Assembly (NCBI GenBank): GCA_046563655.1
Contig: CM102287.1
Location: 9,176,001-9,240,000, forward strand
Origin: Yuukianura sp. NJ FZ-2021
Lineage: Eukaryota
Direction of reading: 5' to 3'
DNA length: 64,000 bases
The first letter of the stretch is position 1; every line of letters begins with the position of its first letter. Under the pieces are notes generated by a model. That model did not search any database and had not been told where the DNA came from. It saw nothing but the letters and a program-made list of their open reading frames with translations. The position numbers and the translations under genes were made by a program. This document shows, piece by piece, positions 1 through 64,000 of this stretch.

Positions 1-743
1 CGAAAGATACATAACAATTAAATTAAAGCCTCTCCCTCGTCCATCACCTTCCTCCCACAGTAACAAATCCTACTTTGGTTTTGCGGTAGTCTTTTTGCCA
101 GTTCATTCTCAATGTAACGTATGCCTGTCTAGGTCTAGTTTAGAAAGTGACTAAAAATTTTACTTGGAAAGGCAATACAAGGTCATTCTCTCATGCTCAC
201 CTGCTCCAAGGTCAATATTCACACGGCACACGATCAACGGAAGTGACTCTGACGACACTTATCTACGTAACTCGGACTTTGCAATTTGCGAATGAATATG
301 CAATTTGCAAAGATTAGAAGATTATGAAGAGGAAGAGAACGAAAGACAAAAAAAAATTTGCAAAAAAATTTCATAACAAAACAAGATGTTTGCAAATTTT
401 AAACCAAAAAAGTTCCCGCCAAAAAATTCCAAAACCAACGCCTAGCGTGACTTTCTTACGAAGACGAAATTTTGATAGAATTTTTCTACCGAAAAGCAAA
501 ATTTTTATAAATTCAAATTAAAATTTGTACAACGAAGGTTCCTATATTTTAAAATTCCTAATTTAAACTCAAACAAAGTATGGTGAATGCGAAAGTTAAT
601 AGGTTATTGTTAACCTATGACGAAATCATAATCAATGATAACGTTATTATTCTACGATTGACCTTCAATTTTTAAAAATCCACCAGTAATTGTTGGTGAA
701 AATGCTGGTGATTGAAAAAAATTTTCACTTTAGTCAAGCTAAC

Positions 744-2155
744 ATGTATTATTTAGCGTTACTAATTTTTGGAATTTTGTTGACCTTGAGTATACAGGTC
801 ACGGCTGAAACTGCATCTTGTCCCAATAAGAATCCTCCGACAGGCAAAGTCCTAAATGGAAGTACTTTAGCGTGGCGGGACGACATCGAACCCGATGAGC
901 CCGCCCTGGAATCAAAATCTGTGTTTGACATACCCAATGATCCAGCACTAATCAAGTTTCTGTATTTTCCAAAGTCTGGGTACGTTTACCGAACTTAACG
1001 TAACAAAACACGCAATTTCTAACCCAGAGGTCAACTGAGGTCAAATGGATTACAGGGGGTGGCAGGAAATCAAGGTCGATGATGTAGCGTTTTTTGAAAA
1101 CAGTGGATTTGTCAAGGGCTACCCGCTTAAAGTTCTCGTACATGGATTCTGGAGCAATAGAGAGTCGGAATTCCCGAAAAAGTTAACAGAGTGTAACTCC
1201 GACTTTTCAAAATTCTAAAAAACTATTATGAAAAATATTTTTAAAAACCCAAAAATATTTTGAATATTTGTATAGATTACGTAAGGTCATCGGAGGAGAT
1301 GAATCTGATCGTTGTAGACTGGGGTGCAGTAGCCGGATCGAGTCTGCTCCATTACCCAGCAGCCGTACAAAACACAAAAGTTGTCGGAGTGCATTTGGCC
1401 AAACTTTTGATATTTATAGTTGCACAAGGTATGTTAACCTAACTAACCTAATCAACAAAACCTAATTTTAGCATACAAGCATGTGCTAACAAGGTGGAGT
1501 AAATTCGTACGACGACATTCACTTGCTTGGATTCAGCCTTGGAGCGCATGTAACCGGAGTAGCTGGCCACAATGTATTCACAGCTACCAATGTTAAAATT
1601 GGACACATTACTGGTTTCGATCCTGCTGGACCATCATTCGGCGTTACAAATAGCGATTTTGCTGCGAAGCTTGACAAAAATGACGCCACATTCGTGGACT
1701 CCATTCACTCTAACGCAGGCGTCCTTGGAACAGAAGAGGCCTCTGGACACCTTGACGTCTATCCTAACGGTGGCGGCTCAAGTCAACCCGGTTGCTTTTT
1801 ACGTAACGACATTATCCTAACGTAATCTCTAACCTAATATTAGCCTAACGTAAAGCAACCTAATTCTAGCCTAATATTAGCCTCATGCAATCATGGTTAC
1901 TCTCATTTACTGTACCTGGAGGGACTCAAGAATCCTAAGAAATACGTCCCATGTAAATGCGAACCTTGGAACTGGAATACACAGGGCGAATGCAGAAAGA
2001 ATTGCAAAGATGGAATTCCATTTCCAGTAAGGTTACCAACAACGTAAGTATAATTTTTTTAAAAAGTCCGAATTTTAAAAAGTTTGGAAATTTTGTATTG
2101 GTTTCTAAATTTTAGAGCCCAAGGGTCATACTACTTTGCAGCAAATCTTTACTGA
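744..2155 (+). CDS. Secreted pancreatic-lipase/phospholipase A1 family protein (about 6 exons)
   Basis: Signal peptide MYYLALLIFGILLTLSIQVTA. Spliced frames give KVLVHGF, NLIVVDW, nucleophile GFSLG, catalytic Asp in ITGFDPAGP, FVDSIHS, GHLDVYPNGG..QPGC and His in SCNHG. GT-AG introns keep frame where checked (e.g. 980-1055). Stop TGA at 2153-2155. Confidence 0.93.
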
Positions 2156-2565
2156 TTTTTTGAATTTACTAATTGTAATCTTAAAAGTAAAGCAATGCAA
2201 ACTACTGAGGACACTGAAAACTTGTTTTCGTAATTTCCACACGTGAATTACATAAAAATTTAAACATTTTGTATCGAAACTTGTCACAAAGTGTTCCGGA
2301 TGACTGGTTTTTCGAGTTGCTTCGTCCTTGACCCATGCGACATGTTTTGTCATTATTGTTAACGATGAGTTATGGTTAAGCAAATGAAAGCAACTAAATT
2401 TAATTAACATTTAACTGCAAACTATCTTTCAATTAATAATTGGTTTTGACACTTTGGTTCTGATATATCGTTGATGATGTTCAAGGAGCACTGGTAAGTG
2501 GCAAGTTGTCATCCGTGAACTACTGATTTACTTGTAATTGTTACAAAGTTGCAACGTACAAAGGG

Positions 2566-2574
2566 TATATAAAT
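2566..2574 (+). promoter_or_regulatory. TATA box of the small secreted peptide gene
   Basis: TATATAAAT about 90 bp upstream of ATG 2659. Confidence 0.6.
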
Positions 2575-2658
2575 GCATGCAAGTTTCCAGTTTTGTCAAG
2601 TCACTTTAAAATTTCAAACCATTTTGGAAATTCAACTTCTCCCGCCGAACCTAACATA

Positions 2659-3024
2659 ATGAAGACGGTAAATTTTCCGTTTTGAATTTGATTCTTTAGA
2701 AATTTCTTCAACTGAAGTTTACATTTCATTCTATATTTTGACGCTTGAGCTGAAATTTTCAAAAAACCTAAAACTTTGAAATATTTTCAGGCTATTTTTT
2801 TCACTTTTGTGATTGGACTGGCCTGTGCTTATGCCCAGAGCGGTGGACTTCCTCTCCAGACGGGACCGGATGGGAACGTCCAATATGGCGCTGGAATGGC
2901 CCTTCCTCCGGCAAATCTAGTCAAGACATACGACGAGTGTCAGGCTGTCATGCGCATGGCTAAAGAGTACATGTACGCTGCAATTTGTCCACAATTCCCA
3001 AAAACTGCTCCAACCACACGTTAA
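2659..3024 (+). CDS. Small (about 80 aa) secreted peptide of unknown family, 2 exons
   Basis: Exon 1 ATG AAG ACG|gt (2659-2667), acceptor ttttcag at 2790, exon 2 2791-3024. MKTAIFFTFVIGLACAYA signal peptide, then QSGG... with two Cys. AATAAA downstream near 3148. Confidence 0.75.
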
Positions 3025-3203
3025 CAAGGTCATCTCACACTTGCGCAGAGGTTAATCTCCAATAAGTCTAAAAATCCTCTTTAAGTCAGTCTGTTCCGTT
3101 GAAATTAATCTTCTGTGCTATTTTTTTGTATCTCTTTTACACTTTGTCAATAAAAGTTAAAGTAAAACACTGCCAATGTGATTGCCTATTTGAATTTTTG
3201 AAA

Positions 3204-5495
3204 ATGCATAAAATTGACGAAAATCATAAATTTATTTTACATCCAGCGAGTGAAGCTGAGGAAATTGAAAGTTTTGACTCTAGTTACACTTCCGTTCCTT
3301 CGTACATACTTGACTGCCTTGTGACCAATACACAGAACGCTGCTGGAATCGTAAGAAATTTTTCTACAAACATTGCAATATTGCAAATTTTGAAAATTTC
3401 ATTCGAAATTTTTTTTGAAAGACTGATGGCACTACTGGAAACTGTACGTTGTACAAAGACTTTGAACGTTTGAGTCGCAGTGTAGCTAGTGCTCTGTCGA
3501 AATTGGGATTTCAACAAGGCGAAACCCTGATCTACTGTAGCGATGACGCTGCAAATTTGCATGCTTTTCTATTAGGTGTTTGGAGAGCCAATGGAATTAT
3601 ACGAGGATCTTACCCGGAAGATTTGGGAGGCAAATTGTTTAAAAATTTGTGAAAAAATGTTCAAATTTCAAAATTTGTCTGAACTTTGTTTGTAGAAGCA
3701 TTGGTCGATCGAATTCGCGAGTCAAATACAAGATGGATTTTGTGTGACGCAGAAAACGCTGAAGGCGTGAAAATTTGTGTCGCTGAGATCAGCTGGGAGG
3801 TCAACGTCATTGTTTCCGGCAAAACGTCAATCCGAAATGTAATTTCAGCGGAATCGTTATTTGGAGATACGGGAGACAGTAATACTTGTCTAAAATTTTG
3901 AAAATTTCGAAATTCATCACTTTTCATTGAAGAAAATTTTTCAACAGGTTGTCCAATTTTGAAATTGAAGGAAACGGATATTGCAGCAGTGGTTCCTACA
4001 AGCGGTACCACTGGCAAAAGCAAAGGAGCAGTGATTACACATGGAAGACTTTTGAAGAAACTTTTTTCAAAAAATTCCATTCCTGAAACTCAAAAATTTG
4101 AAACACTTTTTCATCTTGGAAAAGCAACTCATCTGACAGCAATTCTGAACTTTGAATTTATTGCTCAAGGGAGAAATTTAGTCCGATTGCGAGGACAAGA
4201 CTACACTCCAGAAAACATATGCAGAACACTGGCAAAGTATAAGGTTCCAAGAAAGAAATAAGTTCTTAAACTAATCTTATGCAAATTTTGAAAATACGAT
4301 AGCTTTTTTGAAAATTTTCAGCCAACTGAAGTAACACTCAACGCGTTGCTGATGGACAAAGTTTTAACTTTCTGCAACGAAAATGGGGATTTCGGAGCTC
4401 TCGAATCCTTAAAATTGGTCAACTTTGTTGGAACTTCTGTTACACAAACGTTGATTTCAAAACTCCGAAATGTGCCCAACTCGCCTACAATATTTTTGGT
4501 ATTTTTGTCGAACCTTTGTCATTTCAAACAATTTTTGCATATAAATAGTAAAGTTTTGTTGTTTTAGCTGTATGGGTCAACTGAAACTGTATCTCTATGT
4601 TTCGGTGAAGTCAGCGACGAGTTGTTCAACAAAATTCCACTAGGCGGTAAAAATCTCAACATTACCGCTTACCCGCGTACAATACAAAAAAAAATGAACT
4701 TAATAAATTTTACGCAACATCTTCTTTACAATTTCTTTTTGCACAGGTACTGGACGACTTGCGAGTGGCGTAAGGTTAGCTGTACGAGGCGAAGATGGCT
4801 CTATAGTTGGGCCACTCGTAAAGGGAGAGCTTTGGTTTAAATCTAACCACAGCTGTATTGGTTATTACAACAACGTAATAGAAACAGATGAAAATTTTGA
4901 AGAAGGTTGGATTCGAACTGGCGACTTGGGCTTCTATGATGAATCGGGACTTGTATACATTGTTGGCCGTGTCAAGGAAGTTTTCAAATACAAAGGGAAC
5001 CATGTGAGATATACACATGAATCAGCTCAAATTCTTCTTGAATTTCAAAATTAGAACGAAATTTCGAAATTTTTGTTTATTTTAACACTAAGGTATCTCC
5101 TCTCCAAATCGAAGAGGTTCTGTGCAGACATACAGCAGTTGCAGAAGCTTGCGTAGTTGGGGTCATTGACCCTGACGGTCTGGGTCACATTCCCAAGGCA
5201 TTTGTCATTCTTAAAAGCAATGCGAATCTGGTCAGCAGTCAAGAACTACTCAACTTTGTAAACGGTAAAGTAACTACCATTACTGTCTAAGACGTCTTAC
5301 AGTGTCACTATAGTAACAGTCAGGTAACTATGGTTACCTGATGGTTACTGTTCCCAGTAACCGTGGTTACGCTAACTTATGTTTGAAATTTTAGAGCGTC
5401 TACCATCCTACATGCACATACGCGGTGGACTGGAATGTAGAAAAACTTTTCCTTACGGTCCTGGAGGCAAAATTCAACGTTTCCTGTTGACCTAG
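3204..5495 (+). CDS. Luciferase-like / 4-coumarate-CoA ligase-like AMP-binding acyl-CoA synthetase (multi-exon)
   Basis: AMP-binding P-loop PTSGTTGKSKG, LYGSTE, WIRTGDLG, GRVKEVFKYKG, VSPLQIEEVL..H.AV.EACVVG and C-terminal GGKIQR. Stop TAG 5493-5495. No peroxisomal SKL tail. Confidence 0.92.
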
Positions 5496-5651
5496 CTCAA
5501 GAAACTTTTTATTAAAGTGAAAAGTGCATTATGTCTTATAGTTCTATTTCAACTTTCATAGATTTAAATTTTAAGCTCATAGATTTAAATAGATTAAACT
5601 TTTTTCCTCAAAATTTTGACATTTTTGATCTTCTACGACAAACTTTGTGTT

Positions 5652-7098
5652 TTAGTTGAAGTTTTTGAGCAGAAGTAGGTTCATTGTAAGCAAAATGCAG
5701 TTGCTGACGGTTGTGAGCACAATTGAGTTTTCAAAAGTGAACATATCCCCTGCAGTGCACTGAATGATTCTGCAACTGCGTTGACACTTGCGATGATGAA
5801 GCTCCTCCTCCCGCGTTTGCCCGTGCTTACTGCGTTTCCACTCCGTCAAAAACTGAGTGCAACTCTTGTTTACTTGTCCAGCGAGTGCCAGGGGCGTAAA
5901 TGCTTCAAAGACACAACGAACGAGGCATAACGGAAACATGGTGTAGGCACGCCATCCAACATAGGGGAACTTGATAGTTGCGTACAGCAGAAAGGAAACA
6001 ATGGTGAGGAGTAGTGTGGGGAACCACTGCAAGTACAAACTGAAGCTGTGGTTCAGCAATCGACACAAACAGCAGAGGTAACGGTAACGCCGAACGAGCC
6101 ACTCATCATCTTGACACCCAGCGGCCAATTTTTTCCTGATTTGCAAAATTAGAGCATAAACCGCTGGGAAAAAGTTTTTGCGAAACAGAGTTTTTGAATT
6201 TTGATTTTGATGTACTTTGTAGTTTATTTTGAACTCACCGCATTTCTTTGAGTTCCGCTCCGATCCAACCAAGCCCAATGTAAATCAGAGTCCAGTTGAA
6301 AGAAAACGGCATAAAAATTATCCACACCAAAATGTTTTCGATGAAAATGAAAACGAGTTTGTCCACAAATGGATTCGAGTTCTCATCAACAGTTCGGCAG
6401 TTGAGGAAAAGCGATGATATGAAATGTGGTGCACATGGTGTATCTAACATAAAACAACAAAAGTAGCACTTCGTGCAAAGTACATAAATTTGTGCACACA
6501 GCAAAGTAGACAGCACTAATTTTGCTTACCTATGATCATTATGCCATGCACCGGAGGGTTGATTATCAGCATGACGCCAGACAGAATGACAATTTTGGAA
6601 AAATATTTCATGGCTTCGCTTTTTTTCTTCTCTTGCTTGTTCTCATTTTCTAAATCAAATTATGAATTCAGTATATTTGAAAAAGAAACCAAAAAATTTG
6701 AAATTTTGTAAATATAAAATGTTACTTTTGGATTCCAAAATGTAGTTGAAGAGGGCATTTGAAAAGAGTTGCATGCTTTCTTTCTTTTGACTGTACTGGT
6801 AAAAGCACACGGATGCCATGCAGTAAGACATTCCCCACAAACTGTTCATTGTTGCAACGCGTTGAGGTAATGGGGCACCTTTAGCATGATTCACCACACT
6901 ATTTGCCAAGCGAGAAATTGCGAATACCGCCATACAGTACATGCTCAAAGCATTGAGATTGTAAATTAGACGGTCGTACCACAAGGTCATTGGTCGTAAT
7001 TGACAGGTCACCTTATCCCACTTGTACGGAGCCAGTCGAAGCCAACAAATGAACCACATTGCATTTTGCATTGACCGGAAACCCATATCAGAAATCAT
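5652..7098 (-). CDS. Arthropod OR/GR-superfamily-like multi-TM chemoreceptor (4 exons)
   Basis: N-terminal W.RLAPYKWD, several hydrophobic helices, and a C-terminal CTAGDMFTFENSIVLTTVSNCILLTMNLLLL resembling the GR/OR TM7 region. Frame-preserving joins ATA G|AT ACA and ATG CG|G AAA. Confidence 0.7.
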
Positions 7099-7573
7099 TT
7101 TTCAATTTTTTTTTTAATTTTCTAAAAATTTTCAAGAAAAGTTCGTTCAAGTTTTGTGGTTTGATGAAATTCAAAAATTTTAGCAGCTTCCCACTCCATT
7201 TGCTCTTATATTTATACCAAAATTTTGAACAAACATTTGCTCAGCAACTATTTGAAATCAATCAACCCTGTTTTCAGAATTGGTCCAAAAAATTGAAATT
7301 TTTGAAAATCTAATTATGTTAAACTGTGTATACTTTTAATTTATCTGTTTCAATTGCGCTACTGTAATTATACTTTGTTTGCTTTAATGTTCATTACTTC
7401 TGTTGACTTAAGTTTCTGACCTTTGCGAAACAATTCAGCAGTCATAGTTTAATTTTCGTTTTCCAGAATTTTCTAAATTTTCTAAACTTGAATTTCTGAA
7501 AAATCTGTTAGAATTGTCGTAACTGATGCATGAGTTTACTTTGGTCTCAGAATGTATTGATTTTTTTGAAAAC

Positions 7574-8654
7574 TTAAAACAATTGTCGTCCTCCTGCCAC
7601 GGGTATCCAGTTGACCTTCTGTTCTGGTTGACCTTGTGACCCGGGAGTTTTCCGCCATGGACCTGGCGGGCAGTTGGGCGGTTCTCCGCCAATGATTGGT
7701 GGATTGATAATGACTTCTCCTGTTTCCGGAATCATATCTGGACAGCCAGGGATACCAGTAGCGTTTCTTGGGGCTGGAATCACATGTTAATCAATTAGTT
7801 TTTAGTTTAATTAATAATTAATAATAAAAGAAGTTTCTACGCAAGAAACAGTCTTGAGTCGGCAAGGGTGGATCGGCTTTGCCAAAAGTTGTGCAAAAAA
7901 CGTAGCACTGAAAACCTCTGCCTTCATCACGAAAGTCAGAGCGAAATCGGATTTTCAAATGGCCTGTACTGCTTCTGTAGATTCCGTTCGGCTTGTTACT
8001 TTCTCCACAAAATCTAAAAAGCACAAAACAATTTGAAAATTTAACAACATGTTAGCAAAAAAAAGTTTTTGAAATTTCAATTTTTCACTTTTGGGTATAG
8101 GGTCCAAGGTCAGAAATTTTAAGGTAATCTCCAAGACACTTGAATGAACTTGGAACTTCAAAACATGGGCAACTGACGGAAACGCCACAGTCATTTCCCT
8201 GTAAACCAGTATGATATGGTTACGTAACCATTTTGTGGTAACCACTCGATGGTTACCAATGTGTGCCTGCAACATAAAGTAACCTTATACATGTATAACT
8301 TTACAAAAAATGTCCAAGTCATGGCCTCTCCAGAACGGTAAAGGTCTGTTCCGTAGTTGGATGATCGAATTCTTATTACTTGCTGAGATTTCATTCTGTA
8401 GAAACCACCTCCTATTCCTGTGGCTAAAAAATCAATTATAAAAGTTTTAAATTTTAAGATTTTTCATTAGAATGTTTTCCAAAATTTTGATTTTTTGAAT
8501 TACTGAACGAGACGTTCGTTGTTGAGTTGAAAATTACAGCATCACGCCCATTTCGCTCTGATTCAGAAAACTGGCCTTCGATAGGATTTAGGCTCACATT
8601 TGTTATAAAAACTGAAGCTAAAAAAATCCAGGAAAATTTTTTGATATTCCGCAT
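7574..8654 (-). CDS. Secreted CUB-domain protein with Pro/Gly-rich C-terminal tail (paralog A)
   Basis: Signal peptide (FSWIFLASVFITNVSL). CUB motifs IRSSNYG..YRSG...TWTF, RFCGE, LKIRFRSDFRDEGRGFQCYVFC. Last exon PAPRNATGIPGCP... Confidence 0.82.
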
Positions 8655-9173
8655 GACAAAAATTGTCAATTTTGAAAAAAAAAATGAAATGAAAATGAAA
8701 TCGATACAATTCCACTTTCAGTATTATTTATAACTATTCATAGTCACATGTTTTCCAAATGAATCAAAATGAAATTCTAATGCAAGTAAAATGTACTTAA
8801 TGATAAAATTATACAAAAACTTTCTGACTTTCTCTTTTGTGGAAAAACTGACAGATGAGGTCAGTGACCTTTCGAAACAAAATAAAAGAAATCTTCCCAA
8901 ACAAAAATCACAAAAAATGAAAATGTTCCAATCATTTTATTGAAATTTTGAAATTCCAAATTCAACAATGTTCAACAAAGAGTCAAAGGTCACACTCACT
9001 CCTTTTTGCATTATTTTGGAATTCCGCCACCTATATAAGAGAAAGCAAAAACAAAATCACGTTTTGCCAAAAAATTTTGGTTTTGTCAAGAAGCAAAGCA
9101 AAAAAAAATGCTTCTGTTTTGTCAAAATGTTATTGTTAATCCTACTTTTTAAATTTTGACGCTATGTTTGCGG

Positions 9174-10275
9174 TTACAGCGGAGCTGGGCAAACGCTTCG
9201 GTCTGTAAATAGTTGCGGTGGATCAGGTTTACCGTATCCAGTACAAGTGACGTAACACAGAAACCCTTGACCTGGATCGTTATTGCGTTGACCGTCAGAG
9301 CGAAAGAAAATTTTCAAATTGTTTGTGGTCGAGTTATATGTTCCAGCAGGACGCGAATCGCCACAAAATCTTAAATTTTTCAAAAAAGAAAAGTTGCAGA
9401 AAAAAGGATGTCCCAATTATGTTGCTAACTTTGTACATTTTACTTGTGGGCAAATGAGTAGAGGTCAGTGACCTTAAGAAAGTCGCCATTACAGTCCGGG
9501 GACTGCGGAAGATCAAAGCAGGGGCAACGGGCTTTGACACGGCATTGCTGGCCCTACCAAAAATTTCGAAAAACTCGTTAAATTCGCGCATTAACAAAAG
9601 AAAAGATCTGATTTTTGATTTTTTTTTTACAAAGAAGCGCCAATTGCATTGATAAAAGTTGCGGTAAGTTCCGCCCGAGTTGAAGTTGATACTTTGAATT
9701 GACATGGCTTGCCCGGCTCTTAGTCGATGGTAACCGCAATCAACAGCGCCCTCTGGACAAATTCAAATTTTGAGAAGTTCTTTTTGAAACTTTTTTTTTA
9801 AACAAAACGAAAACCTACGGAATGTGGCTGCTTGTTTGACGCGTTTCTTTCCGGCAGCACGGAGTCGGCGTTCCTCAATTCCCGAAGTTTCTTCTCCGCT
9901 TGCTTCCTCTTCTGCTCCAGCATCAGCGTCATCAGTATCGTCTTCTTTTTCAGCGTTCTCTGCAACTTGCTGAACTTTCCGCACTGGCCCACCAACTTTT
10001 GATCTTGGACCTCCTACTAACTTGGAACTTACGACGGCAAACTGATGCTGGATTGGTGGTTCCGCTGGTGGCAGAGTCGTTGGAGCCTCGTCGTTGTCAC
10101 CGTTGGCATTATCTCCGCGGTTAGGTTCAATGCTGGCATTCGAAATTACCTACAACAAATTTCAAAAATTGCAAATTTAGATAAATTGAAACAAGTTAGT
10201 TTAAGTTTATTTTAACTTTACCTCCAGAAGACAAAATAAGACGAATATTTTTATGGAAAAGTTAAGGGAAGACAT
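9174..10275 (-). CDS. Secreted CUB-domain protein with acidic N-terminal linker (paralog B)
   Basis: MSSLNFSIKIFVLFCLLE signal-like exon, E/D-rich linker, then CUB motifs IQSINF..YRNFYQCNWRF, RFCGD, LKIFFRSDG..GQGFLCYVTC. Confidence 0.82.
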
Positions 10276-10550
10276 TGTGCTGGTCCGTTTCAATCCAAGT
10301 GCCAAAATGATCAAGTACTATGTCTAGTGCCTGTCGAAGTCTGTTCAAAAATTGATTAGTTTCGTCCATTTAATTGCATTTAAGCATTACTATGCACAGG
10401 TGGAATTTTGCACATTGGCGGTCAATAACCTCCGGCCAAATCGGTCCATCTTTGCAAATTCCTTGTCCTGTACAATCACGAACATCGCACACTTCTCAAG
10501 TAGCTATCTATATCTGTTTTAGTACTAATGCGGGGATGAGGATGACCCAT

Positions 10551-12900
10551 GTGCATTTTCCTAATTTATGAGAATTTTAAAAATTCCTAAAAATTCATTT
10601 TCCAAAACATCATCACACCTTCTAACTTTCCACAGAAGGACTTTTGGAAAAAATTCAGGATAGGCTGAGAAAATCACTAAAGTGTATTTTCCTAATTTAT
10701 GAGAATTTGAAAAATTCCAAAAAAGTCATTTTTCAAAACATCATCACACCTTCTAACTTTCCACAGAAGGACTTTTGGAAAAAATTCAGGATAGGCTGAG
10801 AAAACCACTAGGACTTTTGGAAAAAATTCAGGATAGGCTGAGAAAACCACTAAAGTGTATTTTCCTAATTTATGAGAATTTGAAAAATTCCAAAAAAGTC
10901 ATTTTTCAAAACATCATCACACCTTCTAACTTTCCACAGAAGGACTTTTGGAAAAAATTCAGGATAGGCTGAGAAAACCACTAGGACTTTTGGAAAAAAT
11001 TCAGGATAGGCTGAGAAAACCACTAAAGTGTATTTTCCTAATTTATGAGAATTTGAAAAATTCCAAAAAAGTCATTTTTCAAAACATCATCACACCTTCT
11101 AACTTTCCACAGAAGGACTTTTGGAAAAAATTCAGGATAGGCTGAGAAAATCACTAAAGTGTATTTTCCTAATTTATGAGAATTTGAAAAATTCCAGAAA
11201 AGTCATTTTTCAAAACATCATCACACCTTCTAACTTTTCACAGAAGGACTTTTGGAAAAAATTCAGGATAGGCTGAGAAAACCACTAAAGTGTATTTTCC
11301 TAATTTATGAGAATTTGAAAAATTCCAAAAAAGTCATTTTTCAAAACATCATCACACCTTCTAACTTTCCACAGAAGGACTTTTGGAAAAAATTCAGGAT
11401 AGGCTGAGAAAATCACTAAAGTGTATTTTCCTAATTTATGAGAATTTTAAAAATTCCTAAAAATTCATTTTCCAAAACATCATCACACCTTCTAACTTTC
11501 CACAGAAGGACTTTTGGAAAAAATTCAGGATAGGCTGAGAAAATCACTAAAGTGTATTTTCCTAATTTATGAGAATTTTAAAAATTCCTAAAAATTCATT
11601 TTCCAAAACATCATCACACCTTCTAACTTTCCACAGAAGGACTTTTGGAAAAAATTCACGATAGGCTGAGAAAATCACTAAAGTGTATTTTCCTAATTTA
11701 TGAAAATTTTAAAAATTCCAAAAAAGTCATTTTTCAAAACATCATCACACCTTCTAACTTTCCACAGAAGGACTTTTGGAAAAAATTCACGATAGGCTGA
11801 GAAAATCACTAAAGTGTATTTTCCTAATTTATGAGAATTTGAAAAATTCCAGAAAAGTCATTTTTCAAAACATCATCACACCTTCTAACTTTCCACAGAA
11901 GGACTTTTGGAAAAAATTCAGGATAGGCTGAGAAAATCACTAAAGTGTATTTTCCTAATTTATGAGAATTTGAAAAATTCCAAAAAAGTCATTTTTCAAA
12001 ACATCATCACACCTTCTAACTTTCCACAGAAGGACTTTTGGAAAAAATTCAGGATAGGCTGAGAATACCACTAAAGTGTATTTTCCTAATTTATGAGAAT
12101 TTGAAAAATTCCAAAAAAGTCATTTTTCAAAACATCATCACACCTTCTAACTTTCCACAGAAGGACTTTTGGAAAAAATTCAGGATAGGCTGAGAATACC
12201 ACTAAAGTGTATTTTCCTAATTTATGAGAATTTGAAAAATTCCAAAAAAGTCATTTTTCAAAACATCATCACACCTTCTAACTTTCCACAGAAGGACTTT
12301 TGGAAAAAATTCAGGATAGGCTGAGAAAATCACTAAAGTGTATTTTCCTAATTTATGAGAATTTGAAAAATTCCAGAAAAGTCATTTTTCAAAACATCAT
12401 CACACCTTCTAACTTTTCACAGAAGGACTTTTGGAAAAAATTCAGGATAGGCTGAGAAAACCACTAAAGTGTATTTTCCTAATTTATGAGAATTTGAAAA
12501 ATTCCAAAAAAGTCATTTTTCAAAACATCATCACACCTTCTAACTTTCCACAGAAGGACTTTTGGAAAAAATTCAGGATAGGCTGAGAAAATCACTAAAG
12601 TGTATTTTCCTAATTTATGAGAATTTGAAAAATTCCAAAAAAGTCATTTTTCAAAACATCATCACACCTTCTAACTTTCCACAGAAGGACTTTTGGAAAA
12701 AATTCAGGATAGGCTGAGAAAATCACTAAATTGTATTTTCCTAATTTATGAGAATTTTAAAAATTCCAAAAAAGTCATTTTTCAAAACATCATCACACCT
12801 TCTAACTTTCTACAGAAGGACTTTTGGAAAAAATTCAGGATAGGCTGAGAAAATCACTAAAGTGTATTTTCCTAATTTATGAGAATTTGAAAAATTCAAA
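10551..12900. repeat. Tandem satellite array, 131-bp monomer, 17 full copies plus a partial copy
   Basis: GTGTATTTTCCTAATTTATGAG recurs at 10551, 10682, 10855, 11028, 11159, then every 131 bp to 12862. Two monomers are 173 bp because of an internal 42-bp duplication. Confidence 0.98.
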
Positions 12901-13374
12901 AACATTGGATTTAAACACACAAACACGGAAAAAAATTTCCAAAGTCGAATTTAAAGTTATCAAGCCATGCATACGCGTTTGTTGAAAAACAAACGTATAA
13001 CGGATTTGAAATTTTTGAACAATTTAAGTTAAATTGTTTCTCTTTTGACACATGTGTGACGTTGTATTGTATGTGACTTCATTTCACATGCGTGATTTTG
13101 AGTCACTAAATGACTATTTGTGGTCAAATTGTTAGTAGTGTTGCTGGTTACACAAATGTGAAAAACAGAAATACTTCTTAGTCACCAGAAAACGCAAGGC
13201 GTGCAACAAAAAAAATCCTGCTACATTAGAATTTTAACTTCCTGTTCCACTTTTCCTTATAAATGGAGAACTTTTGGACAAATTAGGTCAAGCAGTTTAG
13301 ATTTTGCACAACTCAGTTGTCCGTTTTTGGAGAAACTTTTTGTAACTTTACCTAGAAGTGATTTTGTGTACAAA

Positions 13375-14398
13375 ATGGAAGGTGTTTACAAACGTCGTTA
13401 CACTCTTCCCTTCATTACCAAAAGCCTCTCTTTCGAAGATGAGGAAATGGAACTACGGAAAAATTTTCCATATCGACACAAAGTCTACGACTATACCATA
13501 CCACCTCAAGATTTGAAAAACGAAAGACCGTTTTTTACCGGACGAAAACCGGTTCCAGAATCCGAAAAACCTAAAAATCTGCCACTTCCGACACCAATCC
13601 ACGTCCGTGAGATTCTAAGTGACGAGGAATTAGAAAATGAGAGTCCGTTCATGCGCGGGAGAGTAAAAGTGCCAAAAGAAATTATGAAAGCACGACGAGA
13701 TGCACAGTGGCGGATGTTCAAAGTTTTGGACAAGCGGGAACGTTCAAACGAGCGACCGTTCATGCATGGACGACTCGAAGTTTCGGAAAATCCGAAACAA
13801 CTTTTCGTTCAAATGGCACCAGTTCCGACGACACCCGAACTTGAAAACGAACGTCCATTCATGCACGGTCGAAATGGACTCAAGAAAGAAATTGTAGAAC
13901 GGAGACAACGGCGCAGACTCGTTCAGCTTGTACGTGACGTCAATGCGTCTAGTCCACCAAAAATTGGATTAGACAAACTTGTTGACCAAAAATCAAAAGT
14001 AAGCCAAATTTTTCCCTTCAACTTTTATAAAATAAAAAAAAAATTGGTTTTAACTCCTAACTTTTTTTTCTGGTAAAAGTTACCAACACAAAAACACACT
14101 AGGCGAATGTGTCCACCGTGTGAAGCTCTCAACAAATTTCGAAAAACAAAAATCGTACCAGGTAAATGTTCATTTTTAAAATTATGTAATAATTATATTA
14201 GAAATGTTATTCCTTATCAATTAAAATTAAGGTTTGCATTTCTAGTATCTATTTTTACATTTAATAGCTGTCAAGTCCGTCCATGGTTTTCTAAGGGGAC
14301 GTACCGATGACTACTCTACTGAAAAATTAATCAAGATACAGCCAAGTGATATAAAAAAAAATCAACTCTTTTTCTCATTTCGTGATGACCGCAATTAG
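13375..14398 (+). CDS. Basic intracellular-looking protein with repeated (E)NERPFxxGR motif, unknown function (3 exons)
   Basis: Long ORF, TATAAAT at about 13257, introns 13999-14079 and 14162-14267 preserve frame, stop TAG 14396-14398. Repeats NERPFFTGR, NESPFMRGR, NERPFMHGR x2 and HGFLRGR. Confidence 0.7.
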
Positions 14399-14585
14399 TC
14401 AGCACTTCCGCTTAACAGTAATTAGTGACTAATTATTTTATGTACGGTAAAGTTAAATAAAAAAATTATGTATAATTCCAATTATCGAGACGGAGTTGTC
14501 ATAGTCACATTTCACGGCAGCATTGGTACAATATTTACATCATAGTTCTTTTAACATTAGTGGCAAACCATAATAATTTGTAGTC

Positions 14586-15741
14586 ATGAACGGAAGGGAT
14601 AACTTTAGCTCTGCGATAGGAGCGAATATGAGTGACGACTACGGAGGTTACACGGAATCCCACGTTGTTACTCTATTCATGCTAACCAAAGCTACTGTCA
14701 TAATTTTGTTCGGTATTTTTGGAATTGTTGGAAATGGATTTAGTATTGCGATTTTTAGAAAACGAAAGCACGACTCTTCAATTGATCTGATTTTGCTCAA
14801 CCTTGCTATTGCTGATTTGGCATTCCTCATCACCATGTCACTGTATCAAGTACTCCAACTCTTCGCAAATTTCCACTCTATTTATGTAACATCTCCGCAT
14901 TCGCCAAATTCATATGGAGTTACTGTCATCATATGTGCAGGTAACCAACATACCATAACTAACCTAGTGCACCCAAACTTATTCAACACTATTTAATATT
15001 ACATATTATAATATATTATATCATATAATAGATTATATTATATAATCTAGTCAGGTTCAACAGAGTACAGTGTTATTTTTTGCAGCTCAAACAGCATCCA
15101 TCTTGTACGTAACTGTGATGAGCGTGGAACGATTTTGTGTCGTGTGCTATCCACTACATTCGCGACGGTTTTGTACGAGAAAATCAGCACGTTGGGCAGT
15201 GTTTGTCATCACTTCGGTATCCATTGGATTCCATTTGTTCCGGGACGTTGTGACCGTGATTTTAATTGACCTAAGTCAAACCGAAGCATATGGTAATGCT
15301 ACAGCATTAGATTTTGCAGAATTCGATGAATCAATGTACGACACTACGGCGTTTTATTCATTTGAAAAATTTTGGGAAGCTACGGAAGTTGTGAAATTCC
15401 TAATCAATATTGGAATTCCGTCAGGCATTATCTTATACTGTAACGCAAAAATTTTGCAGTGTGTAGCTAAAGCTGTAAAATTTCGATCTACTTTTAGTAC
15501 TCAAAAGTTAGAAAATATCCAGTTGACACAAAGTCTACTTGTAGTGGCTTCCGTGTTTTTGATTAGTCACTTTTTCTATGTTGTTGACCGTCTGTACTAC
15601 CTCGTATTCCGTGAAGTGAATGAAAACATTTCAATGTTCTCTGATGTCATGTACACTATAAATTCGGCTGTAAATTTTCCAATTTATGTTCTCACGGGAC
15701 AGAAATTTAGGAACGAATTTTACCAAATCTTTAAATGCTAA
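14586..15741 (+). CDS. Class A peptide GPCR, FMRFamide/sex-peptide-receptor-like (2 exons)
   Basis: TM1 GIVGNG, TM2 NLAIADL, TM3 MSVERFCVVCYPL, TM7 INSAVNFPIY, helix 8 GQKFR. Intron 14941-15085. Confidence 0.9.
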
Positions 15742-16250
15742 ATTTCAAAATTTGAAATGTATCTATTACTAAAAAGAAAGAGAAATAAAATGCAATTGTC
15801 GATTTTGAAAATTTTCACTTCTATCAAACCAATGTGAAAACAGCTTAATTTATTCTACTTTTCCGATTAAACCAAAATTGGCACCCGAAGATAAATTTGG
15901 ATTGGCATACGGTATATGTTCTGATTTGAGTTTTATTAAAACGCTTTAGATGTTTGTCGGTGTTTGTTTTAGCAAGTCTACTGGGCATTAGCATGATACG
16001 ACCAAACCTTAGGTCAATAATTAGTGAAGCTAAAACCACAGAAGAATTAAGACTTCGTTTGTATAGAATTTAGGCGTGTCCCAATTTCGACCAGAGTCCA
16101 AATTGGATTTGTTGTGAAGCCGCTGCCGGCTAACTTCATAAAGAAAATTTACGTTGACGTGTACTTTTACCACTTTTCTGTATAAACAAAACAATTTTTT
16201 TGAATGTGCTAAACTGAAAATTTGAGTCTGTGAGTCAAATTGTTTTGCAA

Positions 16251-18485
16251 ATGGAAAAGTTTTGGAGGTTAATTTGGTCTGCCTGTGTCCTCATTGGGTG
16301 AGTTTTACAACTGGAAATTCTCTAAAAGTTTCAAGTTTTTTCACTTTTTGAGCTATTTGTTTGACCTATGACCTTGACTTTTAAAACATTTTGTAGGGTA
16401 ATTTTTGGTCAATTTGAAGCTACAAATGCAATGGCAGTGCATAAGACGAGACATTTGAAACGCGACGTTAGTCACGGTGGCATTATGGCTGCGACTACTA
16501 CAGCAGCATCTGCGCAGACTAATGATATTTACAAAATGGGACTTCCTCCGGGATACAACATGCATGAGATTCCGAAACACAAATGTAACATTTTGAAATT
16601 TTGAAATGACATTTTTTGAAATTTGAAAAACAATGACTAATCACTAAAATTGTGCAATTTTATTTTGTATTAGCTGGACGAGCAATGGAAATTTTTATTC
16701 AGTGTAATATTCGTAAAGTTTTGGATTTAGATGAAACGGGAGAAGTAATTTTTCAATTCAATTTAAAAACATCTACTAGACGTAGAAAATTTCAAAAAAA
16801 TATTTCAAGGCAATTTTTTTTCCAAAAAATTTGATAGAGCATCAAAATGGATTTGGAGTTTCGTGTGTTCTGGACAGACTATAAAATTCGGGATCACTTT
16901 AATGCTTTAAAAATGGCTATGGGATTTAAAAAAATGTCTTACGATGAACTCACTGCCGAACAACGCAAAAATTTGACCCGAACGCTCAATGATCCTACAA
17001 TGCTCGAGATCATTTGGACTCCGAATTTGTTTTTTGGTACGAAAAAAGTCAAATTCAGAAAAAATTTCCAAATTTCATACATGTTATGTTACCTTGCAGG
17101 AAATTTGATGGAAGTAGATCAACCGGTGGCCATGGCCAAACCGGTAACTTTGAAAGTGATTCCGGACATTGGTGCTTTTGAGTATTTAACTCGCATTAGT
17201 GTCAGGACGGATTGTCCAATGCATTTCCAATATTATCCGGCAGATACACAACAATGTGTGTTCAAGGTCAGGTCATTCTCATATACACTGAATGACCTCA
17301 AATTGAAGTGGTACAAAACAGGAGTGTGGCTACATGAACTCGAAACCTCAAATTTTGACATTCGAGTTGGAGATTTGAAAAATTTTACAAAAATTGAAGA
17401 CGATGAGGGTAACTACTACGTAAGGCTTATTAACATTTTTGAACATTTTTTTAAATTTTGGTTTTAATTTTTGCTAGATGAGCTTTCCGAATCGTTTCAC
17501 GTATTTGAATTTAGAATCAAAGGTCGACGACGCCTCAGTTACCATCTTGTGCAAACGTATCTTCCAAGGTGAATTTCAAAATTTATGAAATTTTGAATTT
17601 TGTAATCACGATTTTTTTTAATTTAGCACTTTCTATATTGTGATTACTTGTCTGTGCTTTCTCCTTCCGACAAGATTTGTTGAAGCCAGAATTGGAATAG
17701 CCATGACCACTCTGCTTACACTTACTTCCATGTTTGCAGCAGTCAGAGAATCTACTCCCTCAGTATCATACGTCAAAGCGTAAAATCAAAATTTTGAAAA
17801 AAATGAAATTTTATTTTCGCGCTTTTCAATTGCTTTTTTTAAACTGTAGCATTGATACATGGATGGCCGGATGTATCATGTTTGTGTTCCTGACTCTTGC
17901 AGAGTTCACATTTATCACTTGGTTTGTCACAACACAACATGACAATATAGCCTAAACTTTTATTAACTTATACATAATATCATATCTCAAATTTCAAATT
18001 TCAAAACAATTTTCGTAACTTGCACAAATTGTGAATGGTTACAGGCTTCGAAGTGTGAAGGAAGACTATGATACAATGCTTGCAAAGAAATCGGTAAAAC
18101 AGGAGTATATTTACTTAATTAGTCTTGGTTTATTAACTTAAATTTTGAGTTTTAGGATGAAGAGGGTTATGGTGAAGATGAAATTCAAACGAAGATTTTA
18201 ACAGGAAAACCGTACAAGTATCCCAACGTTGTTGGTAACCTCAAGATCCGAACTTATGAAACTCTCATGCTCTTCCTTGAAAAGTACAACTTTCCCATCT
18301 TCATTGCAATTCTGTCTGTGTACTCCATCGTGTAAGTTATGAAAGTTTTAAATGAAATTCTATTCAACCTTTACTTAAAAGTTATGTAACTATATAGATA
18401 CTGGATATGGCTTCTGAACAGTGCGAATTACTTTGACTGGGAAATTGACGAGAGGTATAACAATGTCGACGGAGATCCATGGTAA
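16251..18485 (+). CDS. Cys-loop ligand-gated ion channel subunit, GlyR/GluCl/pHCl-like divergent member
   Basis: Signal peptide, IWTPNLFF loop A, Cys-loop CPMHFQYYPADTQQC, RRRLSYHLVQTYLPS pre-TM1, TM2 ARIGIAMTTLLTLTSM, TPSVSYVKAIDTWMAGC, TM4 with FP. Confidence 0.93.
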
Positions 18486-19206
18486 CCCATTAGGTTGACT
18501 ACGATCAATATAGCACCGTAAAGTGCAAGGTGCCTTGACAACCAAAATACAACAAGTTGTATTTGCTACACCATTTGCATTTGGTGTAGCTTGTTTGTTT
18601 ACGAACCTTGGTAAAGTGGATCAAAACTCTAACGTTTGACCATACACTGCACAACATAATAGGTGAAAGGGGTATTTATTTTATATGATGAAAGCTTAAA
18701 AGTAAAATACTAGACTAAGTTATTATGAAATTGCTTAAATAAAATTTTTAACTACACAGTGCAATATCATTTGGTACATTGTTAGTTTTATCGGCAAATA
18801 AAAATAGCGTATTGTCCTAAATTTCTTATTGTTTTAGTAATTCAAATCTCAGTTCTTTCTTGAGACGCTTATAGAGGGAAAAAATTTGAATTAATTATTC
18901 CTCGTCACAGGTCAATGTTTATCTCTTTTTGTTTGTTTTGATCTTTCATTCAATCAAGGAATTGAGGTCAGATCTGTCGTTAATTAAAAATCTGTGGTTT
19001 TTAGTTAGTTAATTGGTTTCCAAAGGTTGACGTAAGTAGTACTTGCAAACATTATTCAGCCGGGCTACGTTTCGGAACAACGGTAAGACTTGTTACAAAC
19101 TACAAAGGACAAACTCCAATTTTAAAACTTAATCTGTTTTGTATGTTTAGGTCTTACGACAAAAGTACAAGAAGCAGGAGGTCAAGAGGTCAACAAATCA
19201 ATACGA

Positions 19207-19941
19207 ATGGAGTTTCTAGTACTTTGGGTGTCCATACTTGCTGCCGTGTCTGCCGAACTGGGACAGAATCTTAACACAGTTGACAATGGTGATCCAATAT
19301 TGCCCAGGATTCCAGCTTATGCGTTGAGTGCAATGAAAAGGTTGATGGCTTTAAAGAAGAAGAGTCAGCATCCGATTTGTGACGAACTAACATGGGGCTC
19401 AGTTCTAACTGATGAAGAGATACTCGACAGAATTGAATCTATGATACCAGAATTTCAAATTAAAGCACTGGAACCAGCCATTCCTGTCGACAAGTTGGAG
19501 ATGTATCGAACCCTACCATTAAACGATTGTAAAGTTCAGACTAATGGACAACTAACGTTTCAAGTGGACGTTCCTGTCAAACCAAGACACATAGCCTACC
19601 AACTATTCAATTTTCCTAAAGGAAGTTTTAGCTTTGAGGCTGACGATGGAATTTGTCATTTTGAATATCCTACTAAAGGAATCGTGGAAACTTCAGCCGG
19701 CGACGCTATTATTCCGCTAAGTGAAAACGAATGGGAGACTTGTATGAGAACGGGCATATGTCAAGTACCGACGGCCCAAGACGTTGACACTGGTGACCTC
19801 GTTTGCCTTCAAGCAGTTTTCAAAGGAAAAACTGGAAGGGAGTTGGCCCCCTTCTGTAAGTTTCACTGTTCGCCTAAACCACATAGAGACAGGCGCCAAG
19901 AAATCTCAGAATCGTTTTTCCTGTCATGGATTCTCAAATAA
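19207..19941 (+). CDS. Intronless secreted Cys-rich protein (244 aa) resembling the central part of baculovirus-F / errantivirus envelope proteins
   Basis: Signal peptide MEFLVLWVSILAAVSA and 8 Cys. Pattern MYRTL...QLTFQVDVPV...YQLFNFP...IIPLSENEWETC...IC...CLQAVF...FC. Candidate 5'UTR intron 19083-19150. Coding status is well supported; homology is by eye only. Confidence 0.6.
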   Translation: MEFLVLWVSILAAVSAELGQNLNTVDNGDPILPRIPAYALSAMKRLMALKKKSQHPICDELTWGSVLTDEEILDRIESMIPEFQIKALEPAIPVDKLEMYRTLPLNDCKVQTNGQLTFQVDVPVKPRHIAYQLFNFPKGSFSFEADDGICHFEYPTKGIVETSAGDAIIPLSENEWETCMRTGICQVPTAQDVDTGDLVCLQAVFKGKTGRELAPFCKFHCSPKPHRDRRQEISESFFLSWILK

Positions 19942-20114
19942 TTCAACGAAACGTAGAGTAGTAAACGGCGATGTCATAACGTATCGCAATCGTTTGTCTT
20001 CGATCGATATCGAGCTTTTTAAATATTTTATATTATAGTAAAAATACTCAGTTACACTGAAACGAATAATCTAAATAATAGTTACATTCATTGACGCTTA
20101 AAGCGTAAAACTAA

Positions 20115-20912
20115 TTACAAGTTGTCAGCAATATCACACATTACGAGGTCTCTATCTCCAGCTGAAGGTTCTGCCTTCCGTTTTCGAGCTTTGCTTTTCT
20201 CCAGTGGTAAGCCCATTTTCTGATTGATGTCATGCTGCGTTGGAAGGTCAGTTAGAGCTGTTTTGATTATGTCTAGACACTTTTCCAAATGTTTTTGAAG
20301 ACGGTCGCAAGTGTCGTATGCTTGTCGTTTCTGAACTTCCATCATGACACGAAGAGTTTCTCGGGCCTAAGATGACAATTTAGGAAATTAAAATTACATT
20401 TGTGTTAATTACTCTTGAGGACTTACCTGGTGTGGTCGAAATTCATTAATTAGGTGATGGATATGAATGAACAGTAGAGAAATGTCTTGAATCTTCTCTT
20501 GCCGCTTGGAGCTATCTGGTGCTAAGATGAGAATTTCCAGAAGGTCAAGATAGTTTACCAAGATTGAGTGGTTGAGTTTCTTTAGCTCTCTGCGATGATC
20601 CAAGTTGTTTGGATAAAGACGTCGGATACCCTACAATACAAGAAATGGTTTAATATTGGTTAAATCATTTTTAAAAAATTGATTGATAAGATATTCACTA
20701 ACCTGGCTCTCAAGTGGACGAATAATTGCATCGTCTGAATGGAACTCCGTGCCAAACATGGAGTAAACATCATGGGAACTTGGAATCGGTGGAGGTTTTG
20801 GTACTTTTCCTCTGCGGACGTTCTCATCAGTGTAGAGATTGATGTAAGCCATGGGTGGTGGTGGCAATGAACTCTGAATTGTCGATTCACGTTCTCTCCC
20901 AGCGTCAGCCAT
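20115..20912 (-). CDS. MED7: Mediator complex subunit 7 (3 exons)
   Basis: [71 protein letters not shown]. Confidence 0.96.
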
Positions 20913-20931
20913 AATTTCAAGTTTCAGCTAT

Positions 20932-21870
20932 TAGACAATTTCGGTTTTCTGAAAAACGGATGGTAGATTGTGATGGTGATGGTAGCTACAATCCTACCAT
21001 CCGTATTGAGAGTATTTTGGGCCTTTTTCTGAAACCCGTCTCTGCTCCGGACGGGACGGTAGGAATCCCTTTGTGTTGGGGGAGAATGAGACTTTCGGTG
21101 CCCGCGAAAACGAAATTGAGTTTTAAATTAACGGTTGAAGTAAACTTTATGGTGTCACTTGTACCCGTGAGTAAAAAAAGGCGTGTCTTCCAGGTGAGGT
21201 TACGTATGTAACCGTCGGTTGTTTTTTCGACGGAAAAGTTGGAGTAAGCTGGAGTTGTTCCTGTTGTACCCACAGTAAGTCAAGTTGTACCACCACTGTT
21301 GTTGTGGTGGTTACAGTAACGTAGCCACCACAACGTAACCACCAGTTACGTTGTGGTGGTTACGTTACGTGCCGTATGACCACTGCGTGGTTACACTGTG
21401 GCTGGTCATATATTTAATGTCAGTGGTTACAACTGACGTCAGTGGTTACAAATGACGTCAGCGGTTACAAATGGCGTCAGTGGTTACAAATGGCGTCAGC
21501 GGTTACAAATGGCGTCAGTGGTTACAAATGACGTCGCGTCAGTGGTTACAAATGGCGTCAGTGGTTACAGATGACGTCAGTGGTTATAAATAACGTCAGT
21601 GGTTACACATGATTGTAACCACCCAATGTATATGCGGGTATATTGATTTTTTAATAAAACGTATATGCGATAATGGTTACAGCGTTTGTTTACAAGAGAA
21701 ACATTTCGGGTTCACCTTAACCGGGATTCGAATTTGGCGCAAAAAATTAACTTAGTACCATCCACCATACATCAAAACCGAAACTGTTTTTGCTACCGTC
21801 TGGTATTGTGGATTGAAACTTGAAGCACAATCCACCATCACCATCACCGTCAGAAAACCGAAATTATCTA
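20932..21870. mobile_element. Non-autonomous DNA transposon (MITE-like), about 940 bp
   Basis: TIRs TAGACAATTTCGGTTTTCTGA (20932-20952) and TCAGAAAACCGAAATTATCTA (21850-21870) match 20/21 as reverse complements. Subterminal GATGGT/ACCATC repeats. Flanks fit a TA or ATT target-site duplication. No transposase. Confidence 0.8.
21419..21610. repeat. 19-bp minisatellite (GTCAGTGGTTACAAATGRC), about 10 copies, inside the MITE
   Basis: Units start at 21419, 21438, 21457, 21476, 21495, 21514, 21538, 21557, 21576 and 21595. Confidence 0.93.
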
Positions 21871-22141
21871 TTGTTTATGGTCAGTTGTCTCCCTCGCCGC
21901 TGTAGTAGTTTCTGGTTCCGCCCCAAATCGTAATCTGGTGTATTTTCGTCTTGTTTGACACGTTCAAGTGTGTAGTTATCACTTAATGCAATTAACATTA
22001 AATACTGTTAAACGTAAGTTAGCCTTGTAAGACCAACGGATTTAACGATTAGCAATTAATCGATGATTTTGATTTTGTTGATTAGCAAATCGCAAATTAC
22101 AAATTGTACTCCAAGAATGGGATGACGTAAGGATTTCGACA

Positions 22142-22353
22142 GTCATTGTAGCTGCAAAGTGTGGACACTACGGCGGCCTTCTTTTCTGGCTAAAATAGGT
22201 GGCTGCACCTTGATGTCAACTTTTGTAGCCACTTTAATGTAACATAACTTAAAGTGGCAACATAAACAGCCGGATAGTGTTGCCACTCAATGTGGTTGCA
22301 AATAACTGGCTACAGTGTTTAATTAAACAGAGGGCTTTAAACCTTACTTCAAC
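22142..22353 (+). repeat. Diverged dispersed repeat, copy 1 (copy 2 at 26540-26709)
   Basis: Collinear shared blocks GTCAT..TGTAGCTG, GGTGGCT, TTTGTAGCC, GTGGCAACATAA, GCCACTCA and AAACCTTACTTCAAC. Confidence 0.7.
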
Positions 22354-23425
22354 TTGAAAAAGTAAATAAAATGAGTCTGACAAGCGGTTACTCACACATT
22401 TTCATTTTTTCATTTTCATTTTCATTTATTCTCCTGTTTCTGGCAGGCTTTTCAGAATAAGTATTAATGATAGTTCTAATAGCTTGTAATTAATATTAGC
22501 AATATATTTAGCGTATATGTATCAGTTGTAATTTAAAGAAAGGTGCGTATATTAATCGTTACTAGGATTATTGTTGGGAAGTGGAGTTTCTAAATGGTAT
22601 TTTTTTTTAAAATGTTGTAAAATTATGTTTTTTTTTCCTTTAAATTTGTGATATATTATGACTTACATATAATTATTTTACTTTAAATCTTTCGTTGCTA
22701 AAATAAGTATTTTTACGTATTGTTAATATGCATATTCAATATTCAATCCTCTTCCTCAACATCATTTCGGCGTTCGAGTTCATTGTGTTGAGCTTTCATA
22801 AAATGGTCCTTAAGCTTCATTTTTATTGCAATTGGATTGGTAAGACGTCGTACATCCTCTTCCGTCTCCATCCCCTCCTCTTTTTTTCCAGATTCAACCG
22901 AGCTGGGCAAAACTCTGGAATAAACAAAAGTAACATGTGGTTTGGAATTTCAGATTCCGAAATTCCGATTAAAAAAACAAAAGTGAAAGGTAATCAAGAC
23001 TCCGATTAAATTTTCAATCTTCATTTTCTCTCGGACTTTCTCTTTCATAATCCAATTTTGATTGATCCAGTCACGCAATTCCAAGACAGAAGACACGCAT
23101 CGGCGGCTTCGACGATCGACGCATCGCCACAAGTAAAAAACCGATTACCCTTAAGTGACTCAGCCTGTTTCGCTGTTTTCATTTCCAGTTTGAAATTTTC
23201 CAGGTTCCTTCCAGGATATTGGCACTCTAACTGTGACCGTCGTCAACTTGTGAAAAGGAAAAACGCTGGAACCGTGGTCAAGAACGTAACGAAAAAGAAC
23301 CATCTCCTGCTTGGCAAGATTTAAAAAAACATAAGTTCTAATATTAATTACGAATGAATTTAAAAAAAAGCAATGTGGATTGTGTTTAATGATAATCTTG
23401 GAAATTCTTTAGACCCGTAACGAAT

Positions 23426-24994
23426 ATGGATGGGGCGGATCCAATCGTGAAGCGTGTTTCTGAAGCTGAAGAAACTACTGGGCTGTTTGCGAAATTAGCA
23501 GTTGGGGATGCTCAAGCAGTACAGTCAATGTTGACCGACGGTACTGCGAGTGTAAACGATGTAGATGAACATGGGATGACACCATTGGAACACGCTGCTT
23601 ATCGTGGTAACAAGGAGATGTGTCAACTGCTCTTGGACTGCGTAAGCTCTTCATTTATGAATCTACTGGTAAACATTCTAAACAACTTTTTTTTCCATTG
23701 CAGGGAGCCTCCATTACTGAAGGAACAAAGAACAACGGCTACACAGCGCTACATTTTGCTGCTCTTTCTGGAAAAGCAGATCTGTGTCGGTTTCTACTTG
23801 AACATGGTGCCAAAGCACATCCAGTCAATTCCGTTGGGAGAACTGCGGCTCAAATGGCTGCTTTTGTCGGTAAGCATGGTTTTATTGATCCGGTCGTACG
23901 CAGAACCCTCAAGCTAAGTTTTTTGAGCATTCAAATGGAGTCTTTGATTTTGATTATTAGGTAATCACAAATGTGCGTGTACCATCAACTCCTTTATTGA
24001 TCAATCGGATGTTGAATACTTGACAATTCCACAGGGATTAGAAACTGTTCCTAAATTGTCTCGCACACTTCTCAATCCTGTTTACAATCTGATTCTGCAG
24101 GTACTAAATGAGAGAGATTGGTCTTTTTGCAGACGTTCACATGCGTAACAAGGTGAAATAATGCATAAATTGTTTCATTTCCTAGATAAATTTCCATCCA
24201 GTGAAGTTGGCTCTGTTTATCGGTCGTGATGAACTTCTGAAGTCAAATCTCCAGGAGATTGCCAAAGCCCTGTCAGTTTTTGTCGAAAGAGAAATGAAAA
24301 AGGTAAGACACAAAAACACAAAGATTATGCAAATGTAATGTTACTAATGTAACTGATCTTTTTCTGATTGCAGGGAGTGGAGCGAAACGAATTGATGGGA
24401 ATGAAAGTTCACCTAATTAGTCACATTCTGCTTCAGTTGGATTTGGTACTGCAAGGTCAAATTGCCAAGGGCAATGAACCATCCGTCGAAGCATTTGTAA
24501 AGAAACTTCTGAAATGTGACACTCCTGGAGGAATATCTGAAAACTTGGATGTTCTTCTTCGTCAAGGGGTCAGGAATTTTCCATTCCCAGAATCTGGGAT
24601 TATGCAACAACTTGTAACGGGGTTGACACAGATCAAGGTCAGTAGATGATTAATCAATTAATTTGAATTGTAATCAAGAGGATGACCTTTGACCTTGTAC
24701 CTTTACTCTTAGCTCTGTGAACATCCTGGAGCATGGGGTATAATTTCTAGTGTTATCAATGGCCAAAAGGGGTTCAAGGACAATGAACCCTGTTCTACAT
24801 GTGGGGAGGAAGACGCAGAGAAAAGATGTGCTCGGTGTCACTATGATGTGTACTGTGACAAGGATTGTCAGAAGCTCCATTGGCCATTCCATAAGAAATA
24901 CTGTCAATTGAAAGCCGATGAGTATGAGAAAAACAGGAAGAAGAATGAAACAGAAGCAGCAGAGGAAGAAGCCTTGTTCAAAGGAAAATCTTAA
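23426..24994 (+). CDS. ANKMY2: Ankyrin repeat and MYND domain-containing protein 2 (DAF-25 orthologue-like)
   Basis: Ankyrin repeats GMTPLEHAAYRG, GYTALHFAALSG and GRTAAQMAAFVG, NFHPVK, and C-terminal MYND finger CSTCGEEDAEKRCARCHYDVYCDKDCQKLHWPFHKKYC. Confidence 0.94.
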
Positions 24995-25368
24995 TCCTAA
25001 GTTTTAATTAGTTTAGCTTCTAGATTTTTACGACTTTACTGCATCCGTGTGTGTCTTTGTTCACTTTTTACTTCAAAGATGCATGACAGACACGGGAACA
25101 GTAATAAACTTGTAAATTCAATTTGAATATATCTCTGGACAAGCAACTTTTGCTGTCAAGCAACCGAGGTTATAAAAGATTTGGACTCACACTGCCACAG
25201 GTTTTAGTCTCCGTTTGTCCTTCCGTGATACTGTTACTACCTCACAAGTGCGTCAAAGTCAAAGGTCAACTGCTTAGAACGGTAAGACATTAGTTTTTGA
25301 CACTTTTTGCCACATCTGTTGCAAACGTTAGCAAAACGTTATCGTTTTTGTCGTTTTTCAGAAACAAC

Positions 25369-26143
25369 ATGGCAGCTTACTTCCCAGGACTCGGAGCCGG
25401 TTTCGGGAAATCGCTTAACATCGACGCAAGTAGCGGAGCGTTCGCTGGTGCCGGAATTCCTATGCCACCTCCAGTCGGTGGGCCTGGTTTAGCTCCGCCT
25501 CCAGTTGGTGGCATGCCACCATGGTTTGGTGGGTTCGGCGGAGTTCCGTACGTTCCAGTAACACCATTGGGAGCCCTTGAAGGATTCAAAGGAGACTTGA
25601 TCGTGCCAATTGTAGCTGTGGGCGTGGCCATCTTCTTGCTGATCATCATCATCATGGCAGTCAAGGCCGCTTTGGCCTGGAAGTTAAGTCTTCTGAGCGA
25701 GCTGGCTTCTTCAAAATCCAATAAGTTCCGAAGAGACACGACATCTACTCCTGGGCCACCGGAAGAAGATCAACTGAATCACTTGGCCAGCATGGTTCTG
25801 TCTGCCATCCAGTCACAGTCATGCGCTCAAAACATGATTTGCCAAATAGGAACGTATGCAAGGACTCAACAAGGACTTCCAAGTTTACTCAGGTTCACAC
25901 TAATAAAACTCCGGTAGAAATTTGCGAAAACGATGGTCGATTCTGATTTTTAAAACTTCGTTTTTTAGGATACTGGAGACGTTGGTGCCAAAATCTGTCC
26001 AGGAACCGATCCAAATCCTTCGATCTTCTGCTGAGGGATCAGTAAACTGTGACCAACAGTACAAGTGCAGTACGGACAACAAACCTGCATCAAAAGCTCC
26101 ACCCAAATCTTCTCAGGAATCCCAAAACACAAATAAGATCTAG
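25369..26143 (+). CDS. Single-pass membrane protein, Gly/Pro-rich N-terminus, DM4/DM12-like Cys-containing C-terminal domain
   Basis: TATAAAAG at 25171, 5'UTR intron 25282-25361, TM LIVPIVAVGVAIFLLIIIIMAV, KFRR, SQSCAQNMICQIG, NCDQQYKC. Intron 25893-25969. Confidence 0.72.
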
Positions 26144-26539
26144 AGGTCACCAAAAGGTCAACACTCCGCAGGGAAATTATTTATTCAGCCGAGATAATTT
26201 TTTAGATATCGCATTTTAGTTCCAATTGTAGTTAAAAACCAAACGCAAATTACCCCGTTCACTTTACAACGCTAAAGTCTAACAAACATACCAAGAAACT
26301 AACGTTAATAAACTAAACTACATGCATAAGTTTTGCTAATTAGTTTTTTCATTAACACTAGTATAATTTATTGTCGAAACGATGCGAGAGATTTTGAGGC
26401 TATGTTTATCGGAGTGAGATGTCTCCAATAATTTCAAATCGAACTACGCGCGGAAATTTCATCACAGTTTTTAGCTGGAAATTTGGCCGCCATAAGGATT
26501 AATGACAGGAATGTTAACAGCAGTGTAACCAGTAGTAGG

Positions 26540-26709
26540 GTCATCTTGTGTAGCTGTAATCGGTGGCTACATCTCTGGCCACATTTGTAGCCGTCCAATC
26601 TTAAAATAACTAAGCTAGAGTGGCAACATAAGTAGCTGCACAGTGCAGCCACTCAGTATCATTGTATCGTGAAAGTGGATGTAATGTTGCAGTAAAACCT
26701 TACTTCAAC
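26540..26709 (+). repeat. Diverged dispersed repeat, copy 2 (copy 1 at 22142-22353)
   Basis: Same ordered blocks as copy 1, ending AAAACCTTACTTCAAC. Confidence 0.7.
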
Positions 26710-26955
26710 CGGACATCTGTATCTTATCTAAAAATTATAAAAATCGTAGTAGTTTTTTAGAATAATTGTTCAATTGATTAATAATTGTCGTAAAGATAAC
26801 GTAAAGGTGTCAAGGTGTGATAGGGTTCACAAAGTGGAGGATTCGTGTTGAATTCAATTAGTAATTGAAGGATTCTTCTGGAACGACGGAATTGAGGGAA
26901 GAAAGTTAGTCGTTCTCGTAGTTCAATTAAATTAGTAATTGAGTAAATTGGAATC

Positions 26956-28024
26956 ATGGATGCCGTAGTGTCATGGGTCGAATCCATGAAGTTGAAGCAA
27001 CTGGTACATCCTTACTACTTGGTCAACATTCTGCTCAGCGTATCCTACTTGCTATGCAAATTTGTCAAACCTGCCTGTGGTCTTGTCTTCGCTGGAGACT
27101 GTGAGCTGGACATGAGGCAAGGGGAGATCCTGTTCTTCCTTCTGGTGGTCGTCATGGTCCGGGCGAGGAAGCACGGGTCAATGACAGTCATTGCATATCT
27201 TAACAATTCCTTCATGTATGCAAAAGTAGCCAATACCATCCTCTGGTTCTCTTCTTGGAAACCTTATGGCTGTGCTTTTGCATTTTTCTTTCTTCGTAAG
27301 TCTTTACTTTTAATTTACTCATCAATGTGTATTGTAGATTAACATTTTCTTTGATTTTTACAGTCCAAGCATTTCTACTTCCTGAACCNNNNNNNNNNNN
27401 NNNNNNNNNNNNNNNNNNNNNNNNNNNNNNNNNNNNNNNNNNNNNNNNNNNNNNNNNNNNNNNNNNNNNNNNNNNNNNNNNNNNNNNNACTGTATTCAGG
27501 CCCTGAGAAGGTCGTGTACTTCCGAGATGAATCGCTGTTCAAAGCCGAGGTGGAGAAGAAAGCTGGAACAGCATCAGCATGGCTGGTTGAATTTTACACA
27601 ACATGGAATCCAGCCTGTGTCAACCTTGCTCCAGTATTCTCCGAGTTGTCATCAAAGTAATGTCGAAGTGTACATCAATTCTTTGACGTCGCAAAATCGT
27701 CATACACTGTTTTTGTTTCGTTTTAGATACGCTTTGCCCAATTTCCAGTTTGGTAAAGTGGATGTCGGTCGTTTTCCAGCTCTGGGACATGCCTATGGTA
27801 TCTCAGATTCAGCCTTTTCCAAGCAACTGCCAACGCTCATCCTATTTAGAAACGGAGTTCCTCAGTTGATTCGACCAACGGCAGATTCCAAAGGAAAACT
27901 TATCAAATTCCACATGAATATGGAAAATATAGTCACAGCCTTTGACCTCAACAACCTCCACAGTGAGCTCAAGGCTGTTGCAGCTACAAGCAAAAAGCCA
28001 ATTCAACATCCCAAGTCAGAGTAG
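26956..28024 (+). CDS. TMX2: Thioredoxin-related transmembrane protein 2
   Basis: LVHPYYLVNILLS, CELDMRQGEILFFL, PEP.YSGPE, WLVEFYTTWNPAC, FGKVDVGRFP, SKQLPTLILF. Interrupted by an assembly gap. Confidence 0.94.
27389..27488. other. Assembly gap (100 N)
   Basis: Run of exactly 100 N inside TMX2 exon 2. Confidence 0.99.
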
Positions 28025-28279
28025 AAGTAAGGTAATTTTCTTACCAAGATTAGCAATTTATGTAAATTGCTTTTTGCCAAACTAAATTAGTTTAACTAAT
28101 TAACTTTTCGCCAACTTCCCTCAACAGTTTTAGTCTTTGGTCTCAGCAGATCCTTACTTTTAGTCATTTTAGTCAACAAAAAATACACAACTGCTACTTA
28201 ACTTCAAAACTCAATACCATGTTTATCTTATTTTAACTCAACTAGATCACGATGCTTAACTAATTAACTCAACTAGAAA

Positions 28280-31200
28280 CTAATTAACTGGAGGCCAAAT
28301 ACTTTGAACTTCCAAATGGAATGTTGGTGGAAGCCATGTCAAGTATTCTTGCAAAAGCGTTTTAGGTTCCTTTTTCCACACTTCTTCAAAATCGCTTTTG
28401 CGCTGAATCTGTTTTGATGAAATCGCTGTAAGGAGAACTTGAGTTCTTGGTTGAAGGCGGGCCCAGGATTTCGTCATGATCGTTGGACTTGACAGGAGCT
28501 TCGGACTAAACTTTTTCAATTGTTGAAACAGTTGACCTTCCAGAAAAAACTGAGCAAGTAGCTTATACTTTTCAGCAGACGGCGGATACTCGATTGGAGA
28601 CAAAGGAAGTTCCCAACTCTGTTTTCCATAACGTGCTTTGGCAAAACACTTGACCGTGCCAGTTTCAGCGTCGTAGAACGGCGGAGGATCCAGTACTGGT
28701 TTGTCTACTTGACACAAAGAAGAAGCTAACGGTAGAATCCACTGTGGATCGATTCCACTTACTCCGCGCAAGTATATTTTCCCGCCGCTTTCAAATGCTT
28801 CTTGATAAACGATCCATTGCGGAAGGTCACCGCGTAGAACAGAGTCGCTGTGCAGAAACACAGGGTCACTCAACTCACCGCACCTAAAACACAAAAACCG
28901 AAATATTCACAACTTTTTGAAAAAAATTTCATATTTTGAAAAAAAAAACGTACCAGTACGCATGTTTGTACTTCTTGGCCTCTCCAGCAGGAATCTCATT
29001 TTGGTCCATTCTTCGTCCGATTCTATCCGGAAATCCACTGAGTAAGATTTGTCTTAGAATTTTTGCTTGTTCTTCTGTGGGTGGTTTCATCGCGGGATCT
29101 ACAACGGTCTCTTCATGCCCTCTCACCATTAAATTAATTTCTGTCGTTAACTGTTTCCTTAATTTTCGAATTTCCTGCATAGCTTTAAATCGGAGACCGA
29201 ACTTCAAACAACTCTCGGGTGAACCTCCGTCAAATTCAAAGGCACCAACAGCTCGAAGTAAAACCATTGCATCACCTATAATTTTAAGGTTCCAGTGATT
29301 AGCTAATTAGTAATTGAAATTAATTAAAAACTTCACTTTTGGTAACTGACCTAGCAGAAGACTCGATCCAGTTCCAGCCCACTTTCGCCTAATCTGATTC
29401 CAGCGTCCTTTGGCCTGATTGGTTGAAGATTCTTCGCAACTCTCCAACAGAATTTCCTGAAACGATAAGACAAGCAAAATTCCAAATTTTAAAACGTGAG
29501 AAATTTAGTAGGAAATTTAGAGTATAAGACAAGCAAAATTCCAACGTGAGAAATTTAGGTTGAAACTTTGAGCATAGTACAATCGAACTTCCAAATTTTT
29601 GTAATTTTTTCAACTCCTACCTTGATGGAAAGTGCTGCTACAAGAGTGATGACATAATCGAGCACAGAATGTGAAAAACTAATGGCCAGCATCCTTGCAA
29701 ATCTTGGGCTAACTGGAAGATGAGCCATAGTTTTTCCAAGACTTGTGATTACAGTAGCATCTACTTTGTCACGATTGACATCTCGAGGAACTTCCAGTGC
29801 TCCGAGATTGACCAAAAGTGTTTCGGCTGTACGAAGTTGAGCATCTCCTGGATGTGTTGGATAAGGAAATCGACGAACACGATTGATTGACATGGACTTC
29901 ATTAGTAGCACCATGTCTTCAACTGGACGAACTTTGATTTCTGGTTCAGAGAACTCTGGAAATTCTGTATGGAACACAGCAGCTGAAAACAACCTAAAAT
30001 CCAAGAAATGTTTAAAACTTCAGTAATTAAGGACTAATTAATTAACAAATTATTTTACCGATAACAATGTCCTGGGCCTGTTCTCCCGGCTCTTCCAGCT
30101 CTCTGTTCGGCAGAAGCCTTGGATGCCCACGAGACATGAAAAGTCTGGACTCCTGTCAGTTTGTCCCATAGTTTCAGTTTGACTTTTCCCGAATCCACGA
30201 CATACCTGTAGTGAGTGAACCAAGACAAAAAAATGGACTTCGCTTTCGAATACTTTCAGTAATTGCTAAAGTAATTTAAAAGTATTTTGTAACATACCGA
30301 ACTGAAGGAATCGTGAGAGACGTTTCAGCAACGTTTGTCGTCACGACACAAAGTCTGGAGTTTGGAGGAGGCGGAGCAAAAATCTAATTTAAAAAAAAAT
30401 CAAAAATTGAAAAATTTCGAGAGATGAGAAACTGTAGAGCAGCCAGGATCCACAAAACTGCTTTTGCGGCAACAAATACCCAAAAACTGGACACTCAAAA
30501 CTAAATTTTTGTCAATAGATGCTGAAATATCTTTTAAAATGGAAGTGAACTTTGACCTTACTTTTTAAAAGAGAACTTACTTTTTGCTGTTCCTTGACAG
30601 GAAGCATAGAATAAAGAGGTACGACATGCAGCGTTTCCTTTGAACCGTCTTCCTTTTCAGCAGTGTCTTCATGTTCCTCTTCATCTGATTCTTCTGAATC
30701 GTTTTGATTCGCTGCTTTGATTCTGTCAAGGTCAAATTCTTTCAGCGACACGGCAGTAGAAGCTTCTTTTCTCTTGGATTTCGGAATTCTGACGAGTGTT
30801 TTGGAAGTGGCGTTGGTTTGTTTCAATTGATTGCAGAGCTGTTTGACCTCTTCTTGACCCGTTACAAAAATAAGAATTCCACCAGGAGGAAGTTTTCTAT
30901 GAATCTGTAAAGCCTTCTTTTTGGCAGCGTCGAGGTAATTACTTGGTGTTTTCTTGCTAAAGTGAATTTGAACAGGAAACTGTCTCGTCGGAACGTGGAT
31001 TACAGCTGGAATTCGGGGAAATAGAAGTCTGTTTTCAGTGAAATCTTCAATCCGAAGAGTAGCCGACATCACGACGAGTTTCAGTGGATCTTTTCGTTTT
31101 TCGCGAATGAAGACGACGCGAGAGAGGAGACCTGAAAACAAAATTTCAGAATTCGTAAAACTCTTTTCTTTAGGAGGTTTCGTTTTTTCGAAACTTACCA

Positions 31201-32309
31201 ATCAAAATGTCGGTGAACAATGACCGTTCATGAGCTTCGTCGATGCAGATGACACTGTACTTTGATAGAATAAAGTCCTTTTCCATTTCTTTGAGTAAAA
31301 CACCATCAGTCATGAACTTGATTCTTGTTTTCGGAGATGTGTTGCCTTCAAATCGAATTTGGTATGAAACTTCTTGTGGTGATAAATTAAGTTCCTTTGC
31401 AACACGATTCGCCATTGCAATGGCCGCAACTCGTCTCGGTTCAGTGATTCCTGTAAAAAAACAAAAGGAGCACTTACAACTATTATGGAGTTGCTTTGTA
31501 TTAAAAGTGAATTTACCAATTAGTTTCGGTTGATTGGCATAACCCGCTTCGTATAAAAATTGCGGAACTTGCGTAGTTTTACCAGATCCGGTTTCACCGG
31601 CTAAGATTGTTACCAAATTGTCGTTGATCGCTTCAACAATAACTTGTTCTTCAGGGACAATTGGCAATTTAGATCGAATTTGTTCAATCTCTGGCAGTCT
31701 GTTGACTTTGACATGACAGTGGGGACGAGGTGTGCATTTCGGCGCATTACGGTCAATGAGTTCCGTGTCGTCGTCGTCATTGAAAGTGGCCTTCACTTTG
31801 GTTTTTTCATGCTCTGATACTTCATTTTCGGCTTCGGCCATCTCTTGTTCATCTTCTGGCTCATCGCTTCCACTTGCATCCATTTCTTTATCGGAGTCGG
31901 AGCTGACAGAAGGTTCGTCATCTTCTATAGTGGGTTCCTCTTGGCCAGCCGATGTTTCATCTAGTTGCTTAGTATTCATAGAGTTCCGCTTTTTAGTTTT
32001 TGTAGCTTCGGCAAACATCTTCTTGAGTCCATCGTTCTGAACTTTGACCAGCGGCGTTAAACTTTCGTAAACGTTTTGTGGAAGTTGATGCTTCTGAAGT
32101 TCAAGAAGAAGCTCAGCTCGATTCTGCTTCTTTCCTCGTTTTGCAACAATCTGCTCCAGTTTCTTTCTCTGCTTCTTGGACAAGATTGGGGTTTTTCGTT
32201 TGGTAGTCGTGATTTTTGGTGCCTTGACCCGCTTGGATGGCAAAACTAACGCATTGGCAGCATCATAAGAACCGTATTCCACGTCGAAATGTTTCGCATC
32301 AACTTCCAT
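28280..32309 (-). CDS. DHX37: DEAH-box RNA helicase DHX37 / kurz / Dhr1
   Basis: [75 protein letters not shown]-terminal [10 protein letters not shown] and C-terminal [10 protein letters not shown] typical of DHX37. Start codon approximate. Confidence 0.95.
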
Positions 32310-33191
32310 TATGTTTGCAGTCGAGCTAAACAACAAAACAAAACATTCCATCAGCACAGCATTGCAGAATTTAGAAAGAAAAACGGATCAAAACGTTTTA
32401 CCTTCTTTAGTTTTCAATTGAATCAATCCACTGTCAAATTCATAAGCCGGAATAAGGTAGGTGGTCCGTCTGAATGGTACACAATATGCCGATAAGCCGA
32501 TTATTAAAAAAACGATTGAGGACTTAACCAACCGTGATATTGATATTAATTAATGTTGATTTTTGGAATTTTCTAAACTGAAAATGGAAAAGCAAAAACA
32601 CATGGAATTTTGCAAAGAATATGAGTTTCGCGCCACAAAAAAAATATTTGACAGAACTTCAAACTGGGGCGTAGTGAGACCATGAACGGACGGGCTCAAA
32701 AATTAATCCGTACGTTATTAATTACATAATATTCACTAAAAATTTTAATTGAATAATTAAGCTAAAGTAATTAGTCTAACTTTTTGCGTCATTTTACACT
32801 TTCATTTCGTTTTTAAAAGAGCAGAAGAAATATCTCGAAAAATCAACAAAGCTAATAAAATAAGTGTGTGTGCCCAGCTCAGGAGGCGGTAAAAAATAAC
32901 TGTCCGGATTTTTAGAGCGACCACACAAATTTTTCCGTTAATTTTTAATTTCTAAAAAAAAATAATAATAAAGGAGGTTAATTTATTATTAATTATTCGT
33001 GGCGAATTGTGAACTGTGAATTTAATTCAAATCGTCTAATCGTCAAGTCTCCGTCACCGCCACCTTTTCTGACCTTAACGCTTAACACTTGGAGGAGCAG
33101 GTAAACGATTTTGATTAAATTTTTTTTTAAAAATGCGATGAAATTCTATTATATTCGATCAGCTGATCGTTACTGACTTTTCAGATTTGAC

Positions 33192-34484
33192 ATGTATTCA
33201 CCAGGACCAGGACAGATGACAACGTCTCCATACCATCAACAGTACTCTTGCTTCATGCCCACGTCACCGATGTCAGTGAACCCATTGACCCCAACTTCAC
33301 AATATTTTTACCAAAAGCAATCCCCGCCAATGGGGATGCAGTACTCTCCAAATTCCTCGGCTTATCTGCGGAATCGATATGGTCGAAAATCAGACGTAAG
33401 TGATGTTTCATCATCATTTGCATTTGATTGAATTGCCGAATAAAGCATTGAATAAACTTCATTCAAGCGTTTTGTATGCTAGGAAATGGAGCCAATGAGC
33501 ACGTCACCACTTGGACTTAGCCATCATTCGCCGAAAGAGTATCTACCGGCTTTTCTTACTGGAGAAGTCAGCCAATCTTCATTTTCAAGAGCAGGCCTCC
33601 AGCATCATTCGCCCAAGGAGTATTTACCGGCTTTTCTTACTGGAGAAGTGAGCCAGTCGTCATTTTCACAGGGATTTTCGCCGCCATCTCCAGAGAAACG
33701 CCTGCCAATGACCATGTCATTTGCTGATTCAATGTCCAGGGCAGCCGAGAAAGGCGTAAACGTAAAGACTCCTTCGAAGTCTGGACCACCAATTGCAGGA
33801 CTTGGACGAGGTTCTGAAGGCTCTTCGACTCCATTCTTTTCCATCAGTTCCACAACGGCCACTGAGAAGGATTTAAATGCAAGTACTGGCTTCACTCCCT
33901 CAACGACTTCTACAATCCAGCCTTTCGAAATTGGCGCACCGGCTCAAAATCAACCAGCAACTACTTCATCTTGGGTTACCGTTTTTGGATTTCCTGTTAC
34001 GGCTACGTCCAACGTCCTTGCATGCTTCGGCCTCTGTGGAACTATTCTGGAATCCAAGAGTGTTCCAGGATCAAACTGGATTCATCTTCACTATAGCAAT
34101 GTGATTGAAGCCAGAAGAGCTCTGCAACGAAACGGAACTCTAATTGGTGGCAGCTTGATGGTAGGCGTGAGTCCATGTTCAGAAGAAACTGCCAAGGAAG
34201 GACTTCCTCCAGGAGCTTCAGACTTTTTTCAAAGGGGCTCACCAGGGTCCGGTAGTTTGTCACAGTCTCTGAACAAAGAAAACTTGGAACCTCAGCAGCC
34301 TGGATCAGTTTCAACTAGTACTTTCAATCCAACACCTCAAGCAAGTACATCAGCTTCTGCGCATGCTCAAAACAAACTAAGAAGTCGCATGAGGGCAATG
34401 GGACGAGACAACCTGGACACGCTAGTACCACAACCCAAATCTGGAATTGTTTCGTGGGCCCTTGATACATTTTTCGGCTGGTAA
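33192..34484 (+). CDS. NUP35: Nucleoporin Nup35/Nup53 (2 coding exons)
   Basis: SP-rich N-terminus, YLPAFLTG, RRM-like WVTVFGF...GSNWIHLHY...ALQRNG..IGGSLMVGV, C-terminal amphipathic helix SGIVSWALDTFFGW. Intron 33396-33482. Divergent from DHX37. Confidence 0.93.
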
Positions 34485-35565
34485 CCCCGCTCATCTTGTA
34501 CTAAAATAACAATTAATGCTATTTTTTGTAACTTCTCAAAATCACTAATTTTCAACTTTATTTCCGTTTTTTGTAAGGATCATTTGGAGTTAATTTTCAT
34601 TTTTAAATCAATCCTCCAAACGTTCCAACTTCCAATTCTCTGCCGTTTTCAAAACAAATCTGCTCACTCCTTTATCGTTTTTCTAAAAATAAAAATATAC
34701 GTTTTGACGTTTTCACTTTTTTGAAGAAAAGTTTTTTGAAAATACTTGTCAACACTTCCCAGTTGTCACCATAATAGTGGTATAAGTTAGAACAGCACAG
34801 CAATAGTTTGGCTATCCAATGTTGCCATATTCGTCAGCTGTCACGTGTAAACTGATTGATCACATTGGGAATGCCACATTCCGTTGACGTTTTTTAAACG
34901 TAAATGAATAGTTTCAGAAAACTAACATGTACAGTAGAATGTATGAGAATGTAATGTATCTCATCGCCCCTTACCGTGGCTCCATCTGTTCATGTGTTGG
35001 GTGACATACGGATGACACTCTTCTACGGCGGCGCAAGGTCAACACAAAAATTTAGTTTCCAGCGGAAGTCACGAGATTTTTTAAAGCCGGGAGAAGTGCG
35101 GACAGATAGGAGGCAGTAGAGGAAGAGGTCCATGTCCACGACTGAACAAGTTGACGAGGTCGGAGGTCATAGGTGAGGTAAGTTCCTTTTTTCCAGTTTT
35201 TTTCAAGAATTATTGCTGTTTGAACAAAGTTCTTGGTATCCGGCGTCCGGCATGTGTTGAAGATTTTGTTTAGAACAGCTTGTACTGGGACGACGAAGCT
35301 TTCCTTGGGGATGATCTAGCACAAAGGAAGAAGAAGATCGACGGAAACCCCAGCAACAGTTGGACTCTTGGCAGATTCATTTAAAATAGAGAACGAGATC
35401 AGGGGGAGCAACCACTACGCAAACTGAACCCAGTGAGGTAACAACTTACGTCTGGATCCTTACTGTTTACAAAAGTTGGCCTAATCGAACAATAACCATA
35501 GTCTATACTTTTCAGTTGAGGTGACGAACTTAATTTGTGTGTGAGAGGTCAAAGTGCAAGTGAAA

Positions 35566-37286
35566 ATGATCCTGGAAGTCAAAATGAGGTCAAGAGGCAC
35601 CGAAACTTTGAAACGTCCGCCGGCTCAGTTTGGAAACTGTTTCCCGTTGAAGAAAAGACGAATCAAGTACGAAGAAATCAATTCGGATTTAGCTGCGATT
35701 ACGAATGGTAAGATACATTTTTAATTGAATTTTTCAATTATAAATAACTTCTTCTTTTTTTAAAGTTTTTGAACAGTTTGGGCAGAGTAAATGTAGGACA
35801 CACTAGAACAAATGAAACTAGTTTCTGAATGTCAAGCTATGTTTAAAAATTTTAAATTTTTGTAAACGTTGTTATTGTTCGATTTTGAAGATATTCGAAG
35901 GTCGTTTTGTTGTTTGGGAATTGTTGAGATTTTGAAAGAAACTGTTCAGGTTTGGAAATAAATTCCTGTCTGCATTGTGCAAGGTGGAACTTCAATTGAG
36001 TATCATATTTTCCTTTCGTCTTTTGTATTTTGGTCCTATTTGGGAATGTTAAGCTCCTTCCAACTGACAGGTCATTTCCACTGACCTCTGGAAAGTATCC
36101 AAGTAACCTATTTTCTAACAATTCTTCTCTTTTTGTCCAAACAGAGCCACTCCACTTGGAGATTTCGACGGAACCAGAGAATTTGTCAACAAAACCAGAA
36201 GATCTTAGCTTAGCCGCTCGCAGAAACGTTGACCCACCTTCGCCTGTTCAACCAACACAAACAATCAAGAAGGAGAGCTACGAAGCACCGTCATTCCCTA
36301 TTGAAAGCAATTCAGTTTATCCACCAAAAGGCCCCACCGCTGGACCCCTCGAGCCAATCAACTTCAACCAACCAACTTGGTCCCACCACAGTCTCTTTAC
36401 ACCCTACAACCCACGGAACCACCACCAATTCTTTGCCCCACCAAATCACACCCACCATTACCCCCCAAAGAGAGAATTCATTCTGCCTCATGACTCTCCT
36501 GCGCATGACCAAATGTCACAGTACAGACCAATCCCAATGCGACCATCTCCACCAGCCAAACACTTTGAAATGATTCATCCCACGCAGGTCAAGACAGAGG
36601 TCATGCGTCTCTCTGAACTCGGCACAGTCACACACAGAATCAAAGTGGAAGCGGAAGACACACTCCGATCATTGCCAGTGAGGGACTCTGTCATCAGCCA
36701 CAGCAACAGTCAAGCGCAGTTCCACCCTTCAACTACTTCGCAGTACCGTGAAACCGTGAGTCGCAGCAGTTGCGACTCGGGCGTCTCCTCCCCCTCGGGC
36801 AGTTCCTGCCACTCGTCTTCCAGCGCCGTGAGTGGGACCGTGGTGAACGGGACGGTGCGCTACCAGTGTCCGAACTGCTCCAAGTCCTACTCGACGGTGT
36901 CTGGGCTGTCGAAGCATGTGCAGTTCCACTGTTCCGTCGCTGTGAAGAAGTCGTTCGTGTGCAAGGACTGTGACAAAGTGTACGTGTCCCTGGGAGCCCT
37001 TAAGATGCACATTCGGACTCACACTCTGCCCTGCAAGTGCACAGTGTGTGGCAAGGCCTTTTCCCGCCCCTGGCTCCTCCAAGGGCACTTAAGGACCCAC
37101 ACGGGGGAGAAGCCCTTTGCCTGTTCCCATTGCCACAGGGCCTTCGCAGACAGATCCAATCTAAGGGCCCACCTCCAGACCCACTCTGATGTTAAAAAGT
37201 ACTCGTGCAGTCGCTGTGCAAAAACTTTCTCCAGAATGTCTCTCCTCACCAAACACGAAGAAAGCGGATGCTTCACTTCAATGTAG
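35566..37286 (+). CDS. Snail/escargot-family C2H2 zinc-finger repressor, copy 1
   Basis: Exon 1 35566-35707 encodes NT-box-like [11 protein letters not shown]. Exon 2 from 36145 has CtBP-type motifs PENLS/PEDLS and five fingers including [22 protein letters not shown] and [10 protein letters not shown]. Specific orthology (snail vs escargot) not resolvable by eye. Confidence 0.96.
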
Positions 37287-38136
37287 TCGATAAAAAAAAC
37301 TGGGAACAAAATTTCGATGAAATTGAATATTGATCATATTGAAGTTGAACTTTTTGCAAATTTTGTACTGTGAATTTATTCAGAAATGTGTAACTTACTT
37401 TAATATATTGCAATAAATATAGTAGTTTGTATATTTTTGGAATTGAAGCGTTTAGTATTTATATTTTAAGTGCGGTTTAATAAAATTAAAACTTTTTAAA
37501 TTGAAAATTTACACTTGTAGTTTTCTTAAAACAGTTTTTGTGTTGAAGAAGTTGCTGATTTGTTTTTGTTTTGACTTTTTGTTGTTGTTGACCATGGTTA
37601 GGTTATTTTTATTTTGTGTCGATTGACCTCGTGTTCCATTCTGAGCAACGGTACAAGTCAATTGAGGAACGATGATTAAGATCCAATCTCCCTCCTGAAT
37701 TGAATTGAATCTTCATTGATCCAATTTTTTCAATGGTAATGAAGAGACGTGATCATCGCCCATGGAGTGACAGATCCTGTTATAGAATCAATTGATTCAA
37801 TTCAATTAATTGGATCTTCTTGGCATGTTGAAGCACTTGAGCACCCGACGGAAGGCATTGTCTGAACCCAAACAATCAACTTATATTTAGCACTGCAGGA
37901 TTAATGACATCTCACCAACAGTCACTCAACAAAAGTCACCAGATTAAAAGTTTACGGTATCAAAAATAATAGAGTTGCAGTTGCAGTTTAATTGAGTTGT
38001 TGAAATTTTTTACATTTCTGAAAATTTTCAAGGCTTTCGAACTTTTGCCGTTTCTCTTTTAGAAGGTCAGGTCAGAAGGTCACCAAAATTTCATTCATTT
38101 TGACAGTCACCTGCTTTTTGGAAGTGCATTGATTGG

Positions 38137-41100
38137 TTGAAGGGCACAAGTCCAGTTCCCATGGGGTCCCTTCAAGTACCCACAGTTCTCACACTCTGCT
38201 TTTCTACTTACTACGACAATTCATTCAAATTCAAACAGACTTTGGGCAGAGATGACGATGGAAGAGCCCTTAACGGAACCTCACACCAAAACAACCGAAA
38301 TGGAAATGAACACTTTCAGGACATTTTTAAAGGGCTCCATTTTGCTCCTTTTTCAAAAAAAATTTTTTTTAGAAAACTGTCCTTTTTGGATCCCTTGAGA
38401 AAGTAAGGCTCCACTTTTTTTCAGTTGTACCTTGTTCATTTGTTTGAAGCGAGGTCAAAGGGCCCTTAGCCCTTAGCATGTGTTTGTGGGAAATAACGGA
38501 CCCTTAAGCAGAATTGCTTTGAAATTTCACTCTCAGAAAAAGTGTCACAAGATTTGGGAAAATGATTCATTTTTTACCACTTTCTTCTTTTTAAATGGAA
38601 AACTGTCTAATCCAGATCCACAGACAAGGGTGGGGGCCTTCAAGGGCTCGCTCTGATCCTGTTACGCAAAAAATGGAAGGGGTGAAAGGGTTTCCTTGAA
38701 TTTTGAATTAAGAAATCCCGCTACGAATCCTTGAGAACGGAACAAATCCAACTAAAATTCATCTTTTTGAAAGGAAACACTCAAGTTTCCGTTTTTTCAA
38801 TTTCTGAAAAAAATTGAAATTTGAAGGGCCCAGTTGGTTGACATTGAAAAAGATTTTTTGAAAAAGAGAGCAACAACCTGGAGCCGAAGATTGTTGAATT
38901 TTGAGCGGTTGGATTTAAGCGGATTTGTTTAGTTTTTGGTGCGAAATGAATCCTATTATTTTTGGTTCAAAATTTGAATCCTTAGAAGCAGTGACACCCA
39001 AATGAGCATCTGGGGCCCTTAAGGGTCCCCACTGGAATCGAACCAGTTTTTGGAAAAACAAAACCCCTTTTTCCAGATTTTGGAAAAGTTTGAAAGATGG
39101 ATTTTGTTTAGTGAGATTAGTGAAGAGAGATGAGTGCTAAGAGAGTTGTATTTTGTTAATTTGGTGGTGAGTGTTGCGTCTGTTGGTGACAGGTCAAGGG
39201 TCACCGAGTGACAAATGGAAGAAGATGGGTACTTCAAGTCCACACTTTCTAAGGCTCCACTTTCACAACTAATTCTCCCTTCCAAAACATTTTTAACTGA
39301 ACACAGTGAAACATGAAACGCATTTTAAGCATTCTGGGGAGAAACACAAGCAAATCATCGACAGATTTTTAAAATTTTCTAATTTTGAAAAAAAAATTGG
39401 ATAACATGGGCTAAAAGTTGCGACGGGTCAACGAGGTCATTCACCTCTGTGAACCATCTCACTTAGTTGTTTTGTTGGAGTAATCTGTACTCCACTATGG
39501 GGGATGAACTTTCCCCGACATAATTTTGCATGGAATGAACCCATATCCAATGTATCCATGATTAATTTCAAAATTTCAAACTTAAACTAAACTAAACTTC
39601 AACTTCAAACTAAAATTTCAAAAAAATGAAATACACTTTTTCCCAAAATTTTTGTTTCCAATGTTTTTTGAAATTTTGTTTTCACTGACTTGTGCTGGGG
39701 AAAAGCAAAGTGCGTCTGGGAGTACTTAAGGCACCTGGTCCCTTCATTACCTCCACCGCACCATAAATCATCTTCATCACAACTTACCCAAATTTTTGTA
39801 GAGTGTACTAGGCACGAGAAGATGTTTTTCGGAGCGTACCCTTAAGTCCCCCTAACCCTTTACTTTTGTCTCAAGGGTTAACTTAACCCTCTCAGTAGGT
39901 TTAAGTTCGATTGAGCATAAAATTCATTCTTTTCCTGCGGTTTTTCCTGAGGTGTAAACAAGAGCAAACCACCCACCGCAAAAGCAACTTAATCTTCCAC
40001 CTTTGGTCATTCTAAGGGTCCCCCCGTCACTCTTCAAGGGTCCCCCCAAACAATGAAAACAAAACGCTTTTGCTGCTTCATATCTCAATACATCTTTCAA
40101 CAATTAACTTTCATCTGTACTTTTTCATTCTCAAAATTTCAGCTTGCCTCAACCTCACCTAACTGCTGGAGGCTTCTGTTTGAAAAAATTGAAATTTTGA
40201 AGGTCAAGGGTCAGATGTTGTGTAAATTGTTTTGTTGTTTTTTGGTTTCAAGAGCTGCTCAATTCACTTTTTAGTGATGGATTGATCTGGTTCTGGTGAA
40301 AATGGATCCCTTGAAGGCTCCTCTGTGAGGTCCCTTTGGTGCTGTTTATTTTTCCGATTGTTCTTCACTGTTGTTTTCTCAAGGGATCATCTTCCTATTG
40401 TTGTTGTATTGTTGAGTTGAGAGCATCAAATTATACACGCTTGAACTTGAGCTGACCTTTGGCTAAGATGAACGTGACCTCAGGTATGGAAGGTCAGATT
40501 CCTAGCCTGATTAGGAATTTCGAAAAATTTAAAAATTTGAAATATTTGAAAATTTTGAAATATTTTAAAAGTTCCAGAGAGGAATTTTGCACTTGAGCAC
40601 GTATGGAAATACCTGAGGAATTTTCAGAATTTTCTATTCTTTTTGAAATTTTTGAAAAATTTTGGCTAAATTGAATTTGAATGAGGGTCAAAATTTTTTG
40701 AGGAAGGTCAATTGGCTTGAAAGGTCAATTTTGTTCCGGTCTTTGTTCTGCCATGTTAGTTTTTGTTTAGTTTAGGTTAGTTTTTTCGTTGTTAAGGTTA
40801 TGTTAGGCTAGGCCCGGTGTGTGTGGGCGATTGGAGAGATGAAGATCTCGTCTAAAGTAGTAGTAAATGGGCGGAGTGGTGCGAAGAAGTCGTTTGGATC
40901 ACAGCGCAGGACGCCCAGCAGCGTTTCCGAACAACCGTAACATTCATCTTCCCTAAAATAGGCTATGGAAAAGGGGTAAAAGATCCGAATTTGATAAATA
41001 ATCAATTAAACTACACCAATTTTTCAATCCATTTGTCTCTAAGGGCTCAGGTCACTCAGAAGGTCATCAATTATCCAGGGCCCTTAGACTTCTAGCTGTC

Positions 41101-44100
41101 GAGCTACTAGGTGGCACATCTCACCTCCATGTTTTCAGTCAAAATCTAAGTTTTGTTCACTTATGAAAAAAATGTTGACCTTTGACCTCTATTTTGCTGA
41201 AAGTTGGTCTCAGTATGTAATTTTACACATGCGTTATTTTGATCTCCGATTTAGTCAAATTCGACTTTGTCTCCCACGACTTTTAGTAAAATTCGACTTT
41301 ACGTCAAGTTTGGCTTTTGAATTGAGAATTGGTGAAAACATTTTTTGAAGACATGGCCAAATCGTTTTGGTTTGAGAAATTGTTCAAAAAGTTTTTGACC
41401 TGCGCAACGTTTTTCAAAATTTGACTGCTGCAAAGCTGCATCTTTCGGCTCCAGTTTTTAATCAATTGGTTTCCGTAATTTATTGACGTGGGCGCACCGT
41501 TAAGCCGCAAGGCAGCTGCTGCAAGCTGCGCTTTCGCTTTTCTTGGTAGAACGATTGATTAAAAAGTGATTTCCACGTGTCATGGACCAATTGTTTTTGG
41601 GAGGAAGCAGCGGCAGGATTTGAATGTTGAGGGCCCTTAAGGGCTCTAACGGTTTCCTTGATTTCTCATTCATCTCTGTTAAGTTGTTGAGTTGGTTCCC
41701 TGGACAGTTGAATTAGACTTACACCCTTCACCGTTCCAGCTCCAACGTCCATCGATCAATGACAATGACTCGTCCACAAAGAAGACTTCACTAACCTAAT
41801 CTAACGTAACCTAACGTGGAGATGCTGTCATTGGACGAGCGCATGCGCAGACTGAAGCATCCATTCTCATTAGCACCCTTGTCTGATTAGGCTCTTCAGG
41901 AGATGAAGAGATAACTGCGCACAGTCACGCACGAAAACCATTTGTTTCTCCCTACTGCACTTTATGACGCGTCTCTTATGGGCGATTCGAATGCTAAATG
42001 TATCTTCAGCTGTTTCAAAATTCAAATAAATTTTCAAAATTTTGAAAAAAAAACGAACTTCGAAACTACAAAATTTAAATTTTGCAAACTCGAGGCTTTT
42101 ACCCAAGTGAAACTGAACAGCAGAGTGTATACTTTTAAATGGATTTTCCTGTTTTTGAGTGACTGTTGTTGAAGTTCATTTTAGGAATTAGAGCCAGTAA
42201 CCACCGTAACTATGAAGGTAACCATTTCCAATAGTAACCATCGTAACCATAACGTAACCATTTCGAACACCAGTTGCAAGTGGTTACCGAAATTAATTGG
42301 GTAGCTAAGTACAGGTGGGGTTACCTCAGTTGATGGTTACCTCCAATTAACTTTGTTAATGCTTCACACGAGTCCATATTGCTCATTACCCAAAAAGCCT
42401 TTAATTCTGCAGGGCCCTTCCAAGGGCTCCCTTTTAGTCCATAAATCAATCTTACTCTTACAGTAGTCGCGGCAGCCGGCGCTCCAGGGCCGTCACTTTT
42501 TCCACTTTTCAGAGAAAATTAAGGGCCCCCAAACCGAAATTTAGGAATGCCACAGAAAGTGGAATTCGGAAGAGCCCTTGACGCGTGGGCCCTTAAGCAG
42601 GTGAAGGCATAACGCAGACGTCAAATGTCAACTTTTTTGATCCTTTGACTTTGACAACTGAAATAGCAAAGGGTCACAGTTACATGACTAGAGCTGTTGC
42701 GTTTTTGTGTCACTTCCAGGTCATATGACTGGAGGGTACTTAAGGGCCCATGAAAATTTAGGTCACAATAACTAGATGATTAGAGTTAATGTTAGTAATT
42801 TGGCGTTTGAAGGTGTTGAGTGTAGCGCATCCTTATCACCGCAAGGTGTCAAAAGTCACACTTTTGTTTTTCAGATCAAATATTTGAAAGTGAATAAAAA
42901 TGGAAATGGGGGCCCTTAAGCCAGCTGAAACTGTTAATTTTTTATTGATGCAAAACAGATCCGCTTTTATCTTGCTGGGTGGGTACTTAAGGGCCCATTT
43001 GTTTTCCTAAATGCCTCCTCTTGGTCCACTTTTACTTGAACAATCAAAGTGAACATGACCATTTAAGTTTTTTTGAAAAGTAGAGCAGATGCTTCTTCGT
43101 GTACACTTTGATTAAGTCCCCCCGTCCTGAAACTCGAGATTTTTAAAAGTAAGAGTTAATGTTTACTCGGTTTTACTTTAGTTTTGGCCTAGAGACTTCC
43201 AAGGGCCCCTGGACGAGGAGCCCTTGAAGACTCATGGTCCGGAAGGTAAGTATGAGTACTTGTAGCTGGCTCCAAGGTCACTGGGAATCGATCCCACTAA
43301 GATTCAGAATTGTTGGGCCAAGTGCTTTGTCCCACTTCTGAGGGTCACAATTTTGAGTTCTTAAGGGCACGTGGGTACTTCGGAAAGCAGGTGAAGACTT
43401 TGAATGTTCTAGAACAGATTTTGGACAAGAATAGCATAGGTTTAGAATTCAAGATGAAGCGATTTAAAAATGATGTTCAGCGTTTGACATGTTATTTTCA
43501 AAAGTTGAAGCGTAGGTGAAATGGTCAAAAACAATTTGATCAAAAAGTGAAAAGCTCAAAAAGTCAACGATTTATAAATGGAAAAAATATTTCCATAAAA
43601 CAGGCGAAATATTTAAATATTAAATATTTTTAATCAAAAACCTCAAAATATTTACTTGAATTAAAAGCAAGGGCATGCAAAAATCAATAAATATTTAGTA
43701 ATAAAAAAGGACAAAATATATCCACATAGTGGGCTATGTTAGGCTACTTTCTTTTCATGTTTGGTCTTTTCACTTTTTGACCAAATTGTTGTTGACCATA
43801 TTACATAGAACCAAAATTTCTAAATGGAACTCATTGGAACACATTGCAAATTGTTGTTGAAACTGAGAGTGACAGAGCAGGAAATGGCGGGAACGGTGTG
43901 ATTTTGAACAGTTGAGGACGCCATGTTTGTTATGTTGAGAAAGTAATTGATTAATCACGGTGTTTTGTTTGTGTTGTTGAAGGGTTGTGTTTTGCATTTG
44001 AGTAATTCATAGCGTGACGTGGCAGTTTTAGTTTTCATTAGGAGTGACACGGGATGTGACCAAAGTGACATGGGATGTGGAGAAGTGACATGATGTGATG

Positions 44101-47100
44101 TAAGGTGGGACAAAGGGTGACATGAGCAGAATCATTAAAGGGGTGGGGCCTTCATCGCATCTTCCTAAGTGGCTTGTCACTCACGTCATTGTCACTTAAC
44201 ATGACTCACACAAAGCATTAGTTCTCCATTTAAAGGGGTTGTGAACAAAAAAAATTCTACTCAGTTTAAAAAAACTGAATTCTTTTCAAAACTTTCTTTT
44301 TCAAACTTTCATTTCGGAATGATTTCAGAAAATGTCGTGCTTCAGTCAAAAGAATCTGCAAAAATTTTGGAGAGGGAAATAACAAAATTTTGCGATTTTT
44401 ACGCTTGGTTGTGAATCTCCTCAGCGTTTTAGGTTATAAACCCAGTTAGCCTAATCTAACTAGGCTGAGAGTTAGGCTAGGTTAAGATTAGGTTAGGAAA
44501 ATGATGTTTTTGTGCATGTCTGAGCAGAAGGTTGAGATTTTTGATAAGCGTGGACCAAGATCTCAAGTGATAAGTGGCTTCACACCTTCAATAGCCACGA
44601 ACAGATCAGAATAGAAGATGTTTGATCTGTATCTGCTCACACAGAATGGCAAAACTGTCCGCCTTCTCTTCTCCGTTGACAAATTGGATCCTACAATTTT
44701 CAGGTCAAAGGTCACGTTCCATCTGTCGTACTTTCAAACCAAGATTTTGAAATTTCGCGGGAGGCAGATGCTAGATCAGGCTAAAGTGAACGAGATTTCA
44801 ATTTTGTACAGCATGAACAAAAATTTTCATCACAAAAATCGGTTTCGAAAAACAGAAATTTTGACCTTTGACCTTGACATTCCTGATCTTAGAGTTTTTT
44901 TTCACCTGTTTCAATAAAAGGTGCGGTCCAGAATCTAATCTTGGATTTCGGATTGAATTTTTCACCTGGAAGAAGCTTGCTGTGTAGGAGGATAAAAATT
45001 CCAAAGTTTTTTGAACAAACAGCGATTGATTCACAAAAGTTGTGGAAGTGACAAGGGGGGACTTAAAGGGTACCCAGAAGCATGACGAACTGGAACATCA
45101 CAAAGGGACATACAGATCATCCTCATCCTAAAGAAAGCCGAAACAATTTTTCAGCATTTTTTAGACAATTTCTAAAAAAGCTTTTAAAAACGTTCATTTT
45201 TCAATTTCAAATTCCGTTCAGGTTCTTTGCGTTTCCAATGATGCAAAACTAAGGGTACCTCGAGTGAAAGGGTTCCGACTCAAAATGGTGGAATTGGATT
45301 ATTGGAAGTTGGGTGCAAAGGGCTCATGGGCCCTTAAAATGAAAAACGAAGGAAAGAAAGGGTTTCCGTTTCTTGTGTAATCAAAAGCTGAAACGGATAT
45401 CTTCATTTGGTTTGTTGCGGTAAGCGGTAGAGCTAGCGGTATTTCTTGTTTGAAATTTAAAAAAAAAACAGGTTCAACAAATTTCCTTTTCAGTTAACCG
45501 CTAATTCTTTAGGAAGCGGAGATATTTTTTGAAAAGTGTTTGACCTTCCGCTTCTACGGTTTTTTAAATTTTAAAACACTTTAAAAAAAAGTTTTAGAAT
45601 TGATCCATCTGCGGTCTGTACAAACAAAACCGCGGAGCTTTTCAAAATCTTTAGAATTTAAATGCCGAAGAAATTTTGAAAGGAAGCGCAGGAGAACATG
45701 TTTTAAATATTCTCAGTTCTGACGTCGAAACTTGTGTTATATCATGGTACACGAGTTTTGTTTGATTTCTGACATTTTTTTCAGATTTTGAAAAAATTTT
45801 CAAAATTTTGAATTTTGGTTTGAGTGAAAGTAGCAAAAAGTGTTCGGCTTGTCTAAACAAACTGTACACTAGAAGCTACCCTCCCAAGAAGCGAATCGAA
45901 TCCGAAAATTTACAACCATAAAAACGGAAAAGGTCACCAAAAACTGCTCTTTTGAAATTTTCTGAAAATTTGGATTTTTTTTCGAAAATGGTGAAATTTC
46001 GTAACGACCTTAACAGGACAATGGTGTGGTACAGAAATAGAAAAACCTGTGTTGGGAAATGACAGATTGAAAATAGGCTTTACGAACCACAGTACGTAAA
46101 ACTCCCACCGCCCCACACGTGTCGTTCACACCGTGAAAATACCCGCCTACTTAAAACCATAAGGCTTAACACTGTTACTGCGTCCCATGAAAAATGAAAA
46201 TTGGACATTTCAAAAAGATTCCAAAATTTTGAGAAAAACATTTTCACTAAAAAAGGACTTTTCATTCAGTTTATGTGACTTTTGAAAGATTTAAGCCGGA
46301 ACTCCCCTACATTTTGTGCTTTACTGATTTTTTAAACAAAGTTTAGCTCGAACAATTTTTAAAATGACGCAACAATTTCACTTCTTTTTCAAAGCCGATT
46401 TGAAAACGACGCGTGTCGAAACTAACGTATGCCGCAGTTGCAACACATGAAGGGCTTACTTTTGTTTTCCACGCTGTCAAGTGACCTTTGTGTCACCTTT
46501 TGCTCTCATATGAGGTATCTTTTTGTATAAACATGATCTGAAGGGAATCACAGTGACAAGGACGAAGGGAACATTCTGATGACTTAAATCTCAATATTCC
46601 AAGTACCCCCTAGAATAAGGGGGGACTTGAAAATGAATGGAGACGAATGACCTTTGGCCAGGTGAAGTGACTCAATCACCCCACATCAACAACCCCTGCT
46701 CTCAAGGTCACCCATTGTCACTGTTAAGGGTCCCCCTTGGACAACTCCCTCATGTGACCCCTGTGCCAAAGTACCCCCTTCATGTGTCCATTTGAACACA
46801 ACAACAAAGAGCCGCTTCCTCCAAGCAACAAAGGAGGAAACCCGCTTTCTAGAAAACAAAGGCCGTGTTCAAATGAACGCAAAATGAGTTTCACGTGCTG
46901 CAAAGGGAGAAATTGTTTTTGAAAATCCAGGTGAATACAAACTCAATTGTGCTTGAGTCATATTATGAAACACAAACAAAGGTCAAGGCATTTGGATTCA
47001 ATTTTGCTCAAGAGGTCAGAGGTCAAACCATTCCAATTCTACTATGGTTTTATAAAAAAAAAAGTTATTACTTTATAAAAATAGTTATTTATAATTATAA

Positions 47101-50100
47101 TTATTATAAATTACTATTTTTATATTAAAAATAAACAACATGCAAATAAAACGTGAACAATAGTCAGGGTCAAGCTCAGGAAACTGTCGTTTAAGATTTG
47201 TGAATTTTTAGACGAAGCTTGGAAAATTTAATTGTCGTTGAAATAGTACATTGAAAACTCAAAACGAAAACCAAATTCTAGCGGTTTGTTTGACACGTTC
47301 AAAGATTTTGATTTGAGCTGAGAATGGACGGCTTATGAAAAGCAGCTTTATTTAATTTTCATTTTTTAAAACGTTTTTTTTAATAAAATCTGTTTGAACA
47401 AGAGCAACCTGATTTGAAAGAGCGGGAAGATTTAAGAAATGGTCTTTTGGCTTAACCTTTGCTTCTGTTTGCTCAGTAGAAGAGTTAAGGTCACAATTAA
47501 ATTCTGAGGATTTAAAATTCCCGCCATCAAAAGAAGCCTTCAAAAGATCCGAATTTGAATTTGGTCTTTGGAGCAACGATGTGATCTGCTTCCAGGTATG
47601 CAGATAGGGGATGATCGTGAGGATCCACTTCCTCCGAGTCTTTAGTCTTCTGCGCATGTGACATGAGTGGAGACTGATTAAGGGCCCATGACCCCTTTGA
47701 AACATGACACAATGAAGGGCACTCGTTTTCCATTGGGCAATGAGCATAAATCACAATGGGAAAATGATGAAAAAGGCTAATTTTGTATGCAGGACCATGA
47801 TCTGGAAGCTCCTAAACATTCAAACATAAAAATCAACAAAAGTAGAACACACCAAAGACTCAGAACAGGAAGCTTTTCCCACGAACTTCAAAATGGCAAA
47901 CCCTTTTGAATTTTCCCTCCGAGTGAGTCATAATTTTGAAAAAGTGGTCACTGCGGATATTACTGGTGGATTGGACGCACTAACGCTTACTCAAGGAACA
48001 AAATTTGTAAATAATGATTTTAAAATGAATTGGAACATGCGTTTCGACCTTGCGTTTCAATTTTCTACACTTTTCTAAATCACGACTGCGGAAGTTATAT
48101 TCAAAATTTTCATGAGCAACTTAAGAAAAAAATTTCTTATGAAATAAAATTTCGACGAAATGTTGAAGGAAGTTGTCCGAAAAATGAGAAAGCAAAAACC
48201 TGATTTGAAAAAATTCCATTTTTATGTAGGTAAGAATTATAAATAATTTGTGAATTATTCAGTAGTTCTTAGAAAATAAATTTAATACCCCAATTGTATA
48301 AATTATCCTAAATTTCGAAATTGCAGAATTCGGAAAACTGGTTTCTAAGATAAACATTTTCGATTTTTGTGTGATTCTCAAAAAAAATTCCTGCATTTGT
48401 TACTCACTTCACTCATGCATCCGAAATTTCAAATTTTCAATCTGTAGAATTATAGGATCCTTGCACGAGATTGATCTGTAAATTTGCAGTTTTATTATTT
48501 AAAAAAATTTGAATAAAAAGTGACAAGTTGACAAATTGCACAACTGACTCCAAATTTTTGGAATAAAAAGTTTCTAATGCTCATTGCATTCTCACTGAAA
48601 GAAAAAGTTGAAATGAAGGGCCCATTGTCCCTTAAAGGAACAGATCAGCCCAGGTTCAAATTTCTGATTTGTAGCCATTTGATATTAAAGGTAATTCGAG
48701 TCAGTTTCAATTTCAAATTCAAATCTAACAATCGAAAAGCAATTTGAAATCAATTCGCCAATCAGAAACTTTGTTACAAAAGTTTTTTTTAAAGTTTCAT
48801 AACTTTTTGGAAACACATGTCCCCTTAAGGGCGACCTAGGGATGGGCCCTTGTAGTTTATGATCTGAAACTGGAAAAGGAACCTGGTCACCAGAAGTCAC
48901 TATCACGCCCCCTCATCATTGTAATTGCACGAGCTGAAAAGTTAAGCTCCAATTTTCAAAATTTTAAAATTTCCAAATTCCATTTCCAATTGGATTGGGC
49001 CTTAAGTACGTGCCTCTTCAATTAAAAGCCTAATTAAACAGGAAGGGGGCGGGGGCCCTTGACCTTAATTAAGAGAAAAACAATCATCATTGACCCCTTA
49101 AGTGGGTGTCACTTCCACTTCCAATAAATCAATCACTAACACCTTCCACTTTCTTCTCTTCCTTTCCTCCAATTACACGTGCGATGTAAAATGCTTTTCA
49201 ATTCAAGAATCAAATTACACTCGAAACATTACAGCGGATAGTGCTGCCCCTAGACAACGTGGAAACTGGTACTGCGTCAAATTTTTAGTCTCTTTTTTTA
49301 AGAAAAAGTTTCACCGACATCAATTTGTGATATGCGACCTCTGACACTCTAGTTGACCTAGGTCAACATTCTTGAAATTATGAAAACCACAGGACGGGGT
49401 TAAAAATCAACTACAGACAGATCTCATCTGATTCAAATCATCCCTTCATCCCCTTGTTCTCTCTCATCGTTCAAATCATAATTTATGCACAACACAACAA
49501 TTGATATGTGAGCATACATGTGTACTCGGGATCAAATTGAATTTAGACCCCTTAAGGGCCCTCCTCTGTCGATGTCACGCACCTCTGCACTTGATGCATC
49601 TCACACATTGGACATTTAAACCAAATCTCACTCGGATCTTCATCACAACAAAAACTAAGCAAAGGAGGAACACAAATTATGAATTCAGAAATGTATCTTT
49701 CATCTCCCTTCAAGGAACACAGAAGCGCCAAAGGAAAACTACTTTTGGAAAAATCTACTTCCAAAACACATCCTCATTTTAATATTTCAAATTTTAATTC
49801 TAAAAAGTTCATTTTTTGTGTTTAAAATTCCATTTGTTGAGACTCACCCCTTCGTTCCAAGAAGAAAGAAAACTGGAAATGGAAATCTCTATTCTTATTC
49901 TTCCGGGTTTTTTGCCAAGTGCCCTTTCACCCTTCGCAGGAAAAAATTCGTGTTTTGGTTTCAGAATTTACACAAGGAGGGCCCTTAAAAGTGGATTTCA
50001 ATTCAAATGTTTAGAAAATCTAAAACAGAAATTATGCACAAGAAAATCCAGTTTGAGCACAGTGGATTCAGCACCTTCCGCATTTAAATTACTCCGCTTT

Positions 50101-53100
50101 TGTCCCAGATCCAGATGCGAATCAAGGTGCCCTTGCATTTACTTGTTTTTTAAAGTCCCCCTTCTAAGGGGTCACTCGGGATCCCTTGAATCTGTTCTAA
50201 AAAGAAGGAATTTGGCCAAACAAAGACAGGAAGATGCGAAGGGATCCGGAGTTTATGGCCATAATTTTTTGAATTACTTTTTGAAAAAGTTCTTTTGAAA
50301 TGATGAACTCCCATTTTTAAAAATCTCGATTTTAAAAAAGGAACAATTGAACAAAGTCAGTGTTTGGTGAAGGGTTGGAGGGGGCTCGAAGGCACTCCAA
50401 CAAAACAGGAGGTTCAACCTGAGAATATTTTCAAAATCCGAAAACTTAATCGGGCAGGTACGATTTTTTAGAAAAGCCTTTCTTTGATTTTGTTCAAACA
50501 GACTTTGGAAGAGGATTTGAAAAAGTGCTCAAAATCAACAACACAAGAGACACTTTTGATCAGATTTAGAAAAGCTGAAGATGAAAATATTTTTCTAAAC
50601 AGAATTTGATTGTGTTTCTTTCTAGAACTCTTTGGATCATTCAACGTTTGATTAGTAATTGAAATATTTTCGAAACAAAGTTTCAATCTTTCTTGTATCA
50701 TCTACAAACCCAAAATTCATTTCAATTTTCAAACCTTCAAAGTCACAGAATCTTTCGGAAAATATTTAAATAAATTGTGAGAGACATTTTGCAGTTGATC
50801 TTGATCAAGAAGTAGGTAATGCATAAGCGACCAAATGTAAATGCCAGAATGGAACTTTTTTTTCATAACTCATTTTTTTTTCTTTTTTTAATTTCCAAAT
50901 TAAACTTCAGTGTTCAGTCTTCAGTGTGTGAATTTGAAATGTGAACTGCTGAGGCTATGCAAATAAAAAGTGGAGCGTTTTGATTTCTGTAGTTGACAAA
51001 CAAAATAATTTTTTTTACTTAAAACCGGTTTAGGTTTCAAAATCTGAACACGGCAGCAGTAAGCACTTCCCAAAAAAATGTGAAATGGAGAAGTTCGGTC
51101 AGTAGTGTTGAAACTTCGGAATTGAATGCTGACAGATCTCTGTTTAGAAAAAAGTAAAGATAAACGTTTGCTCTTTTTTTTCAAAATTTGATACGTTGAA
51201 CGTTAGATTTCGAAATGGTAGCACCTCCTTTTGTCAAAATTTGAAGCTGCAGCAGAAAGCGTTTGCTTAAGAAATTTTGAAAGTTGGTTGTATTCAATTT
51301 TTCATTTTGAGTTTCAGTGGGCACGCGACAAGAAATCTTTTGGTCTGAATGGAAAAACAGAAAGAAAAATGCTTGAAAGCAGCATCTGCTTCTGACTGAA
51401 ATTTCAAGAGATTTCACAAGAGAAAATCCAATCCAGGTGGAATTTGTGGTGCAGCAGAAGCAGAGAGGCAGTTGGAAGCTGCAGCACAAAGATCGCTTCC
51501 TCCAGTGACCTCGATTAAAGTCACACGTCACCCAGACACACTAAACACAGGATTAATCAACACTGGAACAAGAGATTAATTAACACTTGCTAATTACTTG
51601 AAGATGACGTGGGCAGGTGACCTGCTTCTGTTTTCAAAAGCACTTCAATACATTGGCGTCGTTTAATCTTCAATCCAGAGATCAAATTCTGGATATTTCC
51701 AGTCAATCACACTCAGAAAAATCCTGATCTTGTTTTTGTTTTTTCTGGAGGTGACTCTTGTTGATCCTCGTCACAGATTTTGATGAATCGATTTTGAACT
51801 TTGGCCTTCGACAAGTCAAACAAACAAGAATTTATTCTTTTCTTCTCCAACTGTCAATGACGCAAGAATGGATTTTTGTTTGACTTTTCATTATGAAAAC
51901 TAAAATGACTCCACTTTTCTTGTCAAAGTGTTCATAATTGCTACACTGAATAGAGTCTGCGTGTGTCGATTGATTGGATAAAGCACACCTTACGCAGAAC
52001 TTACTTTGAGTAAATAGTCGATTCGATGCGTTAGTAGCCATTAGCGTCACTTTAAAAAGATGGACAGCGTCGATTTGAAATTTTTTGGAGCAATGTTTCA
52101 TCCGTTCGAGCATTGACGATTTCATTTGCATCGGAAGCGACAAAGATTGAAAATTATCCATTGCCGGGAAGCGTGTCACTTTGAGAGGGGGAAATTTGAA
52201 TCCTGTGAGACATGACAGTGTCGATTTCCTTTGAATTACAATGGAAAACGATTAGTTTCCATTGAAAAGGGAGATTCCAGGTGAATCTATGATTAATTAT
52301 TGTGGATCACCCTGTACAATGTCCAAACACTTTCCACCTAAACAGTAGCTGTGGCGGCCCTTAAGTGTCCTTTGTGACCCTTAATCCCCCTCCAGGTCAC
52401 TTCGGCAGTCGTCGGTGTGTTCTGAGTGTTGAAGTGACAATTAAGTGTGATTAGGATCATAATTCTGGCTGTCACCCACTTGTCACACCCAGAACTGACA
52501 CTCTGGACACCCAAGTGACGCTTTTCACTTGGAATTCAGATGAACCCTTTAAGGGTACTTTAAATGTGGAGCACATGGATTAAGCCGTGGATTTTCCTTT
52601 TGAAGGGATTGATGACACCTATTTTTGTCATTTTGAATAACTCTCCTCCGCTGAAAAATATTTCGGATCTTGGATTTTCAGGGAAAGTGAACTTCAGTTG
52701 CACAAAATGAACAGGGAGAGGAAGGTTTTGTTTTAAATGAATAAATTTTATTAGGTTTTAAATTAATTTAGAAACTTCGGAACTTCGCGTGGGTTAATTT
52801 AAAAACTGAGTCAGTTGCTGTTTTGCGGAAGCGGGAGTTTTTAAATTCCTGGAGTCACCTGTACTATACCATAAGGCCCCACTTCCGCTTCCTCCATTAA
52901 GGGGTCACTGGGCAGCAGCAGAGGCCCTTAAGGGTCCGTGGCTGTCATGGTTGCGTGCCTCCAAGAACTCACCTGCACAAGACACTCCGCTTCCTCTAAC
53001 TTTCACTCCACTCAACTTCCGACTCTAAATCAGGCGGCACCAGGAAGAATTTCAAAAAACCAACCGACAAAACATCCAAAAATTAAACACAAAGTTTGAC

Positions 53101-56100
53101 GCCGTTTGCAAAAATTCATTTCATAAGGATCAGAGAGAACCACTACAGTTTTGTCAGGTTGCAGGAATTGTACGTATCGACCACAAAATGTGACCTTTGA
53201 CGTTTGGCACTTGTTTTGAAATTGTGTGGCCATGTGTGGCACAGCTTCCGAAGAATCTTCTTAAAAAGAGAACCGATGTATCAAAAATGACACCAACATC
53301 CATAAAAGTCCACAACTTTTTAAACTTTTTAAAACCCTAAAAAAAGTGCCCACTGGAAAATGAATTTTTGAAATCCAAAACCTCGTCTTAAAAATCATTC
53401 ATTAAGCAGCTAACAGCCGCTCGAAAATCCATTCACGAAAACACTCGACTTCTCAAGACGCTAAACATCAGATAGCTCATGGCAAATTGTGTCTTTTTGC
53501 TATACGAAGCTCTGTTACCCAAGTCAGTCGTTGCTAAAAATGCCAGCTTCTGGATTTTTAGAAAAAGTGGTCCAGTTTTCAAAATTAAAAATTCAACGGA
53601 AGAAAGTTTCCCAAGCTCCGTGTGACGCAACTGTGTCGTGATCTGTTTGAATTTCTAAAGACTTGCATTGCATAATTTTAAATTTCCGTTCCTTATTCAC
53701 TCCATTTTTTGCTCCCTTTCAAAAACTTGCTCCACTTTTTTCAACTGTTGCGGCAGGTTCTGAATTTGATCCTTTGAAAGTGTGAGACTTAAAAATCCCC
53801 ATCTCATTAGGAAGCGGATTTGGAAATGCAGAGGAAGAGGAGCCTTGACTGGGAGAAGCAGGGCCCTTAAGGGTCCCACTCTGCAGAATTAATTCCATCC
53901 CACCGATTCCTCCTCACCTGTGGCTCCTATTCCATTCACAAACTGAATCCCAGTGGCTAAGGTTGCAGGAAGACAATGGATCCAAAAGTGCCTGGACAGG
54001 GGGACTCAGATTCCAAGGGCCCTTGAGACCCTGCAGTTTTACAATGAAAACGAAAGGGCATCTCTCTCTTCAAGAAAAGAAAAACTACTCCACCGTTTAC
54101 GCTTCACAGAACATTCTCAATCAAAATCCGAAAAATCGTGGGGAACACATTTCAAAAAACAATCTTCATCAAAGTTAAAATGATGTAACCTGCTGCCGTT
54201 CAAAAAATATGCTTCTGTTGGCAGAGTGTTTAATTTTGAATCGTAGATGCCTCCAACTCCATGTCGAACAAGCAAACAAGTATTTTCTATTTTGAAACAA
54301 ACTTTTACTTTTTCAAAAACAAAATATCGAGGCCAGCATATCCTGGATATGAAAGATCAAATTTTTGTTAGGATTTGATGTTTGAAAGAAAACGAAAGCA
54401 CAGGATGAAGTTTTTTGAAATCAAAACATGAAGGAACCATTGACCCACTTCAAAGCGTCCCTTGACCTAATTTAACGTGTATAACAAATGAACAAACATA
54501 AAAAAGACAAACACGACCAAGTAAAATATTACAAATTCAAAAATTGACAAAATTATTTAACCAGACAAGATATTTCAAAGTTCCGATTTTCAAATTTTGT
54601 TCTACTGGGCGTGTCACGGGATACTGAATAATTCAAACACTTTTTATTTAAAAATGACGAAGCATGAGACTCCATTTGTCGCTGGATTGAATTTCCCCAG
54701 AGAGTGTCCGAGTGGGTTCTAATGAACTATGTCTGCAAATTAATTAAAAGCTCATCGGATCTACGCCCAATTCCACTCCCCACTTCCTCAACCTAATCGT
54801 TAGGCTAAGCCTTAATGGCCTAACCACCTTCCATTCCCACCAACTACTCCCGTAGCCAATCAGAAATCACCCTCTGCCCCACCACATGGCACCCACCAGC
54901 CCCACCAACTCACTCATCCACTGCAGAAACAACCTATAAATTGCGAGGCTCAATTTGAGAGGGAGTAAGACACAGAGATGCTCAGGAGATGATTTGTCAC
55001 TTCCGGAGCAGAGGGCCCTTGGAGGAGCAGGGCCCTTCAAGGGTGCTTGCCATAAGGTCACACACTCCACTCTCAAATGAACACAAATTAACCCCTTTAA
55101 CCCTTTGACTCTAACCACACTCTCTAACAAGATTCTGGATGAAGATCTTAAATGAAATAAGAAACATTTCAAGAAAATTGTAGTTAGCGACTGAATTGTA
55201 TAATAATTATTTTAGTTTATTCAAATGAAATAGACTTTACAAAAATATTTAAAAGCGGAAGCACGTGTGGAGAAAGTAGGTTTGAATTTAGAAGGAAGTG
55301 GCTTCTACTTCTGATTGTTTGTGGAACCAAACACTCAGAATCCAACACACAAAAGTATACACATCTGGAACCAACTGCTCAAACACTTCCTGCGCAGAAG
55401 TAAACAACACTCCAAACACACTGCCACAATCCACCAATCACAACAGTCACAAGCATTTGACCTCTCACTATGTCCAGTCAACATCAATCAAAGTCCCACC
55501 GAACCTCATTACACTTCTCACTCTGACACAAAGCCCCACCCACCCTTGCCCCACCACACTCCAAACGATCCGCCAAGTCACAACACTCCGATTCATTCCA
55601 AAATCACATCAAACGATGCAACACACACAGAATTCCCTCCAACAAACGCTTCACTTTGTTTGAATTTTGCATCAAAGATGCCCGATTCCCGCCTTCTGCT
55701 GGTCACTCTTCCGTTTCATTTGCTTTTCTCTTGTGAATGAAGTTGCGTCTTCAATTCCGAACTTTCTCCGCCCACTTGCGGTTTCTCCCTTTCCGCCCAT
55801 TTCATAAAATTTCAATTCCTCAACAGTTTTTACATTGACCAAACAAAAATGAAATTTCGAAGTTGCGTGTAGCATTGTGTCGCCCGAGTGTCACTTTGGT
55901 TGAGGAAATCCGAAACTGAAGATGCAGAAATGAATGAGGAATTATTCCGTTGGGTGACCCTCAAACGGGACACTTCCACCACAATTCAAAACATCCAAAA
56001 GAAAATAGTCTATGCACAGTGACACAAAAACTAAAGATCACCCGCTGTTTTGAATCATAAAACCAAAATTGAAAATGGACACCTCACGGATACACATTAC

Positions 56101-59100
56101 TCTCCAAATTTAATTTTTACAGATTGTAAAAACCTTTGTGTAGTTAAATTAATTTGGTGAGAAATTATTATTAGCATTTCTTCAGTTGAAAACTCACAGC
56201 GGGGAAACCAATTTTATGTTTTCACACTTTTCAAAATCATGGTTCGATTTTCTAAAATTTTGTTCTCGGAAAAATCAAGGTCAAAGTTAATAAGGACCGT
56301 CACACTTTTCACGGTGCACAAAATTTATAAAATCAAAAATTGCACGTCAACATCTCAACCTTCTATTCTTTTGCAAGGTCAAGTCAGAGGTCACTTGCTC
56401 TCGTTTTGCAAAATTTAAAACCATTTCAGCGTGCCTTTTAAACGCCAAATTTGGTCAAAGATTGAACTTTGATAATAAAAAACAGGTTTTTAAAGTCTAA
56501 CGGCTCGCTCCAGTTCTTTTGTGGTTAAGTGGTTGATCATTGGGCTTCTGCTTCAACCGACTTTAAATTGAGTCTGTCCGTTTGGCATCTGGATGGAAGG
56601 GTCCTTGGGCCCTTAAGGGCCTTGGTCGTGTGGAGGAAGTGTGATTGGTGGCCTTGGGCATTGTTGTGGCCAGTGCTCTGCAACCTGTTGCTGGACAAGG
56701 GAAGTGACTCGAGGCACCTTGCTCCAAGTGCTCCTGGTTTCCTGCTGCCGCAGGATGAACACTTTGTATCTCCCAACTGTTTCCAAAAACAACACAACAG
56801 TCTCCCAAATGTCAAAAAAACAAGACGTGTTTTAAATTTTAAATTTCCTGAATTTTGCGTCCAACTCCTTGCGTCATTTCCTGCGTATAACGTAACCTTG
56901 TTTTTAAATTTTGTTTGTAAAAATTCATATTTTTAAAAGATTCTTGTTATTTTTTCTTGTTATTTCTGTTGATGATGAAATCGTGACCTCTGCTGTGCAT
57001 ATCGCAAGAAATGGAGAGACAATGGACTTGGACCAAGCAGGAATCGATCTCTTTGCAATTGTTATTTTCCCAAATCCGGAACTCCTATTATTCTGTTCAT
57101 CTTGGAAAGTGGATCTCCTGAGGATTGAATCTCCATTTAGAAAGGTCAAACAACCAGAGCAGGAGGTCACCAAACAATCAAATCCAATCTACATCCATTC
57201 AATCTTCATCTAAAGAGTTGTCAAGTTTCAGCTTTCTTTTCAATTTGCAAAAACAATCATTTTAGTATACTCTCCCTTCAATCGGCGAAAGTTAAGTGGT
57301 TTCCACTTGCATTGACATTTTGCAATTTGCGAATGAAATGATCTTTGGTGCCTTAGTTGGATACAGGTCTGCACCTTCAGAAATTTGCACAGTTATTGCA
57401 AAAAATTTGTGCAATTTCTGCCAAAATCCACTTGAAATGATTTTTCAATTAAGAGCAGGTGATTACTACTTCAAAATTCACCTGTACTTTTTAATAACGT
57501 AATTTTTGTAAAGTGCAGATGAACTCAAAATAAAAGCAGCGATAGAAGATACTTCACTTGAAACAAAGTTGCACTAAAACTGAACTTTGACACAATCTAA
57601 TCAGTTTTATCGACAATTTTTAATTAGTTTTTACAGGTGAAATGAACCATGACCTCAATGCGAGCAATGCCCAGTGCAAAAAATTTTGAAAATACTTTAA
57701 AACCAAAAATTCAAGAATTAACTGGTTTTTTGGTTTCTTTTGCGTTTGCCGAGTTTTTTTATGTTTGAAGTTTGACGTTTGAGTTTGGATTTTTAAATTC
57801 TAGCAATAGCAAATCACATTTCAGAATTCAAGAAAAACCCTGGCAGAAGAACCTAACTGGACGCAACTCTCGGTTGGATTTTTTAGAATTCCTGAGGAAT
57901 GTTGTGTGGAATCGAATTTTGAAGCGGATTGTTGAAAGCTTCGAAAAGCATAAAATGTGGTAAAAGGGTGTCAAAATGTCGTAAAAATCAATCTCCCAAC
58001 ACCCGCACTTTGCTCATCTGTTCACAAAGTTTACAGCTCCTGAAATGTCACGTTTACGCTACCGAAATGTCGCCATTTGAAGCACGGCGGAAACATAAAA
58101 AAATTCAAAGTTTTAAAACGACCGAGTAGCAGCTTAAGCCGGATTTTCCACAATTTTGAAAAATTCATAAACTTTGTTTCCAGAATTTAAACAAAAAAAG
58201 CAAAATGCCAAAAAACTAAAAATTAGTTGAATGCCAACTGCTTATTTTTGAATGTTAACTTTTCTATTGTAAAAACTGCTGGCAGATGATGATCTTCCAA
58301 CGAGGAAATTTCAACTTGAAATTTTCAAGTTTCGAAATTGCAATTGTGAAATTTTTGTTCAAAAATAGATTCTTTTTGAAAACCGGTGATGTTTGAAATT
58401 TTACCTCTGTTGTTGTGATGATTGATTGTTTTTGGTTGGTGTGTTGGATCTGTCAATTGGACACTTTCAAAATGACTTCATCTTTCCAAAACTTTTTCTT
58501 CTCAAAAACTGCAAGAACATCGTAAAATTTTGTGTGAAAGACTTGAAGGATGGCTTTATGTGTTGTGGTTAAAACTGTTTTTGAAAAACCTGCAGCAAAA
58601 GATCTTTTCAAAAGTTGAAAACTTCTTTTTCAAAAGAACTAAAATTCAAAAACACACACAAAACGCTCGCGGTTTTATTTTTGTTGCAAAACCACTTTTC
58701 CGAAATCACAAGGTGAGTAATGCAACAAATGGTTTCACAGATGACAGCAAGGAATCGTAAAATTCGACTTAACATTTCTCTCGTTTTAGAACTTCTCAAA
58801 GTCGTAAATTTTTGAAACATTTTTGCAATTCTTTTGCTAAATCTCAAAAGAATTCAAAAAGATCAAATCGAAATAGAATTAGAATTCTTTTTCTCACAAA
58901 GAAAAGCATCTCGGTTTACAAAAGAAAAAAAAAGCCGTTGTATGAAAATAATCTTGTCACGGATCGAAAAAATGGTTTAAATTTTCCGTCGTGACCTCAG
59001 TTGACCTGAATCAATTTGAAATTTCAAGACTTCCTGTGACACGACTCAAGCAGATGAACAGCAGACAAGTGAATTCTGAAGCTCAAAGTTCAAAATTTTG

Positions 59101-61970
59101 AATACTTTATCATAATTTGTCAAAATTTTGAAAACATCAAAGTTTATGATCCGCAGAGGTCACGTGAACAGATAAACAGGTTAACTGAATTTGCAAAATC
59201 AGATCAACACGAAATTTGAAACTTCAAAAATGCACTTTTTAGCACCTAGGTGTAAATTGCTCTTGGAATCACAATATCCCATTACGGTTTTGAAATTTTG
59301 AAAAGTCATTTGACCTTTGACCTCTTCTGGTTCGAACTGTAAAACGACTTGAACTAGATTTCTCTATTTTTATGGGCTGAAAAACATGCGTGTGTCAAAA
59401 AATCATGACAGAACAATAATTACTGTAATTTTTTGCACTTTGCCCGGAGTGACTGCCAGCGTCTGCGCAGAGCAAAGTGTCCAATTGTGCTTTTTTATTT
59501 CCTAGACTAACGGTAAGTGTCATCCCATTGTGATTTGACTGTATTTCGACTTGTCATGCCTAACAATAGACATTTAAGATCTCTCTTCTGTCAAGATCTG
59601 TAGTAAAACAAGGCAATAACAACAAATAATCACGGAACATTTGAATTTGAACGAATTCTGGTGCCATTTTTTGAAAAGCGTTGATTGTCGTCACTTGTTT
59701 ATGGTCAGGTCACGGGGTCACGCATTGATTCAGTTGACCCAGAAGTAACATACGTTTGAGGCGAATTTTTATAGTGTTGAATCCTATTATGAAAAAGTAG
59801 ATCACAAAAAGCCAAAGATTTTGAAAATTTTAAAAAAAATTCGTTTTTTTTTAAATTCCGAAGAAGAGACATAACTTGAAACTCCAAGAATTTCAGAACT
59901 TCGCTGGCTGCATGCAACATTTGTGGTTTTAAATTACTTTTAAAACTAAGATTTTATCAAAAAACGGAAATTTTTTGAGAAAAATGTTAGTTTTGAACAC
60001 ATTTTTTCTCCTTTTTTAAAAAAGTGCTCCAGATCTGATTGGGATCGTTTTGTTGTCATTATGTTCTTTGCGGTTTGTTTGTGGCTCGGATTCCCCTTTG
60101 TTTTCAAAACTTTTTGAAAATGGTTGTGGTTGCCGCCAGAATTGAAAAGTGAAATCTGGAATTTTGGAAGAAGCTTTTGGAAACATTTCAGATTTTGAAC
60201 TTTTTCTTTAAAAGATAAAAACATCTTCAGTCCATCATCAAACAGACCGAAAGCACTATGATCACCCTCTCCTCAGTCAAATCTTCAACTGAAAACCAAT
60301 ATCCAAACAGTGAACTTTTTCTTAAAAACTTTAAAAAAGTTCAGATCTTCCCTAAAAACAGATTATGAACAGTTCGTACGCTTCATTTCACTCAAAACCT
60401 GCCGCTTTTTTTCAAACAATCATTTCACTATCGACGGAGGGTGGAGAAACCATGTGTAACTTTTTAAAAAGTTAAAAAACATTGAAAAGAAAGCATACAA
60501 AAGATGTTTTGAAATCAGGGAGGGTGTGCTTTCTGTTACCGTAAAAATCCTCTTATAGAAGCGTTGCCAATTCTACACAATTTCGAAATTCGGAGCCGTT
60601 AGAAGCTTTTTGAAAAGTTAGGCATTGCGTTTTGTTGTGAAAGTGCAGGTGATTCCAAGCATTGATGAATGCTGAATAGATGCTGGCAGTATTTTTGGTT
60701 GGGATGCTGCAGCAGCTGGACCTTTGACTTTTCATCTCCTGGATTTGTACAGAGTGGATCGAATGCATAGGCAGAAATCATGTTCTGAAGGACGACACTT
60801 TATTCCATGAGCATTTTGAGTGTGACAATGGACGTTGCGAGGGAGACGCGAGTGGAAGTGGCCCTTGAGGGCCCAGGGCTCGCGCCAGGTCGATGCTGGT
60901 CGCGCGAGCTAAGGGCCCTCCCCACCCCCGGTTCAATTGAAATGCTGGGAAGAATGGGGCAGAGGGGCGGGGAAGAGGCAGTGATTGGAAGGGAGAAGCA
61001 GCTGCCGAGTAACGCAATGCAGAACAAATAAAACCCGGGAGATTCAAAGATCTTTGGCTTCATCCCCGAAATTCCGGACTGTGCTTTGAGCCAAGGACTT
61101 AAGGGCCTGGTGTTTGGCGGAAGCCTTAGGAGGGGGCCCTTCAATAGAGTCCCTCCGCCACAAGCTACTTGCACAACAAAACGCAAAGTTGGCAAAGTGC
61201 AACGGTCAAAAAATCACTAATTTTGAATCCCCCTAAAATTAGGGGAGGGGTCCCTTAGCATCAAAATTTCAAAAAAAAAAACAGCATTTTTCTTTCACCG
61301 AAAAACTTTAGAAGGGACGCGTTTAGGAAAAAACTGAAATGCTGAACTGATGTTAGAATTTATTGTACAGTAAAAGTAACTTGCTTCTTATAAATATTCA
61401 TGTGTACCCTTAAGGGCCCTCAATTACTGAAAATGAAGATGTGATTTTTTAAACATAATCAACATCTTTCCCTTACTGCTTTAGCTTTTGTAGTTAAAGG
61501 GTTCTTCGGTTAGTTTTTGTGTCGTTGTCAACATGATTTTGACGATTCTTTTTTACTTTTAAGGGCTCCAGGAGCCCTTGAGTTTTTCCAGAGTTAAATG
61601 CCTCCGAAATTTCGGTTTTTAAACATCCTCACCTGTTCGGGGGGTGAGTGACAGGAGGGCAAGTGAAGGCTAGGTTAGGCTCCTCCTTCTTTTTTCGTTG
61701 GTTCAACGGAAGCTTAAGGGGTCCCTTAAGGTTAAGCGAAGTACCCTCTCCCCCCTGTTCCGAGGCCCTTTAAACCGAAAGTGTTTGAAAGAAGCTCCAC
61801 TTCAAAAGTTCCACTCTCGGATTGAAACCAGTCAGCTCTCGAACTTCTCAAATCATTTGCTCAGTCGAGGCGAACCAGATCAGACGTGCTTTTGCAAAGA
61901 AGTCTTATTTGTCCAGAACAATAACATAACAAAACAAGTTTAAAAGTGACCAGTGACCCTTAAGTACCCC
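38137..61970. promoter_or_regulatory. About 24-kb gene-free putative cis-regulatory domain between the two snail paralogs
   Basis: No credible ORFs. GC-richer islands carry dozens of TTAAG(G/T)NYCC / GGRNMCTTAA motifs, about 20 CAGGTG E-boxes, Su(H)-type sites and DR1 elements. Confidence 0.7.
61853..61887 (+). promoter_or_regulatory. Inr + DPE core promoter of snail copy 2
   Basis: TCATTT (TCAKTY Inr, +1 = 61855) with AGACG (RGWYV DPE) exactly at +28 to +32 (61882-61886), 125 bp upstream of ATG 61980. Confidence 0.7.
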
Positions 61971-61979
61971 TCAGGTCAA

Positions 61980-64000
61980 ATGATTCTCGAAATGAAGTCG
62001 AGTCCAGCAAGTGAAAGTTTGAAACGACCAGCAAAATATGGAAATTCAATTCCACTCAAAAAGAGACGTATCAAATACGAACCGGAAGAGGAACCAATGC
62101 AACTCGTATCTCCAAATGGTAAGATTCCAAAAACGTTTTCAAATCGACTTTTTAAAAATGAAAAACGTTAAAAAACGACAGTTTTTGAAATTTGGATTTG
62201 AAAGTTGTTGGGCTTGGACAACATCCAATTTAGAATTTATAGGAAAGACTTTAATTTTGAATGCAACCTGCATAGGTTATTGCCTTCCTCGTAAAAATGA
62301 GTCATCCAGTTTTGAAAATCTTTTGTTTCAAAATTTTGAAACACCTTTTTGAACCTTTTTTGAAAAAAAAAATAGTACTTCTTCCATTGTCTTAAAAAAC
62401 GAAAAGTGTTAAAATTAACGCCAAAGGTGACTAAAAAGTTGCCGGTGAGTCATAGGATTAACAAAAATGAGACAAAAAGTGTCAAGTTTTTGTAAATTTT
62501 AGAAAAATGCAGTTTTGAAAAACACTTTTTTTAAATAAAAAGTAAAGTAAAGTGGCTAGAAGCAAAAAGTTTTTAGGTATGAACACCTTACCAGAAAATA
62601 CAAAGGAAAATTTTTACAAAGATTTCCATTATTGAGTAAAAGCTTTTATGTATTGGTAACTTTGCGACACGGAATTTTTCTAAATCTGAAAGAAAATCTG
62701 TCAAAGAAGATTTTTTTTTTGAAAAAACGAAAATTCCTCATTGCATTGTGTAAGGTGGAAGCTAAATTTTCAAAGACATTTTTTCATAAATCTTTTGTCC
62801 ACTCCAACAATTGACCAGACTTTGGAGATTTAAATCTGCCGTGGCAGGTTACAAAAATTTCAAAAAATGACACAATTCCTAAACCAAACTTTTTTTTTGT
62901 ATTGCGCAGGTACAATAATGGAACCGTTGGACATTTCTTCAGAACCAGAAAACTTGTCTACAAAACCACAAGATCTAAGCATCACATCCCACGGAAAAGT
63001 AAACCCACCATCACCAGCCCCACCATCACGCATTGCCTTTGACCCACCACAAATTCAAAACATCCACCGTCAAATCCATGCATTTTATCCACCAAAAGGC
63101 CCCACCGCTGGACCCCTCGAGCCAATCAACTTCAACCAACCAACTTGGTCCCACCACAGTCTCTTTACACCCTACAACCCACGGAACCACCACCAATTCT
63201 TTGCCCCACCAAATCACACCCACCATTACCCCCCAAAGAGAGAATTCATTCTGCCTCATGACTCTCCTGCGCATGACCAAATGTCACAGTACAGACCAAT
63301 CCCAATGCGTCCATCTCCACCAGCCAAACACTTTGAAATGATTCATCCCACGCAGGTCAAGACAGAGGTCATGCGTCTCTCTGAACTCGGCACAGTCACA
63401 CACAGAATCAAAGTGGAAGCGGAAGACACACTCCGATCATTGCCAGTGAGGGACTCTGTCATCAGCCACAGCAACAGTCAAGCGCAGTTCCACCCTTCAA
63501 CTACTTCGCAGTACCGTGAAACCGTGAGTCGCAGCAGTTGCGACTCGGGCGTCTCCTCCCCCTCGGGCAGTTCCTGCCACTCGTCTTCCAGCGCCGTGAG
63601 TGGGACCGTGGTGAACGGGACGGTGCGCTACCAGTGTCCGAACTGCTCCAAGTCCTACTCGACGGTGTCTGGGCTGTCGAAGCATGTGCAGTTCCACTGT
63701 TCCGTCGCTGTGAAGAAGTCGTTCGTGTGCAAGGACTGTGACAAAGTGTACGTGTCCCTGGGAGCCCTTAAGATGCACATTCGGACTCACACTCTGCCCT
63801 GCAAGTGCACAGTGTGTGGCAAGGCCTTTTCCCGCCCCTGGCTCCTCCAAGGGCACTTAAGGACCCACACGGGGAGAAGCCCTTTGCCTGTTCCCATTGC
63901 CACAGGGCCTTCGCAGACAGATCCAATCTAAGGGCCCACCTCCAGACCCACTCTGATGTTAAAAAGTACTCGTGCAGTCGCTGTGCAAAAACTTTCTCCA
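61980..64000 (+). CDS. Snail/escargot-family zinc-finger repressor, copy 2 (apparent 1-bp frameshift after finger 3; homology runs off the window end)
   Basis: Exon 1 61980-62118 ([11 protein letters not shown]), exon 2 from 62910 (PLDIS, PENLS, PQDLS). From 63084 nearly identical to copy 1. G4 at 63871-63874 versus G5 in copy 1 shifts the frame. Confidence 0.9.

Follow-up and report, generated by a model that had tools for sequence, protein, structure and literature searches.

The capture of viral envelope (env) genes by their hosts is well documented in mammals and rare in invertebrates. The mammalian suppressyn, Refrex-1, and Fv-4-type factors derive from the receptor-binding SU of gamma-type retroviral env. 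The invertebrate cases known to us are Iris and a few mosquito genes, all of them near full length and membrane-anchored; for errantivirus env and for baculovirus F, no cellular partner has, to our knowledge, been established. Malik and Henikoff (2005, PMC1262188) report that Iris (CG4715) of Drosophila originated from an env of the Baculo_F/errantivirus type and is under positive selection; its signal peptide, anchor, and six conserved cysteines remain, but neither the furin site nor the fusion peptide does. They also describe domesticated env genes of mosquitoes in which both of these elements are still present. Chary and Hayashi (2026, PMC13524379), in a text where domestication goes unmentioned, show that F-type env, with its three-domain head and a stalk, is widespread among the errantiviruses of Metazoa. 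Solo chuvirus-like glycoprotein EVEs of mosquitoes have been proposed to act as antiviral receptor blockers (Dezordi et al. 2020, PMC7642597).

In this study, we analyzed a window of 64,000 nucleotides from Yuukianura sp. NJ FZ-2021 (GCA_046563655.1, CM102287.1:9176001-9240000) and conclude, with a probability of about 0.82, that the open reading frame (ORF) at 19207-19941 is a domesticated fragment of an F-type env that now forms a host gene; this probability applies to the identity of the gene and to no single mode of action. The ORF lies outside any retroelement, its frame has been kept open by selection, and orthologues are present in several divergent genomes. Domestication of env is known as such; what is unusual here is that an internal sub-domain has been kept as a putatively secreted protein, along with the age of the gene and the degree of its conservation. 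The gene shares with Iris an env-type origin, an intronless coding region, conserved env cysteines, a signal peptide, and the loss of furin site and fusion peptide. It differs in that Iris is near full length and ends in a C-terminal transmembrane domain, whereas our gene holds about 30% of env, taken from the middle, and has no anchor; Iris is under positive selection, our gene under purifying selection, and the two belong to different arthropod lineages. Like suppressyn, Refrex-1, and the Fv-4-type factors, it joins, by its sequence, a predicted signal peptide to a truncated, anchor-less env made by the host, but it derives from the F1-equivalent head of a paramyxovirus-F-like protein instead of SU. 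With errantivirus env and baculovirus F it has in common a homologous Cys-rich middle, in which the conserved Cys and Pro columns come in the same order; its predicted fold may, at weak scores, also be that of a part of the F head. Unlike those proteins, it has no furin site or fusion peptide, is without stalk helices, rear ectodomain, anchor, tail, and any N-glycosylation sequon, and stands as a single copy in the window amid host genes. The mosquito chuvirus-like EVEs are likewise glycoprotein genes outside retroelements, but Dezordi et al. describe them as glycoprotein-B-like and mostly recent fragments and do not argue for them from deep conservation. No description of a head-only, anchor-less F-type env gene was found in the open-access literature and bioRxiv.

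A first-pass annotation of this DNA had proposed an intact 244-aa ORF encoding eight cysteines and a signal peptide without a transmembrane anchor, and each of these features was recovered in our analysis. The frame is uninterrupted, and the cysteines are located at residues 58, 108, 150, 179, 185, 200, 217, and 221 (Table 1). In a Kyte-Doolittle scan of the whole protein, the five best 19-residue windows all begin at residues 1-5 (mean of 1.71 at residue 1), and no strongly hydrophobic 19-mer was found beyond residues 1-23, which points to a signal-peptide-like start and the absence of a membrane anchor. No N-glycosylation sequon (NxS/T) occurs across the 244 residues, and basic runs are found at residues 44, 50, and 229, the last being the RR inside the RDRR motif (residues 227-230) that lies 14 residues before the end of the protein. 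Between the predicted signal peptide and the Cys-rich core, the linker evolves quickly, with a pN of 0.54-0.64 compared to 0.19-0.39 for the remainder. The linker includes a helix at residues 37-51, in which the last part of the env heptad-repeat helix may survive, and some of the env tblastn matches start at 19315-19321, which corresponds to residues 37-39. Upstream of the ORF, a candidate 5'UTR intron is marked by a donor (ACG|GTAAGA, with the GT at 19083-19084) and an acceptor (TGTTTAG|G, with the AG at 19149-19150) that lies 57 nt upstream of the window ATG. The sequence TCTTAC comes after the acceptor, as it does in the orthologous contig L001, where a candidate intron has its donor near 4095 and its acceptor near 4198, 58 nt before the ATG. 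In a further contig, L002, an acceptor-like site falls 1 nt before the ATG. The start codon is fixed in L001 by an in-frame stop 7 codons upstream of the ATG.

Table 1. Features of the env-derived locus (positions counted from the first letter of the window)
Feature	Coordinates	Strand	Basis or remark
Env-derived, putatively secreted protein, CDS	19207..19941	+	Complete, 244 aa plus stop; single uninterrupted frame
Predicted signal peptide, residues 1-16	19207..19254	+	Hydropathy; putative cleavage after VSA from the -3/-1 rule
N-terminal linker, residues 17-57, fast-evolving	19255..19377	+	pN; pLDDT 50-70
Env-derived Cys-rich core, residues 58-226	19378..19884	+	hhalign; conserved Cys columns; model pLDDT 88.6
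RDRR, residues 227-230, with basic pair within	19885..19896	+	Family alignment
C-terminal 14-mer ending in SWILK, highly conserved	19897..19938	+	Family alignments; env comparison
Candidate 68-bp 5'UTR intron, GT..AG	19083..19150	+	Sequence signals

The kinship of this protein with F-type env was established through intermediate sequences. A direct hmmscan of the 244-aa protein against Pfam returned no family even at E <=10; the protein misses the gathering threshold of Baculo_F (PF12259), and none of the rows of its short family match PF12259, so the link to Baculo_F is a transitive one. A word-indexed search returned two 237-aa relatives (P0002 and P0003) with 57-58% identity. An exhaustive phmmer search of 1.84 billion representatives, with a cut-off of E <=1e-3, returned a total of 34 proteins: 3 short relatives (P0003; P0004, with 236 aa and 46% identity; and P0005, a 148-aa fragment), one env fragment of 265 aa (P0007, E 1.9e-11), one repeat artefact, and 29 env-like proteins with E-values from 1.1e-8 to 8.5e-4. 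Most of the env-like proteins (23/29) are 417-842 aa long and were matched in their middle only. The artefact, a 1918-aa cuticle protein (P0006, E 3e-19), was rejected as a chance match multiplied by repeats: its motif is repeated 17 times, and each copy scores about 23-28 bits against residues 112-151. When 33 of the phmmer matches were scanned against Pfam, Baculo_F was the sole recurring family, found in five proteins and scoring above its 24.1-bit cut-off in three of them (40.4, 32.8, and 28.2 bits); within our aligned set of 39 sequences it was likewise found in five rows, all env-like. Comparison by hhalign of the short-family profile with a profile of the five Baculo_F-positive proteins, a set chosen from matches to the same query protein, gave a probability of 99.05% and an E-value of 2e-18 over 158 columns, with residues 64-225 pairing with residues 223-382 of P0021 (623 aa). 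The link to Baculo_F/errantivirus-type env that had been suggested in the first-pass annotation is thus borne out by the phmmer E-values, by Baculo_F in the intermediates, and by the profile comparison, and the fold searches described below are dominated by class I fusion proteins.

The motif order that had been picked out by eye also corresponds to a real conserved pattern in the env alignment. Across the 39 sequences, the columns of C108, P123, C150, C185, and C200 are invariant, and C179, C217, and C221 are conserved at >=90%, meaning that seven of the eight cysteines are conserved env cysteines in invariant or near-invariant columns. The eighth, C58, is invariant across the short family, and in the sister clade its counterpart is a conserved env Cys. 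The only named env relatives come from the springtail Orchesella dallaii: they are the annotated proteins P0019 and P0008, the latter being the closest long relative and having a cluster-mate that carries the name 'Glycoprotein'. The env proteins nearest in the tree have the complete class I layout: after a signal peptide come an R-x-K-R with a hydrophobic peptide behind it, then a long helical region and the Cys-rich middle, past which they continue into more ectodomain, an anchor, and a tail. The donor may have been an errantivirus, another retroelement, or an exogenous virus; the env relatives lie on short unannotated contigs, and a scan of IMG/VR with a sister-clade env profile gave 7 pattern matches, none of them a relative. 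Searches of the PDB by sequence returned nothing relevant, the best E-value for the short-family profile being 0.31 (a urease), with a similar outcome for two env profiles.

Comparison with these env proteins shows what the truncation kept. Along env, the match sets in only past the heptad-repeat region and is over before the rear ectodomain is reached; within the protein, the env-homologous part begins at or slightly before C58 and runs to the C-terminus. The kept region corresponds approximately to positions 245-430 of the 609-position Baculo_F model and is co-linear with residues 242-398 of RSV F. The last 13 residues pair with the env strand that comes after the C-x-F-x-C motif, and the ORF stops five residues on, where env continues. 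The protein has lost the F2 part, furin site, fusion peptide, and heptad-repeat stalk, as well as the rear ectodomain, the transmembrane anchor, and the tail, so it cannot fuse membranes. The first-pass annotation was thus right that the fusion peptide and anchor are lacking, the match being confined to the stretch between the heptad-repeat region and the rear ectodomain.

Structure prediction pointed in the same direction at weak scores. The AlphaFold2 model of residues 58-244 has a pLDDT of 88.6 and a pTM of 0.70, and the full-length model has a pLDDT of 81. Against BFVD, the best matches to the domain-only model were glycoproteins of chu-like viruses (E 1.1e-5 to 2e-4, TMq 0.44-0.59), followed by torovirus S and baculovirus F (E 0.017-0.08, TMq 0.48-0.49), and the full-length model returned the same families. 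In a Foldseek search of the PDB, 9 of the best 10 rows were paramyxovirus or pneumovirus F, yet none reached E <=1e-3. A Foldseek-independent scan of 48,161 PDB chains with the domain model placed paramyxovirus or pneumovirus F in 13 of its best 15 rows, and the full-length model gave similar rows. The best PDB match was RSV preF (143 residues aligned, rmsd of 4.8, model residues 1-165 against chain residues 242-398), at a Z of 4.0, with no chain reaching Z 5 and values below 8 being able to reflect merely a common arrangement. In the paramyxovirus F scheme, the matched stretch would be the end of domain III together with domain I, with the ORF ending near the start of domain II. A structural comparison with class I fusion proteins, which the first-pass annotation had put forward as a check, thus returned almost exclusively class I proteins as best matches, although their scores are weak (Z <=4.0). 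We therefore treat the predicted structure solely as agreeing with what the sequence comparisons show.

The genomic setting is that of host genes. The env-derived gene follows the last exon of a Cys-loop receptor gene (exons at 16838-18335, plus strand), and downstream lies a convergent MED7 gene (20115-20912, minus strand; Pfam Med7, 33.5 bits). The genes adjoining the ORF are multi-exon host genes, and the window also contains genes for a GPCR, an ankyrin protein, DHX37, Nup35, and zinc-finger proteins. Searches with pieces of DHX37 and Nup35 returned, besides metagenome proteins, named arthropod proteins at a distant 35-44% identity, by which the host is an arthropod and probably a hexapod. 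Over the whole window, none of the 27 stop-to-stop ORFs of >=120 aa matched reverse transcriptase (RT), integrase, protease, or gag families, and no LTR-like direct repeats around the ORF were found within 12000-27000. When 28 relatives of more than 400 aa were compared to the window via tblastn, matches at E <=1e-9 fell only at 19315-19935, with three further matches at E 0.28-0.92; the env-derived gene is single-copy within the window, and tblastn with env relatives found no upstream env parts in the ORF or its flanking DNA. The ORF family scan, the repeat search, and the tblastn comparison all agree with the earlier statement that no LTR, gag, or pol lies nearby. Synteny beside MED7, which had been suggested as a check, did not hold: MED7 is absent from L001, the one orthologous contig having flanks, where the gene instead has a C2H2 zinc-finger gene and an ODAD1-like gene as neighbours, again a host-gene setting.

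The family comprises six members: the window ORF, the L001 ORF (242 aa, with 67% identity over residues 56-244), P0002 (which has P0037 as a cluster-mate), P0003, P0004 (the L002 ORF), and the P0005 fragment. A hydrophobic start is found in all six, and the SWILK ending in all five complete members. In a FastTree LG+gamma tree, midpoint-rooted with no outgroup and built from 38 of the 39 rows (P0005, with a coverage of 51%, was left out), the five complete short proteins group as a single clade with a support of 1.0, which lies within the env proteins on a long branch. Long stretches are invariant in the short family and far more conserved there than in env itself. Pairwise comparison of the three members with DNA gave a pS of 0.75-0.86, which is saturated, and a pN of 0.24-0.43; a dN/dS ratio is not computable given that dS is saturated. 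Variation at close range was also informative. A contig from run X1 covering 18821-20380 (1560 nt) differs from the window by 11 base differences and one indel, and none of these 12 differences falls inside the 735-nt ORF, for which we calculate a chance of about 5e-4 if they were spread evenly. In run X3, from a second organism, all five ORF differences among those listed are synonymous third-position changes, with 32 further differences beyond those listed, of which at least one is in the ORF. Sequence comparison indicates that the env-derived ORF is under purifying selection. The domestication that the first-pass annotation had proposed is supported by orthologues of the same architecture that form one clade, by saturated dS with low pN, and by close variation that spares the ORF or is synonymous.

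We considered several other explanations for these observations. The coding part is intronless and of env origin, as would be expected of a dead errantivirus or endogenous viral remnant whose frame stayed open by chance and which has no host function, but this is very improbable given that the 236-244-aa architecture, signal peptide, stop position, and SWILK ending have been kept despite saturated synonymous sites. The single clade of five complete members, the close-range differences that avoid the ORF or are synonymous, and the absence of other env, gag, or pol remnants nearby also argue against a dead remnant. The direction of transfer could also have been the reverse, with a secreted host domain taken up by viruses or retroelements to become the middle of F-type env, and the midpoint-only rooting of the tree and the long branch of the short family leave some room for this. 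Such a reversal is likewise a slim prospect, if a shade less so than a dead remnant, given that the tree places the short family within the env proteins and that it was seen in only a handful of sequences, whereas F-type env is reported (PMC13524379) across Metazoa and several virus families. Moreover, what the gene encodes is an inner part of one larger fold, which paramyxovirus F shares, and it ends within the env strand after C-x-F-x-C. We give the least credence to a BRICHOS- or OAF-like secreted host protein without env kinship. A language-model protein atlas did propose BRICHOS (0.80-0.83) and OAF (0.77-0.78), whether given the entire protein or residues 58-244, but these scores lie below the trust level, and a third of shuffled proteins reach that range. 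Neither lead matched in Pfam (BRICHOS, PF04089, or OAF) at E <=10, no BRICHOS chain is among the best 50 rows of either PDB-wide scan, and the env homology is statistically strong by both phmmer and hhalign; we rejected both leads on these grounds.

A different question is raised by the C-terminus, where the gene product could be a precursor from which a convertase, cutting at a conserved basic pair, releases the 13-14 C-terminal residues as an active product or regulated tail. Every one of the five full-length members has such a pair (RR twice, RK once, and KK twice), positioned 13-14 residues before its end and leading into the best-conserved part of the protein; env relatives lack the pair at the corresponding spot. 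The furin-like RDRR that had been singled out in the window is indeed present 14 residues from the end, but the furin consensus R-x-[KR]-R is met only by this one of the five full-length members, and the tail is homologous to an env beta-strand and does not correspond to a known peptide. In addition, the large Cys-rich domain is itself strongly conserved, and the C-terminal motif was unmatched in the open-access and bioRxiv literature. We regard processing of this kind as unlikely, although more plausible than a dead remnant, a reversed transfer, or a BRICHOS- or OAF-like protein.

We propose that the host gene arose through the capture and truncation of an F-type (Baculo_F/errantivirus/paramyxovirus-F-like, class I) env gene. 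Only the middle of the ectodomain has been retained, from the first conserved Cys past the heptad-repeat helix to the strand after C-x-F-x-C, with a signal peptide and a variable linker placed ahead of this env-derived core. The protein would then be secreted as a disulfide-bonded soluble domain and would presumably act by binding a partner outside the cell or in the secretory pathway. By analogy with suppressyn and Refrex-1, one tentative possibility is that it occupies, as a decoy, the partner that F-type env has on the cell surface; the first-pass annotation had likewise suggested a receptor-blocking role. A second, about equally likely, is that it has become a host ligand or binding protein without any remaining link to viruses, and this is favored by the very strong sequence conservation; strong conservation without diversifying change fits poorly with a restriction factor engaged in an arms race. 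Both are likelier than processing at the basic pair or the poisoning of env trimers in the secretory pathway, the latter being a rather unlikely mode of action. Whether the gene is an ancient invertebrate counterpart of suppressyn and Refrex-1, that is, a secreted, head-only fragment occupying the cell-surface partner of F-type env, is a suggestion that we consider doubtful but worth stating.

In summary, our analysis indicates that one sub-domain of a fusion machine can be put to new use as a soluble protein, here under strong purifying selection in genomes that diverged deeply. Such a head fragment, soluble and conserved, could help to find the partners of errantivirus env and baculovirus F. 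If the protein does act as a decoy, it would defend the host and, at the same time, offer a ready-made soluble bait for the receptor of F-type env.

About 600 bp upstream of the gene for the env-derived, predicted secreted protein, the depth of contigs from sequencing run X1 rises from about 27 to 200-310, and many contigs terminate there with loose ends. One X1 contig carries 33 different letters in place of 98 bases of this stretch. Taken together, this pattern suggests a short element, repeated or mobile, that is polymorphic for an insertion/deletion.

Features in and around the env-derived gene (window coordinates)
Feature	Position	Strand
Tandem repeat, period 131 bp	12000-12954	
Stretch of raised X1 contig depth	18462-18625	
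Segment replaced in one X1 contig	18526-18623	
Cuticle-like segment (residues 112-151)	19540-19659	+
Tandem array of 19-bp units	21380-21631	
DHX37/Nup35 divergent pair	28280-34484	-/+

Tandem arrays were noted in a repeat scan of positions 12000-27000. Copies of the 131-bp-period repeat are 98-99% identical, and the repeat may extend further upstream given that the scan covered only this interval. The array of 19-bp units, intergenic between the 5' end of MED7 and an ankyrin-repeat gene, comprises around a dozen units, each containing the palindrome TGACGTCA, a CRE/ATF-like site.

The nearest database relatives of DHX37 and Nup35 are P0043 and P0163. The longest contig listed for each is 6535 bp and both come from one source (JGI), and thus a related organism may share this adjacency of the two genes.

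Among the full-length env relatives nearest in the tree to the short env-derived family, which lie outside the window, P0011, P0016, P0022, P0038, and P0174 have cytoplasmic tails ending in a common proline-rich R-P-L-P-x-P-P-like motif, which might serve as a late-domain or SH3-binding signal. Within the gene product itself, the segment containing '...GSFSFEADDG...' is similar to a core motif that recurs in a cuticle (Chitin_bind_4) protein. We considered the cuticle-protein match at an E value of 3e-19 and rejected it as spurious, given that it is the product of a resemblance counted through 17 repeats. This spurious match is a caution for the automated annotation of the short env-derived family.

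Follow-up and report, generated by a model that had tools for sequence, protein, structure and literature searches.

Introduction

Homotypic clusters of transcription-factor sites in developmental landscapes are a concept that comes from Drosophila cis-regulation. Drosophila-type Polycomb response elements have a motif set of their own, with Pho (GCCAT) and GAF (GAGAG). Snail-family genes are key switches of mesoderm, of neural precursors and of the epithelial-mesenchymal transition.

The BEN-solo factors of Drosophila (Insensitive/Elba) are repressors and insulator proteins which bind as homodimers to the palindrome TCCAATTGGA and whose in vivo sites are often half-palindromic (PMC4281564). 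For human THAP1, another study describes a binding site (THABS) with the invariant TxxxGGCA, base contacts of the THAP fingers across this invariant core together with additional minor-groove contacts, and the possibility that different THAP fingers recognise their own specific sequences (PMC2879526). At the level of DNA mechanics, the 50-mer to which loop-seq modelling assigns the highest cyclizability consists of short A+T-rich segments alternating periodically with G+C-rich tracts of 5-6 bp (PMC13238741, Table 1).

Here we analyse a window of 64,000 nucleotides from Yuukianura sp., in which a first-pass annotation had reported a domain rich in a palindromic motif, and compare this locus with the systems described above.

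Results

The report of a motif-rich domain is confirmed, with counts far above the composition-matched expectation. Over the whole window, GGGCCCTTAAG is present in 33 copies at no more than one mismatch (0.44 expected), all of them at or beyond 36,994 and 27 within 38137-61970, while CTTAAGGG reaches 32 copies against 1.39 expected. The 16-mer GGGCCCTTAAGGGCCC is found 14 times at up to three mismatches (0.01 expected in the window); none of these 14 full sites is the perfect palindrome, and one falls within the Snail-2 coding region. For the literal pattern TYAAGKNYCC, 4.25 matches would be expected in the window and 42 are present, more than in any of 100 shuffles: 33 lie in 38137-61970, four in the two Snail coding regions, and five in the first 35 kb, where a handful had indeed been noted.

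A relaxed matrix (G-R-G-C-C-C-T-T-R-A-G) detects 112 half-sites in 37,300-62,800, compared with a mean of 12.2 and a maximum of 17 in 50 first-order Markov simulations. The original estimate of roughly 60 or more instances was thus too high for the literal pattern and too low for the motif family. Over 25 kb this corresponds to some 4.4 half-sites per kb, a density that is, we presume, high for ordinary enhancer input. All dimers listed by the first-pass annotation were recovered, at 39013, 53861, 41631, 42734, 42981, 56607, 61404 and 61713, and in the form AAGGGCCCTT at about 38458 and at 54015.

The domain coincides exactly with the intergenic stretch that separates two Snail-family genes in tandem (Table 1), and its last site (61957-61969) ends 10 bp upstream of the inferred Snail-2 start codon. 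The 3' 929-930 bp of Snail-2 are 99.4% identical to Snail-1; the window stops inside Snail-2, and the right-hand extent of the domain lies beyond view. Within the domain the sites are clustered (variance/mean of 2.9 in 500-bp bins), with a density that follows the G+C-richer blocks (r = 0.64).

Table 1 Positions in the window of the motif domain, its site clusters and spacers, and the flanking Snail-family genes.
Feature	Position	Strand	Remarks
Motif-saturated intergenic domain between Snail-1 and Snail-2	38137..61970		Literal pattern, GGGCCCTTAAG and matrix counts
Densest cluster	38137..43370		5-12 matrix sites per 1-kb bin, 38,001-44,000
Full palindromes in densest cluster	38634, 39013, 41631, 42734, 42981		
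Second cluster	45328..49989		Full palindrome at 49546
Third cluster	52355..56622		Full palindromes 52355 (weak), 52922, 53861, 56607
Cluster adjoining Snail-2 promoter or 5' leader	60859..61970		Full palindromes 60859, 61404
TTAA-centred full site	39013..39028		1 mismatch to 16-bp palindrome; identical 16-mer at 53861-53876
Motif-poor, A+T-richer spacer	50300..52000		0-2 matrix sites per kb
Motif-free, A+T-rich spacer	56700..60800		0 matrix sites in 57,001-60,000; G+C 0.32-0.35
Snail-1 gene	35566..37286	+	C2H2 fingers in exon 2; exon 1 inferred from ATG 35566 (MILEVK...)
Snail-1 exon 2	~36141 to stop 37286	+	Splice sites inferred
Snail-2 gene	61980..64000	+	Exon 1 inferred from ATG 61980 (MILEMK...)
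Snail-2 exon 2	~62912 to window end	+	

We measured the restriction of the motif against the adjoining 36 kb, the sole control, which is gene-dense and without an intergenic tract longer than a few kb. The word GCCCTTA is absent from 1-35,900 and occurs 28 times in 37,300-62,800. When long open reading frames and a satellite are masked, so that non-coding DNA alone is compared, the counts are 0 in 18,208 bp of control and 19 in 18,879 bp of domain, and those of the shorter CCCTT are 13 and 97. G+C-rich control words show no such excess (control vs domain: CCCGGG 1 vs 1, GGCGCC 1 vs 0, GAGCTC 3 vs 0), so the enrichment is not an effect of G+C content. Since the control lacks a long intergenic tract, "locus-specific" here means absent from the compact, housekeeping-type DNA next door.

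This comparison bears on the possibility that the motif is a species-wide dispersed word of all long intergenic DNA, for instance as the target of a general insulator or architectural protein or through biased mutation, and that the domain stands out as the sole long intergenic tract of the window. Such a control cannot separate the Snail locus from any other long intergenic DNA. On the other hand, at least seven other genes have their promoters in the control half, and since GCCCTTA is missing from all 18.2 kb of its introns, promoters and short spacers, it is no word of non-coding DNA or of promoters at large. The A+T-rich spacers of the domain are also avoided (0 sites in 57,001-60,000), which argues against a uniform mutational process. 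We regard a species-wide word as unlikely, though credible.

No match to Pfam was obtained for any of the eight open reading frames of the domain that were tested, and a search of metagenome contigs gave no orthologous locus. A run carrying a second organism label contained 36% of the sampled words; among the 42 variant places listed, out of 1,250, none coincided with a strong site, where about 0.5 would be expected.

The information in the motif is limited to approximately 11 positions, beyond which the columns are near background. Conservation among the matrix sites is highest at C6 (99%) and T7 (97%), followed by T8 (92%), C5 (88%) and G1 (87%). Half-sites are divided between the strands almost equally (57 + and 55 -), as expected for recognition of duplex DNA. 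Fourteen pairs of half-sites stand exactly back to back on TTAA, three more have a 1-bp spacer and seven share one GGGCCC, while every other spacing was seen at most twice; no more than 48 of the 112 half-sites belong to any dimer.

As the first-pass annotation had claimed, the flanks are unrelated. Within the domain, the one repeat that self-BLAST of the window revealed is a 40-bp inverted pair (43521/43799). With cores masked and physically overlapping windows set aside, the 80-bp flanks of 22 strong loci shared matches of 13 nt at most, no better than those of 22 random loci. Thus, the copies do not form a repeat family: a short conserved core within unrelated flanks is what selection on a short site leaves, rather than the copying of DNA.

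The same data weigh on the proposal that the sites are relics, either termini of TTAA-targeting MITEs with GGGCCC ends or remains of a decayed (AAGGGCCCTT)n satellite. The TTAA core with inverted GGGCCC does formally resemble two transposon ends abutting a TTAA target, and at about 38462-38475 two 7-bp units follow each other in one short stutter (GCCCTTA GCCCTTA). However, similarity between copies stops at the 11-bp core, self-BLAST finds no repeats beyond the inverted pair, tandem arrays are absent, and neutral decay would not hold C6 and T7 at 97-99% while randomising the flanks. Summed contig depth is flat as well (242-727 in 28 of 30 bins, run X1), a weak hint, as depth is not copy number. 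We judge an origin from relics very improbable, in agreement with the original view that this is not one transposon: membership of an interspersed repeat, MITE or satellite family was not found. At 43.3-44.0 kb, where the depth departs from this range, lies a MITE-like element that is unrelated to the motif.

Alternatively, the motif could act as an RNA or single-strand element, with GGGCCC-UUAA-GGGCCC hairpins in a plus-strand transcript running towards Snail-2. When G-U pairs are allowed, 8 of 13 full sites (the Snail-2 coding-region copy, the fourteenth, was left out) pair better on the plus strand and 3 on the minus strand, with 2 ties, but this preference of 8 to 3 is not significant (two-sided sign test, p ~0.2). 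Most sites are lone half-sites, which cannot fold, the half-sites show no strand bias, and the domain has neither an Rfam match nor a tRNA. An RNA element is, in our estimate, scarcely credible.

The first-pass annotation had further proposed a sequence-encoded nucleosome code. On such a mechanical reading, the motif units would be intrinsically bendable hinges that set the rotational position of nucleosomes or ease looping. The premise of bendability has published support: 10-mers of the motif form part of the predicted most cyclizable 50-mer given in Table 1 of PMC13238741, which contains GGGCCCTTAA, TTAAGGGCCC and AAGGGCCCTT. In that 50-mer the pattern is continuous over 50 bp, whereas the units of the domain are isolated, unphased, 10-16 bp long (at most 1.5 turns) and embedded in ordinary sequence, with no tandem array among them. 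Autocorrelation of WW/SS at lags of 10, 11, 20 and 21 and spectral power at 10-11 bp do not exceed those of three control regions, and Rayleigh tests over four periods show no helical phasing between neighbours (p 0.05-0.56). Distances of 150-175 bp between sites are over-represented, with 28 pairs compared with about 14 per 25-bp bin, but this excess of approximately 3.7 sd concerns a single bin out of 32 and loses significance after correction. Moreover, TTAA and GGGCCC are specific (control vs domain: CCWWWWGG 7 vs 14, CCTTAAGG 0 vs 9), and this counts against mechanics since a mechanical signal would tolerate any W4/S6 combination. Lacking 10-bp periodicity, tandem arrays and helical phasing, the nucleosome code is not supported as it was stated, and we find a purely mechanical role highly doubtful.

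Among the consensus words that we counted, none was both matched by the motif and enriched, and a literature search returned no transcription-factor match to it. Counts in control and domain were 0 and 0 for Zelda, 0 and 0 for Dorsal, 9 and 5 for FTZ-F1, 1 and 1 for CArG, and 0 and 0 for EBF. A Drosophila-type Polycomb response element was rejected on the same basis (GCCATHWY 12 vs 4, GAGAGAG 2 vs 2, GAGAG 35 vs 39). The Pho, GAF and Zelda words invoked earlier show no enrichment in the domain. The absence of Pho/GAF clusters leaves room for a lineage-specific Polycomb recruiter. AP-2 sites are likewise not enriched, with 2 vs 2 for GCC-N3-GGC, 0 vs 1 for GCC-N4-GGC and 1 vs 1 for GCC-N5-GGC; the motif differs from them in its spacing, GCC-N6-GGC (2 vs 5).

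The likeness to BEN-solo sites (PMC4281564) is one of design only: CC-W4-GG with extended arms, a homodimeric reader, and numerous sites that are imperfect or halves of the palindrome. The spread of the motif over the whole domain would also agree with a repressor or boundary function. The motif differs in having TTAA rather than AATT at its centre and GGGCCC in its arms, and the BEN-solo words themselves were rejected (CCAATTGG 0 vs 1, CCAATAAG 3 vs 0). With regard to the THAP1 site (PMC2879526), TAAGGGCC fits T-xxx-GGC, but the last invariant base is unmet (TAAGGGCA 1 vs TAAGGGCC 21 in the domain) and TNNNGGCA is not enriched (38 in control, 26 in domain).

Discussion

The excess of sites, the anatomy of the motif, its non-repetitive nature, its strand symmetry and its gene context point to a homotypic cluster of putative sites for one sequence-specific dimeric DNA-binding protein, whose binding, dimer state and effect we infer. 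On balance, we think this explanation probably correct, although the presumably high density of half-sites, the lack of a perfect palindrome among the 14 full sites and the failure of every counted consensus to be both matched and enriched speak against it. Like known homotypic clusters, the domain presents one short motif in excess, in either orientation, in kb-sized non-coding blocks at a developmental transcription-factor gene and alongside other enhancer-type words. Unlike them, it extends about 100 sites across a whole 25-kb intergenic region instead of one enhancer, and its motif matches no consensus that we counted or found in print.

In the mechanism that we propose, the domain would be the cis-regulatory landscape of a tandemly duplicated Snail-family pair, 3' of the first copy and 5' of the second. 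The full site would be the 16-bp two-fold symmetric GGGCCCTT|AAGGGCCC, a symmetry that implies a homodimer. Each subunit may read about 8-11 bp, with CCCTT and the outer G holding most of the information, and half-sites standing alone would be bound with lower affinity, by a monomer or cooperatively. With about 100 such sites spread over 25 kb in four G+C-richer clusters, local occupancy of the factor could stay high across the landscape, so that it would influence every enhancer of the locus together, either as a shared activator or repressor input or as a protein that bridges or compacts the locus.

The earlier suggestion of a domain-marking factor is consistent with the position-specific core, the strand symmetry, the excess of TTAA dimers, the unique flanks and the restriction to the Snail intergenic region. 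The class that it named does not follow, as pioneer, Polycomb-recruiting and architectural factors are not distinguishable from sequence. We also consider, as a quite unlikely extension, an "address and hinge" code, in which the roughly 100 words would be both targets of a lineage-specific dimeric protein and, intrinsically, some of the most bendable DNA known, so that mechanically favoured, protein-bridged loops might fold the 25 kb into one hub that couples both Snail paralogues, a domain defined by sequence without reliance on boundary elements.

If the sites are bound, they would provide an unusually clean handle on a Snail-family regulator in an arthropod-like lineage that has received little study: the palindrome is long and specific and has about 100 copies, which makes it ideal bait for pull-down or DAP-seq. 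If the factor is architectural or recruits a silencer, a whole regulatory domain could be marked by one dispersed word. Because it shares words with the most cyclizable DNA, the domain also lends itself to asking whether gene regulation makes use of DNA mechanics. Should the word prove common wherever this genome has long intergenic tracts, our result would shrink to a species-wide sequence signature.

The domain is also enriched in CAGGTG, a word separate from the motif (3 in control vs 20 in domain), and in GACAATGG (7 vs 0.6 expected) and AGGAAGCG (7 vs 0.4 expected), which we take to be E-box, Sox and ETS words, respectively. Clustering in G+C-richer blocks together with an excess of words of these types is what enhancer DNA looks like.

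The motif is concentrated between two Snail genes

We counted the motif, a short two-fold symmetric word, on both strands of the whole window and found 32 copies of CTTAAGGG, whereas dinucleotide shuffles predict 1.39. If one mismatch is allowed, GGGCCCTTAAG occurs 33 times (0.44 expected) and every occurrence lies at or beyond 36,994, 27 of them in the motif-rich domain (38,137–61,970) and six within the coding regions of the Snail genes on either side. The 16-mer GGGCCCTTAAGGGCCC, a palindrome centred on TTAA that we call the full site, has 14 matches with up to three mismatches (0.01 expected), of which 12 lie in the domain, the Snail coding regions holding the other two; none of the 14 is a perfect copy. 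The 7-mer GCCCTTA/TAAGGGC is absent from 1–35,900 and present 28 times in 37,300–62,800. Since other, unrelated G+C-rich hexamers show no enrichment when the left ~36 kb of the window (the control) and the domain are compared, the excess is not a composition effect. The presence of the motif is thus real, with an excess far above chance.

The first-pass annotation had listed motif dimers and described a contrast with the first 35 kb. Each of these dimers was recovered in place, and the contrast holds for its literal pattern TYAAGKNYCC, which has 42 matches (4.25 expected), the domain holding 33 of them and the first 35 kb five.

One dimer geometry is favoured

Alignment of all GCCCTT instances places the information in ~11 positions, G-G/R-G-C-C-C-T-T-A/G-A-G, with flanking columns close to background. 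In the iterated matrix of this half-site the conserved columns are C6 (99%), T7 (97%), T8 (92%), C5 (88%) and G1 (87%), while GGGTAC is a repeatedly seen variant arm (10 GGGTACTT, 0.5 expected). The matrix detects 112 half-sites in 37,300–62,800 (57 on the + strand and 55 on the − strand), whereas 50 Markov simulations of this interval gave a mean of 12.2 and a maximum of 17.

The commonest arrangement of half-sites, seen in 14 pairs, is back to back and abutting exactly on TTAA; a further three pairs differ from it by one extra base. Seven pairs overlap on a common GGGCCC, a sharing that is cheap because GGGCCC is self-complementary. All remaining spacings occur at most twice each. The TTAA is specific: CCTTAAGG rises from 0 in the control to 9 in the domain, and the general form CCWWWWGG only from 7 to 14. 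The excess of TTAA pairs and the rarity of other spacings therefore indicate a single favoured dimer geometry accompanied by many lone half-sites. The best-supported reading, towards which we lean, is that the domain is a homotypic cluster of putative sites for one probably homodimeric DNA-binding protein, filling the landscape of the duplicated Snail locus.

The domain begins ~850 bp past the stop codon of the left gene copy (Snail-1) and stops 10 bp short of the start codon of the right copy (Snail-2). Given the predicted limits of the two genes, it would therefore be the entire intergenic region. The sites form four clusters separated by A+T-richer, site-free stretches (see table); in 500-bp bins the variance/mean ratio is 2.9, and site number correlates with G+C (0.64). 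Motif sites are absent from the 1.1 kb 5' of Snail-1 and from both Snail first introns. The hexamer CAGGTG, which we take to be a Snail-family/bHLH E-box, occurs 20 times in 37,300–62,800 (17 as CAGGTGA) and three times in the control, an 8-fold higher density that would suggest auto- or cross-regulation if this assignment is right. The CAGGTG excess lies in the clusters, and so does that of words which we assume to be Sox- and ETS-type sites.

Coordinates of genes, site clusters and other features of the window
Position	Feature	Remarks
10551–12902	Tandem satellite	Unit ~131 bp, ~18 copies at 96–99% identity; between two control-region genes
21419–21612	Short local tandem duplication	84–89% identity
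27389–27488	Assembly gap	100 N; control region
33522–33668	66-bp tandem pair	91% identity; within Nup35-like ORF
35,566	Putative ATG, Snail-1	First exon
36,000–37,286	Snail-1 ORF	
36304–37233; 63072–64000	Last 929–930 bp of Snail-1/Snail-2	99.4% identical
37083–37098; 63851–63866	Near-copy of 16-bp palindrome	2 mismatches; Snail coding sequence
37103–37107 (about)	Run of 5 G	Snail-1
38.1–43.4; 45.3–50.0; 52.4–56.6; 60.9–62.0 kb	Site clusters	
43521–43799	MITE-like element	~280 bp; 40-bp terminal inverted repeats at 90% identity
57–60 kb	Site-free stretch	A+T-richer
61,980	Putative ATG, Snail-2	First exon
62,834	Start of Snail-2 ORF	C2H2 Pfam matches
63871–63874 (about)	Run of 4 G	Snail-2

Comparison with the neighbouring gene-dense region

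The left 36 kb are gene-dense, encoding a rhodopsin-type receptor, a Cys-loop channel, an ankyrin protein, DHX37, Nup35 and others; the best named matches of the Nup35 ORF, from beetles and a bryozoan, are only 35–38% identical. For a non-coding comparison, ORFs of at least 100 aa and the satellite were masked, leaving 18,208 bp of control and 18,879 bp of domain. The masked control contains 0 GCCCTTA and 13 CCCTT, the masked domain 19 and 97. In this genome GCCCTTA is therefore not a word of promoters, introns and short spacers in general, the contrast being one between Snail intergenic DNA and the non-coding part of a gene-dense neighbouring 36 kb that has no long intergenic tract. The main rival, which we regard as unlikely, holds that the word is common throughout the long intergenic DNA of the species.

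Repeats, coding sequence and RNA

That the sites are relics of a repeat family appears very improbable. Within the domain, the only repeat that self-BLAST of the window found is an inverted pair of 40 bp (43,521/43,799), and the window holds no tandem array of the motif unit. The 80-bp flanks of the 22 strong motif loci (cores masked, physically overlapping windows excluded) are no more similar to each other than those of 22 random loci. The stretch is contained in four public runs, all of DNA type with no RNA run among them, and their contigs extend over each of the 30 bins of 42,001–62,000; in one run (X1) the summed contig depth is 242–727 in 28 of the 30 bins, a measure that is not copy number and gives a weak hint at most. 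The outlier bin (8,666, >10-fold its neighbours) holds the MITE-like element, across which many contigs join and whose ends are unrelated to the motif.

As regards other classes of sequence, no tRNA was found that would indicate a tRNA-derived element, there was no Rfam match to a known RNA family, and none of the eight domain ORFs tested (at least 120 aa) has a Pfam match.

As regards possible action of the sites as RNA hairpins, 13 full sites were compared between strands; pairing is better on the + strand in eight of them and on the − strand in three, a difference that is not significant. Most sites, moreover, are lone half-sites distributed evenly over the two strands, and we rank this possibility lowest.

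Variants between 42,001 and 62,000 comprise 1,250 substitution and 380 indel places (12 indel places among those listed). None of the 42 substitution places listed falls in a strong site, with ~0.5 expected, too few to give power on site conservation.

DNA bendability

A nucleosome code had also been proposed for the motif, and its bendability premise is backed in print: the most cyclizable 50-mer predicted in 2026 alternates short A+T-rich segments periodically with GGGCCC-type tracts, and it contains three motif 10-mers (PMC13238741, Table 1). The code itself finds no such backing, as the motif units are isolated within the domain, without a tandem array, periodicity or phasing, and as they call for TTAA rather than for any A/T tetrad (see above). 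WW/SS autocorrelation at lags 10–11 and 20–21 and spectral power at 10–11 bp do not exceed those of three control regions, and neighbouring sites show no helical phasing (Rayleigh p = 0.56, 0.20, 0.05 and 0.25 at periods 10, 10.2, 10.5 and 11). Pair distances of 150–175 bp are represented by 28 pairs, against ~14 per 25-bp bin, an excess that loses significance once the 32 bins are corrected for. We consider it improbable that the motif acts through DNA mechanics only.

Candidate binding proteins

Returning to a homodimeric binding protein, we compared control and domain using consensus words that we presume for known factors. For Zelda, GAF, Pho, Dorsal, Su(H), FTZ-F1, Kruppel, Ci, AP-2, CArG and EBF, the words are either missing or show no enrichment. 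The NK-2 type TYAAGTG (7 in the control, 14 in the domain) is only 2.6-fold up and consists chiefly of variant half-sites.

The invariant core of THAP1 is given as TxxxGGCA (PMC2879526), which the motif's TAAGGGCC resembles. Unlike THAP1 sites, the motif lacks the last invariant base (one TAAGGGCA against 21 TAAGGGCC), and TNNNGGCA is not enriched; we therefore rejected this candidate. The closest design is that of the BEN-solo factors, repressors and insulator proteins described as homodimers on TCCAATTGGA with many half-palindromic sites in vivo (PMC4281564); the motif shares with their sites a CC-W4-GG core with arms, read there by a dimer. The motif sequence differs, however, and TCCAATTGGA-type words are not enriched in the domain.

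Searches of the full-text literature with the motif strings found no transcription-factor match. Exact motif 10- to 12-mers in print look incidental, judged by title and abstract start among the matches listed, save for the cyclizability paper (PMC13238741); motif 8-mers combined with binding-site terms gave no metazoan factor among the matches listed.

The Snail copies and other features

The Snail-1 ORF encodes a Snail/Escargot-family zinc-finger protein, whose finger region is 78–88% identical to arthropod Snail proteins; the named full-length matches are arthropod (40–51% identity over 63–95% of the query). Together with the Nup35 matches, this makes the source arthropod-like, without a near relative among the named genomes of the collection compared. 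The Snail-2 ORF has C2H2 Pfam matches. Both copies have an upstream first exon encoding a MILE(V/M)K... peptide. The copies have diverged in their first exons, their introns and the 5' part of the coding sequence, and their nearly identical 3' parts look like the result either of a very recent partial duplication or of gene conversion affecting the zinc-finger half. A Snail protein query of metagenome contigs found no orthologous Snail locus, only five loci with distant zinc-finger matches (26–47% identity).

At the shorter G run the frame of Snail-2 shifts after ...HLRTHTG, so that the last fingers are missing from the translation; this is either an assembly error in the homopolymer or a true frameshift, in which case the copy would be a pseudogene. 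The palindrome near-copy in the Snail coding sequence encodes the finger linker GHLRT, its CTTAAGG core being created by the particular Leu and Arg codons used, and is probably a coincidence.

Finally, TTTCAAAA/TTTTGAAA-type words occur 71 times in the domain (25.8 expected), and ATTTTGAA 24 times in 1–35,000 and 43 times in 38,137–61,970. The TTTCAAAA/TTTTGAAA type looks like a separate A+T-rich word spread over the whole window.
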